Assembly (NCBI GenBank): GCA_947465495.1
Contig: CANIAS010000004.1
Location: 1,808-65,807, forward strand
Length of the DNA stretch: 64,000 nt
Origin: Candidatus Pollutiaquabacter sp.
GTDB taxonomy: Bacteria; Bacteroidota; Bacteroidia; AKYH767-A; 2013-40CM-41-45
Direction: 5' to 3'
Positions 1 to 64,000 of this stretch are shown one piece after another. The translations under genes and the position numbers were made by a program. The notes beneath the pieces are model-generated. The model was not told the origin of the DNA, did no database searches, and saw nothing but the letters and a program-made list of their open reading frames with translations. How positions within the stretch are numbered: position 1 is the stretch's first letter; each line of letters opens with the position of its first letter.

Positions 1-131
1 AACGAATCGGCGGTAGGGTCGAAACCGATATACCCTTTTACCGATTCACGGTTCAAAAGGTCCTCAGTATCCGGCATGATGTCGTGTAACATCCGTCGCC
101 ATTTCAGCTCTTCGACAAAGTTCTTTTTCAT
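1..131 (-). CDS. tyrS: tyrosine--tRNA ligase, N-terminal fragment (gene runs off the window start)
   Basis: Too short for the ORF track. The reverse complement of 131..1 reads [43 protein letters not shown]. This matches the conserved TyrS N-terminus, including GFDPTADS just before the HIGH motif. Confidence 0.7.
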
Positions 132-220
132 AGAACTGTAAATATAGCAACGCAACCGCTAATAATTGACCCTTTCCCAAGGTCTTGCGCCACGGAAAAT
201 TAACCATCTTCGCAGTAGAA

Positions 221-1243
221 ATGTCAACAACTGCGGCCCCATGCCTAGTGACCGGTGCTACCGGACTTGTCGGTTCAAGGATCTGTCTTGATCTGCTACT
301 TGCCGGCAGAAAGGTCCGCGCGCTCCGACGCGCGCAAAGTGACTGGAGTATCTTACATCGAACCTTTGCCCAATATTCGTCTTTGCTCGAAGAGATTGAT
401 TGGTTTATTGGTGATGTTACGGAAGTACTTTCAGTGTATGAAGCCCTTGATGGTATAGAAGAAGTATATCATGCGGCTGGGCTCGTTTCTTTTGATCCGA
501 AAGATCGACTTCGACTATATAGCACCAATTCACAAGGCACTACGAACATGGTTAACATGTCGCTCGAACGTGGCGTTAAACGTTTTTGCCACATCAGTTC
601 GGTAGCGGCCATTGGTCGTTCTGAGCAAGATGCGGTAATTGATGAATCGGTGGCTTGGACCAATTCATCCTTTAATACTGAATATGCTATCAGTAAATAC
701 GAGGCTGAACGGGAGGTATGGCGTGGGATTGAAGAAGGCTTGCAGGCTGTCATCGTAAATCCATCGATTATTTTGGGTCCCGGCGACTGGGAAAAGGGAA
801 GTGGATTGTTATTTCGTGCAGTATGGAACGGCCTGAGATTTTATCCTTCAGGAACTACTGGCTTTGTAGATGTCCGCGATGTATCCTTAGCCGCTATTAC
901 GCTAGTGGAGAAGCGGGAATTTGGAAAACGTTTCATACTTAATTCTGACAGTATTCCGTATCGGACGGTTTTCACGGAAATTGCAAATGCATTAGGCAAG
1001 CCCCCCGTCAGCATCCGTGTTTCAAAAATGCTTTCGAATTTCGCCTGGCGTTTTGAAAAATTACGCTGCATGATTACAGGAGCATCACCGGTGTTGACGC
1101 GCGAAACAGCGCATACATCAATGGGTGTTTGGAATTATTCCGGAGAACGACTGACAAAAACAACTGGCATCCGTTGCATTCCCATAAGTCAATCTATTGC
1201 AGATTGGGCTGTAGTTTTTTTAAAGGAGCATTCTCAGCGCTGA
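221..1243 (+). CDS. NAD-dependent epimerase/dehydratase family (extended SDR) protein
   Basis: Rossmann motif VTGATGLVGSRI at the N-terminus and the YAISKYEAE (YxxxK) catalytic motif. The track ORF starts at a TTG at 185; the first ATG (MSTTAAP) is at 221. Confidence 0.75.
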   Translation: MSTTAAPCLVTGATGLVGSRICLDLLLAGRKVRALRRAQSDWSILHRTFAQYSSLLEEIDWFIGDVTEVLSVYEALDGIEEVYHAAGLVSFDPKDRLRLYSTNSQGTTNMVNMSLERGVKRFCHISSVAAIGRSEQDAVIDESVAWTNSSFNTEYAISKYEAEREVWRGIEEGLQAVIVNPSIILGPGDWEKGSGLLFRAVWNGLRFYPSGTTGFVDVRDVSLAAITLVEKREFGKRFILNSDSIPYRTVFTEIANALGKPPVSIRVSKMLSNFAWRFEKLRCMITGASPVLTRETAHTSMGVWNYSGERLTKTTGIRCIPISQSIADWAVVFLKEHSQR

Positions 1244-1584
1244 GGCGCTCCTTGCATGGCGGTTAATCGTTCAATAACCTCATCGTAGATTTTTACAAGT
1301 TCGTCCGGATGGTCGGAATAGTAGGCCATGGTTTCCTTGAAGGCTGCTGATGTGGTATGGTGCTTGTCGAAAACACGACTATATTCAGTAGTTGGATTCG
1401 CCGCAATAGCAGCATCAGTCAATTTGTTGGCGCCCGCTTCTGCATCGGCTAGATGAAGCTCTGTAAGTATTGAAACCAGTTCGTCGTTATCGATGGTACG
1501 TTGATGTTGGCTCAACGCTGGACGCTGACAGGAACCGATCAAGAGGGTCGTACACAGCGCGACCAAACGCAGTATATAGTTCAT
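1234..1584 (-). CDS. small lipoprotein, DUF4296-like
   Basis: Signal peptide with lipobox LLIGSC. At 116 aa and lying immediately downstream of pyrC (4-nt overlap), it fits the arrangement I recall for DUF4296 proteins in Bacteroidota. Confidence 0.55.
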   Translation of the reverse strand: MNYILRLVALCTTLLIGSCQRPALSQHQRTIDNDELVSILTELHLADAEAGANKLTDAAIAANPTTEYSRVFDKHHTTSAAFKETMAYYSDHPDELVKIYDEVIERLTAMQGAPQR

Positions 1585-2915
1585 CGGTCAAAAGTGATTC
1601 TGGACCCACTTCCGATTTCGTGGATTTTTCCATTTTCATAGACCAGGTTTCCATTTACCCAAGTATGTGTGACACGATGACGAAAGGTTTGGCCTTCGAA
1701 TGGACTCCATCCGCATTTTGCCATGACATTCGAGCGATCAACGGTCCATGGATGGTTGGGTGAAACCAGTGTAAGGTCTGCGTGGTATCCTTCGCGAAGG
1801 TAGCCGCGTTCGTGAATTCGGAAGAGGTCGGCTACGGAATGGCTGTATTTCTGTACAATTAATTCAGGGGTGAATATGCCTTGATCACATAACTCAAACA
1901 AGGCAGTCAGCGCGTGTTGGACCAATGGTCCGCCGGAAGGTGCTTGAAAATAAGGCGCGTTTTTTTCTTCCAACGTGTGGGGTGCATGATCCGTCGCAAT
2001 CACATCAATTCGATTGTCAATGACAGCCGCACGAATTGCTGCGCGATCCATAGAAGATTTGATGGCTGGATTCCATTTGATGAAATTCCCTTTCTCCGCA
2101 TAGTCCGCATCGGTGAACCAGAGGTGATGTATGCATGCTTCAGCTGTTATTTTCTTTTCGGCTAAAGGAAGTGAGTTGTCAAATAAGGAAAGTTCTTTTT
2201 CGGTACTGATGTGTAACACATGTAGACGCGTACCGTGTTTTTTGGCTAATTCGACCGCCATGGAGGAGGAAAGGTAACACGCTTCTTCTGAACGTATCAG
2301 TGGGTGGTGGTTGATGTTGACCTGGTCGCCGTATTCTAATTTGAAGCGTTCCGTATTACGTCGAATGGTTGCTTCGTCTTCACAATGTGTGGCAATTAAT
2401 AGTGACGATTTAGAAAAAATATTTTCCAGAACGGAAGCACTATCGACGAGCATGTTGCCGGTGGATGAGCCCATGAAAATTTTAATACCGCAAACATTTT
2501 TTGCATCCGTTTTGAGAACTTCTTCGACGTTGTCGTTGGATGCCCCCATGAAGAAGGAGTAATTCGAGATGGAGCGAGTACGTCCCAGCTCATATTTTTC
2601 CTGAAGCAATGACTGAGACAACGTATTTGGAACAGTGTTGGGCATCTCCATGAAAGAGGTGATTCCGCCCGCTACTGCTGCCCTAGATTCTGTAAAAATT
2701 TCTCCTTTATGGGTAAGTCCTGGTTCTCGGAAATGAACTTGGTCGTCAATCATGCCAGGCATCAGGTAGGCACCATCAGCGTCGATGATCGAAGCGTGCG
2801 CATGCGATAAACCTTGTCCTATTTTTTCGATACGTCCGTGCTGTAAAAGCACATCGCCTTCGTAGGTTTTTCCTTCGTTGACAATGCGTGCGTTTTTAAT
2901 CAGAGTGATGCTCAT
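1581..2915 (-). CDS. pyrC: dihydroorotase (cyclic amidohydrolase superfamily)
   Basis: 444 aa. N-terminal metal-binding DDQVHFREPG (HxH-type) motif, later ATDHAPH, and an amidohydrolase fold signature throughout. Confidence 0.8.
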   Translation of the reverse strand: MSITLIKNARIVNEGKTYEGDVLLQHGRIEKIGQGLSHAHASIIDADGAYLMPGMIDDQVHFREPGLTHKGEIFTESRAAVAGGITSFMEMPNTVPNTLSQSLLQEKYELGRTRSISNYSFFMGASNDNVEEVLKTDAKNVCGIKIFMGSSTGNMLVDSASVLENIFSKSSLLIATHCEDEATIRRNTERFKLEYGDQVNINHHPLIRSEEACYLSSSMAVELAKKHGTRLHVLHISTEKELSLFDNSLPLAEKKITAEACIHHLWFTDADYAEKGNFIKWNPAIKSSMDRAAIRAAVIDNRIDVIATDHAPHTLEEKNAPYFQAPSGGPLVQHALTALFELCDQGIFTPELIVQKYSHSVADLFRIHERGYLREGYHADLTLVSPNHPWTVDRSNVMAKCGWSPFEGQTFRHRVTHTWVNGNLVYENGKIHEIGSGSRITFDR

Positions 2916-2928
2916 AACTAAATGATGA

Positions 2929-3675
2929 TTAATTCACCTTTTTATACTTGCGAAAGAAACTCTTCCATTTCAACTGCATGACGCCGAAAATTGCTTCTTT
3001 GAAAATACCTTTGCTCATCTTGCTGGTGCCTTCGGTACGATCGGTGAAGATGATTGGTACTTCGATTATTTTGAAGCCGTGTTTCCACGTGGTAAATTTC
3101 ATTTCAATCTGAAAGGCATATCCAATAAAACGGATTTCGTCGAGCTGGATTGTTTCGAGTACTTTTCTGCGATAGCAGACAAATCCTGCTGTTGTGTCCA
3201 TGACGTGTATGCCCGTAATTATGCGCACATAGACGGATGCATAGTAGGACATGATAATTCTGCCCAATGGCCAGTTTACCACGTTCGCTCCTTTGATATA
3301 GCGTGAACCAATAGATAGGTCTGCACCATTTACTGCGCAAGCATCATATAGGTGAAGCAGGTCATCAGGATTGTGCGAAAAATCACAGTCCATTTCAAAG
3401 ATGTATTCATAGGAACGCTGCAACGCCCATTTGAATCCGTGAATATATGCTGTACCGAGTCCAAGTTTTCCCGTTCGCTCTTCCAAGAACAGGCGACCGT
3501 GGAACTCGCCCATCAGTTTTTTTACAATCGAAGCGGTTCCATCTGGCGAACCGTCGTCAATAATGAGTAGGTGAAATGGCTTGGTCAGGGAAAAGACTTT
3601 CCGAACCATCTTTTCGATGTTCTCTTTTTCGTTGTAGGTAGGTATGATAACTAACGAATCGGACACGTCGCTCAC
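2929..3675 (-). CDS. GT2 polyprenol-phosphate mannosyltransferase (Dpm1-like)
   Basis: IIPTYNEKENI ... LLIIDDGSPDGT ... MDCDFSH motifs typical of dolichyl/polyprenyl-phosphate mannose synthases. Confidence 0.75.
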   Translation of the reverse strand: MSDVSDSLVIIPTYNEKENIEKMVRKVFSLTKPFHLLIIDDGSPDGTASIVKKLMGEFHGRLFLEERTGKLGLGTAYIHGFKWALQRSYEYIFEMDCDFSHNPDDLLHLYDACAVNGADLSIGSRYIKGANVVNWPLGRIIMSYYASVYVRIITGIHVMDTTAGFVCYRRKVLETIQLDEIRFIGYAFQIEMKFTTWKHGFKIIEVPIIFTDRTEGTSKMSKGIFKEAIFGVMQLKWKSFFRKYKKVN

Positions 3676-3731
3676 TTTCTACAAAGGTACAGAAAAGTTG
3701 AATGTTGATTCAGAGTAGTGTAATAGGGGCC

Positions 3732-5621
3732 TTAAGCCCCCTTTTTAATCTCTTCCACCACCGTTGGATCCAAAAGGGTAGAAGTGTCTCCAAGATTATC
3801 AACGTCGCCTTCCGCCACTTTTCGAAGGATTCTTCGCATGATTTTACCAGATCGTGTTTTTGGCAAGCCTCGAACAATCTGAATTTTATCCGGTTTAGCA
3901 ATCGGACCAATAACTCTGCTTACAACCGCTTTGATCTCTTCGCGCAACAAGTCATTATCGGCAAGTTCGTTAGTGCAAATGACGTAAGCATAGATTCCTT
4001 GACCTTTAATAGTATGCGGATAGCCAACTACCGCAGATTCCACGATATCTGGATGCTGATTGATAGCGTCTTCGACTTCTGCTGTTCCGATGCGATGTCC
4101 GGAAACGTTCATGACATCATCGACACGACCTGTAATGCGATAATATCCTTGTTCATCGCGCTTGCATCCGTCTCCTGTAAAGTAGCGTCCAGCATACGTT
4201 GCAAAGTAATTGATTCGACAGCGTTCGTGGTCGCCATAGGTGGTTCGAATGATCGACGGCCATGGATAACGGATGCATAAATTTCCTTCGACACCATTGC
4301 CGGTGATTTCTTTTCCGTCTGCATCGACCAGAAGTGGCTGCACACCTGGCAATGGCAGCGTTGCGTAACTTGGCTTTAGTGGCGTAATTCCCGCCAGCGG
4401 TGAAATTAAAATGCCACCGGTTTCCGTCTGCCACCAGGTATCGACGATAGGACATTTTCCTTTGCCAATGTGCTGATGGTACCAATGCCAAGCCTCTTCA
4501 TTGATGGGTTCGCCTACAGTTCCAAGTATGCGTAACGAATCGAGCAGATAGGGAGTAACAAAATCAAGTCCGGCTGCTTCCAGAGATCGGATGGCAGTGG
4601 GTGCGGTGTAAAAAATGGAGACACGATGTTTATCGATGGTTTGCCAAAAACGTCCGGCATCCGGCCAGGTTGGAATGCCCTCAAAGAGTACGTTAGTAGC
4701 ACCGGAAAGTAACGGCCCATACACGATGTAGGAGTGCCCGGTGATCCAACCTACATCTGCCGTGCACCAGTAGATGTCGTCTGATTTTGGTTGAAATACA
4801 TTCTGAAAAGAATAAGCGGTATACACCATGTATCCTCCGCAGGTGTGAACAACACCTTTGGGCTTTCCCGTCGAACCGCTGGTGTAAAGGATGAAGAGCA
4901 TATCCTCGCTGTTCATAATCTCAGCGGGACAATTCGCATCTACCTTTTCCATTTCATCCTTCCAAAGTTTGTCTCTCCCTGCTACCAGTCGCACGTTCGA
5001 GCCGGTACGCTCAAGTAATATCACCGTTTTGACACTGGGGCAAACTTCCAGTGCTTGATCGACAATTTCTTTTATCGGCAATTCTTTATTTCCACGAAAG
5101 GCCCCATCGCTGGTAATGACCATGCAGCATTCGCTATCTTGAATTCGATCACTGAGTGATTGAGCGGAGAATCCGGCAAATACGACAGAATGGATGGCTC
5201 CGATGCGTGCGCATGCTAGCATCGCAATCACTGCTTCAGGAACCATCGGAAGATAAATGCAGATTCGATCTCCTTTGCGGGCTCCATTTTTCTTTAAAAC
5301 GTTTGAGAACTGGCACACCTGCTCGTGCAGCTGACGGTAGGTCAACCTACGCACTTCTTCATCGGGGTTGTTCGGTTCCCAAATGATGGCAGTTTTTTCA
5401 CCATGATTGGCAAGATGACGGTCCAGGCAGTTTTCTGTAATGTTCAATTGCGCGCCGTCAAACCACTTGATGTTTGGTTCCGTGAAATTCCAGTCTACTA
5501 CCTGATCCCATGGTCGTTGCCAGCGAAAGGAGCTCGCGATATCGGCCCAGAATCCTTCAGGATCTTGGACACTTCGTTCATAGGCACGATGATATTCTTC
5601 CAGGTTGTTGATTCGTAGCAT
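3732..5621 (-). CDS. acs: acetyl-CoA synthetase
   Basis: 629 aa. AMP-binding motif YTSGSTGKPKGV, the WWQTETGG motif, and C-terminal LPKTRSGKIMRR. Confidence 0.92.
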   Translation of the reverse strand: MLRINNLEEYHRAYERSVQDPEGFWADIASSFRWQRPWDQVVDWNFTEPNIKWFDGAQLNITENCLDRHLANHGEKTAIIWEPNNPDEEVRRLTYRQLHEQVCQFSNVLKKNGARKGDRICIYLPMVPEAVIAMLACARIGAIHSVVFAGFSAQSLSDRIQDSECCMVITSDGAFRGNKELPIKEIVDQALEVCPSVKTVILLERTGSNVRLVAGRDKLWKDEMEKVDANCPAEIMNSEDMLFILYTSGSTGKPKGVVHTCGGYMVYTAYSFQNVFQPKSDDIYWCTADVGWITGHSYIVYGPLLSGATNVLFEGIPTWPDAGRFWQTIDKHRVSIFYTAPTAIRSLEAAGLDFVTPYLLDSLRILGTVGEPINEEAWHWYHQHIGKGKCPIVDTWWQTETGGILISPLAGITPLKPSYATLPLPGVQPLLVDADGKEITGNGVEGNLCIRYPWPSIIRTTYGDHERCRINYFATYAGRYFTGDGCKRDEQGYYRITGRVDDVMNVSGHRIGTAEVEDAINQHPDIVESAVVGYPHTIKGQGIYAYVICTNELADNDLLREEIKAVVSRVIGPIAKPDKIQIVRGLPKTRSGKIMRRILRKVAEGDVDNLGDTSTLLDPTVVEEIKKGA

Positions 5622-5675
5622 GATGTCTAGTTTTAACTCTCCTTCGAAGGTAATCAGATGTCAGAAATATCTGAA

Positions 5676-5683
5676 TATCTTTG
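5676..5683 (+). promoter_or_regulatory. candidate Bacteroidota -7 promoter box (TAtcTTTG)
   Basis: Exact match to the TAnnTTTG consensus, about 60 nt upstream of the RRM-protein ATG. No clear -33 TTTG was seen. Confidence 0.3.
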
Positions 5684-5741
5684 TAGGAATAATAGGAGCA
5701 TCGATTCACGGTCGACTTCCGCAATTTAAACTTACACTACT

Positions 5742-5990
5742 ATGAAATTGTTTGTAAAGAATATTTCCGACGAGGTCAACGAGATGCTGCTCGAGTCTAT
5801 TTTCCGTCAGTACGGCGATGTCTTGAACACCAAAATCGTGTATGATCGCATCACGTGGGAGTCAAAAGGATTTGGTTTCGTCGAATATAGCAAGAAGGAG
5901 GATGCCTTGAAAGCCATTGAAGGATTGAATGGCCGTGAGTTAGTTGGTAAACAATTGGTGGTCATGGAGGCCGTGGACAAGCCACGGTAA
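5742..5990 (+). CDS. RNA-binding protein (single RRM domain)
   Basis: RNP2 KLFVKNI and RNP1 KGFGFVEY motifs in an 82-aa protein. Confidence 0.85.
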   Translation: MKLFVKNISDEVNEMLLESIFRQYGDVLNTKIVYDRITWESKGFGFVEYSKKEDALKAIEGLNGRELVGKQLVVMEAVDKPR

Positions 5991-6023
5991 TATTTAATAA
6001 TCTAACAGGTTGATGATTTAACG

Positions 6024-6731
6024 ATGGGTCTTTTTCGCCGGCATCTTTTTTTCGGCACACTTGCCACCCTATTATTCTGCAACCAACCCGTTGCTGCAGG
6101 ACAGTCGACGTTGCTGGATACCATTGAATACAGTTTGCATCAGAAGCCACGTTTTTTTTGCAATCTTTTAACCTATAATTCATTTGTCAGTGATGAGTTC
6201 GTGAACTTCTTTGGGTTCAAGGCTGGTCTTAAATACAATAAGCGAATCAAATTCGGACTTGGTTTTTTCTACCTCAATCCGAATGCAGTTGTCTCCAGTA
6301 TTCGCGTCCAAGAGGATTCCTTAGTCACGCAGACGAACGGGGAGTTGCAAGCGAGATTTTTTACGCTCAGTGCCGAATATATCTACTTCAGCAAATTCCC
6401 TTGGCAATTTTCTGTATTCCCCTTGGAATTTGGTGTAGGCGGAGCCCATTACCGGTATATAAGTCAGTTGGGTGATCACCCGAGGCTGGAGACACCGGAT
6501 GTCGCGTTGATTTTCTATCAACCTTCCATTACTGCTCAATATTCGATTTTTAAGTGGTTTGGAGTTGGTGCCTCAGCGGGTTATCGTTTTACGTTATATA
6601 GCTCCAAGGAGGTGAAGGAGGACTTCAATTCCATTGGTTTCTCCATCGGTATTCGTCTTTTTGTAGACGAAGCCTACAAGGCCGTATTTCCTTCCGGACT
6701 TCATCTTAGTAGCGGCAAAACCGTGAAATAA
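6024..6731 (+). CDS. hypothetical secreted/outer-membrane protein
   Basis: N-terminal signal-like segment. Aromatic/Gly-rich alternating pattern suggests beta strands. I recognised no family motif. Confidence 0.45.
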   Translation: MGLFRRHLFFGTLATLLFCNQPVAAGQSTLLDTIEYSLHQKPRFFCNLLTYNSFVSDEFVNFFGFKAGLKYNKRIKFGLGFFYLNPNAVVSSIRVQEDSLVTQTNGELQARFFTLSAEYIYFSKFPWQFSVFPLEFGVGGAHYRYISQLGDHPRLETPDVALIFYQPSITAQYSIFKWFGVGASAGYRFTLYSSKEVKEDFNSIGFSIGIRLFVDEAYKAVFPSGLHLSSGKTVK

Positions 6732-6784
6732 TGTTGTCGTAGTACTGACTTACGAACTGTTAACTCGATTATCTTTACTCTACC

Positions 6785-7813
6785 ATGTCCAACCCGAATC
6801 TAGATCCTTCCGGTTTCCAGTTGTCGCAGGGCGAAAAGGAAATCGAAAAAGCGTTGCGACCGCAGGCGTTCGAGGATTTCTCCGGCCAATCAGCCATCCT
6901 GGACAATTTACGTGTCTTTGTGGAAGCCGCTCGGCTTCGTGACGAAGCCTTGGACCATGTCTTGTTGCATGGACCTCCTGGATTGGGTAAGACGACCCTT
7001 GCTTACATCGTTGCCAATGAGTTGGGCGTGAACATTCGAACGACTTCCGGGCCGGTATTGGACAAACCTGGAGACTTGGCAGGGCTATTGACCAATTTAG
7101 AACCCAACGATGTTTTGTTCATTGACGAAATTCATCGATTGAGTCCGATCGTCGAAGAATACCTGTATTCAGCGATGGAAGATTACAAAATTGATATCAT
7201 GATTGAATCTGGTCCCAATGCAAGGTCAGTGCAGATCAAGTTGAATCCATTCACGCTCATTGGCGCTACTACACGATCCGGGCTATTGACATCGCCGTTG
7301 CGTGCTCGTTTTGGGATCAACGCTCGATTGGAATATTACGATGCTTCGCTGTTGCAACGTATCATACGACGTGCTGCGAGCATCCTTCAAGTAACTATCG
7401 AAGAAGATGCTGCCCTTGAAATTGCTCGTCGTAGTCGTGGAACTCCACGAATTGCAAATGCACTGTTACGGCGAGTTCGGGACTTCGCACAAATTAAAGG
7501 CAATGGGATCATTGATCAGGCTATTGCACAATACGGACTTTCCGCGTTGAATGTTGATCAACATGGCCTCGATGAAATGGATAATCGTATTCTGCAAGTA
7601 ATAATTGAAAAGTTCAAAGGTGGCCCTGTTGGACTCACCACCATTGCTACGGCAGTAGGCGAGGAAGCGGGTACCATCGAAGAGGTGTACGAGCCTTTTT
7701 TAATTCAAGAAGGATATTTGAAACGCACACCACGGGGACGAGAAGCAACAGAATTCGCCTATCAGCACGTGGGAAAGACTTACGGTGGTGGCGAAGGGAC
7801 ACTCTTTGGATAA
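6785..7813 (+). CDS. ruvB: Holliday junction branch migration helicase RuvB
   Basis: Walker [12 protein letters not shown], Walker [10 protein letters not shown], and sensor region [16 protein letters not shown]. Confidence 0.95.
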
Positions 7814-7947
7814 TGGATGGCATGCAGTAAAAACGCACTTCGAATTCAGTTCAATGAATTCAATGATGTTTTTTCAAATAGTGTTTATCCTGATAGACAA
7901 CGCTTGATTTTTTTAGCAATCTGCTCTTGAACACCATTCATACCGCT

Positions 7948-8886
7948 ATGTTGGAATCCGCACCTTCCAGAAATGCCCAGTTGATTCGCGCTGAAGCGAT
8001 GCGGTTGGGTTTTTCTTTTTGTGGTATTTCAACGGCAGGATTTCTGGAAGAGGAAGCTCCCCGTCTTGAACAATGGTTGATGGAAAACCGTCATGGAAAG
8101 ATGGGATACATGGAACGGCATTTTGATGAACGACTTGATCCACGATTGTTGGTGCCAGGCGCCAAGTCGGTGGTATCTCTACTATTTAATTATTTTCCGT
8201 CATTATCAATACAACCTGAAGAAGCTCCGAAAATTTCCCGGTATGCCTATGGTGAAGATTACCACTTCGTAGTCAAAGACCGACTATTCGAACTCCTTCA
8301 ATTTATCCGAGATCATATTGGTGAAGTCGATGGCAGAGCTTTTGTCGATTCGGCACCGGTTCTTGAAAAGGCCTGGGCTGCTAAAAGCGGTACAGGATGG
8401 ATTGGTAAGAATGCAAACCTAATTACTCGTTCGGGGGGTAGTTACTTTTTCGTAGCAGAACTAATTATCGATTTGGAAGTACTCCCCGATGGACCGTTGC
8501 AGGATTACTGCGGCAGCTGCACACGTTGCATCGATGCATGTCCAACGCAGGCAATTATTCGTCCTAAAGTGGTAGATGGCAGTAAGTGCATTTCCTATTT
8601 CACGATCGAACTGAAAGAAGAAATTCCCGTTTCAATGTCTGGTCAGTTCGGAGATTGGGTATTCGGATGTGATGTGTGCCAGGAAGTTTGTCCGTGGAAT
8701 CGTTTTTCAAAACCGCATAGCGAACCAAGATTCGCACCGATGGATGCCATTAAAGAATGGAGCGATAAAGAGTGGGAGGAAGTTACGGAAGAAACTTTTC
8801 GTAAGGTGTTCAAACGGTCTCCACTGAAGAGGCCTGGGTTTGAAGGTTTAAAACGAAACCTGGCTTTTAGGAAGAAAACTTCCTGA
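7948..8886 (+). CDS. queG: epoxyqueuosine reductase
   Basis: Two 4Fe-4S ferredoxin motifs ([12 protein letters not shown] and [11 protein letters not shown]) and overall QueG architecture. The track ORF begins at a TTG at 7927; the first ATG is at 7948. Confidence 0.85.
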
Positions 8887-9055
8887 ATACTTGAACCACC
8901 ACGTCGGAGTAGGCGGTGAAGGTGGCGATACACCATATTCTTAATAGACGGCGCTCGTCTTTCTGAAGTAATTGAAGCGCTTTAGTTAGTTCTTTACTAA
9001 ACAAGCTCTTGTCGAAACTTACCTTGGTAAGTATCTGCTTCGTGTATTCGTACAT
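8867..9055 (-). CDS. small conserved-looking hypothetical protein
   Basis: [26 protein letters not shown]... resembles a small helical protein family I recall next to housekeeping genes in Bacteroidota. It is convergent with queG and overlaps its 3' end by 20 nt. Its coding status is unproven. Confidence 0.35.
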
Positions 9056-9213
9056 AGTTATTGATAACAAATTAACGGAGAACTAATATAGCATTCGACC
9101 GTTGCCTCGTCAAGTAAAAGTTATTAAGAAAATGTATTTTGAAAGGAATTGGATGAATTTATCCGAGTTTTGCCAGAAATGGGAAGCAAAAAAGGGGTCC
9201 TTCCTGGGACCAA

Positions 9214-9786
9214 TTATTTTTCAGACCAGCGGAAACTTTGTTGAGTAAGTCCTGCCAAGTCAATGACACGATCCACTACGGTAGCAGCTAATTGCCTGAA
9301 GTCAACCGGCTTGGAATAAAAGGAAGGTGAAGCCGGACAAATAATGCCACCTGCTTCCGTTACGGTCTTCATGTTATTAATGTGTATGAGACTGTACGGA
9401 GTATCGCGAATGACTAGGATAAGTTTTCTACGTTCTTTAAGAATTACATCAGCAGCACGTGTAATTAGATCATCCGAAATCCCTGTTGCAATACGTCCCA
9501 TCGTACCCATGGAGCACGGACACACAATTAAGGTGTCATACTTGGCCGAACCGCTTGCGAACGGAGCAAAGAAGTCTTTCTTATCGTAGGTCTTGAAGGG
9601 TAGGTTTTCAAAAGAACGATTGCCCAATTCATATTCCCAAACATCTTTGGCGTTATCAGATAATACTAATCCTACATCGTCGATTTGATCTGATAGCAAT
9701 TGCAGTTTTTCCAGCAGCACGCTGGCATAGACAGAGCCACTGGCGCCTGTTACGGCTACAACTATTTTTTTTCGGGAAGTGTTCAT
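9214..9786 (-). CDS. ubiX: flavin prenyltransferase UbiX
   Basis: VAVTGASGSVYA N-terminus, CPCSMGTMGRIATG motif, 190 aa. Confidence 0.88.
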   Translation of the reverse strand: MNTSRKKIVVAVTGASGSVYASVLLEKLQLLSDQIDDVGLVLSDNAKDVWEYELGNRSFENLPFKTYDKKDFFAPFASGSAKYDTLIVCPCSMGTMGRIATGISDDLITRAADVILKERRKLILVIRDTPYSLIHINNMKTVTEAGGIICPASPSFYSKPVDFRQLAATVVDRVIDLAGLTQQSFRWSEK

Positions 9787-9850
9787 TTAAAAATAACAGC
9801 CTGGAACTTAAATGGTTCTTACTAAGTGTAAATATACAACAGGCGGTCGA

Positions 9851-10231
9851 TTACCTGGAGCGCTGAGTCAGACGATTAAAGCAAAATCTACCTATTACCG
9901 CTCCCAGGCAATTTGCTGCTGCATCTCGCAGGTCACCGCTACGTCCGATAAAAACACTGTATTGAAGGTATTCCAATAGCCCTCCATAGATGCAGGTAAT
10001 CCATACCCAGTGCCAATTTCCGAAGGTGCGCTTTACAGTTAAAGGAAGTACATCAGCTCGAAATAGCAGAAAGGAAAGTATCCCAAAAAGAAATAAATGA
10101 GTGACCTTATCCCAACGAAGCCATTGCCAGAAGGTAATGACAGGAAGAGTATGCCCCGGTAGGGCACAGGCAATGAAAACAACCACCGCCCAAACAATGG
10201 GCGGCCACCATTTCCTGTGTGGGATGTTCAT
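9851..10231 (-). CDS. VanZ-like membrane protein
   Basis: 126 aa with 4 predicted TM helices. DKVTHLFLFGILSF is typical of the VanZ family. Confidence 0.6.
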   Translation of the reverse strand: MNIPHRKWWPPIVWAVVVFIACALPGHTLPVITFWQWLRWDKVTHLFLFGILSFLLFRADVLPLTVKRTFGNWHWVWITCIYGGLLEYLQYSVFIGRSGDLRDAAANCLGAVIGRFCFNRLTQRSR

Positions 10232-10238
10232 TGGTGGA

Positions 10239-10619
10239 TCAAGCTCCTACGAGCTGCTGGTAAGCAGCCGAAGAAAGTAGATGCTCCAGCTCAGGCGCAT
10301 TTGAAATCTCAATCTTGATCATCCAACCATTTCCATATGGATCTTTATTGACAGATTCAGGATTGCTTTCCAAGTGTGGATTTACTTCTACGACTTTTCC
10401 GGATACCGGCATGAAAAGGTCGGAAACGGTTTTGACTGCTTCGACGGTACCGAAAACGGTTTCTGCTGATAATGTCTCGCCTGCGGAGGTAATGTCCACA
10501 TAAACGATATCACCTAGTTCTCCCTGAGCAAAGTCGGTGATACCTACAGTAGCGATGTTGCCATCCACCATGATCCATTCATGATCCTTGGTGTATTTGA
10601 GTTGATCCGGAAAGTTCAT
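10239..10619 (-). CDS. gcvH: glycine cleavage system H protein
   Basis: Lipoyl-lysine motif [10 protein letters not shown], the HEWI start region, 126 aa. Confidence 0.92.
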
Positions 10620-10669
10620 GCGGCAAATGTACTAAAAAATAGGTGACTCGTGCGGCCTTACCCAATGCC

Positions 10670-13600
10670 TTATTGAGCCAAGGTAAATCGAATACTGATA
10701 CCTGCGTTCGTATTGGCGGTTGGATAACTGGAGGAAACAAACGGATTGTTGGCGTTGTACTCGTAGAATGCGCGGATGTTGAAGCGTTCGTTGATCGGAT
10801 AGTCAGCCGATAGTTTGACGCCTAATGTCCGGCTACCGGAACTTGGTTGATTCGTTCCTTCAATGGCTTTACGCAAAATCGTCGTGTTATTACGCATGTT
10901 GATATCGGCACGCAGGCTAAGGTCGCTGGTGATTCGCTTGGGTCCAGTTTTAAAAGGGAACTTCACCTTTTTGATTTTGTATCCTACGCCAATCACATAT
11001 TCCACGCCACGTACTTCAGTTACTTGAATATTTGAATAAGCAAGAGTCAACGTACGGTCGCGACGAATTTCAAAACGTGTTTGAAGACTGTTCTTCCAGG
11101 TCATGTCAATTCCAATCAACGGTGATAGCTGTTCAGCAATGGTCACTTGTTGGAAATCATATTGCGGAATGAAGTTGCCGATGGTGTCTCGGTTAGAAGA
11201 GTAGCCGTCGTTTTGGGTATAGAGCAGATTTTGCGAGAAGGAATTGATACTATATACAGAGCGGTATCCATGGGAAAGACTGAAAGATTGTAGGAAGCTT
11301 TGGAACAACGGCAGCTTTGATAGTCCATCATAGGTAACGCGCCAGTTTGGTCGTGGGATCTCAGGGAAACGATTGAGGAAACGTTTTTCAGGTTGCTTGC
11401 CTGAGTAAGCCGATAAGAACGCCGTTGTCAGAACTTCCGCTTGGGATTGCCCATAACCGAAGCGGTATCCGGGAACGGTGTCGTTACCAGGTGTGTAATT
11501 TGGATTCTGTCCAGCCAGTAATTGCGACGCGTTGCTACGGTAATCAAGGAAGTTGATCCAGTTCTGGTTGGAATAGGTCTTATCATCCTTAACAAACTGA
11601 GTGCTCCACGTGAGGTAGGAGATGGAAAAATTCCCCGATTCTGTTGGACTATAGGTTTGGTAAACACCATCTGCATTGGCACGGAAGAATTCACTGTGCG
11701 TGATGGAGAGATTACGATTGCCAGTTAATTCAATGCGGAAAGATTTGACCGGTTCAATGGTCAAGCGAGCCGTCAAATTCTTTTGCTGGTTCGTACTGTA
11801 GAAGGAGTTCAATGTGGTATCAAGAGTCAGCCATTTGTAACGCACTGCTTCGCCGCGTATGTCTTCCTGGCTACCCATCACGAAACCTAGAGTTGGAGCA
11901 GGCCCTTGACCAAGATAATTCCAATCTTGTCCCATGAAATCGGGTTTCGGTCTGAAGCCCGGCAACGAAGTACCATTGGTGACGCTATAGGTGATAGCTC
12001 CCGATTTGGTCATCATCACAAAGTTTGCAAGGCCGCGAATAATTGGATTGATCTGCGATGGTTGTTTTTTCTGGGTAGAATCACGCGGACTTCTCAGGCT
12101 ATCCGAAGGTGATTTTGGACGGGCAGGTTGCCGCGATGCCGATTTGGTCGATTGCTGGTTGACGCGTTTGAGGAACGGGATCTTATTATACAAAGTGGTG
12201 AATGTCAAATTCGCATTCGCTTGAATCGTCTGTGAGTTTTGAATGGTATTCGCGTACGGATTCTGTCCGATGAGTCCGGTGGCTGAATCGCGGTATAATC
12301 CCGATGATGTCCATCCAAAATCTGCACCATAACGAACGTTCATGTTCACCCAGTCGGTCAGTGGCAGTTTGTTCAGTGGAATGTTATAGGTAAGATTCCA
12401 GGTGTGACGATAGCTGTTGAGACGACCAAAGCGCATCAAGTTCGTTTGAATGGAGTCCCGCTCTTCTCGGGTGTCGATTCGTCCGATTGGTTCATCGATA
12501 ATCGCCGCAGCATTGGAGTTAAAATCAAGCTTCAGTGATTTGGTCAGGTCCCAGTTAAGTCCATACGATCGCGTCATGTTAAACGTTTTGATGAACGTAG
12601 GATCTAGTCGGAAGGCCAAACCGCTGTTGTTGCGCAGCTGGGTCTCAGCATAAGTCCGATCCAGCGCAATACGCGCATTAATGCCGGAAGGAAGTGGATT
12701 GAAATTAAAATCTTTCACAAGTTTCAACCAGTTTGAGCTCATCGCCTTGCCGCCGACTTTATCAAAAGGCTGGAGGGGTTTCGAATTATTGTTGAAGTTG
12801 TAGGCAATAGCGCCTTGTGTGTTCTTCGCAAATCCGTACTCGATGTTGTAGTTTCGTTGATAGATTTCATTGTAGATGTAGGTGAAATTCAGGTTTTCTA
12901 CATCGTAAATGTGGGACTTGGCGGAAGACGATGTTTTCGTCTTTCTAACATTGGTGAAGTTGATGCTTTTTCGTTGCGTGTAATCTTGTGTCTGCTGGGC
13001 TAGCGAATCTCGCACCTCGGTGGAGGGTGTTGCATCTAATGCTTTACTCAAAAGAACGTCTGGATCCAACGGATTGTATTCCGGATTCACGAATGATTCG
13101 CCGTACGAGAAATACATAGGCACTTTAACCCCTGAATTCTCCGGAAGGAATTTGCCTAATTCAAGGTTCGTGGAGAAGTCGTAGGAGTTTCGATTATAGC
13201 GGTCGCCTTCACTTACTTTTTTCTCAATGCTTCGCCATCCAGCGGTGTTCTTGTTGCCAACGATCGTCATGTTCCCCAGATCGGCCAGTTTGGCACTGAT
13301 ACGAGCCGTAGAAGCCCATCCGCCTTGCTCGTCGAAATTGGTCATTCGCAACTCATTCACCCAGACTTCGGCACAGAGTTTCTCGCCCGTTCCACCTGGA
13401 TCTTTTGGATTTCGTACACCAATTAAAATCGATCGAATGTTTGATAAGTTCGGTGAGCCCTTCACGGTGATGGTCCTGTCACCAACGGTGATGGTGTAAG
13501 GCGTCAACAACGTGACGTTGGTATTTGTTAACTGCGCATTGTTGCGCTGCAACTTCACGTCGATCAATTGTTCTAAGTCGATGTCAAGGTTGTTGGCTTC

Positions 13601-16600
13601 TGGCCAAATTGCATCCGGATCACTGGTGTTCCATGGTGTAACTGTCAGCGGAATATCGTATTCGTAATAGTTCTGACTTAAGTCACTTCCAAGTCGGATG
13701 AAGAGGTGAAGCTGACCATTTTGCAAGTTGTCTACTGGCCCACGTGATTCTGCATGCGAGAACATCTGAAGATTCTTGTAGGAACGAAGATCCAGTTGGG
13801 TGTTGCGGTACGCTGCACGTGCATCGCCATCGGCCAGGTCGCATACGCGAAGTGATAGTGAAGCTTCGTTGAGGTTCGCTGTTTGGGTGGTAGTGATATC
13901 TCGCTCACGAACAATGCCTGGTGGTACCACGTACGGAATTGGATCACGTGCGCCATTCTCTTCAATACTTACGGTGGAAATATCAAATTGGGTCTCTCCC
14001 GGAACTTCAGGAGTCGGCGCGTATTCTCCGGGATTTAGCAGTGAGTACTGATAAGTTCTCCAGTCTCCGCGGAGTAATTCAAGTCGAGCAAAACGAAGTA
14101 CTACCGGTTTTTCAAAGCGCTTCATGTACATGCGGATGAAGCGGATGTTTTGAATATCAACTTCACCTACAGTTTTATTCGGTTGACGGATTGGAATTTT
14201 GAATTGATACCATTTGATAGAGCCCGTTGTATTGTTTGCATAACGCACCGGCGACTCGATCATATCTGAAATATAATTTTGTCCAACGACCATGTCAGAT
14301 GGACGGAGATTCACCTTGTATTGATAATAATTCTCGCCTACCTCCATGTTGTTATCACGGTTGATGTCCTCCATGTCAGGTAGCGTGGTAGCTGTTGACT
14401 GTATGCCGTCAATGGTGCCGTTCGCCGGTGAATTACCCTGGTGGCCGTTGTAGCGTTTGTAGCGACTTAGCGGACTCGCATTGGTGTCGCTGTACGCAGG
14501 GTTGAGGAAGTAGAAGTAGTTGTCATTGGAAGGATCACTTGAGGCGACGTTGTAAGCTACTGAACCACTACCGTACAGGTTGTTGATACGGTCGAGGTAG
14601 GAGTTTTTGAAGAAGTTGCGTTCTGCTCCATCATCCACACCATCCAGTCCTACGTCTTGCGCTGTTCGACTCTCCGCACTATTGTCAAACGCATTGACGA
14701 TGGATTGAATCGTTGAGTAACGACTCCAGTTTGAATTTTGTGTTGTGTAATTGTTCGTAGGTGCAGGAAGTCCATTTTCAAAGCTCTTGTATCCGTCGCG
14801 CAGAATATCTTCGGAAAGATTACCCAAGTTGAAATACAATTCACCACCAGTTCCGTCATTGAGTGATCCGTCTGCAAAAGGATCCATGACCCAGAACTGT
14901 ATGAACTCGATGTTGCTCGCCTCAAAGTCGGTCGTTTCAATTTTGCGCATTACACCCCCCCAACGCGTCGATGGATCTCTCAAGGAGCCATCCGCGTTTA
15001 TACCTGCTGAGATGCCTGGGGTAGGATCTACGTCGTAGTTGTACTGACCTTTTTCATCGGGATAAAAGGCAACGTTCATACACGTAATAACCTGCGGGCC
15101 GCCAACTTGTGAACGGTTTGGAAATACTTCCGCTTGTGGAACTTCACGAACGTAGTTGTTGCTCTCGTCATTAGCATCAATATCCGGCGGTGTCAGTCCT
15201 GCTTGATCACGCTGGAACAAAGGATCTACATAATACCAGGCGATACGTCCACGGTTATATCCGTTGATTAAGCTATCGTTATAGTCTGCTTCTGGGAACA
15301 TGCCGAGTTCCGTTTGGCCCATCGGTGTGCTCGACAAATACCAACTTCCTGGATTTCGCATGTCCAATGGTGTGATGGCACCTTCAAAATCGTCGATGTA
15401 GGCATTTCCTTCTTTCCCGATGGATCGATTGTGACCAGGAATCATCTTGGCCGCTTCAGCAGCTACGGTGATGTTGGAAACTTCTCGAGTGTCGTAGAAA
15501 GGAAGTTTATCCAGCATCTTTGTCAGGAATCTGGAATCCGTGCGATAGGTTCCATCTACCCCCAACATCCAGTTAGAGATGGGCTCGTCTCCGATGTTTA
15601 CTTTTTGTGTCAGCGGCCGTTCATTGAGGTGGAGCATCGTGGCTCCAAGTTGGAAATCTTTGTTGACGGTATAATCAAAACGATTCCCAAAGAAGGTCTT
15701 GGTTTGTAGATTAAACATCTGCTGACTTTCCAAGGATACCTTGATGGGCGTGTTTGATTTCAAAACACCATCATTGATAATCTTGACGCGTCCCAAGGTG
15801 TAGTCAACGGTATAGTCCACATTTTCTTTCAGCGGAACACCACCTGCAGTAACGGTTACAGATCCTCTCGGAACGTTGATAGCGTTCAGCGGGATGTCGC
15901 TACCAGCAGCTGCCTGGTAGGATCCACGCATGCTGAATTTATTTTTTTCTGGTTGCTGCTGTGCAGCGGTCTTGGTTGAATCGTAAAGGGCGTCGTAGGC
16001 GTATTGGTCGGCTAAGGCAGTATTGCCGCAGAATTTTGATCGTAAGTAACTTCCGAATGGTTCACGCACTGGAAAAATCATTCGACCCGTTTGAGTATTG
16101 ATGGTAATCCCATTTACAAAGTCGAAAATACCATCTGGCTGCGGATCACCATTCGTGTTTAGCTGATCCATGTTCATCAATCGGACCAACGGAATGCCCT
16201 GTACGGTGCTACATCCATCCGGGATGTAATTGATGTTTCCGCCAATTTGGTCGTCTTGGTACAATACATCCAGCCGGAAATCTTTTTGCGAAACGTTATA
16301 TCCTCCGAGGGAGTAGATGTTACGCATCATTAAATCCCAGGTATAAAATTTTGGAGAGAAACCCGTACTGCGAATCAGTTTCACAAATAACGCCTGCGTA
16401 CCGGTAATGTTGGAATTGTAGGTGGAGATCTCACCAACTCGGTGCAAGCGTCCGTTGTAGTTGTATTCGAAGGCAACTGCCAGCACTTGATTGGGCTCCA
16501 GGGCGGTATTCAGCGAGATGTAACCAAGCTGCGTATTCAAGGTGTATTCAGAAGCTTGAAGTAACCGAGCATTCTCAACGGTTTCGAAGTTGCGCGTCCG

Positions 16601-17920
16601 ACAGTAGCTGTTCGAGGTGCAAAGCGGATCCAGAATGGAGGAAGCTGCTGAGATGGAACGAAGTTGTGTAAGTCCACCAACACCGAGCTTGTCGTACAGA
16701 TTATTGGAAGAGTCGGACGGCTCAACAACATTCCAAGGTGCGCCGGAAGGTCGGTCAATCAGCGACTGGCCAGAGTCAGGAAGGTATTCTCCAAGATCAG
16801 CAAATGCTACGATGTTCCGGTTCTGTTGAGTCTGCGAAGAAATGAAACTGCGTGAGGTGACCCATACTTCAATTCGGGTGATGTTGAAAGGCGAACTGAT
16901 TCGGTTGAGCTGACTGAGCGTCTGGTCGTAGCGATCCTTGAAGAATTGAGAAAGGAAGAAGTGACGGTTGGCTTCGTATTGGTCGGCGGTGATGCTAAAC
17001 GTGGTGGTTTGGGCACCGCCTTTCACATCAACTGTTTGCGACTTGCCGCGTTGCTGGCTATATACGCTAGTGACTTTCAGTTTGCCAAACTGTAATTCCG
17101 TCTTGATACCGAACAAACTTTGTGAGCCTTGAATCAACTGACTGTTAAGCGGGAAGTTGATGTTACCAGCTTCTATTTTACGTATTATGTCGTCCTCGTA
17201 TCCCGTGTATTCGATCTTCATTTGATTTTCGAAGTCGAACGTTGCCTGAGTGTTGTAATTCGTGGTCAGTTTCATCTTATCGCCGATGTTGGCGATGACG
17301 TTCATCTGGATTTGCTCTCGGAAATCAAAGGTGGTTACCTTGCGTTGTTTTTCAGGCAACGCAGGATTTTCATTCTTCGCTACATTAATGGCAAAGAATA
17401 ATTCCGCAGAGCCTTGAGGCCGGATATCAATCGTGTTACCTCCGAAAATGCGGTCGAATATTGGACTGTTGACCGTGATTTTGGGAGCAAAGGCCTTTTT
17501 ATTCAATTTGTCCTCTTCATTGGCTCGTTGGCGCCAATAATCTTTGGTGGAATTGTGAAATTCCTGATCCACAAATTCTTCAAAGGACAAGTAGCTCGGA
17601 TTCCGGTAAAAGAGCTTCCCCATTTTTTCGGAAATGTTGTATTCGTTGTCCTCGGTATCATATTCCACATCGGGTTGGATGTTGGACGGATCACTTAAAT
17701 ACATAGGACTCTCGGAGCCAGGTGTGGAGTACTGGTCCGCGATACGGTCTTCAAAGGGGTAAGGAAGGCTGACATTCGAGTCAGTTTCAGCAATCACTTC
17801 GTCTGACATCTCCTCGGAAACGATTCCGACAAAACGTGCAGGCTCATCGGCTGCCCATACCATGGACACTAATGACAATGCTGTTCCGAACCCGAAAAGA
17901 TATCGTTTAAAATTCTTCAA
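10670..17920 (-). CDS. sprA: T9SS translocon / gliding-motility protein SprA
   Basis: 2416 aa with a signal peptide, and giant beta-barrel-type composition throughout. The N-terminal region (PIFDRIFGGNTIDIRPQGSAEL) is as I remember it for SprA/Sov. It apparently has a TTG start, with no in-frame upstream ATG. Confidence 0.85.
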   Translation of the reverse strand: MKNFKRYLFGFGTALSLVSMVWAADEPARFVGIVSEEMSDEVIAETDSNVSLPYPFEDRIADQYSTPGSESPMYLSDPSNIQPDVEYDTEDNEYNISEKMGKLFYRNPSYLSFEEFVDQEFHNSTKDYWRQRANEEDKLNKKAFAPKITVNSPIFDRIFGGNTIDIRPQGSAELFFAINVAKNENPALPEKQRKVTTFDFREQIQMNVIANIGDKMKLTTNYNTQATFDFENQMKIEYTGYEDDIIRKIEAGNINFPLNSQLIQGSQSLFGIKTELQFGKLKVTSVYSQQRGKSQTVDVKGGAQTTTFSITADQYEANRHFFLSQFFKDRYDQTLSQLNRISSPFNITRIEVWVTSRSFISSQTQQNRNIVAFADLGEYLPDSGQSLIDRPSGAPWNVVEPSDSSNNLYDKLGVGGLTQLRSISAASSILDPLCTSNSYCRTRNFETVENARLLQASEYTLNTQLGYISLNTALEPNQVLAVAFEYNYNGRLHRVGEISTYNSNITGTQALFVKLIRSTGFSPKFYTWDLMMRNIYSLGGYNVSQKDFRLDVLYQDDQIGGNINYIPDGCSTVQGIPLVRLMNMDQLNTNGDPQPDGIFDFVNGITINTQTGRMIFPVREPFGSYLRSKFCGNTALADQYAYDALYDSTKTAAQQQPEKNKFSMRGSYQAAAGSDIPLNAINVPRGSVTVTAGGVPLKENVDYTVDYTLGRVKIINDGVLKSNTPIKVSLESQQMFNLQTKTFFGNRFDYTVNKDFQLGATMLHLNERPLTQKVNIGDEPISNWMLGVDGTYRTDSRFLTKMLDKLPFYDTREVSNITVAAEAAKMIPGHNRSIGKEGNAYIDDFEGAITPLDMRNPGSWYLSSTPMGQTELGMFPEADYNDSLINGYNRGRIAWYYVDPLFQRDQAGLTPPDIDANDESNNYVREVPQAEVFPNRSQVGGPQVITCMNVAFYPDEKGQYNYDVDPTPGISAGINADGSLRDPSTRWGGVMRKIETTDFEASNIEFIQFWVMDPFADGSLNDGTGGELYFNLGNLSEDILRDGYKSFENGLPAPTNNYTTQNSNWSRYSTIQSIVNAFDNSAESRTAQDVGLDGVDDGAERNFFKNSYLDRINNLYGSGSVAYNVASSDPSNDNYFYFLNPAYSDTNASPLSRYKRYNGHQGNSPANGTIDGIQSTATTLPDMEDINRDNNMEVGENYYQYKVNLRPSDMVVGQNYISDMIESPVRYANNTTGSIKWYQFKIPIRQPNKTVGEVDIQNIRFIRMYMKRFEKPVVLRFARLELLRGDWRTYQYSLLNPGEYAPTPEVPGETQFDISTVSIEENGARDPIPYVVPPGIVRERDITTTQTANLNEASLSLRVCDLADGDARAAYRNTQLDLRSYKNLQMFSHAESRGPVDNLQNGQLHLFIRLGSDLSQNYYEYDIPLTVTPWNTSDPDAIWPEANNLDIDLEQLIDVKLQRNNAQLTNTNVTLLTPYTITVGDRTITVKGSPNLSNIRSILIGVRNPKDPGGTGEKLCAEVWVNELRMTNFDEQGGWASTARISAKLADLGNMTIVGNKNTAGWRSIEKKVSEGDRYNRNSYDFSTNLELGKFLPENSGVKVPMYFSYGESFVNPEYNPLDPDVLLSKALDATPSTEVRDSLAQQTQDYTQRKSINFTNVRKTKTSSSAKSHIYDVENLNFTYIYNEIYQRNYNIEYGFAKNTQGAIAYNFNNNSKPLQPFDKVGGKAMSSNWLKLVKDFNFNPLPSGINARIALDRTYAETQLRNNSGLAFRLDPTFIKTFNMTRSYGLNWDLTKSLKLDFNSNAAAIIDEPIGRIDTREERDSIQTNLMRFGRLNSYRHTWNLTYNIPLNKLPLTDWVNMNVRYGADFGWTSSGLYRDSATGLIGQNPYANTIQNSQTIQANANLTFTTLYNKIPFLKRVNQQSTKSASRQPARPKSPSDSLRSPRDSTQKKQPSQINPIIRGLANFVMMTKSGAITYSVTNGTSLPGFRPKPDFMGQDWNYLGQGPAPTLGFVMGSQEDIRGEAVRYKWLTLDTTLNSFYSTNQQKNLTARLTIEPVKSFRIELTGNRNLSITHSEFFRANADGVYQTYSPTESGNFSISYLTWSTQFVKDDKTYSNQNWINFLDYRSNASQLLAGQNPNYTPGNDTVPGYRFGYGQSQAEVLTTAFLSAYSGKQPEKRFLNRFPEIPRPNWRVTYDGLSKLPLFQSFLQSFSLSHGYRSVYSINSFSQNLLYTQNDGYSSNRDTIGNFIPQYDFQQVTIAEQLSPLIGIDMTWKNSLQTRFEIRRDRTLTLAYSNIQVTEVRGVEYVIGVGYKIKKVKFPFKTGPKRITSDLSLRADINMRNNTTILRKAIEGTNQPSSGSRTLGVKLSADYPINERFNIRAFYEYNANNPFVSSSYPTANTNAGISIRFTLAQ

Positions 17921-18015
17921 GGGTGAATAAACGGGCTGATAATGTGTTTATTGGTAAAGTCAGCTCAAATAGGGCGGGATTAGGTTCAAAGGCCCTAATT
18001 TACGTCAAATTTTGG

Positions 18016-18047
18016 ATAAAAACCCCTAAAATCAGAGGGATTTTAGG
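18016..18047 (-). terminator. rho-independent terminator straddling the ruvA stop codon
   Basis: Minus strand reads CCTAAAATC-cctct-GATTTTAGG followed by GGTTTTTATCC: a 9-bp perfect stem, 5-nt loop and a U-tract. The ruvA stop codon (18032-18034) lies at the loop-proximal end of the hairpin (two nt in the stem, one in the loop). Confidence 0.55.
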
Positions 18048-18607
18048 ACCTGCCGGATTAAATCTTCGACGGATAGTCCCGGGTCTTTTTGAAGAAGCTT
18101 GTCCAATGCTCCATCGACAGTATTTCGTTGAAAACCAAGGGTTAAAAGAGCCGCTGAAGCTTCTTCCTTTACTTTAAGCGAACGTAGGGCTCCAGGCATA
18201 TTGGTTTCTCGGGTAAGTTTCCCGCGCAATTCAAGAATAACTCGCTGTGCCGTTTTCTCGCCAATGCCTTTTATTTTCTTCAGCCGACCAACGTCTTCTG
18301 CGGCGATGCAAGCCTCGATTTCTGTGGGATTCATGGACGATAGCATCATACGCGCTGTATTACAGCCGATCCCCGAAACAGAAATCAATGAACGGAATAA
18401 TCTTCGTTCCTCTTCGCCATTAAATCCGAATAACGTATGCGCATCCTCGGTGATGTGCAAATGGGTGAGCAGGTGTACTGATTCGTCGTCCTTTAGTTGG
18501 GAAAAAGTATGCAAGGAGATATTGACGAAATATCCTACTCCGCCGCATTCGATAATGCAGTAGGCTGGATTTTTTTCTACAAGTTTGCCGTGAAGATGGT
18601 GAATCAT
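18032..18607 (-). CDS. ruvA: Holliday junction DNA helicase subunit RuvA
   Basis: MIHHLHGKLVEKNPAYCIIECGGVGY N-terminus, helix-hairpin-helix motifs (VSGIGCNTA, IKGIGEKTAQR), 191 aa. Confidence 0.92.
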   Translation of the reverse strand: MIHHLHGKLVEKNPAYCIIECGGVGYFVNISLHTFSQLKDDESVHLLTHLHITEDAHTLFGFNGEEERRLFRSLISVSGIGCNTARMMLSSMNPTEIEACIAAEDVGRLKKIKGIGEKTAQRVILELRGKLTRETNMPGALRSLKVKEEASAALLTLGFQRNTVDGALDKLLQKDPGLSVEDLIRQVLKSL

Positions 18608-18644
18608 GCCTTAAAGGTACAAACAGCAACGTCAGTAAATAACC

Positions 18645-21155
18645 TTACTTCATTTTTACGATATGATGTATTTCTACGCCTTCCGAAGATCGAATTTTTA
18701 AGAGATAACTTCCAGCTGACAATGGTGCTGCTACTGTTGTTAAATCAATTCTTCCAGGTGTTGATTCCACCGAAACATGAAGTAGTACTTGACCGGCCAT
18801 ATTCATAACCTCTAATTCCTCAATGGATGCGTTGAATTGGTTTTTCCCCACGAACAATTGATCGTGAAATGGATTCGGATAAACGGTACTAACCTTCGCA
18901 GCTGTAGTTGTAGGTACGCTCGTAAAAATGGGATCGATATTTAAGCTCCAACTCGATCGTCCATAACTGGCTGCATATAAGGTGCGTGATGACTCATGAA
19001 GCCGAAGGTCGGATACGGGAACTACAGGCATGTTGCTGCCAGCTATTGTCCAGTTTTGACCAAGGTCAAGTGTCACATAAACACCTACATCCGTGGCGAT
19101 GAAAAGTGTAGAGTCGTGATCAGGATCAGGTACCAAATCGTTGCAAGGCACATCTGGCAGGTTTCCGTCTATGCTTAACCAGGTTTGACCGAAATCTGCA
19201 CTGCGGTAAACGTGTGCTACTGGATCGTGAAATCTATAACCGGATAACGTTGCATAGACAATGGCTGCATTGTGGGGATCCACCGCTACATGCGTCACCC
19301 ACCGGATGCTGCTCATGGGATTTACCCGTTGCCAGTTAACTCCATAATCCAACGTAACCCATACATTGCCATCGTCTGTGCCACAGTAAATAATGTTGGT
19401 ATCAGAAGGCGCCATAGCAAGTGTTGTTATCGTTCCCCACGTAATGGGATACCCGAAAAAGGAGTGATCGGTAAGATCCGGACTTATGCTTTGCCAATTA
19501 TTTCCTTGATCGTACGTCACGTTCAGGCGATTGCTTCCAAGGAAAACCGTGCTGTAGGATTGCGGATTGAATTCAATCGGAGTGTTCCAATTAAATCGAT
19601 CGTTTGGATCGATGCCATTCACGCCGGTATTGATGCCTCCATACTGATATTCTGCATATGTGAAGCCGCTCACAGGGTCGAACAGCACATGAAATCCATC
19701 GCCTCCCCAAATCGAATACCAGTCAGCGGTTCCGCCGGTGGCAGTGATGACTGTTCCGTTATCCTGTGCTCCGCCTCCATGAATTTCCGGCGTCAGTTCG
19801 TTCAATTCAAAGGTGTAGAATTGTGTAATGGGTAATTTCTCGTCGTGCGACCAACTTAAGCCACCATCGTTCGAGTAAAATAGTCCACCGTCATTTCCAC
19901 GTAGCAGGAATTCGTGTTGCATCGGATGAACAAATACTTCATGATTGTCGGGATGGTATCCACTTGAAACATTGTTCCAGCTCTGGCCGCCATCCGTTGT
20001 TTTCCACGTATCAAAACCAATCAGGTATACGATGTTATCATCTGTAGGATCTACAGTAATGCGACCTTCCCAATGGGCAGCCCCATTGAAAATATCACCA
20101 ATACCGATATCGTTGGTTCGGCTCCACGTGTTTCCGCCATCGGTGGATTTGTAAACACCTTGAAACGTGCTTTGATCATTGCTGATCATATAATAGAGCG
20201 TATTTGGGTTACTGGCCGAGATACCGATGGAGGTTCGTCCGTAGTTAAATCCAGATGGTAGCCCAGCGGTTGTTGTAATGCGCGACCAGGTGTTTCCTCC
20301 ATCCGTGGATTTCCACAGGCCAGAATCAGGGCCTCCCAGATTACGGCGATCAATACGTCGAACACGTGTCCAGGTGCATGCATAAACGATGTTGCTATTC
20401 AAGGGGTCAATTGCAACGTCAATCACGCCGGTGGAGTCGTTTCTAAACAGAAACTGTTGCCACGTGGCTCCACCATCGGTGGAATGGTATAAGCCTTGAT
20501 CAGTACTACTTCCGAACAAATCGCCCATAGCAGCTACGAAAACTCGATTGGCGTCGTTGGGATCCACAGCGATACGGCCGATGTTGCGACAATTATTCAA
20601 ACCGATATCGGTCCAGGTAGTGCCCGCATCTAGTGATTTAAAGACACCTGCACCATCGTAAGCGATGGATCCTCCTCCTGTATTCGCTTCTCCCGTTCCT
20701 ACGTAGAGGATGTTTTCATTGGAAGGTGCTATGGTAAAGTCGCCGATCGAGAGGGAAGGTTGGTTATCAAAAATAGGATTCCAGGAATTACCAGCATCGG
20801 TTGATTTGAAAATCCCACCTGATGCTGCACCAACATACATCGTTTGTAGGGAGGACGGAGGCATGGCTACATCGGTAATTCGTCCACCGATATTTATTGG
20901 ACCGATCGGTTGCCAGGGAGCAAGGGTGGTGCGTTGCACTGCGCTTTTTTGGCGGCAGATGGATCGCGCCGCTTGTTGATGAGCATCGGCATCTACTTTC
21001 CCATAAGGAATCATCCGTTGAAAAATATACCAGTCGTTGATTTCATCTTTAACCTCTAAGGGAGACCAGTGAAATTCAGTTACATGTTGCGCAAAAATGT
21101 CGGTTGAAAAAAGCAGTGCGACAATAGGAAGCAGGATTTTTTTAGTAATTAACAT
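18645..21155 (-). CDS. BNR/Asp-box (sortilin/GH74-like) beta-propeller protein with T9SS C-terminal sorting domain
   Basis: Signal peptide. At least 10 Asp-box repeats (STDAGNSW, SLDAGTTW, STDGGATW, STDGGNTW x2, TTDGGQSW, SNDGGLSW ...). The C-terminus VYPNPFHDQLFV...LLKIRS...IVKMK is typical of a type-A T9SS CTD. Confidence 0.75.
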   Translation of the reverse strand: MLITKKILLPIVALLFSTDIFAQHVTEFHWSPLEVKDEINDWYIFQRMIPYGKVDADAHQQAARSICRQKSAVQRTTLAPWQPIGPINIGGRITDVAMPPSSLQTMYVGAASGGIFKSTDAGNSWNPIFDNQPSLSIGDFTIAPSNENILYVGTGEANTGGGSIAYDGAGVFKSLDAGTTWTDIGLNNCRNIGRIAVDPNDANRVFVAAMGDLFGSSTDQGLYHSTDGGATWQQFLFRNDSTGVIDVAIDPLNSNIVYACTWTRVRRIDRRNLGGPDSGLWKSTDGGNTWSRITTTAGLPSGFNYGRTSIGISASNPNTLYYMISNDQSTFQGVYKSTDGGNTWSRTNDIGIGDIFNGAAHWEGRITVDPTDDNIVYLIGFDTWKTTDGGQSWNNVSSGYHPDNHEVFVHPMQHEFLLRGNDGGLFYSNDGGLSWSHDEKLPITQFYTFELNELTPEIHGGGAQDNGTVITATGGTADWYSIWGGDGFHVLFDPVSGFTYAEYQYGGINTGVNGIDPNDRFNWNTPIEFNPQSYSTVFLGSNRLNVTYDQGNNWQSISPDLTDHSFFGYPITWGTITTLAMAPSDTNIIYCGTDDGNVWVTLDYGVNWQRVNPMSSIRWVTHVAVDPHNAAIVYATLSGYRFHDPVAHVYRSADFGQTWLSIDGNLPDVPCNDLVPDPDHDSTLFIATDVGVYVTLDLGQNWTIAGSNMPVVPVSDLRLHESSRTLYAASYGRSSWSLNIDPIFTSVPTTTAAKVSTVYPNPFHDQLFVGKNQFNASIEELEVMNMAGQVLLHVSVESTPGRIDLTTVAAPLSAGSYLLKIRSSEGVEIHHIVKMK

Positions 21156-21173
21156 ATTTCAAAGATAATAAAG

Positions 21174-21199
21174 AAGGCCCTTCGTAGAGGAAGGGCCTT
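21174..21199 (-). terminator. rho-independent terminator downstream of maeB
   Basis: 9-bp stem AAGGCCCTT / AAGGGCCTT with an 8-nt loop. On the minus strand it is followed by CTTTATTATCTTT. Confidence 0.55.
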
Positions 21200-21226
21200 G
21201 AGTCAAAAGCGGATAGCATTGATTTT

Positions 21227-23500
21227 TTACCGGATGTTTTTGCGCGATTGCGCGTCCACAACCGCAATGGTAATCATGTTGACGATTTCGCGTACAGAAC
21301 TTCCCAGTTGAAGGACGTGTACCGGTTTTTTCATTCCCAATAGAATCGGACCGATTGCTTCTGCCGATCCCAATTCTTGTAACAGTTTGTAAGCGATGTT
21401 ACCTGAATCAAGGTTCGGGAAAATCAGTGTGTTGGCACCCTGTTCTGCAAATTCGCAGAATGGAAAATTGTCTGCCAATAAGGATGGATTCAAGGCAAAA
21501 TTGGCTTGCATTTCTCCGTCGACCATCATGCCAGGATATTTTCGGTGCAGGATGGCGATGGCTTCACGTACTTTTAAAGCAGCGGGATCGTTGTGTGCGC
21601 CAAAGTTGGAGAAGGAGAGAAGTGCGATGCGTGGTTTGATATTGAGCTGTTGTACACCCCAAGCGGTCAATACCGTAATCTCCGCCAAGTCTTCGGCTGT
21701 CGGGTTTACATTGATGGTCGTGTCGGCAAAAAACAAAGGTCCTTTCTTGGTCACCATGATATACATGCCCGCGACTTTTTTCACATCATCTTGAGTGCCG
21801 ATAATTTGTAAAGCAGGGCGGATGGTGTCGCTGTATTTACGCGTCAACCCGGAAATCATGGCGTCTGCTTCACCGGTTTCCACCATCATGGCACCATAGT
21901 AGTTGCGCTCGTTCATGATTTTACGCGCTTCGTACAAGGTGAAGCCGCGGCGTTTGCGCTTTCGGAAGAGGATTTCTCCGAATTCGTTTCGCTTATCCTC
22001 TTCAACGCGTGGATCAATGATAGGCGTATCACCCAGATCAAGTCCATTTTCTTCGATGAGTTTTCGGATTTTTACCGCGTTGCCGAGTAAGATTGGTTTG
22101 GCTATACCTTCGTCGCGCGCAATCTGTGCGGCTTTCAGAATCTTATAAGTGTCAGCCTCTGTGAATACGATTCGTTGTGGGTGCTGTTTAGCCTTACTCG
22201 TAACTACACGAATCAGCTTGTTGTCGAGTCCGAGCCGCTTTTGAAGTTGCTCTACATATTCGTTCCAGTTGTTGATCTTGTGTTGTGCCACACCGGATTC
22301 AACGGCCGCTTTTGCTACTGCAGGAGCGACCGTTGAAATCAATCGTGGATCCAGCGGCTTAGGAATGATGTAGTCTTTACCGAAGGTGATGTTTTTTTGG
22401 TTATAGGCCAAGTTGACGATTTCCGGTACCGGTTCTTTGGCAAGTTCAGCAATGGCGCGGACAGCCGCAAGTTTCATTGCTTCATTGATCTGTGTAGCGC
22501 GCACATCCAGTGCTCCTCTGAAAATGAAAGGAAATCCAAGGACGTTATTAACCTGGTTAGGGAAGTCGCTACGACCGGTTGCGATGATAATATCGTTGCG
22601 TGCTTCTGCCGCATCGTTGTAATTAATTTCTGGATCAGGATTGGCAAGGGCGAAAACGATGGCATTACTAGCCATGGATTTTACCATTTCTTTGGAAATA
22701 ATATTTCCTTTTGAAAGTCCAAGAAATACGTCGGCACCATTCATTGCTTCATCCAGCGTACGAACCTTGGTTTTAATGGCGAACATTTTTTTGTTATCGT
22801 CCAGATCGGTTCGCTCTGAATGAATGATGCCAGAAGAGTCGAACATCATGATGTTCTCTTTTTTTGCACCCAATGCCAGGTAGAGTTTTACGCAGGAAAT
22901 GGCTGACGCACCCGCACCGCTGACTACCACTCGAATCTCTTCGATTTTTTTCTTAGCAAGTTCCAGCGCATTCAACAAGGCGGCTCCTGAAATGATGGCA
23001 GTACCATGTTGGTCGTCGTGCATCACCGGAATTTTTAATTCAGCTTTCAATCGGCGTTCGATTTCAAAACATTCCGGTGCTTTGATGTCCTCTAAATTGA
23101 TTCCGCCGAATGTTGGCGCTATTGCCTTGACGGTCTCTACGAATTTATCCACGTTGGTCTCTGCAACTTCGATGTCAAATACATCGATGTCCGCAAATAT
23201 TTTGAATAGCAATCCTTTTCCTTCCATGACGGGCTTGGAAGCCTCAGGACCAATATTGCCCAATCCCAAGACAGCGGTGCCGTTGGAGATGACGGCAACC
23301 AGATTTCCTTTTGCCGTGTATTTATAGACATCTTCAGGATTTGCTGCGATTTGCAGACAAGGCTCTGCTACGCCGGGGGAATAGGCCAAAGAAAGGTCAC
23401 GCTGTGAGCTGTAAGGCTTACTGGGGATTACTTCAATTTTTCCGGGACGACCGTGTGCGTGATAATCCAGCGCTTCCTGATTTATTTTTTTGTCTGCCAT
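21227..23500 (-). CDS. maeB: NADP-dependent malic enzyme (malic enzyme plus phosphate-acetyltransferase-like domain)
   Basis: 757 aa. N-terminal malic enzyme region (LSLAYSPGVAEPC, VSGAGASA NAD(P) site) and a C-terminal PTA-like domain. Confidence 0.9.
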   Translation of the reverse strand: MADKKINQEALDYHAHGRPGKIEVIPSKPYSSQRDLSLAYSPGVAEPCLQIAANPEDVYKYTAKGNLVAVISNGTAVLGLGNIGPEASKPVMEGKGLLFKIFADIDVFDIEVAETNVDKFVETVKAIAPTFGGINLEDIKAPECFEIERRLKAELKIPVMHDDQHGTAIISGAALLNALELAKKKIEEIRVVVSGAGASAISCVKLYLALGAKKENIMMFDSSGIIHSERTDLDDNKKMFAIKTKVRTLDEAMNGADVFLGLSKGNIISKEMVKSMASNAIVFALANPDPEINYNDAAEARNDIIIATGRSDFPNQVNNVLGFPFIFRGALDVRATQINEAMKLAAVRAIAELAKEPVPEIVNLAYNQKNITFGKDYIIPKPLDPRLISTVAPAVAKAAVESGVAQHKINNWNEYVEQLQKRLGLDNKLIRVVTSKAKQHPQRIVFTEADTYKILKAAQIARDEGIAKPILLGNAVKIRKLIEENGLDLGDTPIIDPRVEEDKRNEFGEILFRKRKRRGFTLYEARKIMNERNYYGAMMVETGEADAMISGLTRKYSDTIRPALQIIGTQDDVKKVAGMYIMVTKKGPLFFADTTINVNPTAEDLAEITVLTAWGVQQLNIKPRIALLSFSNFGAHNDPAALKVREAIAILHRKYPGMMVDGEMQANFALNPSLLADNFPFCEFAEQGANTLIFPNLDSGNIAYKLLQELGSAEAIGPILLGMKKPVHVLQLGSSVREIVNMITIAVVDAQSRKNIR

Positions 23501-23577
23501 TCTATTTATAGATAAGGGGAAGTAAAAGTACGAAATTCAACGTGGGAAGCCATTCTATTCACGACGCTGATTTCCAT

Positions 23578-23604
23578 AAAAAAAGCCGCTCGAGAGCGGC
23601 TTTT
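23578..23604 (-). terminator. rho-independent terminator downstream of the 233-aa T9SS cargo gene
   Basis: Minus strand reads AAAAGCCGCTCTCGAGCGGCTTTTTTT: a GC-rich stem followed by a 7-U tract. Confidence 0.7.
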
Positions 23605-23625
23605 AAAATTTTAATTATCAATGAA

Positions 23626-24327
23626 TTATCTATGATTCACAATCAGCTTTCTGGAGGCGATAATCCGACTTTCCTGTTGCAGAGAATAAATATAGATGCC
23701 GGTTTTAAGGTCGGACGTGGAAACTACCAGACTATTTTGCTTATCAGATAGAGGCAAATCCTTTACCACGGCTCCTAGGAGGTTGCTAATGACCAAGCGA
23801 ACGTTTTTTGCAGTGGTAGCATAGCCGATGACAGTGTAGTTGTCGGCTGGATTAGGTGCAGCAACAGATAATGCACGATTTCCGGAGAGCTCGTCGACAC
23901 CGACCGCTGTTGCATTAAAGTTAAACGTTACGCAATCCGAATCGCTTGGATTATCCATGTCAAAAAAGCAATACGTTACTACGCTTTGACCTACGTGCCC
24001 GAGCGGGTCCAATTTAGCTTCCAACGTGGTGTCCACATCTCCTGGATTTAAATTGAAAAAGAACGGGGATTCAGTGGTGGCTGCAGGAAAGCATGCGCCG
24101 CCCCAGCAGAAGAAACTGGAGTGACCTGCTGCGGTATCATTCTGAATCCGTTGAACTTTCACGGAAATTAATCCTCCGCCTACATTGGTAACTGATGCAT
24201 GCCCAATCATTAAGGTGTTTGCAGGTCCGCTGATGTTGGTGTTTCCGGCGCTTATTTGAAGGGATTGTGACCAGCCGTTTAAGGTAACATTCAACAGCAG
24301 TAGGGCAACGAGTATTGATTTTTTCAT
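23626..24327 (-). CDS. small Cys-containing secreted protein with T9SS C-terminal sorting domain, function unknown
   Basis: Signal peptide MKKSILVALLLLNV. The ~130-aa N-domain has FFCWGGACF and YCFF...DCVTF. The CTD begins AAPNPADNYTVIGY and ends KLIVNHR. Confidence 0.65.
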   Translation of the reverse strand: MKKSILVALLLLNVTLNGWSQSLQISAGNTNISGPANTLMIGHASVTNVGGGLISVKVQRIQNDTAAGHSSFFCWGGACFPAATTESPFFFNLNPGDVDTTLEAKLDPLGHVGQSVVTYCFFDMDNPSDSDCVTFNFNATAVGVDELSGNRALSVAAPNPADNYTVIGYATTAKNVRLVISNLLGAVVKDLPLSDKQNSLVVSTSDLKTGIYIYSLQQESRIIASRKLIVNHR

Positions 24328-24349
24328 GATAGTAAGTTGGTATTAAAGT

Positions 24350-24389
24350 AAGAAGCGGAAGCGACCGGAATGGGCCACTTCCGCTTCTT
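24350..24389 (-). terminator. rho-independent terminator downstream of the T9SS redoxin gene
   Basis: 12-bp perfect stem AAGAAGCGGAAG / CTTCCGCTTCTT with a 16-nt loop. An A/T-rich tail follows on the minus strand. Confidence 0.5.
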
Positions 24390-24401
24390 GCAATAGGTAG
24401 A

Positions 24402-26069
24402 TTACTTGATGACCAGTTTCTTTACAGAAGAACCCTGGGCGGTTTTGATGTTTACCATATAGACACCGGAAGCAAGGCTTGCCGTAGGAATCTCAAAGGT
24501 ATACTCACCAGCACTCAGTGTGCCTTCGTTGCGGCTGTAAACAGCCTCTCCAACATTGTTGTAGACGAAAATCGCTACGTCTTCTTTACCTGTCAAGGTG
24601 AAGTCAACGGCTGAACGATCAGAGGCTGGATTTGGATATACTTCGAATTGCAGTTGTTGAGCTATGGTGTTAATTCCTGAGGTGTTAGCCACGATGTTCA
24701 CGTTGTCAACGTAGGCGTTGTTACCATAGTTTGAAGTGAACTCGAATTTCACAAATACATTCTGGTTGGTAGCGTAGTTGGCCAGGTTCACCGTATCCTT
24801 TCTCCACTGAGCGGCTGTTGAAGGGGTGAAGGCCGCTGTGGCTGCTGCGGTGGTAGCCAGTGTAGCGCCAGACTTGTTGTAAAGCGTCATCCATGAAAGA
24901 CCACAGTTGGTTGAAACCTTTACTTTCAGATTGTCAGCACTGGTGCTGTACTGTGCGTGTGCCACGTCGAAGGTCATGATTGGATTCACTACCGCGGTCA
25001 TGTCCAATTGTGGAAGTTGTAACGCATCCACATCACCGGAAGTAGCATTCCAGAAGTCAGCTTTGACAGAACCAGTACCACCACCATTGCTGGCAGCACT
25101 GCGTATCAAGAACGCTCCACCGGAAGTAGATGGAGTCAAGTGCAGCCAATCGGTTGGAGGGAAAGTGCCCGCGAAAGTTTGAGCAGGAATTGTGGAGCCC
25201 TGGCCAGCATATTTGATAATGCTAATAGTACGGGAATCGTTTCCTGCTACCACATCAGCAGAGCCGTTTGGATTAGAAGCAACAACAGTAGCTGTATTGG
25301 ATCCTGTGTTTCCAGAAACGCCGGTGAATGTAAGGATAGTAGACTCATACGTGTTCAAGGTTCCAGTCCAATTTAAGGTGTTGGAAATGGTACCGTTCAG
25401 ATTCAAGTCGATGGTAGCGCTTGTGAGAGGAGTTGTTCCGTAGTTACAAAGGCGGTAAGCCACATCAACACTGTTGCAGGAAGCGAGTGTTCCATTGAGA
25501 ACATTCATTGAATTAGTGATACCGGCATCGTTCGCCTCAGTAGCAATAAAGCAATCGGCAGTCTTTTGTGCCATGAATGCAGCGTTGGTAGTTAACTGAC
25601 CAACTTCCTTAATGATACGATCAGGACAGATCATGTAAACAGTTGGGAAGTAATTGATCTGGTAGTTGTTTGCAATGGTGGCATTGTCCAAAATTGGATA
25701 AGGCGTACCAGTCACCCAGTCGCCCTGAGTATTGGTGCCAGTACCGTTTAAATCAGCAGTAGTGGTGGTTCCATCGCCTTCTACGAAGAATACGCGGATT
25801 TCATTGGTGCCATCTGGTCCGTAGGCATTGTACAAATTATCCAAGTACAAACCGGTGTGGTAAGACCAACATGGGCCGCACCAGGTAGCAGAGATGTCCA
25901 TGAATACGGTATAGCCCGAGTCGAGTAAGCTATAGAGATTCCACGAATTACCGTTTAAGTCGGTAGCTGTAAAATCAGGTGCGATGCTGCCAGCTGCCAT
26001 CTGCGCTTTCGCGTCCTGGATGGAAAGCAACGACACGCCGATGAAAAGTGCAAGTAATAGTTTTTTCAT
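24402..26069 (-). CDS. thioredoxin-fold (redoxin, CGPC) protein with extra beta-rich domains and T9SS C-terminal sorting domain
   Basis: Signal peptide from MKKLLLALFIGVSLL (ATG at 26069; the track ORF extends to 26120). Redoxin-like APDFTATDLNGNSW...ISATWCGPCW, then Thr/Asn-rich middle domains. The CTD reads VYPNPASDRSAVDF...VKKLVIK. Confidence 0.7.
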   Translation of the reverse strand: MKKLLLALFIGVSLLSIQDAKAQMAAGSIAPDFTATDLNGNSWNLYSLLDSGYTVFMDISATWCGPCWSYHTGLYLDNLYNAYGPDGTNEIRVFFVEGDGTTTTADLNGTGTNTQGDWVTGTPYPILDNATIANNYQINYFPTVYMICPDRIIKEVGQLTTNAAFMAQKTADCFIATEANDAGITNSMNVLNGTLASCNSVDVAYRLCNYGTTPLTSATIDLNLNGTISNTLNWTGTLNTYESTILTFTGVSGNTGSNTATVVASNPNGSADVVAGNDSRTISIIKYAGQGSTIPAQTFAGTFPPTDWLHLTPSTSGGAFLIRSAASNGGGTGSVKADFWNATSGDVDALQLPQLDMTAVVNPIMTFDVAHAQYSTSADNLKVKVSTNCGLSWMTLYNKSGATLATTAAATAAFTPSTAAQWRKDTVNLANYATNQNVFVKFEFTSNYGNNAYVDNVNIVANTSGINTIAQQLQFEVYPNPASDRSAVDFTLTGKEDVAIFVYNNVGEAVYSRNEGTLSAGEYTFEIPTASLASGVYMVNIKTAQGSSVKKLVIK

Positions 26070-26117
26070 GTGCTGAGAGTTGGTTGTTAGTTGTTGGTTA
26101 AGGAATTTTATAAGTTT

Positions 26118-26125
26118 CAAATCTA
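26118..26125 (-). promoter_or_regulatory. candidate Bacteroidota -7 promoter box (TAgaTTTG)
   Basis: Exact TAnnTTTG on the minus strand, about 50 nt upstream of the ATG at 26069. Confidence 0.3.
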
Positions 26126-26261
26126 ATTAGTTTTTTTCGTAGTTCCCACACTTATAGAGGTCTGAATGTCATTTTTCAACCATTTTTCAAAAAAACGGAA
26201 TCAATGATGGGATTTTTACGCTATTTGCGTTAATTTGTCATGCTAATCCAGTCCCTACAAC

Positions 26262-26795
26262 ATGTATCAAACCCTACGTATTGCATTATTTGCAGTTTTA
26301 TTGTTCGCTGCGACCATCTCAGCCGCTCAAGAAAAAAGTGGTCGGCCGCTTCCCAATGTTACAGTTAAAACCTTAACCGGAGATTCGTTCATTTTCAATA
26401 AAATCGAAAATGGTGGTAAACCCATTGTGGTCGACTTTTGGGCCACATGGTGTAAACCATGCATTGAAGAGTTGAACGCTATTCATGAGAATTACGAAGA
26501 ATGGCAGAAGGAGACCGGTGTAAAAGTGGTGGCGGTTTCTCTCGATGATGCGCGCACCATGAATCGGGTTGCCCCAATGGTTAATGGCCGCGGATGGGAG
26601 TTTGAAGTATATATTGATCCGAACTCCGACCTTAAACGCGCCATGAACGTCAACATGCCTCCACATACCTTTGTAGTGAATGGTAATGGAGAAATTGTTT
26701 GGCAGCATGTCGGCTATGCCGAAGGAAACGAATTAGAATTATTGGAAGTCATCAAACAGGTTGCCAATGGTCAGCCGGTTAATGTTTCCAAATGA
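26262..26795 (+). CDS. TlpA/ResA-family periplasmic thiol:disulfide oxidoreductase
   Basis: Signal peptide, WATWCKPC active site, 177 aa. Confidence 0.8.
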   Translation: MYQTLRIALFAVLLFAATISAAQEKSGRPLPNVTVKTLTGDSFIFNKIENGGKPIVVDFWATWCKPCIEELNAIHENYEEWQKETGVKVVAVSLDDARTMNRVAPMVNGRGWEFEVYIDPNSDLKRAMNVNMPPHTFVVNGNGEIVWQHVGYAEGNELELLEVIKQVANGQPVNVSK

Positions 26796-28456
26796 TATTT
26801 ATGGAAAAAACCATCGTTAGGCTTGTGAGAATATACTCCGTACTTTTTTCGTGTTTAGCATTGGCCTATGCTGGTCGTGCCCAGTCGATTTCCAATGTGC
26901 CCATCCATGGCAACACTCAAATGGATGCTCAATATTATCAGAATGATCCAGCCATTGGCGCACCGGAGGTTCCGGAGCAAATGCTGTTCAATGGTTTTAC
27001 CAACTTCACGTACGAACAGGATAATTTCTCTGCGGGACTTCGTTACGAGGCGTATCTAGATCCAATATTAGGGTACGACGCACGTTACGAAGGAAATGGA
27101 ATCCCCTACCGGTACCTAACGTATCGCAACAACGAACTCGAAGTTACTGCCGGAAATTTCTACGATCAGTTCGGTATGGGAATGGCCTTGCGCGCCTACA
27201 ACGAATGGGGACTTGGTTTCGATAATAGCATTGATGGTTTACGAATCAAATATCAGCCGGTCCGAGGCGTGTCTTTCAAAGGATTGGTAGGTAAGCAGCG
27301 CGATTTTTGGACAAAGGGTGTAGGCATTGTGCGTGGTGCTGATGCCGAATGGAACCTGAATGAGTTTTTTAATCCGGATACGGCCCGTAAATCTCAATGG
27401 ATTATCGGTGGTAGCTTTGTCAGCAAGTTCCAAGCCGATGAAGACCCAACTTACATACTTCCACAAAATGTAGCCACTGGCGGCGGTCGCTTATCGTATG
27501 CTCGGGGTGGATTCACCGCCTATGGCGAATATGTGTTCAAGTCTGGCGACCCTTCTACGTCCAATAACTTTATCTTCAAAGACGGACAGGCCATGTTTGT
27601 GAATCTCGGCTATACCCAAAAAGGACTTGGCATCACTGCAAGTACGAAATGGCTGGATAATATGTCGTTTCGTAGCGATCGCTATGCATCGGTGAACAGT
27701 CTACTTATTAATTATATGCCGGCGATTACTAAGAATCATACGTACTTGTTGGCAGCCTTTTATCCGTATGCTACCCAACTCAACGGTGAGTTCGGGGCGC
27801 AAGCAGAAGTTTTCTATCACCTTCCCAAAGACCTTTCTTTTGCCGGTCCTTATGGAACTGATTTTACGTTCAATTACTCCCGTACTCAAGCAATCGATAA
27901 GCAGCCCATTACTTCCGGCGTGGACACAGCTTTAGGGTATACCACAAACTTGTTCAGCATCGGACAAGAAATTTACTACGAAGATTTCAACGTGACTATT
28001 GATAGGAAGGTCAATAAGAAGTTGCGGACAATTTTAACCTATATGTATCAGAACTATAACAAGGACCAGATTGAAGGCCGCGTTGGTTTTGGGCACGTAT
28101 ATTCGAATATTTTAATTCTGGAAACGCAATATAAAATTACCCCTAAGAAAAGTCTGCGGACAGAGTTGCAGGTCTTGATTACCGAGCAAGATCAAGGGAG
28201 TTGGGGCGTAGCATTAATCGAGTATTCCATCGCTCCGCATTGGTTTGTGGCGGCTTTTGACCAGTATAATTATGGCAACCCTATTCCCGCCAAGCAGCTG
28301 CATTATTATACGGGCCAGGTTGGGTATACACGCGGCGCAAATCGCGTTACCATTGGTTATGGCCGTCAGCGTGCTGGTATACTCTGCGTAGGTGGTGTGT
28401 GTCGTCAAGTGCCATCGGCTAGCGGCGTCACCCTTTCTGTCACTTCCAGTTTCTAA
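26792..28456 (+). CDS. predicted outer-membrane beta-barrel protein (possibly the DUF6029 family; not verifiable here)
   Basis: ATGA overlap with the TlpA-like gene. It has a signal peptide, abundant Y/G/alternating strands, and a C-terminal ...TLSVTSSF ending in Phe, typical of an OMP beta-signal. Confidence 0.55.
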   Translation: MIFMEKTIVRLVRIYSVLFSCLALAYAGRAQSISNVPIHGNTQMDAQYYQNDPAIGAPEVPEQMLFNGFTNFTYEQDNFSAGLRYEAYLDPILGYDARYEGNGIPYRYLTYRNNELEVTAGNFYDQFGMGMALRAYNEWGLGFDNSIDGLRIKYQPVRGVSFKGLVGKQRDFWTKGVGIVRGADAEWNLNEFFNPDTARKSQWIIGGSFVSKFQADEDPTYILPQNVATGGGRLSYARGGFTAYGEYVFKSGDPSTSNNFIFKDGQAMFVNLGYTQKGLGITASTKWLDNMSFRSDRYASVNSLLINYMPAITKNHTYLLAAFYPYATQLNGEFGAQAEVFYHLPKDLSFAGPYGTDFTFNYSRTQAIDKQPITSGVDTALGYTTNLFSIGQEIYYEDFNVTIDRKVNKKLRTILTYMYQNYNKDQIEGRVGFGHVYSNILILETQYKITPKKSLRTELQVLITEQDQGSWGVALIEYSIAPHWFVAAFDQYNYGNPIPAKQLHYYTGQVGYTRGANRVTIGYGRQRAGILCVGGVCRQVPSASGVTLSVTSSF

Positions 28457-28466
28457 TACTGCTATC

Positions 28467-29384
28467 ATGAAAAGAATTATCTTAAGCGGATTGGTCATTT
28501 TATCCTTTGTGGTTCAGTCGTGCGACAAAGTCGAGGCTCCCTACATTGAAGGAAATAGTCAGGGGGTCTCCTACATAGGTACAGAGGCTGCCATCATCAA
28601 CGGTGATACATTGATGTTTGACGTGGATAATACTCCTCCTCTAAAGAAAGTATTGCTGGAAGATTATACCGGACATACCTGTGGTAATTGCCCCACAGCC
28701 GGTATATACCTTAATCAGACATTACAACCAATTTATGGCGAGCAATTAATCCCTCTTTCGGTCCATGCTGGAAATTTCGCGCAACCTACTTCCTCCTTGC
28801 CCAATCAGCCTTCCGGCTCTTTCCAGACGGATTTCCGTACCACTGTCGGCGATGCCTGGAATTCCAAATTTAGTGTTTCCTTCAATCCATGCGGAATGGT
28901 GAATCGTGTCGACTATCCCACTTCGCAACAATTAAAATTGTATCAATCGTGGCGATCTAGTATTGATGCACAATTACAAATGGTTCCTGAATTCAAGGTT
29001 CGATTGAAATCTACGTTTGATGCGCTCAATCAAGAGGCTCACATCGCCGTCCAGACTCAGAACGTGGCAGCTGTAGCGGGAGACTACAAATTGCAGGTGG
29101 TGGTTGCGGAAGACAGTGTCGTGGACTGGCAAGAATGGTATGGTCACACACCAGAATATGAACCCAATTACTTGCATAGACACGTGTTGCGAGGAACATG
29201 CAATAGTAATTTCGGGGAGTTGATTTATTCCGGCACGATTAACACAGGAACCATTGCTATCCGTGGTTATTCTTTTCCTATGAGCAGTGCTTGGGTGACT
29301 CAAAATTGTCGAGTCATTGCCTTTTTATACGATGCCTCCACAGAGGAAATCCTGCAGGTGGAAGAAGTTCAAGTGATGGAATAA
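28467..29384 (+). CDS. CxxC lipoprotein, Omp28-related/thioredoxin-like
   Basis: Lipobox VVQSC after MKRIILSGLVILSF. The motif LLEDYTGHTCGNCP resembles the CxxC segment of Omp28-related proteins. The track ORF (28392) has a 25-codon extension overlapping the previous gene. Confidence 0.55.
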   Translation: MKRIILSGLVILSFVVQSCDKVEAPYIEGNSQGVSYIGTEAAIINGDTLMFDVDNTPPLKKVLLEDYTGHTCGNCPTAGIYLNQTLQPIYGEQLIPLSVHAGNFAQPTSSLPNQPSGSFQTDFRTTVGDAWNSKFSVSFNPCGMVNRVDYPTSQQLKLYQSWRSSIDAQLQMVPEFKVRLKSTFDALNQEAHIAVQTQNVAAVAGDYKLQVVVAEDSVVDWQEWYGHTPEYEPNYLHRHVLRGTCNSNFGELIYSGTINTGTIAIRGYSFPMSSAWVTQNCRVIAFLYDASTEEILQVEEVQVME

Positions 29385-29397
29385 AAAGTATGGTTCG

Positions 29398-30006
29398 ATG
29401 CGCTCACTACATGTACTGCTGATATTATTTTTATGGATGATCGTTGGTGGGACATTTGCGGAGGCTCAGCGATTTGAGGCTGGTCTACGGATTGGAATGG
29501 CAGCCACACAGGTTGGAGGTGATCAGCTGGAAGGATTTGATAAAGCAGGTTTGCTTGGTGGACTCTTTGTTGCTCGGGACCTTAGCGAGAGAACATCGCT
29601 TTCAATGGAGATGTTATACATTCAGAAAGGAAGTCGAAAGCCAGTGGATAAAGATGATAATTCCTATTACCGCTTACGACTTAATTATCTCGAAGTGCCA
29701 CTGATGGTTCGGTACAAGGCGGGTAAGAAGTTTTTGCTGGAGGCTGGTCCATCCTTTGGTGTATTGGTCTTCGCGCAAGAGGACGATCAGTTGGGAGTGA
29801 TTGAATACGCACCTCCTTTTAACGATTGGGAACTCGCTGGTAATGCTGGTTTGCAATACCTGCTGAATGAAAAATGGAACGTCGATGTTCGCTATAGCGT
29901 TTCGGTATTGCCAGTGCGGCCGTTTCGATCTTCGTATTATTATAGCTATTGGGATCGAGGTCAATTCAATGAGGTGGTACAGCTTTCTTTCAATTATTCT
30001 TTTTAA
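29398..30006 (+). CDS. small porin-family outer-membrane beta-barrel protein
   Basis: Signal peptide, 202 aa, alternating hydrophobic strands, and C-terminal LSFNYSF. Confidence 0.6.
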   Translation: MRSLHVLLILFLWMIVGGTFAEAQRFEAGLRIGMAATQVGGDQLEGFDKAGLLGGLFVARDLSERTSLSMEMLYIQKGSRKPVDKDDNSYYRLRLNYLEVPLMVRYKAGKKFLLEAGPSFGVLVFAQEDDQLGVIEYAPPFNDWELAGNAGLQYLLNEKWNVDVRYSVSVLPVRPFRSSYYYSYWDRGQFNEVVQLSFNYSF

Positions 30007-30069
30007 TCGACCGATCGGCTCGGCTCCGACTTATTTTCAATTCGTATATTCGTTGTTCAATACGAATGA

Positions 30070-30990
30070 ATGATGAAAGACTCCCATTCAGTCATGTCCT
30101 ATTCCTATCTTAATTCGCCGGCTATCGACCAAGTGGGTGTTGAAGAACGGGTATCAAGGCTGACTAAGCGAAGCATCAAGAAGGAATCCAAGCTTGCGGC
30201 ACTTAAATTGGCCATGAGTATGCTGGATCTCACTACCCTCGAAGCGCGTGATACACCCGGAAAGGTACGGCAGTTGTGCATTAAGGCTATGCATCCGCAT
30301 GAGTCTGTCATTGGCATTCCTGCTGTCGCAGCGGTATGTGTTTATCCTAACCTAGTGCGCGTTGCCAAGGAGACGCTGCAGGGTTCTGGTGTAAAAGTGG
30401 CGGCGGTAGCAACCGCTTTCCCGAGTGGTATGTCCAATCGTAAAGTGAAGCTGGAAGAGACACGCTGGGCGGTGAATGAAGGCGCTGATGAGATAGACAT
30501 GGTTATTTCCAGAGGGCGCTTCCTTGCCGGTGAATATGATTTTGTGTTTGATGAAATTGCCGCGGTTAAAGATGCCTGCGGAACAGCTCACTTGAAAGTG
30601 ATTCTTGAGACCGGTGAACTAAGCACCTTGGATAATGTGCGGAAGGCTAGCGACCTTGCTATGCAAGCAGGCGCAGATTTTATTAAAACATCTACCGGTA
30701 AAATACAACCCGCTGCCACATTACCTGTTACGCTCGTGATGTTGGAAGCAATCCGTGATTATTATTATGCCACTGGAAAAATGGTTGGCATGAAACCCGC
30801 TGGCGGAATTTCAACTTCCAAGCTCGCACTGCAGTACCTGGTCATGATTCGAGAAACCGTGGGACAGGCCTGGTTACATCCGGATTGGTTTCGGTTTGGT
30901 GCGAGTGCACTAGCTAATGATCTGTTGATGCAGATCGTGAAAGAACAGACAGGTGTTTACCAGAGTATCGATTACTTCTCCAAAGACTAA
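30070..30990 (+). CDS. deoC: deoxyribose-phosphate aldolase (long, DERA-like form)
   Basis: DLTTLE near the N-terminus, EIDMVI, and the Schiff-base lysine context ADFIKTSTGK. Confidence 0.8.
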   Translation: MMKDSHSVMSYSYLNSPAIDQVGVEERVSRLTKRSIKKESKLAALKLAMSMLDLTTLEARDTPGKVRQLCIKAMHPHESVIGIPAVAAVCVYPNLVRVAKETLQGSGVKVAAVATAFPSGMSNRKVKLEETRWAVNEGADEIDMVISRGRFLAGEYDFVFDEIAAVKDACGTAHLKVILETGELSTLDNVRKASDLAMQAGADFIKTSTGKIQPAATLPVTLVMLEAIRDYYYATGKMVGMKPAGGISTSKLALQYLVMIRETVGQAWLHPDWFRFGASALANDLLMQIVKEQTGVYQSIDYFSKD

Positions 30991-31010
30991 CATTCTCGCG
31001 TCCGCGCACT

Positions 31011-32489
31011 ATGAAATCAAAAAAGAAATCTACCGTACAGCTTACCTTCAACGATGGTTGGAGTTATGATCCTGCTCCAGAAAGTAAGGATCATATCCGC
31101 TTGAAGGAGCAGTATGAATTATTTATTGACGGAAAATTTGTCCGCCCTGAAAGTGGCAAGTATTTCGACACTGTAAATCCTGCCACGGAAAAGAAGCTTG
31201 CTTCCATCGCTGAAGCCGGTGATAAAGATGTAGACCTTGCAGTTCGCGCTGCTCGTAAATCGTATACTGGTGCTTGGGGTAAGATGCCCGCCAAGGAACG
31301 CGGAAAGTATATTTATCGGATAGCTCGAATTTTACAGGAGCGTGCTCGTGAACTGGCCGTCATAGAGTCTATGGACGGAGGGAAACCCATTCGAGAATCT
31401 CGTGATATCGATGTGCCCTTGGCTGCGGCTCACTTTTTTTACTACGCGGGTTGGGCCGACAAACTTCCATACGCTGTTCCAGGCCAACTGCCAACTTCAA
31501 TCGGTGTAGCCGGACAGATTATCCCATGGAATTTTCCGTTGCTCATGGCCGCATGGAAAATTGCGCCTGCCTTGGCCGCCGGAAATACGGTGGTGTTAAA
31601 ACCTGCCGAAACAACTTCGTTGACGGCGTTGAAGTTGGCGGAGATTATCCAGGAGGCTGACTTACCTCCCGGTACTGTCAATATAATTACCGGCGCTGGT
31701 GCGACCGGTGCCGGGATTGTCCAACATGCAGGTATCGATAAAATCGCATTCACCGGATCGACAGAAGTAGGCAAACTCATTCAGAAGGGTCTTGCTGGTA
31801 CCGGTAAGCGATACACGCTCGAACTAGGAGGTAAAGCTGCCAACATAATTTTCGAAGATGCCGCCATCGATCAGGCAGTGGAAGGAATCGTCAATGGCAT
31901 TTTCTTTAATCAAGGTCATGTTTGCTGTGCGGGTTCACGCCTGTTCGTTCAGGAGTCAGTGATGAAAACAGTCGTACGCAAACTTAAAGATCGCATGGAA
32001 ACGCTCATTGTCGGCGATCCGTTGGATAAGAATACAGATATCGGGGCGATCAACTCTAGAATGCAATTGAATAAAATCAAACAGTATCTCAAGATTGGTG
32101 TCAACGAGGGTGGAACCATGTATCAGTCAGCTTGCGCTGTGCCTACCAAAGGATTCTGGTGCCGTCCAACCTTGTTTACCGATGTGTCACAATCGTCACG
32201 CATTGTGCAGGAAGAAATTTTTGGACCTGTACTGACCATACAATCGTTCCGTACCATCGAAGAGGTGATCGAGAAGGCCAACAATATTCCGTATGGACTT
32301 AGCGGTGGTGTTTGGACGGATAAGGGCTCCAAGATATTCAAAGTGACGAATCAACTTCGTGCAGGTGTTATCTGGGCGAACACTTACAATAAGTTTGATC
32401 CGACATCGCCGTTTGGCGGATATAAAGAAAGTGGAGTAGGACGAGAAGGCGGTCTGCATGGATTGATGCCTTATTTGCAACATGCTTAA
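31011..32489 (+). CDS. NAD(P)-dependent aldehyde dehydrogenase (full length)
   Basis: 492 aa. IIPWNFPL, FTGSTEVGK, catalytic Glu in LELGGKA, catalytic Cys in FFNQGHVCCAGSR, and EEIFGPV. Confidence 0.9.
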   Translation: MKSKKKSTVQLTFNDGWSYDPAPESKDHIRLKEQYELFIDGKFVRPESGKYFDTVNPATEKKLASIAEAGDKDVDLAVRAARKSYTGAWGKMPAKERGKYIYRIARILQERARELAVIESMDGGKPIRESRDIDVPLAAAHFFYYAGWADKLPYAVPGQLPTSIGVAGQIIPWNFPLLMAAWKIAPALAAGNTVVLKPAETTSLTALKLAEIIQEADLPPGTVNIITGAGATGAGIVQHAGIDKIAFTGSTEVGKLIQKGLAGTGKRYTLELGGKAANIIFEDAAIDQAVEGIVNGIFFNQGHVCCAGSRLFVQESVMKTVVRKLKDRMETLIVGDPLDKNTDIGAINSRMQLNKIKQYLKIGVNEGGTMYQSACAVPTKGFWCRPTLFTDVSQSSRIVQEEIFGPVLTIQSFRTIEEVIEKANNIPYGLSGGVWTDKGSKIFKVTNQLRAGVIWANTYNKFDPTSPFGGYKESGVGREGGLHGLMPYLQHA

Positions 32490-33427
32490 TGAACAAATCA
32501 ATCATGGCTACAACCAAGCAAAATGTCGCACGGAATGTCACCACCGGAAATGGTGCTGAGAATTCTTCCTCCCGCATCGGAGTGATGAAGACGTATAAAC
32601 TATACATTGATGGTAAATTCCCGCGCACGGAGAGTGGACGTTATTCCATTTTTACTGATGCTAAAGGACATTCAATAGCCAATGTATGTGTCGCATCGCG
32701 AAAGGATTTCCGCGAGTCGGTGGTGGCTGCACGTAAAGCACAACCTGGCTGGGCTGCCGCATCTGCCTATAACAAAGGTCAGATAGTATACCGAATTGCA
32801 GAGATGCTGGAAGGGCGACGCGACCAATTCGTGGCAGAACTCATGCATCAAGGACTTTCATCGGCCGCTGCCGAACTCGAAGTCAATACAGCCGTTGATC
32901 GGTTAGTCTACTATGCAGGATGGTCCGACAAATACCAACAGGTGTTCAGTGCTGTTAATCCCGTAGCTTCTTCACATTTTAATTTTTCCTTACCGGAGCC
33001 GATGGGAATAGTGGCAGCTATTGCGCCCGAAAGCAACGGACTTGCAGGGTTGGTTTCTGTGATAGCTCCCGCGGTTGTGGGTGGGAATACGGTTATTGTA
33101 CTTGCTTCAGAAAAGTTCCCCTTGACGGCCATCACCTTTGCAGAAGTATTGCACACATCGGACTTGCCAGCGGGTGTTGTGAATATACTCACGGGCACGC
33201 AGAAGGAATTAGCTTCCTATTTTTCCAATCACATGGATGTGAATGCGTGCATTTATGCTGGAACAAATCAAGTTGCTATGAAGTCCATGGAGGAGAACGC
33301 TGCGCTTAATGTGAAGCGTCCGTATTTTTATGGTAAGACGAATTGGTTGTCAGAAGATGCCCAGAGTCCTTACCGAATCATGGATTTGCAAGAGACCAAA
33401 ACCACCTGGCATCCCATCGGGCAGTGA
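32489..33427 (+). CDS. aldehyde-dehydrogenase-like protein lacking the catalytic domain
   Basis: 312 aa. It aligns by eye to the upstream ALDH from YKLYIDGKF through the cofactor-binding domain (YYAGWSDK, VLASEKFPLTA). It then jumps, at the position of ELGGK (here LNVKR), directly to an ALDH-type C-terminal tail (DLQETKTTW). There is no GxxCxAxxR Cys motif. TAATG overlap with the previous gene. Confidence 0.7.
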   Translation: MNKSIMATTKQNVARNVTTGNGAENSSSRIGVMKTYKLYIDGKFPRTESGRYSIFTDAKGHSIANVCVASRKDFRESVVAARKAQPGWAAASAYNKGQIVYRIAEMLEGRRDQFVAELMHQGLSSAAAELEVNTAVDRLVYYAGWSDKYQQVFSAVNPVASSHFNFSLPEPMGIVAAIAPESNGLAGLVSVIAPAVVGGNTVIVLASEKFPLTAITFAEVLHTSDLPAGVVNILTGTQKELASYFSNHMDVNACIYAGTNQVAMKSMEENAALNVKRPYFYGKTNWLSEDAQSPYRIMDLQETKTTWHPIGQ

Positions 33428-33428
33428 T

Positions 33429-34019
33429 ATGGCAGATTTAATCATTCCTCCTCTGATACCCGTTTCGCGTGAGCAGCGAGAGCGTACACTTGGACAGCAG
33501 GCCCATATTTTCTGGCTGACTGGTCTAAGTGGCAGCGGTAAAAGTACATTGGCAGGATTGCTTGAAACTAAATTACAAGAGCGCGGACACAAAACAATGT
33601 TATTGGATGGAGATGTGTTGCGAATGGGATTGAATAGCGACTTGGGTTTTAGTGACGAAGATCGCACAGAGAATATTCGTCGTGTCGGTGAAGTCAATCA
33701 ACTTTTCTTCGAGGCAGGATTGATAGTGATCAATGCGTTCATTTCCCCCTTTGAAGCTGATCGAGCATTTGTTCGGTCAAGAGTTCCCAGTCATGGATTC
33801 AGTGAAGTGTTTATCAAGGCGGATCTTACTGTATGTGAATCAAGAGACACTAAAGGCATGTATCAGAAGGCGAGAAGTGGTGAAATAGCGCTATTTACAG
33901 GTGTCAGTTCGCCGTACGAAGCTCCAGCTTTTCCCGAATTGGTGATTGAAACTGGAAGCCAAACGATTGAAGCAGCGTTGGAGATGCTGTTGGCTTACGC
34001 CATTACGAAAGTTCAGTGA
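33429..34019 (+). CDS. cysC: adenylyl-sulfate (APS) kinase
   Basis: P-loop FWLTGLSGSGKSTLA and LDGDVLR. The ATG at 33429 lies 1 nt after the preceding stop; the track ORF start at 33330 is an out-of-context extension. Confidence 0.88.
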   Translation: MADLIIPPLIPVSREQRERTLGQQAHIFWLTGLSGSGKSTLAGLLETKLQERGHKTMLLDGDVLRMGLNSDLGFSDEDRTENIRRVGEVNQLFFEAGLIVINAFISPFEADRAFVRSRVPSHGFSEVFIKADLTVCESRDTKGMYQKARSGEIALFTGVSSPYEAPAFPELVIETGSQTIEAALEMLLAYAITKVQ

Positions 34020-34089
34020 TGCTAATTGGCTTCGCCTGCTAAATTTCATACCTTCGTGAAAACGACGAATTCGTCGCATTGAACGGTAC

Positions 34090-34995
34090 ATGTTTTCGTA
34101 TAATCTAGATCATTTACGGGAGTTGGAGGCCGAGAGCATTTTTGTGCTCCGCGAGGTGGCTTCACAATTCGAGCGACCAGTTCTTCTCTTCAGTGGAGGA
34201 AAGGATTCAATTGTGACATCCTACTTGGCCCGCAAAGCCTTTTATCCTGCAGCCATCCCTTTTCAATTTATGCACATTGATACTGGCCACAATTTTCCGG
34301 AGACCTTAGAATTCCGTGATGCATGGATTAAGAAAATGGGGGTAGATTTAATTGTACGCAATGTTCAGGATTCCATCGACCAGGGAAAAGTAGCCGAAGA
34401 GAAAGGCCCTTATGCTAGTCGAAATTCTTTGCAAACAATTACATTGTTGGATGCCTTGCAGGAATTGAAAATCGATGCGGCCATCGGTGGTGCTCGTCGC
34501 GACGAAGAGAAGTCCCGCGCCAAAGAACGTTTCTTTTCGCACCGTGATGAGTTTGGTCAGTGGGAGCCTCGTCGCCAGCGTCCTGAACTTTGGAGCATCT
34601 TTAATGCACATCATTTACCAGGCGAGCATTTCCGGGTATTTCCCTTGAGTAATTGGACAGAGGAGGACATTTGGCAATACATCCGAAAAGAAAACATTGA
34701 AGTGCCTGCACTTTATTTCTCGCATGAGCGAGAAGTATTCGAACATCAACATAATTTATATGCTGTATCCGATTACATTCGACTCGGTGCAGATGTTACT
34801 CGCAGTCGAAAACTGGTACGTTTCCGGACTATTGGCGACATGACTTGCACCGGGGCCATTGAATCTGTGGCAATGAACATCGACGATATATTGCTTGAAA
34901 ATGCAGTGTCCCGTTTCACGGAACGAGGAACCCGGATCGATGATCAACGTTCTGAAACTTCGTTGGAGGATCGAAAACGTTCTGGGTACTTCTAA
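34090..34995 (+). CDS. cysD: sulfate adenylyltransferase subunit 2
   Basis: PP-loop LFSGGKDS, GGARRDEEKSRAKERFFS, 301 aa. Confidence 0.92.
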   Translation: MFSYNLDHLRELEAESIFVLREVASQFERPVLLFSGGKDSIVTSYLARKAFYPAAIPFQFMHIDTGHNFPETLEFRDAWIKKMGVDLIVRNVQDSIDQGKVAEEKGPYASRNSLQTITLLDALQELKIDAAIGGARRDEEKSRAKERFFSHRDEFGQWEPRRQRPELWSIFNAHHLPGEHFRVFPLSNWTEEDIWQYIRKENIEVPALYFSHEREVFEHQHNLYAVSDYIRLGADVTRSRKLVRFRTIGDMTCTGAIESVAMNIDDILLENAVSRFTERGTRIDDQRSETSLEDRKRSGYF

Positions 34996-35024
34996 TTCTT
35001 TGCCTATTTCAAATCTATCCAATC

Positions 35025-36284
35025 ATGCCTAACACCACTGCTTATAATATCCTTCGACTCACCACTTGTGGTAATGTGGACGATGGAAAAAGTACGCTCA
35101 TTGGCAGGATGTTGTTGGATACAAAGAGTATCATGGAAGATCAGTTAGAGGCCATTCGTTCTGCTAGTGAACGTCGTGGTATTCCTGGAGTGGACCTCTC
35201 GCTTATCACCGATGGTCTGAAAGCAGAGCGCGAACAAGGCATCACCATCGATGTCGCCTACCGTTACTTTTCCACTGCCAAACGGAAGTTCATTATTTCT
35301 GACACACCCGGACACATCCAGTATACTCGCAACATGGTGACTGGTGCTTCAAATTCGAATCTGGCAGTCATACTAGTGGATGCACGAAGAGGAATTCAGG
35401 AGCAAACATGCCGTCATGCATTTATTGCCTCGCTGCTTCGAATTCCACATCTCGTTTTGTGCATCAACAAAATGGATCTTGTCGGGTACGACGAAAAAAT
35501 ATATCAGTCCATTGTAGATGACTTCAAGGATTTTTCTTCTCGATTGGAAGTTCAGGATGTACAATTCATACCCGTCAGTGCGTTGATCGGGGATAACGTT
35601 GTCCATCGATCGGAAAATATGCCGTGGTACCAGGGTACAACGTTGATGTACCACTTGGAAAACGTACATATTAACAGTGACCTTAACCAAATTGATTGTC
35701 GCTTTCCAGTGCAGCATGTGATTCGACCTCGTTCAACGTCCTTTCCAGATTATCGTGGATATGCCGGCCGTATTTCGGGTGGGGTATTCCGCCCTGGAGA
35801 TTCAGTGATGGTACTTCCTTCTGGATTTACCTCCCGGATTAAGTCCATAGGATTAGGTGAACAAGCATTGATGGAAGCTTTCTCTCCAATGTCAGTTACC
35901 TTATGTTTAGAGGACGATTTGGATGTCAGTCGCGGCAATATGATAGTTCGTGAAAATAATCTGCCAACTTCGGGTCAGGATATCGATCTGATGGTTTGTT
36001 GGTTTAACCAACGTGCTTTGCAACCTGAGACTCGATACATTATCCAACATACCACTCATGAAGTTCGTTGTCAAGTTAAAGAAATTCGCTATAAGATGGA
36101 CATCAATACACTTCGTAGAGTTACCGATGATCCAAATCTTGGCATGAACGATATTGGTCGCGTTCGAATACGTACTACGCAACCCTTGCATTACGACAGT
36201 TACCGCCGAAACCGCATTACAGGTAGTGTTATTTTTGTGGATGAAAACTCCTGTGAAACCGTGGGAGCCGGCATGATCATCTGA
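35025..36284 (+). CDS. cysN: sulfate adenylyltransferase subunit 1 (GTPase, no fused APS kinase)
   Basis: G1 CGNVDDGKST, G3 DTPGH, G4 NKMD, 419 aa. Confidence 0.92.
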   Translation: MPNTTAYNILRLTTCGNVDDGKSTLIGRMLLDTKSIMEDQLEAIRSASERRGIPGVDLSLITDGLKAEREQGITIDVAYRYFSTAKRKFIISDTPGHIQYTRNMVTGASNSNLAVILVDARRGIQEQTCRHAFIASLLRIPHLVLCINKMDLVGYDEKIYQSIVDDFKDFSSRLEVQDVQFIPVSALIGDNVVHRSENMPWYQGTTLMYHLENVHINSDLNQIDCRFPVQHVIRPRSTSFPDYRGYAGRISGGVFRPGDSVMVLPSGFTSRIKSIGLGEQALMEAFSPMSVTLCLEDDLDVSRGNMIVRENNLPTSGQDIDLMVCWFNQRALQPETRYIIQHTTHEVRCQVKEIRYKMDINTLRRVTDDPNLGMNDIGRVRIRTTQPLHYDSYRRNRITGSVIFVDENSCETVGAGMII

Positions 36285-36296
36285 TTTGAATTAGCC

Positions 36297-37091
36297 ATGA
36301 TGGATTACCATGTACTACTGGAAGTTGCCATGCGTGCTTCCCTGGAAGCTGGAAAGGCAATTCTTGATGTATATCAATCGCGCTATGATGTTCAATTTAA
36401 AGCAGACCAATCGCCGGTAACAGCTGCTGATCTTGCGGCACATCGTGTATTGGTCGAATTATTATCTGCTACAGATATTCCGGTATTAAGTGAAGAGGGT
36501 TCATCCGTGGATTATGCTATACGAAGTACGTGGGAGTATTATTGGTTGATTGATCCACTGGACGGAACCAAGGAGTTCATTCACCAAAATGGAGAATTCA
36601 CTGTCAATGTCGCACTGATCCATCGTGATCAACCTGTTTTGGGAGTTGTATTTATTCCGGTGACTGATGATTTATTTGCAGGAATTGTGGGTGGTTCAGG
36701 CTGGCATTTCCCGAACATGTCTACTTTATCATCAACTACCTGGAAGGAAATGAATTCATTCGTTATCATTCCTTCTGCAAATCAAGATCATTATCGTGTA
36801 GCGGTCAGCCGCTCACACATGGATGCTGCTACTGAATTGTATCTTCAGAACTTACGCCTGGAAAAGCGTTTCTTGGAGACTGTTTCCGCTGGAAGCTCGA
36901 TGAAATTTTGCCTTGTTGCCCAGGGTCGTGCGGATGAATATCCCCGCTTCGGTCCAACGATGGAGTGGGATACAGCTGCTGGTCATGCAATCTTGTTGTC
37001 CATCGGAAAGAACATTTATTCCTTACAAGATGGAGATGTGATTCGTTACAATAAAAAAGAAATGATAAATGGTCCGTTTGTGGCTCGCTGA
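36297..37091 (+). CDS. cysQ: 3'(2'),5'-bisphosphate nucleotidase
   Basis: Inositol-monophosphatase family motifs LSEE, WLIDPLDGTKEF and WDTAAGHAIL. Confidence 0.85.
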   Translation: MMDYHVLLEVAMRASLEAGKAILDVYQSRYDVQFKADQSPVTAADLAAHRVLVELLSATDIPVLSEEGSSVDYAIRSTWEYYWLIDPLDGTKEFIHQNGEFTVNVALIHRDQPVLGVVFIPVTDDLFAGIVGGSGWHFPNMSTLSSTTWKEMNSFVIIPSANQDHYRVAVSRSHMDAATELYLQNLRLEKRFLETVSAGSSMKFCLVAQGRADEYPRFGPTMEWDTAAGHAILLSIGKNIYSLQDGDVIRYNKKEMINGPFVAR

Positions 37092-38415
37092 CGTAGCCCG
37101 AACGTGGCAACGATTCCGTAACGATTCGTCCTACCACGAACTTGTCCTTACCAGTGGACGTTCGTTGGTGGTGCGATTGCTGGGAGTGTCTACGGGCTTT
37201 TTAGTGACCTTGATTACTGCACGTTTTTTCTCGGCGGACGCGTTGGGTGTCGTCTCAATTTGCATAGGAATACTTAGTCTATCAAGCGTATTTGCCAAAC
37301 TTGGTCATGACGTAGCGCTTATGCGTTACATAGCGACCTTTTTTGAAGAAAAGAAATTCGAGGATATTCGTGGCATTTATCAAACCTCACTTCGGTTGGT
37401 ATTGCCTGTAACTGGTATGATTAGTCTGTTGCTCTATATCGCCGCGCCTTGGATGTCAGAGACGTGGTTCGATAAACCTCAGTTAAGGTTGGTGCTTCAG
37501 TGGAATTCCCTGTTGGTCATTCCACTTACGTTGCTACAAATCAATTCCGAGTGTTTGCGAGGAGTAAAGAGAATTATTGATTATACATTTTTTCAGACTG
37601 CAGCTGTTTCTACGTTTGCGGTGATTGGACTATTGGTAGCAATGGTGTTTTTTCCTAGTGTGGATGCACCTATACAAATTCAATTCGTAGGAATAGCGTT
37701 GGCGGCATTGATAAGTAGCTATCGTTGGCGCATGGTCGTCCGAGGGAAGCAGGAGTCTGATTTATCCGCCGTGACTTTTCGTCAGCTGAACAAGACCGCA
37801 GGTCCAATGTTCACAACTACCATCATGCAACTAGTCATGAGTTGGGCCGGTACGCTCATTTTGGCATCCTATCGACCTGCTTCCGATGTTGGTGTGTATA
37901 ATGCCTTGATTCGGATATCCGTTTTTACAAACATTACCATTTTGGCAATTAACGGATTAGTCATGACGCGCTTTGTAACGGCCTACCATTCTGGCAACTT
38001 AGCGGTACTGAAGCGCCATTCACACGAAGCGACACGCTTGATTTTTTTCACATCACTTCCAATGTTTGCTTTGCTTCTCTTATTTCCCACGATTGTTTTG
38101 ACTTTATTCGGAAACGAGTTTATCGGCCACGAAAATGAATTATACATTTTACTTGCTGGTCAGTTTATGGTAATCTGTGCTGGGTTGCCTGGGCAACTGC
38201 TCAACATGACTGACCGACAGCATGCGTTGCGTAATATTGCGATTATTTCAGCAACAATAAATCTTGTAAGTTGTTTTTGGCTGGTACCTGTGATGGGAAT
38301 GGCAGGTGCGTGCTGGGCACAATTCGCGGGAACGATGGTTTGGACATTTTTATGCGTATTTTCCGTCTACCGACGAATGAAAATTATGACCTTTATCGGA
38401 TTCTCGCGTTGGTAA
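37069..38415 (+). CDS. MOP-superfamily polysaccharide flippase (Wzx-like), copy 1
   Basis: 448 aa with about 12 hydrophobic helices. 23-nt overlap with cysQ. Confidence 0.7.
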   Translation: MVRLWLADVARTWQRFRNDSSYHELVLTSGRSLVVRLLGVSTGFLVTLITARFFSADALGVVSICIGILSLSSVFAKLGHDVALMRYIATFFEEKKFEDIRGIYQTSLRLVLPVTGMISLLLYIAAPWMSETWFDKPQLRLVLQWNSLLVIPLTLLQINSECLRGVKRIIDYTFFQTAAVSTFAVIGLLVAMVFFPSVDAPIQIQFVGIALAALISSYRWRMVVRGKQESDLSAVTFRQLNKTAGPMFTTTIMQLVMSWAGTLILASYRPASDVGVYNALIRISVFTNITILAINGLVMTRFVTAYHSGNLAVLKRHSHEATRLIFFTSLPMFALLLLFPTIVLTLFGNEFIGHENELYILLAGQFMVICAGLPGQLLNMTDRQHALRNIAIISATINLVSCFWLVPVMGMAGACWAQFAGTMVWTFLCVFSVYRRMKIMTFIGFSRW

Positions 38416-38441
38416 TAGGGGAAGAACCCGATAAACTGTCC

Positions 38442-39740
38442 ATGAAATCAGAAATTACGTCAACGGAAGTTATTCGCAACACCAGTTGGCCAGCGCCACT
38501 GGCGTACACGCTGCTGCTGTTGGTTTATGTTTCTACATTTCGCATACTCGCTACACTGCCGTTGGAATTCCTGCATCAGGCTGTTTCCACAGTGGCAATC
38601 GTTGGGTTGACACTTTTCTATGTCAGTAGTCTTTTCCTGAAGCTAAGGAAAAATCATCTTACTCGCCTCGATCTACTGGTGTGGTCGTTCATTTTGATCA
38701 ATTTCTTTGCAGCCTTTCAGGCACGCAACGTATTTGGTCAGCCCTATTATTTCGGAATTATGGCGCAACGATCCGTGCTGTTATCCTTGTCGGGAATGCT
38801 GCTAATATCCATGTTGCAGCAACGTTGGATTACGTTGTTGCAAATCGAACGAGCATTTGTTTGGATTAGTGTCATTCTCTTAATTGTCTTTTTTTATTTT
38901 TTTCTCTTTGTTAATCCGGTAAAATTCGGCGATGCTGAATTCGTAGCGTATAGTCCCATTCGTGGTTATCGATATCGATTTCAATTTGCATTGGTGATTA
39001 TGTTATTGTTTTATTCTTTGTTTAAGTTTTCCGAAAAACGCAGGCCGCTTTATTTAGTTCTTATTATAGCAATCCTTTTCTATTTGATCTATTTCTTGCA
39101 ATCCAGAACCACATTAGCCGTACTTCTGATTACGTTGTCCATTTATTTTTACAGAAATTTTTCGTTGCGGGAAAAGATTAAAAAGACCATTATTTATGGT
39201 TCATTGGTTTTTTTGGCGGTAGCGATCTTTTTTTCGCTGGGTATGACTTCCCTCTTCGAGAAATACCAAGTGCTTTACAACAATGTGGTTACGGTATTCT
39301 TTGGGGAATCGCCGGACGAGGCTTCATCTGCTGTACGATTCATGGAGCTGAATGTCGCGCTGGATCATATTTATAAACATCCGCTGCTTGGTAATGGATT
39401 TGTCAGCAGTCAATGGAACGGGGGATGGCATGAGATTTTGGGTTATTTTTATCCGGTTGACATCGGTTTGCTGGGCAATGTATTCGTATTCGGTATTCTT
39501 GGGACTGTATTAATCTACTTGCCATTTTATTATTCACTTTCATGGTCAAGGAATATTCATACCCAGGATGTTTTTTACAAGACCTGTGAGTACATGTTGC
39601 TTTTTTTCTTTCTAAGCATGTTTTTTTCTGCGGTTAATATTCGAGATTCAAGCAGTATATTATTTCTGGTCTGTTTGCTATATTACTACCGCTATCATTT
39701 TACTGATGCCGGTCAAATTACAATAAAGCACCATGAATAA
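38442..39740 (+). CDS. O-antigen polymerase/ligase family (Wzy-like) membrane protein
   Basis: Polytopic and very Phe/Leu/Ile-rich, with a large loop containing HPLLGNGF. The start is set at MKSEITS (38442), because the track ORF start overlaps the flippase by 145 nt. Confidence 0.6.
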   Translation: MKSEITSTEVIRNTSWPAPLAYTLLLLVYVSTFRILATLPLEFLHQAVSTVAIVGLTLFYVSSLFLKLRKNHLTRLDLLVWSFILINFFAAFQARNVFGQPYYFGIMAQRSVLLSLSGMLLISMLQQRWITLLQIERAFVWISVILLIVFFYFFLFVNPVKFGDAEFVAYSPIRGYRYRFQFALVIMLLFYSLFKFSEKRRPLYLVLIIAILFYLIYFLQSRTTLAVLLITLSIYFYRNFSLREKIKKTIIYGSLVFLAVAIFFSLGMTSLFEKYQVLYNNVVTVFFGESPDEASSAVRFMELNVALDHIYKHPLLGNGFVSSQWNGGWHEILGYFYPVDIGLLGNVFVFGILGTVLIYLPFYYSLSWSRNIHTQDVFYKTCEYMLLFFFLSMFFSAVNIRDSSSILFLVCLLYYYRYHFTDAGQITIKHHE

Positions 39741-40638
39741 AAGGTATCCTGACTTCTTAGTGGTCGGCGCTGCTCGGTCTGGTACTACCGCCTTGCACCG
39801 TTTGTTAAAGCAACATCCACAACTTTTTTTGCCAGCTGTTAAGGAGCCCTGTTTTTTCACTTTTGCAGACGATGCTACGGAATACCGCGGTGGTCGATTT
39901 GCATTTGCAGTAAAAGAAGAGGCTGCCTATTTGCAGTTATTTTCAGGGGCTGGCGATGATCAGTGTGCCGGTGAGATATCTACCCCTTATCTCTACATGC
40001 ATTCCAGGACCATAGCGGCTATTAAACGGTATGTGCCTCATTCGGAGAAAGTAAAGATCATCATGGTCTTACGTCATCCGGTGGAAAGGACATTTTCCAA
40101 TTACCTTTGGCGAAAGCGTGATGGACGAGAAGACGAGAACTTTGAAAATGCCTTGGCAATGGAGCAGGAACGAATTCGTAAAGGATATTCGTTTGATTAT
40201 TTTTATGCTTCCCGGAGTTTGTATTCTGAAGGTGTTAAGGCCTATCAAGATGCCTTTGAAAATGTAAAGGTGTTCTTGTATGACGACTTTCGCTTACGGC
40301 AAGCAGAAGTCTTGCGTGAGATTTGCGACTTTTTGCAAGTCAATCCAAATTTTCGTTTTCGGAAGGTGGTGGAAATAAATAGAAGCACTTCGCCTAAATT
40401 TCCACTAATCAACCGGTGGCTCACAGCGGAGTTGAAGTGGAAGTTCCGATTCCTGAACGTACTGCCAACAGATTTCAGAGATGGATTGCGGAACATGCTG
40501 TTTAAGTGGAATTCATCCAGTGATCCCGAAATTACCATGAAACAGGAAACGCGGATGTCGCTGCTCAAAAAATTCGAAGAAGATACAGATCGTTTAGCGC
40601 AATTAATTAGTCGCGATTTGTCGCACTGGAAAGTATGA
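39733..40638 (+). CDS. PAPS-dependent sulfotransferase
   Basis: 5'-PSB loop VVGAARSGTTAL and 3'-PB motif LRHPVERTFSNY. Soluble, 301 aa, with an 8-nt overlap with the upstream gene. Confidence 0.8.
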   Translation: MNKRYPDFLVVGAARSGTTALHRLLKQHPQLFLPAVKEPCFFTFADDATEYRGGRFAFAVKEEAAYLQLFSGAGDDQCAGEISTPYLYMHSRTIAAIKRYVPHSEKVKIIMVLRHPVERTFSNYLWRKRDGREDENFENALAMEQERIRKGYSFDYFYASRSLYSEGVKAYQDAFENVKVFLYDDFRLRQAEVLREICDFLQVNPNFRFRKVVEINRSTSPKFPLINRWLTAELKWKFRFLNVLPTDFRDGLRNMLFKWNSSSDPEITMKQETRMSLLKKFEEDTDRLAQLISRDLSHWKV

Positions 40639-41744
40639 ATGTCAATTCCATTCATACAGCTATCCTCGATCCTGTAGGTGTAAAAGCCGGAATGGATCAG
40701 TATGATATGCGTTTGGCGACAGCATTGCAATTGCAAGGTGTTAACGTGTCTATACTTTCAAACTTCAACGGAAATGGTGTAGTCAAATTCTTTTCATCGT
40801 CAGTGGTGGCCGGCTTATTCAGTTACCTTCAATTGATTTTCGCGTATCGAAAAGCTATTGAATTTTGTGATGCGAATACTGTTAAGCAGGCGATTTTGCA
40901 TGTGTTTGGATTCACACGCACAGATCGTTGGGTGATTAGCCAATTTCAACGGAGAGGCATTCGTGTAGTGCTTATTGTGCATGATGTGGAGTCTTTTGTT
41001 TATAAAAACACCATGGACAGAACTCGTGCGATATTACTCCAATGCAAAGACAGTATTATTGTTCATCATAAATCAGCTGCCGCCGAGATACTTCGTTTGG
41101 TGGGCAATGATGTTCCAGTTAACGTGTTGCCGCACGGTCATTTTATTTCGGAACAACCTGTCGTTTACGAAAAGCGAATGGCGCGTGAGAAACTTGGCAT
41201 TCCTATATCGGGTTTTTGTCCGTTGTTTTTTGGAATGATAAAGCCGACGAAAGGCCTCTCCGTGCTGCTGGATGCCATGGAACTAGTCGGTTCAAACTAC
41301 CACGTACTTGTGGCAGGTCGTCCACGAGGAGACGTTCGGTCGCAGCTTGAAGGATTAGTGAAATTGCAAAAAAAGGGACGAGCAACTTTTTCGATAGGAT
41401 ATATTACGGAGGATGAAATGGAACTCTGGTTTCTGGCGGCTGATTGTATTGTCCTTCCGTATGAGAGGATCTATCAAAGTGGCGTTGCATTGCAAGCAAT
41501 GAGTCGAAAGGTTCCGGTATTGATGTCAGATTTACCTGCACATGCAGAATGGCATCATGCGGGGGCTGACGCCACGCTGTTTCAAGCAGGTGATTCCGTA
41601 GATCTTGCCTTGAAATTGCAGTGGATGCAGCATAATTTGGTAGAGATCGCACAGCGAGCGGATCGAGCGTATCAACATCTTGTAAAGTATCACGACTGGA
41701 AAATACTAGCCAGTGGAATCGTTAATCTGTCTGCAGTAGGATGA
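40635..41744 (+). CDS. glycosyltransferase family 4 (GT-B)
   Basis: C-terminal retaining-GT motif region ADCIVLPYERIYQSGVALQAMSRKVPVLMSD. ATGA overlap with the sulfotransferase gene. Confidence 0.7.
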   Translation: MNVNSIHTAILDPVGVKAGMDQYDMRLATALQLQGVNVSILSNFNGNGVVKFFSSSVVAGLFSYLQLIFAYRKAIEFCDANTVKQAILHVFGFTRTDRWVISQFQRRGIRVVLIVHDVESFVYKNTMDRTRAILLQCKDSIIVHHKSAAAEILRLVGNDVPVNVLPHGHFISEQPVVYEKRMAREKLGIPISGFCPLFFGMIKPTKGLSVLLDAMELVGSNYHVLVAGRPRGDVRSQLEGLVKLQKKGRATFSIGYITEDEMELWFLAADCIVLPYERIYQSGVALQAMSRKVPVLMSDLPAHAEWHHAGADATLFQAGDSVDLALKLQWMQHNLVEIAQRADRAYQHLVKYHDWKILASGIVNLSAVG

Positions 41745-42811
41745 GAATTGCTATTATCGGGTCTAGAGGTGTTCCTGCGCGCTACGGTGGTTTCGAGACG
41801 TTGGCCGATAGGCTTTCCTTGTATTTAGTGGAACGAGGCCATTCCGTAACAATCGTCGGTGAGAATCACGTTGGTTCACATACAGATAGTCGCCGAAATT
41901 TGCGATGCACCCTTTTTAGTAAACGCCGATTTCCAGTACTATTCTATTTCGAATCTGTCCTCCGGACTTTGATAGGATTTGAAGCGGTAATTATACTTGG
42001 CGTGGGTGGTGGACCCTTTCAATGGTTGTTTCATCTAACAAGAGTTCGCGTGGTTACAAACGTAGATGGATTAGAACATTTACGTGACAAGTATTCAGCC
42101 TTACAAAAGAGCTATGTCCGATGGTCGCAATACTTTGCAAAAAAATTCTCTGATCAATTGGTGGCTGATGCAGCTGCCGTGGAAGAGTATTGGATCAAAA
42201 CAATCCGAGCAGATCAACATCGGATAACGGTCATTACTTACGGAACTGATATTGCCCGTATAGCTGATGATCAATTGCTGAAAAAATTTGGCCTTGAAAA
42301 AAAGAACTATTACTTATTGATTGCTCGTATTGTTCCTGAGAATAACATTAAAATGATTGTCGATTCATTTCTTACAGCTGATTCCCTGCGTAAGTTAGTT
42401 ATCGTGGGCAATTGGCAGGATAGTGCTTATGGCCGTGAGATCAGAAAATGGGACGATGAACGTTTATGTTTGTTCGATCCAGTGTATGATGAAGAAGTAG
42501 TGGTAGCCTTGCGAAGACATTCATTTGCTTACCTGCACGGTCATTCGGTTGGTGGCACAAATCCTACCTTGGTTGAGGCATTGGGGTGCGGTTGCATAAC
42601 TATTTGTTTTGATAATCCATTCAATCGAGCTACGACCCATGGATTTGGCTATTTTTTTCACGATAAAAAATCGTTGAAACAAGAGATTGAAAAAGTAGAG
42701 GTGTTATCCGCAGCAGCAATTGCCGAGTTAGAAATGCAGTCTTGGCTGTTGGCTGAACGTGTCTACGATTGGAGAATCATTGGTAATGCCTACGAGAAAT
42801 TACTTTGCTGA
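41741..42811 (+). CDS. glycosyltransferase with DUF1972-type N-terminus (GT-B)
   Basis: MRIAIIGSRGVPARYGGFETLADRL is the characteristic DUF1972 start. C-terminal HGHSVGGTNPTLVEALGCG. ATGA overlap with the upstream gene. Confidence 0.75.
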   Translation: MRIAIIGSRGVPARYGGFETLADRLSLYLVERGHSVTIVGENHVGSHTDSRRNLRCTLFSKRRFPVLFYFESVLRTLIGFEAVIILGVGGGPFQWLFHLTRVRVVTNVDGLEHLRDKYSALQKSYVRWSQYFAKKFSDQLVADAAAVEEYWIKTIRADQHRITVITYGTDIARIADDQLLKKFGLEKKNYYLLIARIVPENNIKMIVDSFLTADSLRKLVIVGNWQDSAYGREIRKWDDERLCLFDPVYDEEVVVALRRHSFAYLHGHSVGGTNPTLVEALGCGCITICFDNPFNRATTHGFGYFFHDKKSLKQEIEKVEVLSAAAIAELEMQSWLLAERVYDWRIIGNAYEKLLC

Positions 42812-42821
42812 TATTTGCATC

Positions 42822-43895
42822 ATGGAGCAAGAGTTTTTAGGAGAAGAGAAGTTGTTGAGCATGACCGAATTGATGCGTCAGGTTTATCCTGCGTCTGAAT
42901 TAGGCGATTCATCCTTTCTTCGTTGGAAGTATTTACAATCTCCCCATGGCCCACCCGTTATACATCATGCTGAAGATTCACAAGGATGGACAGCCACCTA
43001 CCAAGTGCTACCACGTACGTTTGTGGTAGAGGGAGTTGATCGAGTTGGCTGCCTATCTGTCGACACTGCGACTCGAAAAGATGTACGCGGACAAGGACTA
43101 TTTCAGCGTTTGGCTAATGCAACTTACGATGAATTACCCGCATGGGGCATCGATTTCACCATAGGATTTCCAAACAATCAATCCTTGCCTGTTTTCTCCG
43201 GACCGCTTGGTTTTTCACTAATGGGGAATGTTCCTTTTTTGCTAAAACCCCTCCGCCCATGGTCCTTGCTGAAGCGATTGGTTAGGAAAAAGGATGGTCG
43301 AAAAGGAAGCGATCTAACTTTCAATATTGACCCTTCTTCGGTCTTCAGGAACAAGCAATGGAAGTCAACGCCCGTAGATTGGAACTCAGACTTGTCATTG
43401 CTTCAGCCGCTATTTGATTCCATGAATGTGCGACATCGATGTGCGATGAAGCGTTCCATTGAATATTTTAAATGGCGTTATGGATCCTGCCCATCACGCA
43501 ACTATACCTTGATGATTGTACAGGAAAACAATTCGGATGAAGTGTTGGGGTACATCGTTCTTCGCGCTGTCCAACTAATGGGTTTTCGGTGCGGAGTGGT
43601 GGTTGATCTTGGTTGCTGCAACGCTGAATTAGCAGCACAGGCATTAGGCTTCCAGCTGCATGTGGCTTTTCGTAAATTTAAAGAAGCAGGAATAGAGCTC
43701 GTTGTAGCGGCTTGTATGGATGGTTGCCTGGAGTCTGAGCAATTATATTTGGAAGGATGCTTTGCATTGCCTGGTTTTATGATGCCACAACCGTTGCGAT
43801 TGATACTTAAGGTTCATCGGCAGGAAGAAATTAATCCTACGTTACTTCAATTCGAAAATTGGTTCCTTACCTTCGGTGACTACGACGTGTTGTGA
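42822..43895 (+). CDS. GNAT-superfamily acyltransferase (large, possibly tandem-fold/FemAB-like)
   Basis: Acyl-CoA binding motif VRGQGLFQRLANA. At 357 aa it is larger than a single GNAT fold. Start set at MEQEFLG (42822), just after the preceding stop. Confidence 0.6.
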   Translation: MEQEFLGEEKLLSMTELMRQVYPASELGDSSFLRWKYLQSPHGPPVIHHAEDSQGWTATYQVLPRTFVVEGVDRVGCLSVDTATRKDVRGQGLFQRLANATYDELPAWGIDFTIGFPNNQSLPVFSGPLGFSLMGNVPFLLKPLRPWSLLKRLVRKKDGRKGSDLTFNIDPSSVFRNKQWKSTPVDWNSDLSLLQPLFDSMNVRHRCAMKRSIEYFKWRYGSCPSRNYTLMIVQENNSDEVLGYIVLRAVQLMGFRCGVVVDLGCCNAELAAQALGFQLHVAFRKFKEAGIELVVAACMDGCLESEQLYLEGCFALPGFMMPQPLRLILKVHRQEEINPTLLQFENWFLTFGDYDVL

Positions 43896-44788
43896 AAAAA
43901 TCAATTCGCATATTGACCATTGATTTGGAGGATTGGTACCATTTGTTGGATCATCCGTTGACGAAATCGCCCGAACAATGGGTGACTTTTGAATCGCGGG
44001 TGGAAAAAAATGTGCATTGGCTTTTGGAATTATTGGACAAGTATAACATTCAAGCGACATGGTTTTGTCTTGGATGGGTTGCTGCCCGCTATCCATCCTT
44101 GATCCGCGAAGTTGCCAAGCGACACGAAATCGGCTGCCATACCTACCTTCATCAATTGGTTTATGAGCAAGACCGGCAGCAATTCATTGCAGACGCTAAA
44201 CAAGCCAAGTCGGTGCTGGAAGATATTACCGGATGTTCGATAAATACGTTCCGGGCGGCAGGTTTTTCAGTGACGCCAAAATCTCCCTGGTATTTTGAGG
44301 CACTCTCTGAAGTTGGGTTTCGCATTGACAGCTCTGTTTTCCCCGCTCGACGACAGCATGGTGGTCACCCTTCATTCGGCATTGATAAGCCATGTCGTAT
44401 CCAAACTAATTATGGTGAATTGTTGGAATTTCCCTTGCCTGTGAAATTAGTGGCTGGTCGTTCCTTGGTTTATAGCGGTGGTGGATATTTTCGGTTGCTG
44501 CCCTATCAGTTGATCCGCCGGTGGATTGGCCAATCCGATTACAGCCTTACCTATTTTCACCCGCGTGATTTTGATCCATCTCAACCCTTAGCGCCAGGAC
44601 TTCCGTTGAAACGCCGCTTTATGTCTTACTACGGATTGAAAAGTAGTCGTGCTAAGTTCGAATCGCTACTTCGTGATTTTAAATTTGAAAGCATTGGTGC
44701 AGTGGCTGAGCGACTACATCACCTTCACCTTCCATTGCTTCAGATTGGCGATGATGGGAGCGTGATTTCACAGCTTAAAAATGCGTAA
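43892..44788 (+). CDS. CE4 polysaccharide deacetylase (DUF3473-type)
   Basis: ILTIDLEDWYH (Asp motif) and GCHTYLHQ (H-[ST]-x-x-H metal motif). GTG start overlapping the upstream stop (GTGA). Confidence 0.8.
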   Translation: MKKSIRILTIDLEDWYHLLDHPLTKSPEQWVTFESRVEKNVHWLLELLDKYNIQATWFCLGWVAARYPSLIREVAKRHEIGCHTYLHQLVYEQDRQQFIADAKQAKSVLEDITGCSINTFRAAGFSVTPKSPWYFEALSEVGFRIDSSVFPARRQHGGHPSFGIDKPCRIQTNYGELLEFPLPVKLVAGRSLVYSGGGYFRLLPYQLIRRWIGQSDYSLTYFHPRDFDPSQPLAPGLPLKRRFMSYYGLKSSRAKFESLLRDFKFESIGAVAERLHHLHLPLLQIGDDGSVISQLKNA

Positions 44789-46394
44789 ATTCGTCAGTAT
44801 GTTGAAACGCATTCTGACGTTCACCTTATTCGTACTATTTTTTTGCAAAGCGCATGCTCAGGAGTACTTATTTCCGCTTAATCGAGATGTGAATACACGC
44901 ATAGGTCATGCATTGACTGGTGACACACTTGGATTTCACACCTCCCTTCAGCCGTACGCATACACAGACTTACAGGGCGTTGTGTCTGCGGACTCCTTGC
45001 GCATGAATTCTCTTGGGACGGAAAAGTTCTATTCGACATGGGTTGGCAGAAAATTGTTTTCGGAGCATCTCTTGTTGGTCGATACCGATGACATTATCCT
45101 CTCGTTGGATCCCGTATTCAATTTGCAGGCTGGATCCGATCTCTTGAATCAGCGCAATGTCTTTGTCAATACACGTGGACTCCTGGTTCAAGGAAACGTG
45201 AAGAACAAGTTTTTCTTCTATTCTTCCTTTCATGAAAATCAAGCACGCTATGTGAATTATATCGATAGTCTGATCCGGCAGCAACAAGTGGTTCCCGGTC
45301 AGGGTAAAGTCAAATTCCTCGACAAGGAGGAGTTTGATTTCAGTATGGCTTCCGGTGGCATGGCATACAGAATAAACAAGCATTTTGAATTTTTACTGGC
45401 TCAAGATCGATTGTTTATTGGAGATGGTTATCGCTCGATGCTATTATCAGACAATGCCTATCCGTTCCCGTTTCTTCGCACCAACATGACTTTTTGGAAA
45501 TTCCGTTATTCGGTTATCTATGCCGTCATGCAGGATTTACAGACACCTCCTGATCAGAACGTGGGTTATCCTAAAAAGTATGGAACGTTTCATTATTTGG
45601 ACCTCAATATAGGTCGAAAGAACAAATTGACCGTAGGTATTTTTGAGTCTGTCATTTGGAAGCCTGCGGCCTCTCGTGGCTATGAATTACATTACTTAAA
45701 TCCCTTCCTGTTTTTACGTCCTGTAGAGAATTCAATAGGATCTCCTGATAATGCTTTATTAGGATTAAATGTCAGATGGAAAATGTCACATTCTTCAGTC
45801 ATGTATGGTCAGTTGATGTTGGATGAGTTTCTTTTAGATGAAGTTCGTAGTGGCGAAGGATGGTGGGGAAATAAGCAGGCCGGACAATTAGGTTTTAAAT
45901 CCTACGACGTGGCAGGAATACGTTTCTTGAATGTACAAACAGAGTTTAACGTCGCGCGTCCCTTCATGTATCAACATCGAAGCAGTTCCCAAAACTATGC
46001 ACACTACAATCAGTCGCTAGCGCATACGCTGGGAGCGGATTTTTATGAGTCCATCAGCTTTATAAACTATCGTTGGAGAAATTTCTTTGCAGAGCTGAAA
46101 TTCCAATATGCCAAAGCAGGAAAAGATACTGCCGGAATTAACTTAGGGAATGATATCTTTCAGTCGTACGATACACGTCCCGGCGACTACGGGTACTATT
46201 TAGTCACAGGATTGAAGAGCACACTCACGAATCTGGGTCTACGGGTGAACTATTTGGTGAATCCCAAAACAAACTTTGTAGTGGAAGCCGGCATTGAATG
46301 TCGCAATTATTCCAATGAAGTAGATCAGCAGCAATCGCAGTTTGTTTATTTTGGTTTAAGGACTTCGCTGGAGAATTATTACTTCGATTTTTAA
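44781..46394 (+). CDS. predicted outer-membrane beta-barrel protein of the glycan locus (family uncertain; Wzi/RemB-like are possibilities)
   Basis: Signal peptide MRKFVSMLKRILTFTLFVLFFCKAHAQ. 537 aa, aromatic-rich alternating strands, C-terminal SLENYYFDF ending in Phe. Confidence 0.55.
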   Translation: MRKFVSMLKRILTFTLFVLFFCKAHAQEYLFPLNRDVNTRIGHALTGDTLGFHTSLQPYAYTDLQGVVSADSLRMNSLGTEKFYSTWVGRKLFSEHLLLVDTDDIILSLDPVFNLQAGSDLLNQRNVFVNTRGLLVQGNVKNKFFFYSSFHENQARYVNYIDSLIRQQQVVPGQGKVKFLDKEEFDFSMASGGMAYRINKHFEFLLAQDRLFIGDGYRSMLLSDNAYPFPFLRTNMTFWKFRYSVIYAVMQDLQTPPDQNVGYPKKYGTFHYLDLNIGRKNKLTVGIFESVIWKPAASRGYELHYLNPFLFLRPVENSIGSPDNALLGLNVRWKMSHSSVMYGQLMLDEFLLDEVRSGEGWWGNKQAGQLGFKSYDVAGIRFLNVQTEFNVARPFMYQHRSSSQNYAHYNQSLAHTLGADFYESISFINYRWRNFFAELKFQYAKAGKDTAGINLGNDIFQSYDTRPGDYGYYLVTGLKSTLTNLGLRVNYLVNPKTNFVVEAGIECRNYSNEVDQQQSQFVYFGLRTSLENYYFDF

Positions 46395-46488
46395 TCCTTA
46401 TTTTTCAAGAATAGGTGTTGAATACTAGCAGCCAGTATACGGCGTTCATGTCGGCTGTGGTTGTATCTTGGCTTCATCTTTTTCAGGC

Positions 46489-47538
46489 ATGAATTTGGTC
46501 CTCTCCTTCGTCATTTCATTGGTTTGTTCATTGACGTTTCTTCCGTCATTGATTCAGGCGGCGCATGCTCGTCGGATTCTGGACCTTCCAGGACCACGCA
46601 AGATTCATCGTGAACCGGTTGCATTATTGGGCGGAGTAGGCATTTTTGCTGCTCTGCTGTTGTCACTAACTTTTTTTGGGGCTCGCTTTTTTGAGCCGGA
46701 TCATCTCTTTCTATTGACTTCCGTGATATTATTGTTCTTCATGGGATTGCGTGATGATATGTCGCCATTGTCTCCTGGGGTGAAGCTATTCGGACAATTT
46801 ACGGCAGCTGCCATTTCTGTCCTCTTAGGGAACATTCGTTTGTCGTCTCTTTATGGATTACTAGGACATCATCAGTTGCCCTTTGTAGGGTCTGTTGCAG
46901 TGTCAATTCTGTTGATAGTGTTTATGATCAATGCATTTAACTTCATGGACGGTGTTGATGGATTGGCAGGAACTATAGCGGCCATAGCTAGTTCGGTTGC
47001 AGGCGTCATTTTTTATTACTCAGGTCAATTTTTCTTCGCTATACTTTCGCTTTCCCTTGCGGGTTCAATCCTTGGATTTCTTCGGTTTAATATAACTCCG
47101 GCTCGCGTTTTCATGGGGGACTCCGGGTCCATGTCCATCGGATTTCTCCTGGCCATTTGTGGAATGCAATTGACATCTGTTTCCCTTTGGAGGATGGCGG
47201 ACGGTAGTAGTTCAAATGGTTTTTTGATCGCGATTGCATTGTTGGCGCTTCCTGCTGTGGATGCACTTCAGCTTATTGTTTTGCGCTTGCTAAATGGCAG
47301 GTCGCCATTTCGACCTGATAACTGCCACTTTCATCATCAATTAGTTGCGATAGGATGGTCGGGCAAAAGAATCGTTCTTTTCTATTTATTGTTGCAAATT
47401 TTCTTCTTGCTGGTGGTGTGTTATTTCCCATTTAGATCTGCATTTCAACCCATCTGCTTCATACTTCTAAGTACATTGTCCATCATTCGTTTTGCTCATT
47501 GGCAAGCTGGAAAGGCAATCGTGGCACTTAAACGCTGA
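46489..47538 (+). CDS. polyprenyl-phosphate HexNAc-1-phosphate transferase (MraY/WecA family initiating transferase)
   Basis: NAFNFMDGVDGLAG and VFMGDSGSMSIGF motifs, about 10 TM helices. Alternative TTG start at 46468. Confidence 0.8.
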   Translation: MNLVLSFVISLVCSLTFLPSLIQAAHARRILDLPGPRKIHREPVALLGGVGIFAALLLSLTFFGARFFEPDHLFLLTSVILLFFMGLRDDMSPLSPGVKLFGQFTAAAISVLLGNIRLSSLYGLLGHHQLPFVGSVAVSILLIVFMINAFNFMDGVDGLAGTIAAIASSVAGVIFYYSGQFFFAILSLSLAGSILGFLRFNITPARVFMGDSGSMSIGFLLAICGMQLTSVSLWRMADGSSSNGFLIAIALLALPAVDALQLIVLRLLNGRSPFRPDNCHFHHQLVAIGWSGKRIVLFYLLLQIFFLLVVCYFPFRSAFQPICFILLSTLSIIRFAHWQAGKAIVALKR

Positions 47539-47606
47539 AGACGAAACATCCCATACTCATTTAAGGTATAAGGCCGAGCCCCAACAATTGCTTGGCTGAT
47601 TCTCCC

Positions 47607-48746
47607 ATGTCTCCCACTCATAAAAAACTCCTCTTTATTTTCGGTACACGACCAGAGGCGATTAAGTTAGCTCCTTTGGTCCGTGTGTTTTCAAACCATG
47701 CTGGTTTCGAAGTTAAAGTAGCAGTAACTGCCCAACACCGACAGATGTTGGATCAGGTGCTGGCCTTTTTTGAGATTGTGCCGGACTATGATCTGGACAT
47801 GATGAAGCCGAATCAGTCATTGTTTGATGTGACGGCAGCGGGTATCAAAGGCCTGGAATCAGTGCTTGAAGATGCCACTCCCGATCTTGTGTTTGTTCAG
47901 GGCGATACCACCACAGCGTTCATTGGTGCTTTGGCTGCCTATTATAAGAAAATCAAAGTGGCTCACGTCGAAGCAGGTCTTAGAAGTCATCATAAATATT
48001 CTCCATTCCCGGAAGAAATGAACCGCATCATGGCAGGTCATTTGTCGGATCTTCATTTGGCTCCAACTTCCGGTGCTGCGGAAAACCTCCGACGGGAGAA
48101 CATCCTGGAAGGAATTCACGTGGTTGGTAATACGGTTATCGATGCGCTTTTTCTGGGATTGGATTTATTGAAGGGGCCTAAAGGTGAGCCTATACGACAA
48201 TCGCTGCAACACTTGCCCATCAATCAACGATTTGTATTGGTTACAGGACATCGTCGCGAAAGCTTCGGAGAGCCTTTCGAAAATATCTGTCATGCTATCG
48301 CTGAAAGTGCGGCGTGTTTCCCCGACGTAGCATTCATATATCCCGTGCATTTGAATCCCAATGTTCAGGAGCCGGTGCATCGAATTTTAGGAGGATTATC
48401 GAATGTACGTCTCATTGAGCCACTGGACTATCCACATTTTATTTGGTTGATGGAGCGTTGTTATGTAGCGCTGACGGATTCAGGAGGTATGCAGGAAGAG
48501 GCTCCGTCACTCGGTAAGCCAGTGCTGGTTATGAGGGAAGTTACGGAACGTCAGGAAGGAATCGATGCTGGCACCGCACGTTTGGTAGGTACCGACCAAA
48601 AGGTCATTTTTGAAGCGTTGCATGAATTGCTATCGAATGAAGAAGCCTATCAGCGTATGGCTAAGTCGGTCAATCCCTATGGCGATGGAACTGCATCCAA
48701 TCGAATAGCAACAATCGTCGGAAAATATTTAAGTGATACGATCTAA
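47607..48746 (+). CDS. wecB: UDP-N-acetylglucosamine 2-epimerase (non-hydrolysing)
   Basis: LFIFGTRPEAIKLAPL, VQGDTTTA, HVEAGLRS, TDSGGMQEEAPSLGKPVLVMR. Confidence 0.9.
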   Translation: MSPTHKKLLFIFGTRPEAIKLAPLVRVFSNHAGFEVKVAVTAQHRQMLDQVLAFFEIVPDYDLDMMKPNQSLFDVTAAGIKGLESVLEDATPDLVFVQGDTTTAFIGALAAYYKKIKVAHVEAGLRSHHKYSPFPEEMNRIMAGHLSDLHLAPTSGAAENLRRENILEGIHVVGNTVIDALFLGLDLLKGPKGEPIRQSLQHLPINQRFVLVTGHRRESFGEPFENICHAIAESAACFPDVAFIYPVHLNPNVQEPVHRILGGLSNVRLIEPLDYPHFIWLMERCYVALTDSGGMQEEAPSLGKPVLVMREVTERQEGIDAGTARLVGTDQKVIFEALHELLSNEEAYQRMAKSVNPYGDGTASNRIATIVGKYLSDTI

Positions 48747-48761
48747 TCGTTGGTCAGAATT

Positions 48762-49976
48762 ATGAAAGAACAAACTAAAATACAAGTTGCCATATTGGGC
48801 TTGGGATACATTGGATTGCCAACGGCAGCGTTGATTGCGAGTAAAGGTATCATGGTGAATGGGGTCGATGTTAACCGACATGTGATTGATACGATCAATA
48901 AAGGAAAGATTCATATTGTGGAGCCGGATCTCGAAGGATTGGTCCATTTGGCTGTTCGAAAGGGAGTATTGATAGCAGGGCCAAAGGTAAAAGCGTCGGA
49001 TGTTTTTTTGGTAGCAGTTCCTACTCCGTTTAAAAAAGGACATCAGCCTGATCTCTCGTATGTGGAGAAGGCCACACGCATGATTTTACCACAGTTGCGT
49101 CCGGGGAATTTATTTATCATCGAATCCACCAGTCCGGTCGGAACTACTGAAAAAATGGCGCGATTGATTTTTAGAGAACGCCCGGAGCTGAAAGGTAAGA
49201 TCCACCTGGCTTATTGTCCTGAACGGGTTTTGCCGGGCAGTGTCATCTATGAATTGCAACAAAACGATCGTGTGATTGGTGGCATCGATGAGGCATCGAC
49301 AGAGGCGGCTGTACGTTTCTATAGTCGTTTCGTGCGTGGATCATTGCATAAGACCAATTCCCGGACGGCCGAAATGACCAAATTAGTTGAGAATGCATAC
49401 CGTGATGTGAACATTGCGTTTGCAAATGAATTATCTGTCATTTGCGAAGAAGCGGACATCAACGTCAATGAGTTGATCAATCTAGCCAGTAAGCATCCGC
49501 GGGTAAAAATACTTCAACCAGGTCCAGGCGTCGGTGGACATTGCATTGCTGTTGATCCTTGGTTCATTGTTGCTGATTTCCCAAAGCAAGCCAAACTAAT
49601 ACGTCTCGCGCGTGAAGTCAATACTGGCAAAACCGAATGGGTACAGCAAAAAATACAAGATACTGCTGCGTCCTTTCAGAAAAAACAAGGTCGTCCGGCC
49701 GTGGTGGCCTGTATGGGTCTCGCTTACAAGCCTGACATTGACGATTTGCGGGAGTCACCAGCGTTGGAAATATATGAACACCTGGAGAAGCACGGAATTA
49801 CGGTCATGGCTGTAGAGCCGAACATCCGTAAACATTCAAAGCTGGCGATTACAGATACGTTGCGTGCCGTTCGTGAGGCGGATATCTTGGTCTTTTTGGT
49901 TCGACATAAAGAATTTGTCGGCTTGAACACCGCTGGTAAAACGGTATTGGATTTCTGTGGCGTAGTTAATCATTGA
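48762..49976 (+). CDS. wecC: UDP-N-acetyl-D-mannosamine dehydrogenase
   Basis: VAILGLGYIGLPTA Rossmann motif, catalytic GGHCI, AYKPDIDDLRESPA. Adjacent to wecB. Confidence 0.85.
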   Translation: MKEQTKIQVAILGLGYIGLPTAALIASKGIMVNGVDVNRHVIDTINKGKIHIVEPDLEGLVHLAVRKGVLIAGPKVKASDVFLVAVPTPFKKGHQPDLSYVEKATRMILPQLRPGNLFIIESTSPVGTTEKMARLIFRERPELKGKIHLAYCPERVLPGSVIYELQQNDRVIGGIDEASTEAAVRFYSRFVRGSLHKTNSRTAEMTKLVENAYRDVNIAFANELSVICEEADINVNELINLASKHPRVKILQPGPGVGGHCIAVDPWFIVADFPKQAKLIRLAREVNTGKTEWVQQKIQDTAASFQKKQGRPAVVACMGLAYKPDIDDLRESPALEIYEHLEKHGITVMAVEPNIRKHSKLAITDTLRAVREADILVFLVRHKEFVGLNTAGKTVLDFCGVVNH

Positions 49977-50005
49977 TTCTTATTTATTACTAGCAATACA
50001 AATCG

Positions 50006-51313
50006 ATGTCTTCGAACGCTCCGTTGAATAGTATCAGTCGTTATTTCGGACTGACACGCAGCGTTACGGAGTCGATGATGTTCCGATTTGTAGGATTATT
50101 GTTGGTGTTTTTACTACACCTGATTTTAGCCCGTCTGATGGGACCTAAAGAGTACGGGTATTATTCCATCATAACTTCCTGGTTGAGCATATTGTTGGTG
50201 GTTAGTCTTTTTGGGATGGACAAGGCGGTGTTACGCTTTTTCCCATCGGCGCTGGCTAAAAACGATTATGGGATGGCTGCAGGTTTTTTACGCTTCTCGC
50301 GAATACTGATATTGGTATTGTCGTTCATTTGCGGGGTATGTGCATTTCTGGTGATACTAGACAAAAGCCGGAATGGGCTTGTTAATTTTTCGGAAGGATT
50401 TTTTTGGGCGCTATTTCTGTTGCCTTTGCTTGCCATGGTCTATCAAGGAGCAGCGGTCCTGCGCTCGTACAATCGAATCAAGGCTTCGATGCTTCCTGTC
50501 TATATTTTACTGCCGGTATTTCTTTCCATTGCCGTGGCGATTTATTATTACCAGCATCACCGACTGTCAGTAGATGCTGTCATGTTTCTTCAGCTGGGTT
50601 GTACTTTTTTAGTGATGTTGTGGGTTCGTCGAATGGTTCGCCGTAAAATGGATCCGCTGATTGGAGAAGCAACTCCTGAAATAGAGCCGAGGGTGTGGCT
50701 CTCGGTTGCTTCTGCCTTTTTTCTGAGTTCCATCATCGAAATGCTTCTCAAACAGTCCGACATTCTGATGGTCGGCTATTTGATGAGCCATGTGCGAGCT
50801 GGCGAATATTCTGCCGCTTCTCGGATTACATCGCTTATTGCTTTTGGTATATCGGTGTCAGACTATCTGTACATGCCCAAGATTACGGCGTTGTATGTGT
50901 CGGGAAAAAAACGGGCATTGCAGGAAATGGTGCGGACATCAGCACGACAAATTATGGGCTTGACATTGCCACTGATGGTACTCTTGGTGCTGAGTGGACC
51001 GTGGCTGTTGGCGGCATTCGGTCCTACTTTTAAAAAAGCATACATTCCCATGTTGATCCTTCTTGCCGGCCAGTTGGTGAATGCGGCAACAGGACTTTCT
51101 GGTGCGCTGTTAACCATGGCAGGAAATAGAAACAGCTACGTATTGTATTCCTTCGTGTCGTTCGTATTTCAAATCTTTTTCATGTTGTTGTTGGTTCCGG
51201 TTTGGGGCCTTTCGGGTGCTGCAGTATCTGCTGCTTTGGCGCGTATACTCCTGAATTTCTTGGCCTATCGCCATGTGCGTACTAAGATTGGTATTACCGC
51301 GTCGGTGTGGTAA
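50006..51313 (+). CDS. MOP-superfamily polysaccharide flippase (Wzx-like), copy 2
   Basis: 435 aa, polytopic, polysaccharide-biosynthesis-protein-like topology. Last gene of the plus-strand train. Confidence 0.65.
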   Translation: MSSNAPLNSISRYFGLTRSVTESMMFRFVGLLLVFLLHLILARLMGPKEYGYYSIITSWLSILLVVSLFGMDKAVLRFFPSALAKNDYGMAAGFLRFSRILILVLSFICGVCAFLVILDKSRNGLVNFSEGFFWALFLLPLLAMVYQGAAVLRSYNRIKASMLPVYILLPVFLSIAVAIYYYQHHRLSVDAVMFLQLGCTFLVMLWVRRMVRRKMDPLIGEATPEIEPRVWLSVASAFFLSSIIEMLLKQSDILMVGYLMSHVRAGEYSAASRITSLIAFGISVSDYLYMPKITALYVSGKKRALQEMVRTSARQIMGLTLPLMVLLVLSGPWLLAAFGPTFKKAYIPMLILLAGQLVNAATGLSGALLTMAGNRNSYVLYSFVSFVFQIFFMLLLVPVWGLSGAAVSAALARILLNFLAYRHVRTKIGITASVW

Positions 51314-51535
51314 TAGCTGCTTACCCTGTTCATTTAAACGGATGTAATTTCCGCTTCCATGGTCTTAGTGGCTTTAAGCAACGACATCGATCCATGGAAA
51401 CCCATTAGGCCGAAATAAATCAAACAGGAAGTGTCGGCCAGAACCTTTGTTCACCCCGTCTTTTTTCGTAAAATTGCAGGCCTATTCTTCCGACATTGGT
51501 ATAGGCCTTTCATTTAATTCATCTACTTCGTCGCT

Positions 51536-52402
51536 GTGCCAGCAACCAACGCTTTCCGGGAATACCTACAACTTACCAAACCGCGTCTTTCGGGGTTAGT
51601 CGTTTTTTCCGCGGTTACCGGATACATGATTGCCATGAACGGAAAGGTGGCAGGAGCCCCCTTAGGTTGGCTGATGTTGGGTGGGTATCTGGTGACGGGA
51701 GCTTCCAATGGGTTTAATCAGGTAATAGAGAAAGATCTGGATATATTGATGGAGCGAACGGCTAATCGTCCGATTCCTTCAGGCCGGCTGTCAGCTAGAG
51801 CAGCATTGATCGCATCGTTGTTGATGGGAATTATCGGCGTTGCTATCCTTTGGGCCAAGATGAATCCGTTATGCGGAGCTTTGAGCCTGCTTTCCATGTT
51901 TATTTACACAGTCATTTATACGCCAGCTAAACGCGTAACGCCATTTGCTGTATTAATTGGAGCATTTCCCGGGGCTTTTCCACCGATGCTCGGCTGGATA
52001 GCAGCTCGCAATGAACTTGGATTGGAAGCAGTACTACTATATGCGATCCAATTCATTTGGCAATTCCCGCATTTCTGGTCCATCGCCTGGATTCTTCACG
52101 ACGATTATTTGCGTGCAGGATTCAGAATGCTCCCATCAGCTGGAGGACGAACGAGATCATCCGCCTTCCAAACATTAGTCTATACTGCTTGTTTAATCCC
52201 CATGGCCTTTCTTCCACAAGCATTTCACCTGGCCGGCTGGATTACCACCTGCTCTCTACTAATTTGTGGGATCATTTTTACCTGGCAAGCTGTTGGGTTG
52301 TATAAAACATTGGAAATCAAGGCCGCTCATCGGTTGATGTTCGGCTCTTTTCTGTATCTGCCGGCAGTCCAACTTTCCTGGATGTTTGAAAAACTACTCT
52401 GA
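51536..52402 (+). CDS. ctaB: protoheme IX farnesyltransferase (heme O synthase)
   Basis: EYLQLTKPRLS, NQVIEKDLDILMERTANRP, UbiA-family topology. GTG start. Confidence 0.88.
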   Translation: MPATNAFREYLQLTKPRLSGLVVFSAVTGYMIAMNGKVAGAPLGWLMLGGYLVTGASNGFNQVIEKDLDILMERTANRPIPSGRLSARAALIASLLMGIIGVAILWAKMNPLCGALSLLSMFIYTVIYTPAKRVTPFAVLIGAFPGAFPPMLGWIAARNELGLEAVLLYAIQFIWQFPHFWSIAWILHDDYLRAGFRMLPSAGGRTRSSAFQTLVYTACLIPMAFLPQAFHLAGWITTCSLLICGIIFTWQAVGLYKTLEIKAAHRLMFGSFLYLPAVQLSWMFEKLL

Positions 52403-52404
52403 TC

Positions 52405-53055
52405 ATGACGACCACCCCGCTATCTGAAGAAGAACTGATCCGTCTCAAATCCCGTAAAACGCTCCTATGGTTTGGGATCATCAGTATTATTATGCTGTTC
52501 GCTGGACTTACCTCCGCGTACATTGTCCGTCAGAGTGAGGGTAAATGGGCTCAGTTTGATCTTCCCAATGCCTTTATTATTAGCACATTGATTATCGCAT
52601 TTAGTAGTATTCCCATGCAATGGGCGGTTAATTCCATCAAACACGGTAACGCCGAAAATCTCACTAAAGGATTGATAATCACTTTATTGTTAGGTGCAGG
52701 GTTTGTGATATCGCAATATGTTGCTTGGTCTGAATTGTTTCGGGATGGCATTGCTTTCTCGAGCCGTCTTTCGGATATCCGTACGGATTATACCTACATT
52801 TCCTCGGGCACTGAAACGGCCGAGCAAGCCGGCGAGGTAGGCAATGTTTCGGCCTCCTTTTTATACGCCATCACCGCGTTGCATATTTTGCACTTAGCAG
52901 CGGGTATTTTGGCGTTATTTGTTGTACTTTCGCGGTCAATCAGGAAAAAGTATACCCCCGAAGAGTATTCCGGAGTAAGTATGTGTGCCACGTATTGGCA
53001 CTTCCTCGGAGGGTTGTGGGTGTATCTCTTTTTCTTTCTATTTTTCGTGCGCTAA
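52405..53055 (+). CDS. heme-copper oxidase subunit III family protein (short form)
   Basis: 5 TM helices and the C-terminal ATYWHFLGGLWVYLFFFLFF motif (YWHFVD-like). Confidence 0.7.
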   Translation: MTTTPLSEEELIRLKSRKTLLWFGIISIIMLFAGLTSAYIVRQSEGKWAQFDLPNAFIISTLIIAFSSIPMQWAVNSIKHGNAENLTKGLIITLLLGAGFVISQYVAWSELFRDGIAFSSRLSDIRTDYTYISSGTETAEQAGEVGNVSASFLYAITALHILHLAAGILALFVVLSRSIRKKYTPEEYSGVSMCATYWHFLGGLWVYLFFFLFFVR

Positions 53056-53108
53056 TAGTAACCTCCATTAACAGTAACGTATAAATTTCTCAATCAACCG
53101 ATACCTAA

Positions 53109-53915
53109 ATGTCTAGTCACGCAGCAGCAAATCCGTCGAAAGTGTGGGGCGGTGGTCATTCTCCGTTCAACCTGAGTTGGGGAAAGATGTTCATGTGGAT
53201 CTTCCTTGTTTCCGATGCATTCACATTCTCTAGTCTCCTGATCGCGTATGGTTACATGCGTCATCGCTTTACCAGCATCTGGCCTATTCCAGGCGATGTG
53301 TTCACGCACTTCCCGTTTATCCACGGACATGTGCCGTTGGCATATGTAGGGTTAATGACCTTCATCCTGATCATGAGTTCTGTTACCATGGTATTGGCTG
53401 TATTCGCTGGTCATAATCACAACCGCAAATCGGTATTGATGTGGTTGGGACTTACCATCATCGGTGGTTTTATGTTCCTCGGATCTCAGGCGTGGGAATG
53501 GTATCACTTCATCGAAGGTTCTGAGAAAGGCGCTTTTGTACTTGCTGATGGTCGATTCGCTCGTACCGATGATCTCGAGCCGGGTGTATTAATGTTTCAG
53601 GATCACTCCAAAGTAGAGGGCGCCGAAGCACAAGAATTAATGGCTACCGCCAAGAAGAATATTATCGGCGCTAATTTGACCGAAAACGAATACGGAAATA
53701 CACCATTGTTCGCCAACTTTTTCTTCTTCATCACTGGTTTCCACGGCTTTCACGTATTCAGTGGTGTCGTTCTTAACATTATCGTTTTTATTTTAGTGTA
53801 TCAGGGATTTAATGAACGGAAGAAAGATTATGAACTCGTTGAGAAGGTTGGCCTTTACTGGCACTTCGTTGACTTGGTTTGGGTCTTCGTCTTCACCTTC
53901 TTCTACCTCGTCTAA
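53109..53915 (+). CDS. cytochrome c oxidase subunit III
   Basis: FFITGFHGFHVFSGV and YWHFVDLVWVFVFTFFYL. Confidence 0.82.
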   Translation: MSSHAAANPSKVWGGGHSPFNLSWGKMFMWIFLVSDAFTFSSLLIAYGYMRHRFTSIWPIPGDVFTHFPFIHGHVPLAYVGLMTFILIMSSVTMVLAVFAGHNHNRKSVLMWLGLTIIGGFMFLGSQAWEWYHFIEGSEKGAFVLADGRFARTDDLEPGVLMFQDHSKVEGAEAQELMATAKKNIIGANLTENEYGNTPLFANFFFFITGFHGFHVFSGVVLNIIVFILVYQGFNERKKDYELVEKVGLYWHFVDLVWVFVFTFFYLV

Positions 53916-53935
53916 CACAGCATCATCCTAGCCTT

Positions 53936-54268
53936 ATGTCAAATAATCATCACGCAGTAGCCGCTGAGGGCGGACACGATCACGGTTCATTGACAACCAA
54001 GCTGATCTGGAGAGTATTCTGGATTCTTTTGGCGGTAACCATTTTCGAAGTAGCGATCTCTTTTACGGGAATTTCCAAAGAGGTCCTCATGCTTACCTTT
54101 ATCGTACTCACGATTGTAAAATCCTATTACATCGTGGGCTACTTCATGCACCTTAAATACGAGGCAGTTCCTTTCCGCTGGTCGATTCTGCTCCCGTTCA
54201 TTCTCATTGTATACCTCATTTTCATCGCCCTTTACGAAGGTTCCTCGTTGACGATGGCTCCTCTCTAA
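53936..54268 (+). CDS. cytochrome c oxidase subunit IV family (prokaryotic small subunit)
   Basis: 110 aa with 3 TM helices, positioned right after subunit III. Start set at MSNNHH (53936); the track ORF start overlaps the previous gene. Confidence 0.6.
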   Translation: MSNNHHAVAAEGGHDHGSLTTKLIWRVFWILLAVTIFEVAISFTGISKEVLMLTFIVLTIVKSYYIVGYFMHLKYEAVPFRWSILLPFILIVYLIFIALYEGSSLTMAPL

Positions 54269-54275
54269 GATCACC

Positions 54276-54941
54276 ATGCCGATTTCCAACAGGATCAAGC
54301 TGCTCATTCCAGCAATCATTCTTGCTTATCCGGTTGCTTTCTGGTTTGCAATTTCTTGCGGTGACAACCATTTTAAGCGTCTCCCGATTATTGGTCCTGT
54401 CGAAGTGACCACCTCGGGAGATTCGCTTTTTCATACGGTTGGAGATTTTCACTTGACCAATCAGGAAGGGAAGGAAATATCCCAAAAAGACCTAGAAGGA
54501 AAAATCTACGTAGCTAATTTCTTCTTTGCTTCCTGTAAATCGGTATGTCCCCAGATGAACGAAAACGTTCGTCGTATACAGGAAAAATTCAAGGGCAGTG
54601 ATGAAGTTCGCATTGTTTCCTACACCGTCGATCCGGAAACTGATTCAGTATCGGTATTGGCTGATTACGCTAAAAAGATGGGAGCCAATAATCAGCAATG
54701 GTGGTTTCTTACCGGGCCGAAGGATTCCATTTATTCTTTAGCGCGAAACGGATATTTACTCCCTGCCGCTCAACGTATCAGCGAGGGTGATTTCTTTCAT
54801 TCACAAGATTTGCTTCTGATAGATAAAGACAAAAGGATTCGCGGAATCTATGATGGTACAGAGACGTATGAAGTCGATACCTTGGTGGATGAAATCAAAG
54901 TACTGATGCACGAGTATTTCGAATTGGAGCATAAAAAATAA
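54276..54941 (+). CDS. SCO1/SenC family copper chaperone
   Basis: N-terminal anchor, FFFASCKSVCP (CxxxC) motif, thioredoxin-fold length. Confidence 0.82.
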   Translation: MPISNRIKLLIPAIILAYPVAFWFAISCGDNHFKRLPIIGPVEVTTSGDSLFHTVGDFHLTNQEGKEISQKDLEGKIYVANFFFASCKSVCPQMNENVRRIQEKFKGSDEVRIVSYTVDPETDSVSVLADYAKKMGANNQQWWFLTGPKDSIYSLARNGYLLPAAQRISEGDFFHSQDLLLIDKDKRIRGIYDGTETYEVDTLVDEIKVLMHEYFELEHKK

Positions 54942-54957
54942 CACGTCCTCTCCGGAT

Positions 54958-55530
54958 GTGTTCAATGATAAAAACGCTTTCATGACGCTTACAGACAATC
55001 TTAAGTCGCGCGAGCAATTCTACAAGAAGCTCATTTGGATTATTTCTATTGCAGTGTTTGCAGTGGTGGTTATTCTCTCGCAATTGCCGAAGGCGGAAAC
55101 CATTCCTGCTTGGGCAGCGTTATTGCCTGGGTTGAATGCAGTCTTGAATGGCACCACCACAATTCTCTTGTTGGTGTCTTTGTGGTTCATAAAAAAGAAA
55201 GACGTCGCCATGCACAAGAAGCTGAATCTGGCAGCATGCGTGCTCTCTACGGTCTTCCTGTTGTCGTACGTACTGTTTCATGCCTTTGGAGTGGAGACCC
55301 GCTTCCCCGCCGAGCATCCCATGCGTCCTATGTATTTAACCATTCTTTCCACGCACATCGTTTTAGCAGCCATTGTATTGCCGCTAGTTTTGCTTTCCCT
55401 TTATCGTGGATTGGTCAATCAAGTTAGCCTTCACCGCAAGATTGTCCGTTGGTCTTATCCAATCTGGTTGTATGTTACCATTACTGGTGTTATCGTGTAC
55501 CTGATGATTTCACCCTATTATAAATTCTGA
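54958..55530 (+). CDS. DUF420 family membrane protein
   Basis: 4 TM helices with conserved His positions (FHAFG, STHIVLA). Position after SCO matches cox operons I recall. GTG start at 54958; alternative ATG at 54982. Confidence 0.6.
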   Translation: MFNDKNAFMTLTDNLKSREQFYKKLIWIISIAVFAVVVILSQLPKAETIPAWAALLPGLNAVLNGTTTILLLVSLWFIKKKDVAMHKKLNLAACVLSTVFLLSYVLFHAFGVETRFPAEHPMRPMYLTILSTHIVLAAIVLPLVLLSLYRGLVNQVSLHRKIVRWSYPIWLYVTITGVIVYLMISPYYKF

Positions 55531-55532
55531 TC

Positions 55533-55760
55533 ATGAAGAAGTCTGCTGCGATTGCACTTTTCGTTTTATTTATCATGCTTTCCATCGATCACACTTCAGC
55601 GCAGTGTGCGATGTGTCGTCGTAATGTTGAAACCAACAAAGAGTCGCACAACAACAAAGTGGGTACGGGTCTTAATAAAGGAATTTTGTATTTAATGTCT
55701 GTACCCTATCTCATCGGCATTATTGGCGTAGCCATGTGGATGAAAAAGCGGAAACAGTAG
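55533..55760 (+). CDS. 75-aa signal-peptide/CxxC/C-terminal-TM mini-protein
   Basis: MKKSAAIALFVLFIMLSIDHTSAQ | CAMC RRNVETN... | ILYLMSVPYLIGIIGVAMW MKKRKQ. It starts 2 nt after the DUF420 stop. Confidence 0.55.
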   Translation: MKKSAAIALFVLFIMLSIDHTSAQCAMCRRNVETNKESHNNKVGTGLNKGILYLMSVPYLIGIIGVAMWMKKRKQ

Positions 55761-55821
55761 TTTCTTTTGGCAGCGCGTGAGTATTGACTCAAGCCCTCAT
55801 TTTCAGTACTTTTGCAGGCAA

Positions 55822-56844
55822 ATGCCGTTGTATAATACCCTCGATCGTGATGCGTTGCTGAAACGCATAGAAAATGAACCTTTTTCGAGGGTTACCCTTT
55901 CTTTTTACCGTTATGTCCGTCTTTCGGACCTGGAAGTTTTCCGGGCTCGAATGTTCAGGGAGTGGGAGCAACTCGGCATCCTTGGTCGGATCTACCTTTC
56001 ACAGGAAGGTGTCAATGCACAGATTTCCATTCCGGAGCCTCATTTTCAGGCATTCAAGGATTGGATGGATGCATTCGTGCCGTTTAGTAATATGGACTTG
56101 AAAATCGCGGTGGAAGACAATAAGTTTTCCTTCGTGAAATTGAAAATTAAGATCCGTGCTAAAATTGTAGCTGACGGGTTGGATGATGATTCCTTTGATG
56201 TTACCAATGTTGGCACGCACCTTTCAGCCAGTGATTGGAATGAAGCCATGAGATCTCCGGATGCAGTCGTTGTTGATATGCGCAATGTGTACGAAAGTGA
56301 AGTCGGCCATTTCAAGGGAGCAATACTTCCACAGTCTGTAACGTTTCGTGAAGAATTGGAGGAGGTGCTCGGCATTCTGGAAGATAAGAAAGACAAGAAA
56401 ATTCTACTATACTGTACTGGCGGGGTTCGCTGCGAAAAGGCCAGTGCCTATTTGCGTCACCATGGATACGAGGATGTCAATCAGCTCAACGGTGGCATCA
56501 TCTATTACACCCAACAAGTGAAAGAGCAAGGATTGCCGGTTGAATTCATTGGTAAAAACTTCGTTTTCGACGACCGTATGGGTGAACGAATTACCGACGA
56601 TGTAGTAAGTAACTGCCATCAATGCGGTTCGGTTTCAGATGCACATACCAACTGTGCTCATCAAGGATGCCACGTGCTTTTTATTCAATGTTCTTCGTGC
56701 GCCGATGCGATGAATGCGTGTTGCTCGGAGGAGTGCAAACACATCCTATCCTTATCAGAAGCCGAACAGGCTGAAATTCGCCGTACCAGTCCTTTGAAGG
56801 ACGTGCAAACGCTTTACAAGCCGATAATTCGTCGAATCAAATAG
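55822..56844 (+). CDS. trhO: rhodanese-domain tRNA uridine(34) hydroxylase (UPF0176/TrhO family)
   Basis: Rhodanese active site LLYCTGGVRCEKASAYL and a C-terminal Cys-rich tail CHQCG...CAHQGC...CSSC. Start set at MPLYNTL. Confidence 0.8.
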   Translation: MPLYNTLDRDALLKRIENEPFSRVTLSFYRYVRLSDLEVFRARMFREWEQLGILGRIYLSQEGVNAQISIPEPHFQAFKDWMDAFVPFSNMDLKIAVEDNKFSFVKLKIKIRAKIVADGLDDDSFDVTNVGTHLSASDWNEAMRSPDAVVVDMRNVYESEVGHFKGAILPQSVTFREELEEVLGILEDKKDKKILLYCTGGVRCEKASAYLRHHGYEDVNQLNGGIIYYTQQVKEQGLPVEFIGKNFVFDDRMGERITDDVVSNCHQCGSVSDAHTNCAHQGCHVLFIQCSSCADAMNACCSEECKHILSLSEAEQAEIRRTSPLKDVQTLYKPIIRRIK

Positions 56845-56848
56845 TACG

Positions 56849-58006
56849 TTATTTTTCAAACCGGTTTGCATTCAGAAACCCAATTGGCAGTGCGGTCTGT
56901 CCTGTAGTAGCCAGGTCCGCCAAGATCTCGCCAACAACCGGGGCAAATTTAAACCCATGTCCACTGAACCCCCAGGCTACGCATACCTTTGCTTTGTAAC
57001 CTGGTAGATGGTCAATCACAAAATGTTCGTCGGGAGAGTAGGAGTAGAGACAGGTTTTTGATTCGGACATTTCGCCGATTCCGCCAGGAAGGTGGCGGCG
57101 TATAAATTCATGAACGAGTGCGAGGTCATCTTTTTCAACATGACGATCAACGTGGTCGGGATCCGTTTTTATTCCCGCATGATGGTAGGCTACTTTCACT
57201 TCATTCGATGTTTCGGAAGACACTCCTTTCATGGAAGGAAAACCGTAAAACACCCCTGGACAATCGGGCTCGGCAAATAGCCAACAAGGAAATTTTCCCA
57301 ACTCGAAGGCCGATGGAAATGCCGGTTTATACCATGAAAGCACCTGACGTGTCACTTTCAGATGCGGCTCCACCATTGGAAGTAGTTTGCCCGACCATGC
57401 ACCCACTGTGATTAGGAGCCGGTCGCAGGTGAAGGTCCCCGCTGTAGTGTCCACCTGAATGGCATGGTCCAGTAGTTTCCATCCTTGGACTTTAGTATTA
57501 GCGCGAATTTCTGCTCCGTAAACTTTTGCTTGATTCGTAAAAGTGCGTATAGCTTTTTCAGGCAAGAGAAAACCGGCGTCAGGTTCGAAAAGTAGCTCAT
57601 AGTCAGATGGCACACGGAACAAGTTTCCTTCGCTTGATTCAACAACAAGTTCGTGTAGTTCGATGCCATATTTTTTCGCGGCAAACTTTACACCACTTAA
57701 TACGCTATGATTTTTCGGTCCGCCATATAGTAGTCCGGTCTTAAAGTAGAGTTGTGTATCTGTCTGCTCTTCCAGTTCCCGCCAAAGATGATAGGCTCGC
57801 TCGAGCAAGGGTATATAATCCGGATGTTCAAAGTAGGCTTTGCGTATGATACGGCTCTCCCCACCATGAGATCCTTTTTCATGCGTGATGTCGAATTGTT
57901 CAAGTCCCAGCACACGGTGTCCACGCTTCGCCAGGTAGTAGCAAGCAGCGGATCCCATTGATCCTACACCAAGGACGATATGGTCGAAGTGATTTTTTGA
58001 GGACAT
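56849..58006 (-). CDS. monomeric sarcosine oxidase / N-methyltryptophan oxidase family flavoenzyme
   Basis: FAD dinucleotide motif HIVLGVGSMGSAACYYLAKRG. The covalent-flavin Cys context is KTCLYSYSPDEHFVID. Confidence 0.72.
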   Translation of the reverse strand: MSSKNHFDHIVLGVGSMGSAACYYLAKRGHRVLGLEQFDITHEKGSHGGESRIIRKAYFEHPDYIPLLERAYHLWRELEEQTDTQLYFKTGLLYGGPKNHSVLSGVKFAAKKYGIELHELVVESSEGNLFRVPSDYELLFEPDAGFLLPEKAIRTFTNQAKVYGAEIRANTKVQGWKLLDHAIQVDTTAGTFTCDRLLITVGAWSGKLLPMVEPHLKVTRQVLSWYKPAFPSAFELGKFPCWLFAEPDCPGVFYGFPSMKGVSSETSNEVKVAYHHAGIKTDPDHVDRHVEKDDLALVHEFIRRHLPGGIGEMSESKTCLYSYSPDEHFVIDHLPGYKAKVCVAWGFSGHGFKFAPVVGEILADLATTGQTALPIGFLNANRFEK

Positions 58007-58101
58007 GAAGTAAAAGTACCCATTTGTTTTTTGCCACTAAATATCCCTCTTGTAGACGCGTATTACTTGACAGCTACTGAATCTTCAATACTACTTTTTG
58101 T

Positions 58102-58109
58102 TATCTTTG
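58102..58109 (+). promoter_or_regulatory. candidate Bacteroidota -7 promoter box (TAtcTTTG) for the riboswitch-metH transcript
   Basis: Exact TAnnTTTG about 30 nt upstream of the SAM-I aptamer P1 strand. Confidence 0.35.
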
Positions 58110-58140
58110 TCCTTAGTTCTTTAACATTCCTGAAAAGGAA

Positions 58141-58262
58141 ACTTATCCAGAAAGGTGGAGGGATGACGCCCGTTGAAACCTTGGCAACCCCGGTAATCCG
58201 CCTCTTTGCGCGGATGAAAGAAGGTGCCAAATCGTCCTTCTCCATGTAGAAGGCAGATAAGT
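58141..58262 (+). promoter_or_regulatory. SAM-I (S-box) riboswitch aptamer
   Basis: aCTTATCcAGAaaGGTGGAGGGAtgacGCCCgttGAAaCCttgGCAACC ... AAGGTGCCAAAtCgtCC ... GATAAGt matches the S-box core, with P1 CTTATC/GATAAG. A G-run plus T9 tract follows at about 58309-58324, before the metH ATG at 58368. Confidence 0.85.
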
Positions 58263-58367
58263 CAGACAGGTTTGCATCGCCGATGTTCGCAATCTCTTCT
58301 GACTTTCAGGGGGGATTTTTTTTTGGATGAAAACCACCAGGATGAGTTAAAGACTTGTCAACTGCAT

Positions 58368-61300
58368 ATGATGAACGGAAGTATTTCTAAGACCTATCGG
58401 GGTGTTCCTGTGTATGAGGAACTGATGAAGCGTGTATTGGTGATCGATGGTGCTATGGGCACCATGATCCAGCGGTATAAACTGGAAGAGCATGATTACC
58501 GTGGAACTCGTTTTGCGGATTTTAATAAGCCGTTAAAAGGCAACAATGATTTGTTATGCCTGACGCGTCCCGACATCATTGAGGCCATTCATCGGGAATA
58601 TCTGGAAGCCGGTGCTGATATTATTGAGACCAACACGTTTAATGCGCAACGGATTTCTATGGCTGATTATGCCATGGAGCACCTTTCGTATGAAATAAAT
58701 GTCGAAGCCGCACGAATTGCTCGTCGCGCGATTGATAGTTTTATGCAGGATCACGTCGGTAGCTCACCGAAGTTTGTAGCCGGAGCTTTCGGTCCGACCA
58801 ACAAGACGGCATCGCTTTCCCCTGATGTAAATGATCCTGGGTACCGTGCAACCTCCTTTGATGAATTGGTTGAAGCGTATGCTGAGCAAGCACGTGGATT
58901 AATGGATGGCGGAGTGGATATCATGCTGGTGGAAACTATTTTCGACACTCTCAATGCCAAAGCCGCTTTGTTTGCGATTGAAAAAGTGTACGAAGAACGC
59001 GCTATCAGGCTGCCGATTATGGTATCAGGAACAATCACCGATGCCAGTGGTAGAACGCTCAGTGGTCAGACGGTAGAAGCCTTCTTGATTTCAGTGTCTC
59101 ATCTTCCATTGTTAAGTATCGGTTTAAACTGCGCACTTGGCGCAAAAGAGATGCGTCCACACATCGAAGAGCTTTCGCAAAAAGCTCCGTTCTTTGTTAG
59201 TGCTTATCCGAATGCTGGTCTTCCTAATCAGTTTGGTGAATACGATGAGTCGCCGCATCACATGGGGCATCAGATCGAAGATTTTCTAAATAGTGGGTTT
59301 ATCAATATTGTTGGTGGTTGCTGCGGCACCACTCCCGATCATATTCGTCGTATAGCAGAAATCGCCAAAAATATTGCACCACGTCGGATTCCCGAAATTG
59401 AACCCTGGCTCCGTCTGAGCGGTTTAGAAGCAGTGGTGTACCGACCAGAATCCAATTTCATGAATGTCGGTGAACGGACCAACGTTACCGGATCACGTAA
59501 GTTCTTACGATTGATTAAAGACAATCAATACGAAGAAGCGCTCTCCATTGCACGTGACCAGGTGGAAGGAGGCGCACAGGCGATTGACGTAAACATGGAT
59601 GAGGGAATGCTCGATGCACCGTCAGCGATGACCCGGTTCCTGAACTTAATGGCTGCCGAGCCCGACATTGCCCGAATTCCCTTAATGATTGACTCTTCAA
59701 AATTCCACGCGATTGAAGCGGGTTTGAAGTGTTCGCAAGGGAAAGCGATTGTAAATTCCATTTCGCTAAAAGAAGGCGAAGAGGAATTTATTCGCCAAGC
59801 TCGACTCATCCAACGCTACGGTGCAGCCGTCATTGTCATGGCCTTTGATGAAAAAGGACAGGCAGATACGCTGCCTCGTCGAATTGAAATATGTGAACGC
59901 GCTTACCGATTACTCACAGATCGACTGGAGTTTCCGCCACAAGATATCATCTTCGATCCAAATATTTTTCCGGTAGCAACCGGCATGGAAGAGCACCGCA
60001 AGAATGCGTTGGATTATTTTGAAGCGACTCGCTGGATTAAAAATCACTTGCCTCATGCGAAAGTTAGCGGAGGTGTCAGCAATGTTTCCTTCTCCTTCCG
60101 TGGAAATGATCATGTACGCGAGGCCATTCATGCGGCATTCTTGTACCACGGCATTCAAGCAGGCATGGACATGGGCATTGTCAATCCCGGACAGCTGCAA
60201 GTGTATGATGAGATTCCGAAAGACTTATTGGAATTGGTCGAAGATGTTTTATTGGATCGTCGGGAGGATGCTACGGAACGACTGATTGTTCACGCGGAAA
60301 CATTGAAAGGCGTAGTTGGTAAGAAGGAAGAAAAAGAAGAGGTGTGGCGCGCTGAACCGGTTGAGAAGCGCTTGGCTCATGCATTGGTGAAAGGGATTAC
60401 AGATTTCATCGAAATTGATCTTGAGGAAGCGTTGAAAAAATACCCAAAACCGTTGCACCTGATCGAAGGACCGTTGATGGACGGAATGAATGTGGTCGGC
60501 GACCTTTTTGGAGCCGGTAAAATGTTCTTACCCCAAGTCGTTAAGAGTGCACGAGTCATGAAGAAAGCAGTCGCTTATCTTGAGCCGATGCTGAACGCGG
60601 CTGATGGAACGGCTGTGCGTGCTAATGCAGGAAAGGTGTTGTTGGCTACAGTGAAAGGCGATGTACACGATATCGGTAAGAACATTGTTGGTGTTGTTCT
60701 TGCATGTAACAATTATCACGTCATCGATATCGGGGTTATGGTTCCCGCCGAAAAGATTCTTGAGACGGCAAGACGCGAACAAGTAGATATTATCGGATTG
60801 AGTGGTCTCATCACTCCCTCACTCGATGAAATGGTGCACGTTGCGAAGGAGCTGGAGCGCGAGGGATTCAAAGTGCCGTTGCTCATCGGTGGTGCGACTA
60901 CGTCTAAAGTGCATACCGCGGTGAAAATTGAGCCGAATTATTCGCAACCGGTAATCCACGTCAACGATGCATCACGCAGCGTTCCGGTGGTGAGTCAATT
61001 GCTATCAAAAGGCCAACAAGCGGACTTCATCGCCAATACGCGTGCGGAATATGAACGCGTGCGCGAATACAATAAGTTAGCCAATTCGCCCGATAAATAT
61101 TTGAAATTGGAGGACGCGCGAAGTAATCGCTTACAACTTTCTGTGGCTGATTATCCCGCTGCTCCTCATCAGTTAGGAATACAGGTATTTGAGGAATACT
61201 CTTTGGAGGAAATTGCCGAATACATTGATTGGACGCCCTTCTTCCACGCCTGGGAGTTGCGCGGAGTTTACCCTAAAATCCTACATGATCCAACGCATGG

Positions 61301-62069
61301 CGCGGAAGCTGTAAAGCTGTTCACCGACGCCCGACAGATGTTGGATCAGCTAATTCGCGAAAAGTGGTTGAAGGCAAAAGCGATCATAGGCTTGTTTCCT
61401 GCCGTGTCTGAAGTGGATGATATTCTCGTGCTCGACCAGGAAGCTCTGCATACACGCGCCATTTTTCATACACTCCGACAACAATCAAGAAAGCCCGAGG
61501 GGCAACCGAATATTGCATTGGCTGATTTTATGCTGCCAAGAGATTCATCAGGTGCTACCGATTACATCGGTTGTTTTGCTGTAACGGCGGGCATTGGAAT
61601 TGATGAACACGTTACTCGCTTTGAAAAAGATCATGACGATTATTCTGCCATTTTAGTGAAGGCCTTGGCTGATAGATTGGCGGAAGCGTTTGCAGAACTC
61701 ATGCACAAACGCATCCGTCGTGAATTCTGGGGCTATGCAGTCAACGAGGATCTATCCATTGAACATCTGGTGCGTGAAGAATATCAGGGTATTCGTCCGG
61801 CACCAGGGTATCCGGCGCAACCAGATCATACCGAGAAGCGCACCTTGTGGCAACTATTGGATGTAGAGAAACATACCGGCATTGCACTCACAGATAGTCT
61901 GGCCATGTTTCCAACCGCATCGGTGTGTGGTTTATATTTCGCCCATCCGGATGCCCATTATTTTGGGGTAGGAAGGATTTCTAAAGACCAGGTCACGGAG
62001 TATGCTCACCGAAAGGGCTTAAGTGTACTGGAAGCTGAGCGTTGGCTGGGACCAATTTTGGGCTATTAA
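58368..62069 (+). CDS. metH: cobalamin-dependent methionine synthase
   Basis: Homocysteine-binding domain ([21 protein letters not shown]), pterin-binding domain, B12 motif [10 protein letters not shown], and a C-terminal AdoMet-activation domain. Start moved to the ATG at 58368, because the upstream part of the track ORF covers the riboswitch. Confidence 0.95.
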
Positions 62070-62139
62070 TCCTGACTCTTTTTTGATACCTTGTAAACTA
62101 ATTTCACGAGTATTTCGTGTTATTAATCAAACCTATACC

Positions 62140-63993
62140 ATGAAAAGATTAGTACTTGCCTTGTTGATGTTGGTCCAAACCGCATCGTTTGCTCAAAACT
62201 GCGGCTTCACATACGCTACATCGCCCAATGGAGCTGTAACATTTGTTCCAGCAGGATTATCACCTACCTATGTATGTTCCTGGAGTTTCGGAGATGGCTC
62301 ATCTGGTATGTCCATGGGAACCATTACGCATTCCTACAACAGTATGGGACCTTTCGTGGTGTGCCTGACGGCTACGGATTCTATGACCATGACTACCTGT
62401 ACGTTCTGTGATACTGTGGTGATGAATTCTTCCAGCAATTGCATGTTTTCAATGTCCCAAACTCCTGGTACCACGAGCTTTATTTTTTCAGTGACTGTGC
62501 CCTCGGGTCAAAATGCGGTGTGGACCTTTGGAGACAATTCAAATGGAATTGGCACCCCTGTTTCACATACGTATTCATCGGCCGGGAATTATCTAGTTTG
62601 TGTGCAGTTGATTGACTCCATGACGTCTAGCGTAGTTTGCAGTTCATGTATCAATTTGGTGGTACAACCGGTAAGCCAAAACTGCTACTTTACCTTTTAT
62701 GCAGATTCACTTTTGCCACAAGCAATTAATTTCACCGCTTACCCTGCTTACGGTGGTTCGCAGATTACTTGGGATTTCGGTGATAACACAACAGCCACTC
62801 TTTCTCCACGCCAACACGTCTACGCCCAGCCTGGTACGTACAATGTATGCATGAATGAAACTAACTCGGCCGGAGTCCTGCTTTGTTCAAATTGCCAAAC
62901 GGTAACAGTGGGAAGCTTTTCCAACCAATGCAATTTCACATATTCCATCTCTCCTGGTGCACCAAGTACTTCCGTAGCGTTTTTCTCTACAAGCAATTTC
63001 CCGGTATACCAGTATGCGTGGGATTTCGGAAATGGATCCACGATGACGGGCAACGTGGTTACGGCAAACTTTGCCGCTCCCGGAGTTTACAATGTGTGTA
63101 TGAATGCACTTGACTCTAACGGTGCGATTCTTTGTTCGGTTTGTCAGCCCGTTGTAATTTCACCTGCACCGATTAACTGCGCGGCCTATTTCATCCCCAG
63201 CATTGCAGGTATGAACGCTTCGTTCATTGAACTTTCCACCGGCACTTCATCGGCTACATCGTATTCATGGTCCTTTGGAGATGGAATGGGTTCTGCACTT
63301 CGTTTCCCGAGTCATATTTATTCCCAACCAGGCATGTATCAGGTTTGTTTGTCGGTTTCAGATAGTAACTGCACCGATCAGTATTGTACAACAGTGGTAG
63401 CAGATACGACGAATCAGAATCCCGGACCCTGTCAGGCGCAGTTTGTTGTATTGCAAGTGGCGCCATTTGACGTAGTCATTATTGACCTCAGCTCAGGAAC
63501 CAATCTTGCCTACAACTGGGACTTTGGTGATGGTACCACTTCTTCACAGCAGTATCCGTCACACTATTATACTAGTACTGGATCGTATACCCTTTGTCTG
63601 ACAGTCTCTGGCGGCCTTCTGGGCTGTACCAGTACATTCTGTGATACCCTTACTGTAGATTCAGCTGGTAATGTGTACCGTATCATGCAAGGTTTTAATG
63701 TGAATGTTGTTTCTCCATCTTCATTTACCGGATTGAGCGATATCGCACCAACCGCTGAATTCCGCAGTTATCCGAATCCTGTAGCAGATCAATTTACCAT
63801 CGAAGGTGCGTCTGCGATGAATCAAGCCTCTTGCTACCGGGTTCTGACGTTGCAAGGAGTTGCTGCGTTATCCGGTGCATTAAATAGCACGAAGACAAGT
63901 GTAAATGCCACTTCATTGGCCAAAGGGACTTATTTACTCGAAATTCGTGACGTAAAAGGAGCGACTTCCTACCTAAAATTCGTAAAGGAATAA
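62140..63993 (+). CDS. six-fold PKD-like repeat protein with T9SS C-terminal sorting domain
   Basis: Signal peptide MKRLVLALLMLVQTASFAQ. Six ~75-aa modules each contain W(S/T/D)FGD(G/N). The CTD reads SYPNPVADQFTIEG...YLKFVKE. Confidence 0.75.
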   Translation: MKRLVLALLMLVQTASFAQNCGFTYATSPNGAVTFVPAGLSPTYVCSWSFGDGSSGMSMGTITHSYNSMGPFVVCLTATDSMTMTTCTFCDTVVMNSSSNCMFSMSQTPGTTSFIFSVTVPSGQNAVWTFGDNSNGIGTPVSHTYSSAGNYLVCVQLIDSMTSSVVCSSCINLVVQPVSQNCYFTFYADSLLPQAINFTAYPAYGGSQITWDFGDNTTATLSPRQHVYAQPGTYNVCMNETNSAGVLLCSNCQTVTVGSFSNQCNFTYSISPGAPSTSVAFFSTSNFPVYQYAWDFGNGSTMTGNVVTANFAAPGVYNVCMNALDSNGAILCSVCQPVVISPAPINCAAYFIPSIAGMNASFIELSTGTSSATSYSWSFGDGMGSALRFPSHIYSQPGMYQVCLSVSDSNCTDQYCTTVVADTTNQNPGPCQAQFVVLQVAPFDVVIIDLSSGTNLAYNWDFGDGTTSSQQYPSHYYTSTGSYTLCLTVSGGLLGCTSTFCDTLTVDSAGNVYRIMQGFNVNVVSPSSFTGLSDIAPTAEFRSYPNPVADQFTIEGASAMNQASCYRVLTLQGVAALSGALNSTKTSVNATSLAKGTYLLEIRDVKGATSYLKFVKE

Positions 63994-64000
63994 AGAAGTT

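Follow-up and report, generated by a model that had tools for sequence, protein, structure and literature searches.

Known clusters for sulfated glycans

Polysaccharide clusters that contain PAPS genes and a sulfotransferase are of a kind already published; the authors of PMC11641403 describe this combination as a hallmark of the synthesis of sulfated polysaccharides. The capsular polysaccharide cluster of Cobetia marina KMM 1449 holds cysN/C, cysD, cysQ and sulfotransferase(s), with the sulfate (Rha2S) proven by NMR (PMC11766843), and the cluster of Vibrio sp. KMM 8419 holds second copies of cysC, cysN and cysD (PMC11641403). A Bacteroides cluster (SULT) of cysC, cysD, cysN, a Na+/sulfate symporter, cysQ and a sulfotransferase leads to cholesterol sulfate (PMC11503954, citing Le et al. 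2022), and the Synechan (xss) cluster of Synechocystis is described as carrying sulfated EPS genes including sulfotransferases (PMC13125312). The original prediction for the locus studied here regarded genetically defined sulfated polysaccharide loci as rare in bacteria, which overstates the case given the published hallmark (PMC11641403), the Cobetia chemistry (PMC11766843) and the presence of the cassette in cultured Flavobacteriaceae. Its narrower statement, that such loci are essentially uncharacterised in Bacteroidota, survives, as no characterised sulfated-glycan locus was found in the literature for this phylum.

PAPS genes and limits of the locus

The window, i.e. the whole 64-kb stretch of DNA analysed, belongs to an uncultured Bacteroidia bacterium from freshwater or wastewater, and Ca. 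Pollutiaquabacter falls within the clade carrying the locus. Judged from its genes, this is a glycan locus with its own PAPS-making and recycling genes and a sulfotransferase, which very probably directs synthesis of a sulfated surface polysaccharide. The PAPS module comprises four genes (bit scores here and below are given against profile cutoffs):

33429..34019, + strand: cysC, APS kinase (PF01583, APS_kinase, E 1.8e-60; TIGR00455, 232 bits against 139)
34090..34995, + strand: cysD, ATP sulfurylase small subunit (TIGR02039, 400.5 bits against 396.6)
35025..36284, + strand: cysN, ATP sulfurylase GTPase subunit (TIGR02034, 543 bits against 336)
36297..37091, + strand: cysQ, PAP (3',5'-bisphosphate) nucleotidase (TIGR01331, 261 bits against 229)

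CysC carries GLSGSGKST, CysD carries SGGKDS and CysN has all three G-motifs; all nine peptide motifs quoted in the original prediction were found at the genes stated. Its family calls were reproduced by HMM for the four cys genes, both MOP flippases, the sulfotransferase, both GT-B glycosyltransferases, the GNAT and CE4 proteins, the WecA-like transferase, wecB and wecC. The claimed spacing held in part: the 3' end of cysQ overlaps the start of the first flippase gene by 23 nt and glycan genes overlap by 4–8 nt, start/stop codon overlaps running from cysQ as far as the barrel gene, but gaps said to be under 30 nt measure 70 nt (cysC-cysD), 73 nt (barrel-wecA) and 53 nt (wecA-wecB), the latter two from the longest ORFs. 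The entire 26–55 kb stretch is co-directional, hence close spacing by itself is no proof of a single operon, and neither a promoter nor a terminator could be assigned.

A locus start at 33429 is too narrow, as three upstream genes keep their place and order beside it in relatives:

30070..30990, + strand: deoC, deoxyribose-phosphate aldolase (TIGR00126, 187 bits against 117)
31011..32489, + strand: full-length aldehyde dehydrogenase (Aldedh, E 2e-158)
32489..33427, + strand: half-length aldehyde-dehydrogenase-like gene (Aldedh profile positions 6–231 of 461, the N-terminal half only)

The half-length gene ends 1 nt before cysC and its product is kept in relatives at 295–307 aa. The full-length aldehyde dehydrogenase is a conserved upstream neighbour with 82–85% identity in clade loci, as is deoC (82–88% identical and collinear across clade loci), which is probably a housekeeping rather than a glycan-specific gene.

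The sulfotransferase and its acceptor

39733..40638, + strand: predicted soluble PAPS-dependent sulfotransferase (Sulfotransfer_3, 53.4 bits against 27; Sulfotransfer_1, 35.7 against 22)

The description of this protein as soluble with both PAPS-binding motifs was confirmed. The 5'-PSB and 3'-PB residues are invariant, with GAA[RK]xGTT, KEP and RxPxxRxxS kept in 15 homologues down to 33% identity, and the window protein has arginine in place of the PSB lysine. Another invariant residue is a Glu ~23 residues past the PSB Lys/Arg, a spacing which we take to resemble that of the catalytic Glu in 3-OSTs. No TM or signal segments were detected in the sulfotransferase, CE4 or GNAT proteins, which would thus act where PAPS is, in the cytoplasm. 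An end-to-end alignment (E 3.9e-43) was obtained with PDB 3rnl, a solved bacterial sulfotransferase of the same fold family and motifs, whose entry name gives no substrate. Heparan sulfate 3-OSTs and the NST domain of NDST also share the fold family, 5'-PSB and 3'-PB, but the likeness to these animal enzymes is marginal (weak PDB matches, E 0.003–0.007).

Acceptor specificity cannot be read from sequence alone, and the cysC/D/N/Q and sulfotransferase cluster of Bacteroides makes cholesterol sulfate (PMC11503954), hence the enzyme could instead act here on a lipid of the membrane, a sterol-like compound or a small metabolite and leave the glycan unsulfated. We consider this very improbable: the gene is wedged between the wzy-like gene (8-nt overlap) and a glycosyltransferase gene (4-nt overlap), a position kept in 31 of 31 clade loci, and no sulfate symporter accompanies it, unlike in Bacteroides. 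Moreover, distant homologues adjoin Wzx flippases and glycosyltransferases, sometimes as two to four paralogues per glycan locus (L038–L040, L049), and beyond 3rnl the only PDB relatives, all remote, are carbohydrate sulfotransferases.

Glycan assembly and modification genes

37069..38415, + strand: MOP flippase 1, Wzx-type (MatE, Polysacc_synt, Polysacc_synt_3)
38442..39740, + strand: Wzy/WaaL-superfamily polytopic membrane protein (orthologues with Wzy_C)
40635..41744, + strand: GT-B (GT4) glycosyltransferase a (Glyco_trans_1_4, Glycos_transf_1)
41741..42811, + strand: GT-B (GT4) glycosyltransferase b, WchF/Cps2T type (DUF1972, Glyco_transf_4)
42822..43895, + strand: tandem-GNAT acyltransferase (Acetyltransf_9, 26.4 bits against 25, barely over cutoff)
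43892..44788, + strand: CE4 polysaccharide de-N-acetylase with DUF3473, cytoplasmic, no signal peptide (Polysacc_deac_1, DUF3473)
44781..46394, + strand: Wzi-like OM barrel, 537 aa (homologues with PF14052, Caps_assemb_Wzi)
46468..47538, + strand: WecA-like polyprenyl-phosphate HexNAc-1-phosphate transferase (Glycos_transf_4, E 5e-40)
47592..48746, + strand: wecB, UDP-GlcNAc 2-epimerase (TIGR00236, 477 bits against 210)
48750..49976, + strand: wecC, UDP-ManNAc dehydrogenase (NF008286, 529 bits against 459)
50006..51313, + strand: MOP flippase 2, Wzx-type (Polysacc_synt_3, Polysacc_synt)

Flippase 1 has at least nine hydrophobic segments; flippase 2 is found downstream in six clade loci and is followed, after 222 nt, by the cox/ubiA genes. 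Three narrower profiles were matched under their cutoffs, namely NF046071 (Cps2T) by glycosyltransferase b (E 2.4e-60), TIGR03006 by the CE4 protein (246 bits, cutoff 276) and TIGR02380 by the WecA-like transferase (145 bits), whose likely start is ATG 46489. From wecB and wecC alone we infer ManNAcA in the repeat unit. The GNAT and CE4 genes share 4 nt where the first ends and the second begins, and the GNAT start codon is fixed by the existence of an identical (100%) called protein of 357 aa. Top Foldseek matches of its AlphaFold model (pLDDT 83, pTM 0.85) were N-myristoyltransferases (E 1e-14, TM ~0.6), and on this predicted fold the protein is a tandem-GNAT acyltransferase, N-myristoyltransferase/FemABX-like.

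Two of the original family calls held only indirectly. The Wzy-like protein had no Pfam, NCBIfam or PDB match of its own and the OM barrel no HMM match of its own, the former being supported by Wzy_C in orthologues and the latter by its AlphaFold model (~18 strands and N-terminal helices; pLDDT 74, pTM 0.75). The barrel protein carries a signal peptide, and its Foldseek matches were OccD/OprD, Wzi (2ynk) and AlgE, with Wzi giving the highest TM-scores (0.50/0.59) among the matches listed; as modelled, it is a Wzi-like barrel of ~18 strands. The Wzy-like ORF opens at 38271, with ATG 38442 as the likely start, and encodes at least eight hydrophobic segments; its product is a probable repeat-unit polymerase.

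The Wzy_C family takes in O-antigen ligases as well as polymerases, and the 54–75% identity of the Wzy-like protein across the clade is unusually high for a polymerase. Together with a lack of Wza, Wzc and Wzz genes in the window and a clade-wide rather than strain-variable locus, this would suit a short, conserved sulfated glycan (a WaaL-ligated LPS unit, an ECA-like antigen, or a modification or anchor of T9SS proteins) and no polymerised capsule or EPS. T9SS components and cargo are abundant in the window, and the CE4/tandem-GNAT pair recalls the P. gingivalis Wbp/Vim pathway, in which a linking sugar is de-acetylated and then re-acylated. Such a product is possible but on the unlikely side: Wzi-like barrels are typical of surface-associated capsules, and the sole tie to the T9SS is genome neighbourhood, more than 8 kb away. 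A polymerised surface glycan is preferred here.

Conservation of gene order

Collinearity of the full gene order extends to ~30 uncultured Bacteroidia species (31 species-level loci) and reaches upstream to deoC and the two aldehyde-dehydrogenase genes. Judged by this synteny, an uncultured Bacteroidia clade has conserved the locus as a common trait, and it is no capsule island that varies from strain to strain. In 25 of 26 informative clade loci cysQ and wzx are direct neighbours, and 15 of 20 have the complete set of four cys genes at the locus; clade members that lack cysC, cysD or cysN there include L022, L029, L035, L033 and L017. The clade order is one inherited arrangement in which the deoC/aldh neighbours are likewise conserved, hence the clade counts as a single event. 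Outside it, cys genes lie within 10 kb of the sulfotransferase in 11 of 35 informative loci, spread over several phyla and no fewer than five distinct gene orders. Rearranged cassettes beside homologous sulfotransferases, often together with a Wzx-like gene, occur in five lineages outside the clade: cultured Flavobacteriaceae, Sulfurovum, Nitrospirae, Desulfobulbia and Acidobacteria. Mesonia phycicola DSM 21425 is one cultured carrier of such an analogous cassette. As the cassettes elsewhere are differently ordered, the link between PAPS genes and glycan sulfotransferase looks functional.

The four cys genes could nevertheless be the sole, ordinary assimilatory sulfate-activation set, their adjacency to glycan genes meaningless and the sulfotransferase drawing on a general PAPS pool. 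This would agree with the equal collinearity of deoC and aldh, a sign of general synteny conservation, and with the several clade members that keep the glycan genes and lack local cysC, cysD or cysN, and a cysH or sir depending on cysDNC may lie beyond the window. We regard it as improbable, however, because chance adjacency does not predict cassettes in varied orders beside homologous sulfotransferases of unrelated lineages; against the 11 of 35 loci, a rough estimate, not computed, puts the expectation within 20 kb at well below 1%, if each genome, a few Mb in size, has a single locus of this kind. In addition, cysQ overlaps wzx and stays attached to it even where cysCDN are missing, and, as originally reported, no PAPS/APS reductase (cysH) or sulfite reductase occurs among window ORFs of at least 150 aa across 64 kb. 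Clade members without local cysC, cysD or cysN indicate that PAPS genes need not be local, and the cys genes may also serve assimilation.

Proposed pathway

The product is probably a Wzx/Wzy-type, lipid-linked repeat-unit surface glycan, sulfated in the cytoplasm with PAPS from the same gene array. The scheme sets out gene functions in an order of steps that we infer. CysDN and CysC would convert sulfate to PAPS, and the WecA-like enzyme would place HexNAc-1-phosphate on undecaprenyl phosphate, for extension by the two GT-B transferases with one sugar probably being ManNAcA from WecB/WecC. The CE4 enzyme may then remove an N-acetyl group, the free amine being re-acylated by the adjoining tandem-GNAT enzyme, before the soluble sulfotransferase sulfates the lipid-linked unit at the expense of PAPS and CysQ hydrolyses the inhibitory by-product PAP. 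The unit would cross the inner membrane via a MOP flippase and be polymerised by the Wzy-like protein, and at the outer membrane the Wzi-like barrel would hold the anionic polymer or let it pass.

Comparison with known systems

Like the present locus, the Cobetia and Vibrio clusters have PAPS-synthesis genes and at least one sulfotransferase inside a polysaccharide cluster, but they are gammaproteobacterial with ABC-transporter (kps) export, whereas this one is from Bacteroidia, of Wzx/Wzy type and known from its genes alone. It differs further in its separate cysC and cysN, its Wzi-like barrel and its CE4/tandem-GNAT pair, and in lacking the sulfate permease of Cobetia. The Bacteroides SULT cluster comes from the same phylum and likewise combines a PAPS supply of its own with PAP removal next to a sulfotransferase, but has six genes, a sterol acceptor, a symporter and no glycan genes; here, the sulfotransferase has flippase, polymerase and glycosyltransferase genes around it, and there is no symporter. 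Synechan (xss) is also a bacterial sulfated EPS with sulfotransferases, but cyanobacterial. Its assembly is Wzx/Wzy-dependent, and we know of no PAPS genes in its cluster. Enterobacterial common antigen (wec) shares WecA-type initiation, UDP-ManNAcA from WecB/WecC, Wzx, Wzy and lineage-wide rather than per-strain conservation. The present locus lacks its WecG-family ManNAcA transferase, Fuc4NAc genes and WzzE, and would add to the set sulfation, CE4 and GNAT enzymes and a Wzi-like barrel.

Gene content and layout of the glycan locus

All genes from position 26262 to about 55500 lie on the + strand. Every gene named in the original prediction is real, with HMM matches for all but the Wzy-like protein and the OM barrel, and the nine peptide motifs quoted there were all found at their assigned places.

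Genes of the locus (window positions, strand, identity and supporting match)
33429–34019, +, cysC, APS_kinase (E 1.8e-60)
34090–34995, +, cysD, TIGR02039 above cutoff
35025–36284, +, cysN, TIGR02034 above cutoff
36297–37091, +, cysQ, TIGR01331 above cutoff
37069–38415, +, first MOP flippase (wzx), HMM search
38442–39740, +, Wzy-like protein
39733–40638, +, sulfotransferase, Sulfotransfer_3 and Sulfotransfer_1 above cutoff
Following genes, +, two GT-B/GT4 transferases (GTa, GTb), HMM search
42822 (ATG start)–43895, +, GNAT-type protein, HMM search
43892–44788, +, CE4 deacetylase with DUF3473, HMM search
44781–46394, +, outer-membrane (OM) barrel, 537 aa
Following gene, +, WecA-like Glycos_transf_4 protein (E 5e-40)
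Following genes, +, wecB and wecC, both exceeding equivalog cutoffs
50006–51313, +, second MOP flippase (wzx2), HMM search

The profile matches to an initiating polyprenyl-phosphate transferase, two MOP flippases and two GT4 proteins are in keeping with a Wzx/Wzy-type locus. cysC, cysD, cysN and cysQ form an unbroken series with wzx. The sulfotransferase gene sits between the wzy-like and glycosyltransferase genes, and relatives keep this whole arrangement. PAPS genes and a sulfotransferase thus share one cluster, as in the capsule clusters of Cobetia marina KMM 1449 and Vibrio sp. KMM 8419. The tight spacing proposed for these genes holds between cysQ and the barrel gene, where the overlaps measure 4–23 nt, and not for the cysC–cysD gap (70 nt) or the gaps before wecA (73 nt) and wecB (53 nt).

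In line with the original prediction, neither an APS/PAPS reductase (cysH) nor a sulfite reductase was found among ORFs of at least 150 aa in the 64 kb; within the window, cysDN are thus not linked to these two genes as they are in an assimilatory sulfate reduction operon. Neither ABC transporters nor permeases turned up in the window, which therefore does not fit a kps export system with a sulfate permease; the export machinery present is Wzx-type. Wzz, or Wzc with Wza, was not found among window ORFs of at least 150 aa, and these genes may lie elsewhere in the genome. The Bacteroidetes-type promoter motif TTTG-N17-23-TAnnTTTG had zero matches in the window, and sigma-70 and terminator scans of the window were at or below shuffle expectation.

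The sulfotransferase

Curated thresholds were exceeded for both sulfotransferase families (PF13469, 53.4 bits against 27; PF00685, 35.7 against 22), and the protein aligned end to end with a solved bacterial sulfotransferase (PDB 3rnl, E 3.9e-43). Marginal PDB matches (E 0.003–0.007) were to heparan sulfate 3-O-sulfotransferases and the NST domain of NDST. The sequence opens straight with the PAPS loop (MNKRYPDFLVVGAARSGTT), and no hydrophobic segment was found in it. The 5'-phosphosulfate-binding loop GAARSGTT spans residues 12–19 and the 3'-phosphate-binding RHPVERTFS residues 114–122; within these, none of G12, A13, A14, G17, T18, T19, R114, R119 and S122 varies among 15 homologues with identity down to 33%. 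The triplet K37-E38-P39, also invariant in the 15 aligned homologues, is a candidate catalytic-base region. Judged from its sequence, the enzyme looks functional. As PAPS is located in the cytoplasm and export follows the Wzx pathway, the sulfotransferase would work at the cytoplasmic face, on the lipid-linked unit before flipping.

The GNAT/CE4 pair, OM barrel and Wzy-like protein

We took ATG 42822 as the GNAT start on the strength of a called protein of 357 aa with 100% identity. The AlphaFold model (pLDDT 83, pTM 0.85) consists of two fused GNAT domains, with N-myristoyltransferases as the top Foldseek matches (E 1e-14, TM about 0.6), a fold class to which FemABX-type transferases also belong. 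The GNAT stop and the start of the CE4 gene overlap by 4 nt, and no signal or membrane segment was found in either protein. The simplest reading is that they would form a cytoplasmic pair, with de-N-acetylation followed by re-N-acylation.

Another reading casts the product as a lineage-wide "common antigen" of an uncultured freshwater/wastewater Bacteroidia order, in which the amine freed by the CE4 enzyme on a lipid-linked HexNAc or ManNAcA would be N-sulfated by the HS-NST/3-OST-like sulfotransferase, making the two enzymes a split bacterial counterpart of the animal NDST. To our knowledge, no N-sulfated glycans have been described from bacteria. We regard this reading as very improbable because the adjoining tandem GNAT is a more obvious user of the free amine.

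The Wzy-like protein and the OM barrel were without any HMM match, the barrel lacking a Pfam match even at E 10, and comparison of the barrel and GNAT proteins with PDB sequences gave nothing meaningful. Approximately 2,000 homologues of the barrel were present in the protein collection, many of them at 52–74% identity with precomputed PF14052 (Caps_assemb_Wzi) matches. Its AlphaFold model (pLDDT 74, pTM 0.75) combines a barrel of ~18 strands with an N-terminal helical region and a signal sequence, and Foldseek matched it to OccD/OprD porins, Wzi (2ynk) and the alginate exporter AlgE; Wzi had the highest TM-scores (0.50/0.59) among the matches listed, with OccD and AlgE scoring similarly. We call the barrel Wzi-like and regard it as a possible member of the Wzi family in the strict sense.

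The Wzy-like protein is polytopic and its orthologues match Wzy_C, a family which includes ligases too; a profile of four orthologues gave no match to PDB sequences at E 10. The protein may be a polymerase or a WaaL-type ligase.

Conservation in a clade of collinear loci

Searching 185,579 species genomes with a sulfotransferase profile yielded 78 loci, against which all proteins of the window locus were compared. The window is part of an 80.7-kb contig (k141_1790896) of ENA assembly ERZ27263731, whose genome is missing from the GTDB species representatives; the best sulfotransferase match among these had 58% identity. A clade of 31 loci (sulfotransferase identity 44–58%), all from uncultured organisms, carried the labels Bacteroidota, Bacteroidia or Flavobacteriales, the sole exception being one locus (L031) labelled Ignavibacteriaceae. 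The clade includes the complete genome of Ca. Pollutiaquabacter aromativorans (order Ca. Pollutiaquabacterales); no literature was found under the name "Pollutiaquabacter". Isolate names, where given, imply river water, lake water and soil as sources.

The gene order of the clade is deoC-aldh-half-aldh-cysC-cysD-cysN-cysQ-wzx-wzy-like-sulfotransferase-GTa-GTb-GNAT-CE4-barrel-wecA-wecB-wecC-wzx2, where half-aldh is a half-length aldehyde dehydrogenase gene. cysQ adjoined wzx in 25 of the 26 loci with enough upstream sequence, and all four cys genes were present in 15 of 20. Among the exceptions, locus L017 (= L003; locus positions about 2150–17300; 3.07-Mb contig CAVZJJ010000004.1) has IS/transposase genes where cysC and cysD belong, a cold-shock gene inserted upstream of a 5'-truncated CE4, a barrel gene matched in three separate pieces and non-adjacent wecA, wecB and wecC, with wzx, wzy, the sulfotransferase and the glycosyltransferases intact. 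This is a degraded copy of the locus; the broken barrel gene could be an assembly error, which would not explain the IS insertion. Elsewhere in the clade, a methyltransferase-like ORF takes the place of cysC (L022), cysQ is the only cys gene and is preceded by M16 peptidases and a T9SS protein (L029, L035), or just a cysQ remnant is left (L033). A replacement PAPS synthase upstream of cysQ in L029 was considered and rejected, as the ORFs there encode M16 peptidases and a T9SS CHU_C protein. These exceptions indicate that cysCDN need not be local, and that cysQ is the most firmly attached gene.

Independent cassettes outside the clade

The housekeeping neighbours deoC and aldh are also conserved in the clade (82–88% identity) and its arrangement is a single inherited event, hence stronger evidence comes from outside the clade. 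There, cys genes occurred within 10 kb of sulfotransferase homologues (33–40% identity) in 11 of 35 informative loci, and the same cassette is present in cultured marine Flavobacteriaceae. Mesonia phycicola DSM 21425, Psychroserpens damuponensis JCM 17632 and Flagellimonas yonaguniensis 334s03 are cultured strains with an analogous cassette.

Gene orders of cassettes outside the clade (ST, sulfotransferase)
Mesonia phycicola: wecB-wecC-cysC-D-N-Q-wzx-ST
Psychroserpens, Flagellimonas: cysQ-cysC-D-N-(wzx)-ST
Sulfurovum: cysD-N-C-Q-wzx-ST
Nitrospirae: wzx-cysC-cysQ-ST-ST
Acidobacteria MAG: cysD-N-C-wzx-ST-ST
Desulfobulbia: cysD-N-C-ST

That these components have been brought together repeatedly, and in differing orders, speaks for a functional link between the supply of PAPS, the removal of PAP and the sulfotransferase; in most cases a flippase gene lies close by.

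Two further arrangements were observed. Glycan loci from Chitinophagales, an Acidobacteria MAG and a Brocadia MAG (L038, Parafilimonas terrae DSM 28286; L039; L040; L049; L056) contain three or four sulfotransferase paralogues of this family beside Wzx, Wzy and glycosyltransferases. One of the carriers is a cultured type strain, and the loci suggest multiply sulfated repeat units. A small cluster in a Crocinitomicaceae MAG (L071, 19–5531) encodes a distant sulfotransferase homologue (35% identity) with a GT4, a CE4/DUF3473 protein (46% identity) and a WecA-like gene; here the sulfotransferase and this type of deacetylase occur together for a second time, independently.

Genomic neighbourhood

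Upstream of deoC and co-directional with it (26262–30006, +) are genes for a TlpA-like thiol-disulfide oxidoreductase, a DUF6029 protein (E 5e-182), an Omp28-like protein and a small outer-membrane barrel, the last also kept in relatives. We considered deoC and the aldehyde dehydrogenase as a sulfo-sugar (YihT-like) aldolase pair, an idea dropped in view of the aldolase's score as a deoC equivalog (187 bits against 117). The half-length aldehyde dehydrogenase gene (32489–33427, +, in the window; 2848–3735 and 2703–3626 in the clade loci L001 and L004) covers only positions 6–231 of the 461 in the Aldedh profile and ends 1 nt before cysC. Across the clade it is kept at 295–312 aa and 62–75% identity, always after deoC and the full-length aldehyde dehydrogenase; judged by this conservation it is not a pseudogene.

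A cytochrome oxidase assembly set begins 222 nt downstream of the locus (51536–55530, +), comprising a UbiA-family prenyltransferase, probably heme O synthase, two COX3 paralogues, COX4_pro, SCO1/SenC and DUF420. A SAM riboswitch (RF00162; 58140–58263, +; 69 bits against a gathering threshold of 44.4) lies directly upstream of a B12-dependent methionine synthase gene (metH). As the longest metH ORF (GTG 58224) overlaps the riboswitch, the true start is probably ATG 58368 or 58371. Type IX secretion (T9SS) is represented in the window by its translocon component SprA (2416 aa) and by at least four proteins bearing C-terminal sorting domains of this system (Sortilin/BNR, thioredoxin-like, a small protein and PKD-repeat); together these lie at 10670–17920 (-), 18645–21155 (-), 23626–24327 (-), 24402–26120 (-) and 62023–63993 (+).

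Interpretation and comparison with known systems

These genes are best explained by a sulfated surface glycan whose PAPS supply is encoded in the locus itself, and we consider this likely. The PAPS may go to glycan sulfation instead of sulfur assimilation, as the original prediction has it. We infer the ManNAcA content of this glycan, as well as the acceptor of the sulfate. Sulfated polysaccharides are usually assigned to marine organisms, algae or animals, and Bacteroidota are seen as their degraders. If the interpretation is true, a conserved pathway in a Bacteroidia clade of fresh water, rivers, lakes and wastewater would make members of the phylum producers too, and would add a sulfate-ester sink in low-sulfate habitats. 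The compact Wzx/Wzy-type set of PAPS supply, PAP recycling and sulfotransferase would also be useful for engineering sulfated polysaccharides. The main value lies in a wider range of likely sulfated-glycan producers, among which the cultured Flavobacteriaceae offer tractable strains. What is gained is taxonomic and ecological breadth, since published examples of the concept exist in other phyla. The interpretation given in the original prediction is partly supported. Its argument from rarity was overstated, the same logic having been published for Cobetia (PMC11766843).

No characterised sulfated-glycan locus in Bacteroidota was found in the literature searched, and a mat metagenome study detected a sulfotransferase in none of its Bacteroidetes MAGs (PMC9723792). 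Membership of the enterobacterial common antigen systems was rejected, since WecA scores 145 against a cutoff of 326 and no WecG, Fuc4NAc or Wzz families were found, although WecB and WecC of the window pass their equivalog cutoffs. Cholesterol sulfate in Bacteroides is made by a cluster of six genes, namely cysC, cysD, cysN, a Na+/sulfate symporter gene, cysQ and a sulfotransferase gene (PMC11503954). This cluster contains no glycan genes, whereas the window has no symporter and its sulfotransferase is embedded in glycan genes. The capsule cluster of Cobetia marina KMM 1449 combines cysN/C, cysD, cysQ, a sulfate permease and a sulfotransferase, and its polymer contains Rha2S (PMC11766843). 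In contrast to the proteobacterial examples, the window locus is without a permease and is Wzx/Wzy-type, carries a Wzi-like barrel and a CE4/tandem-GNAT pair, and is conserved clade-wide.
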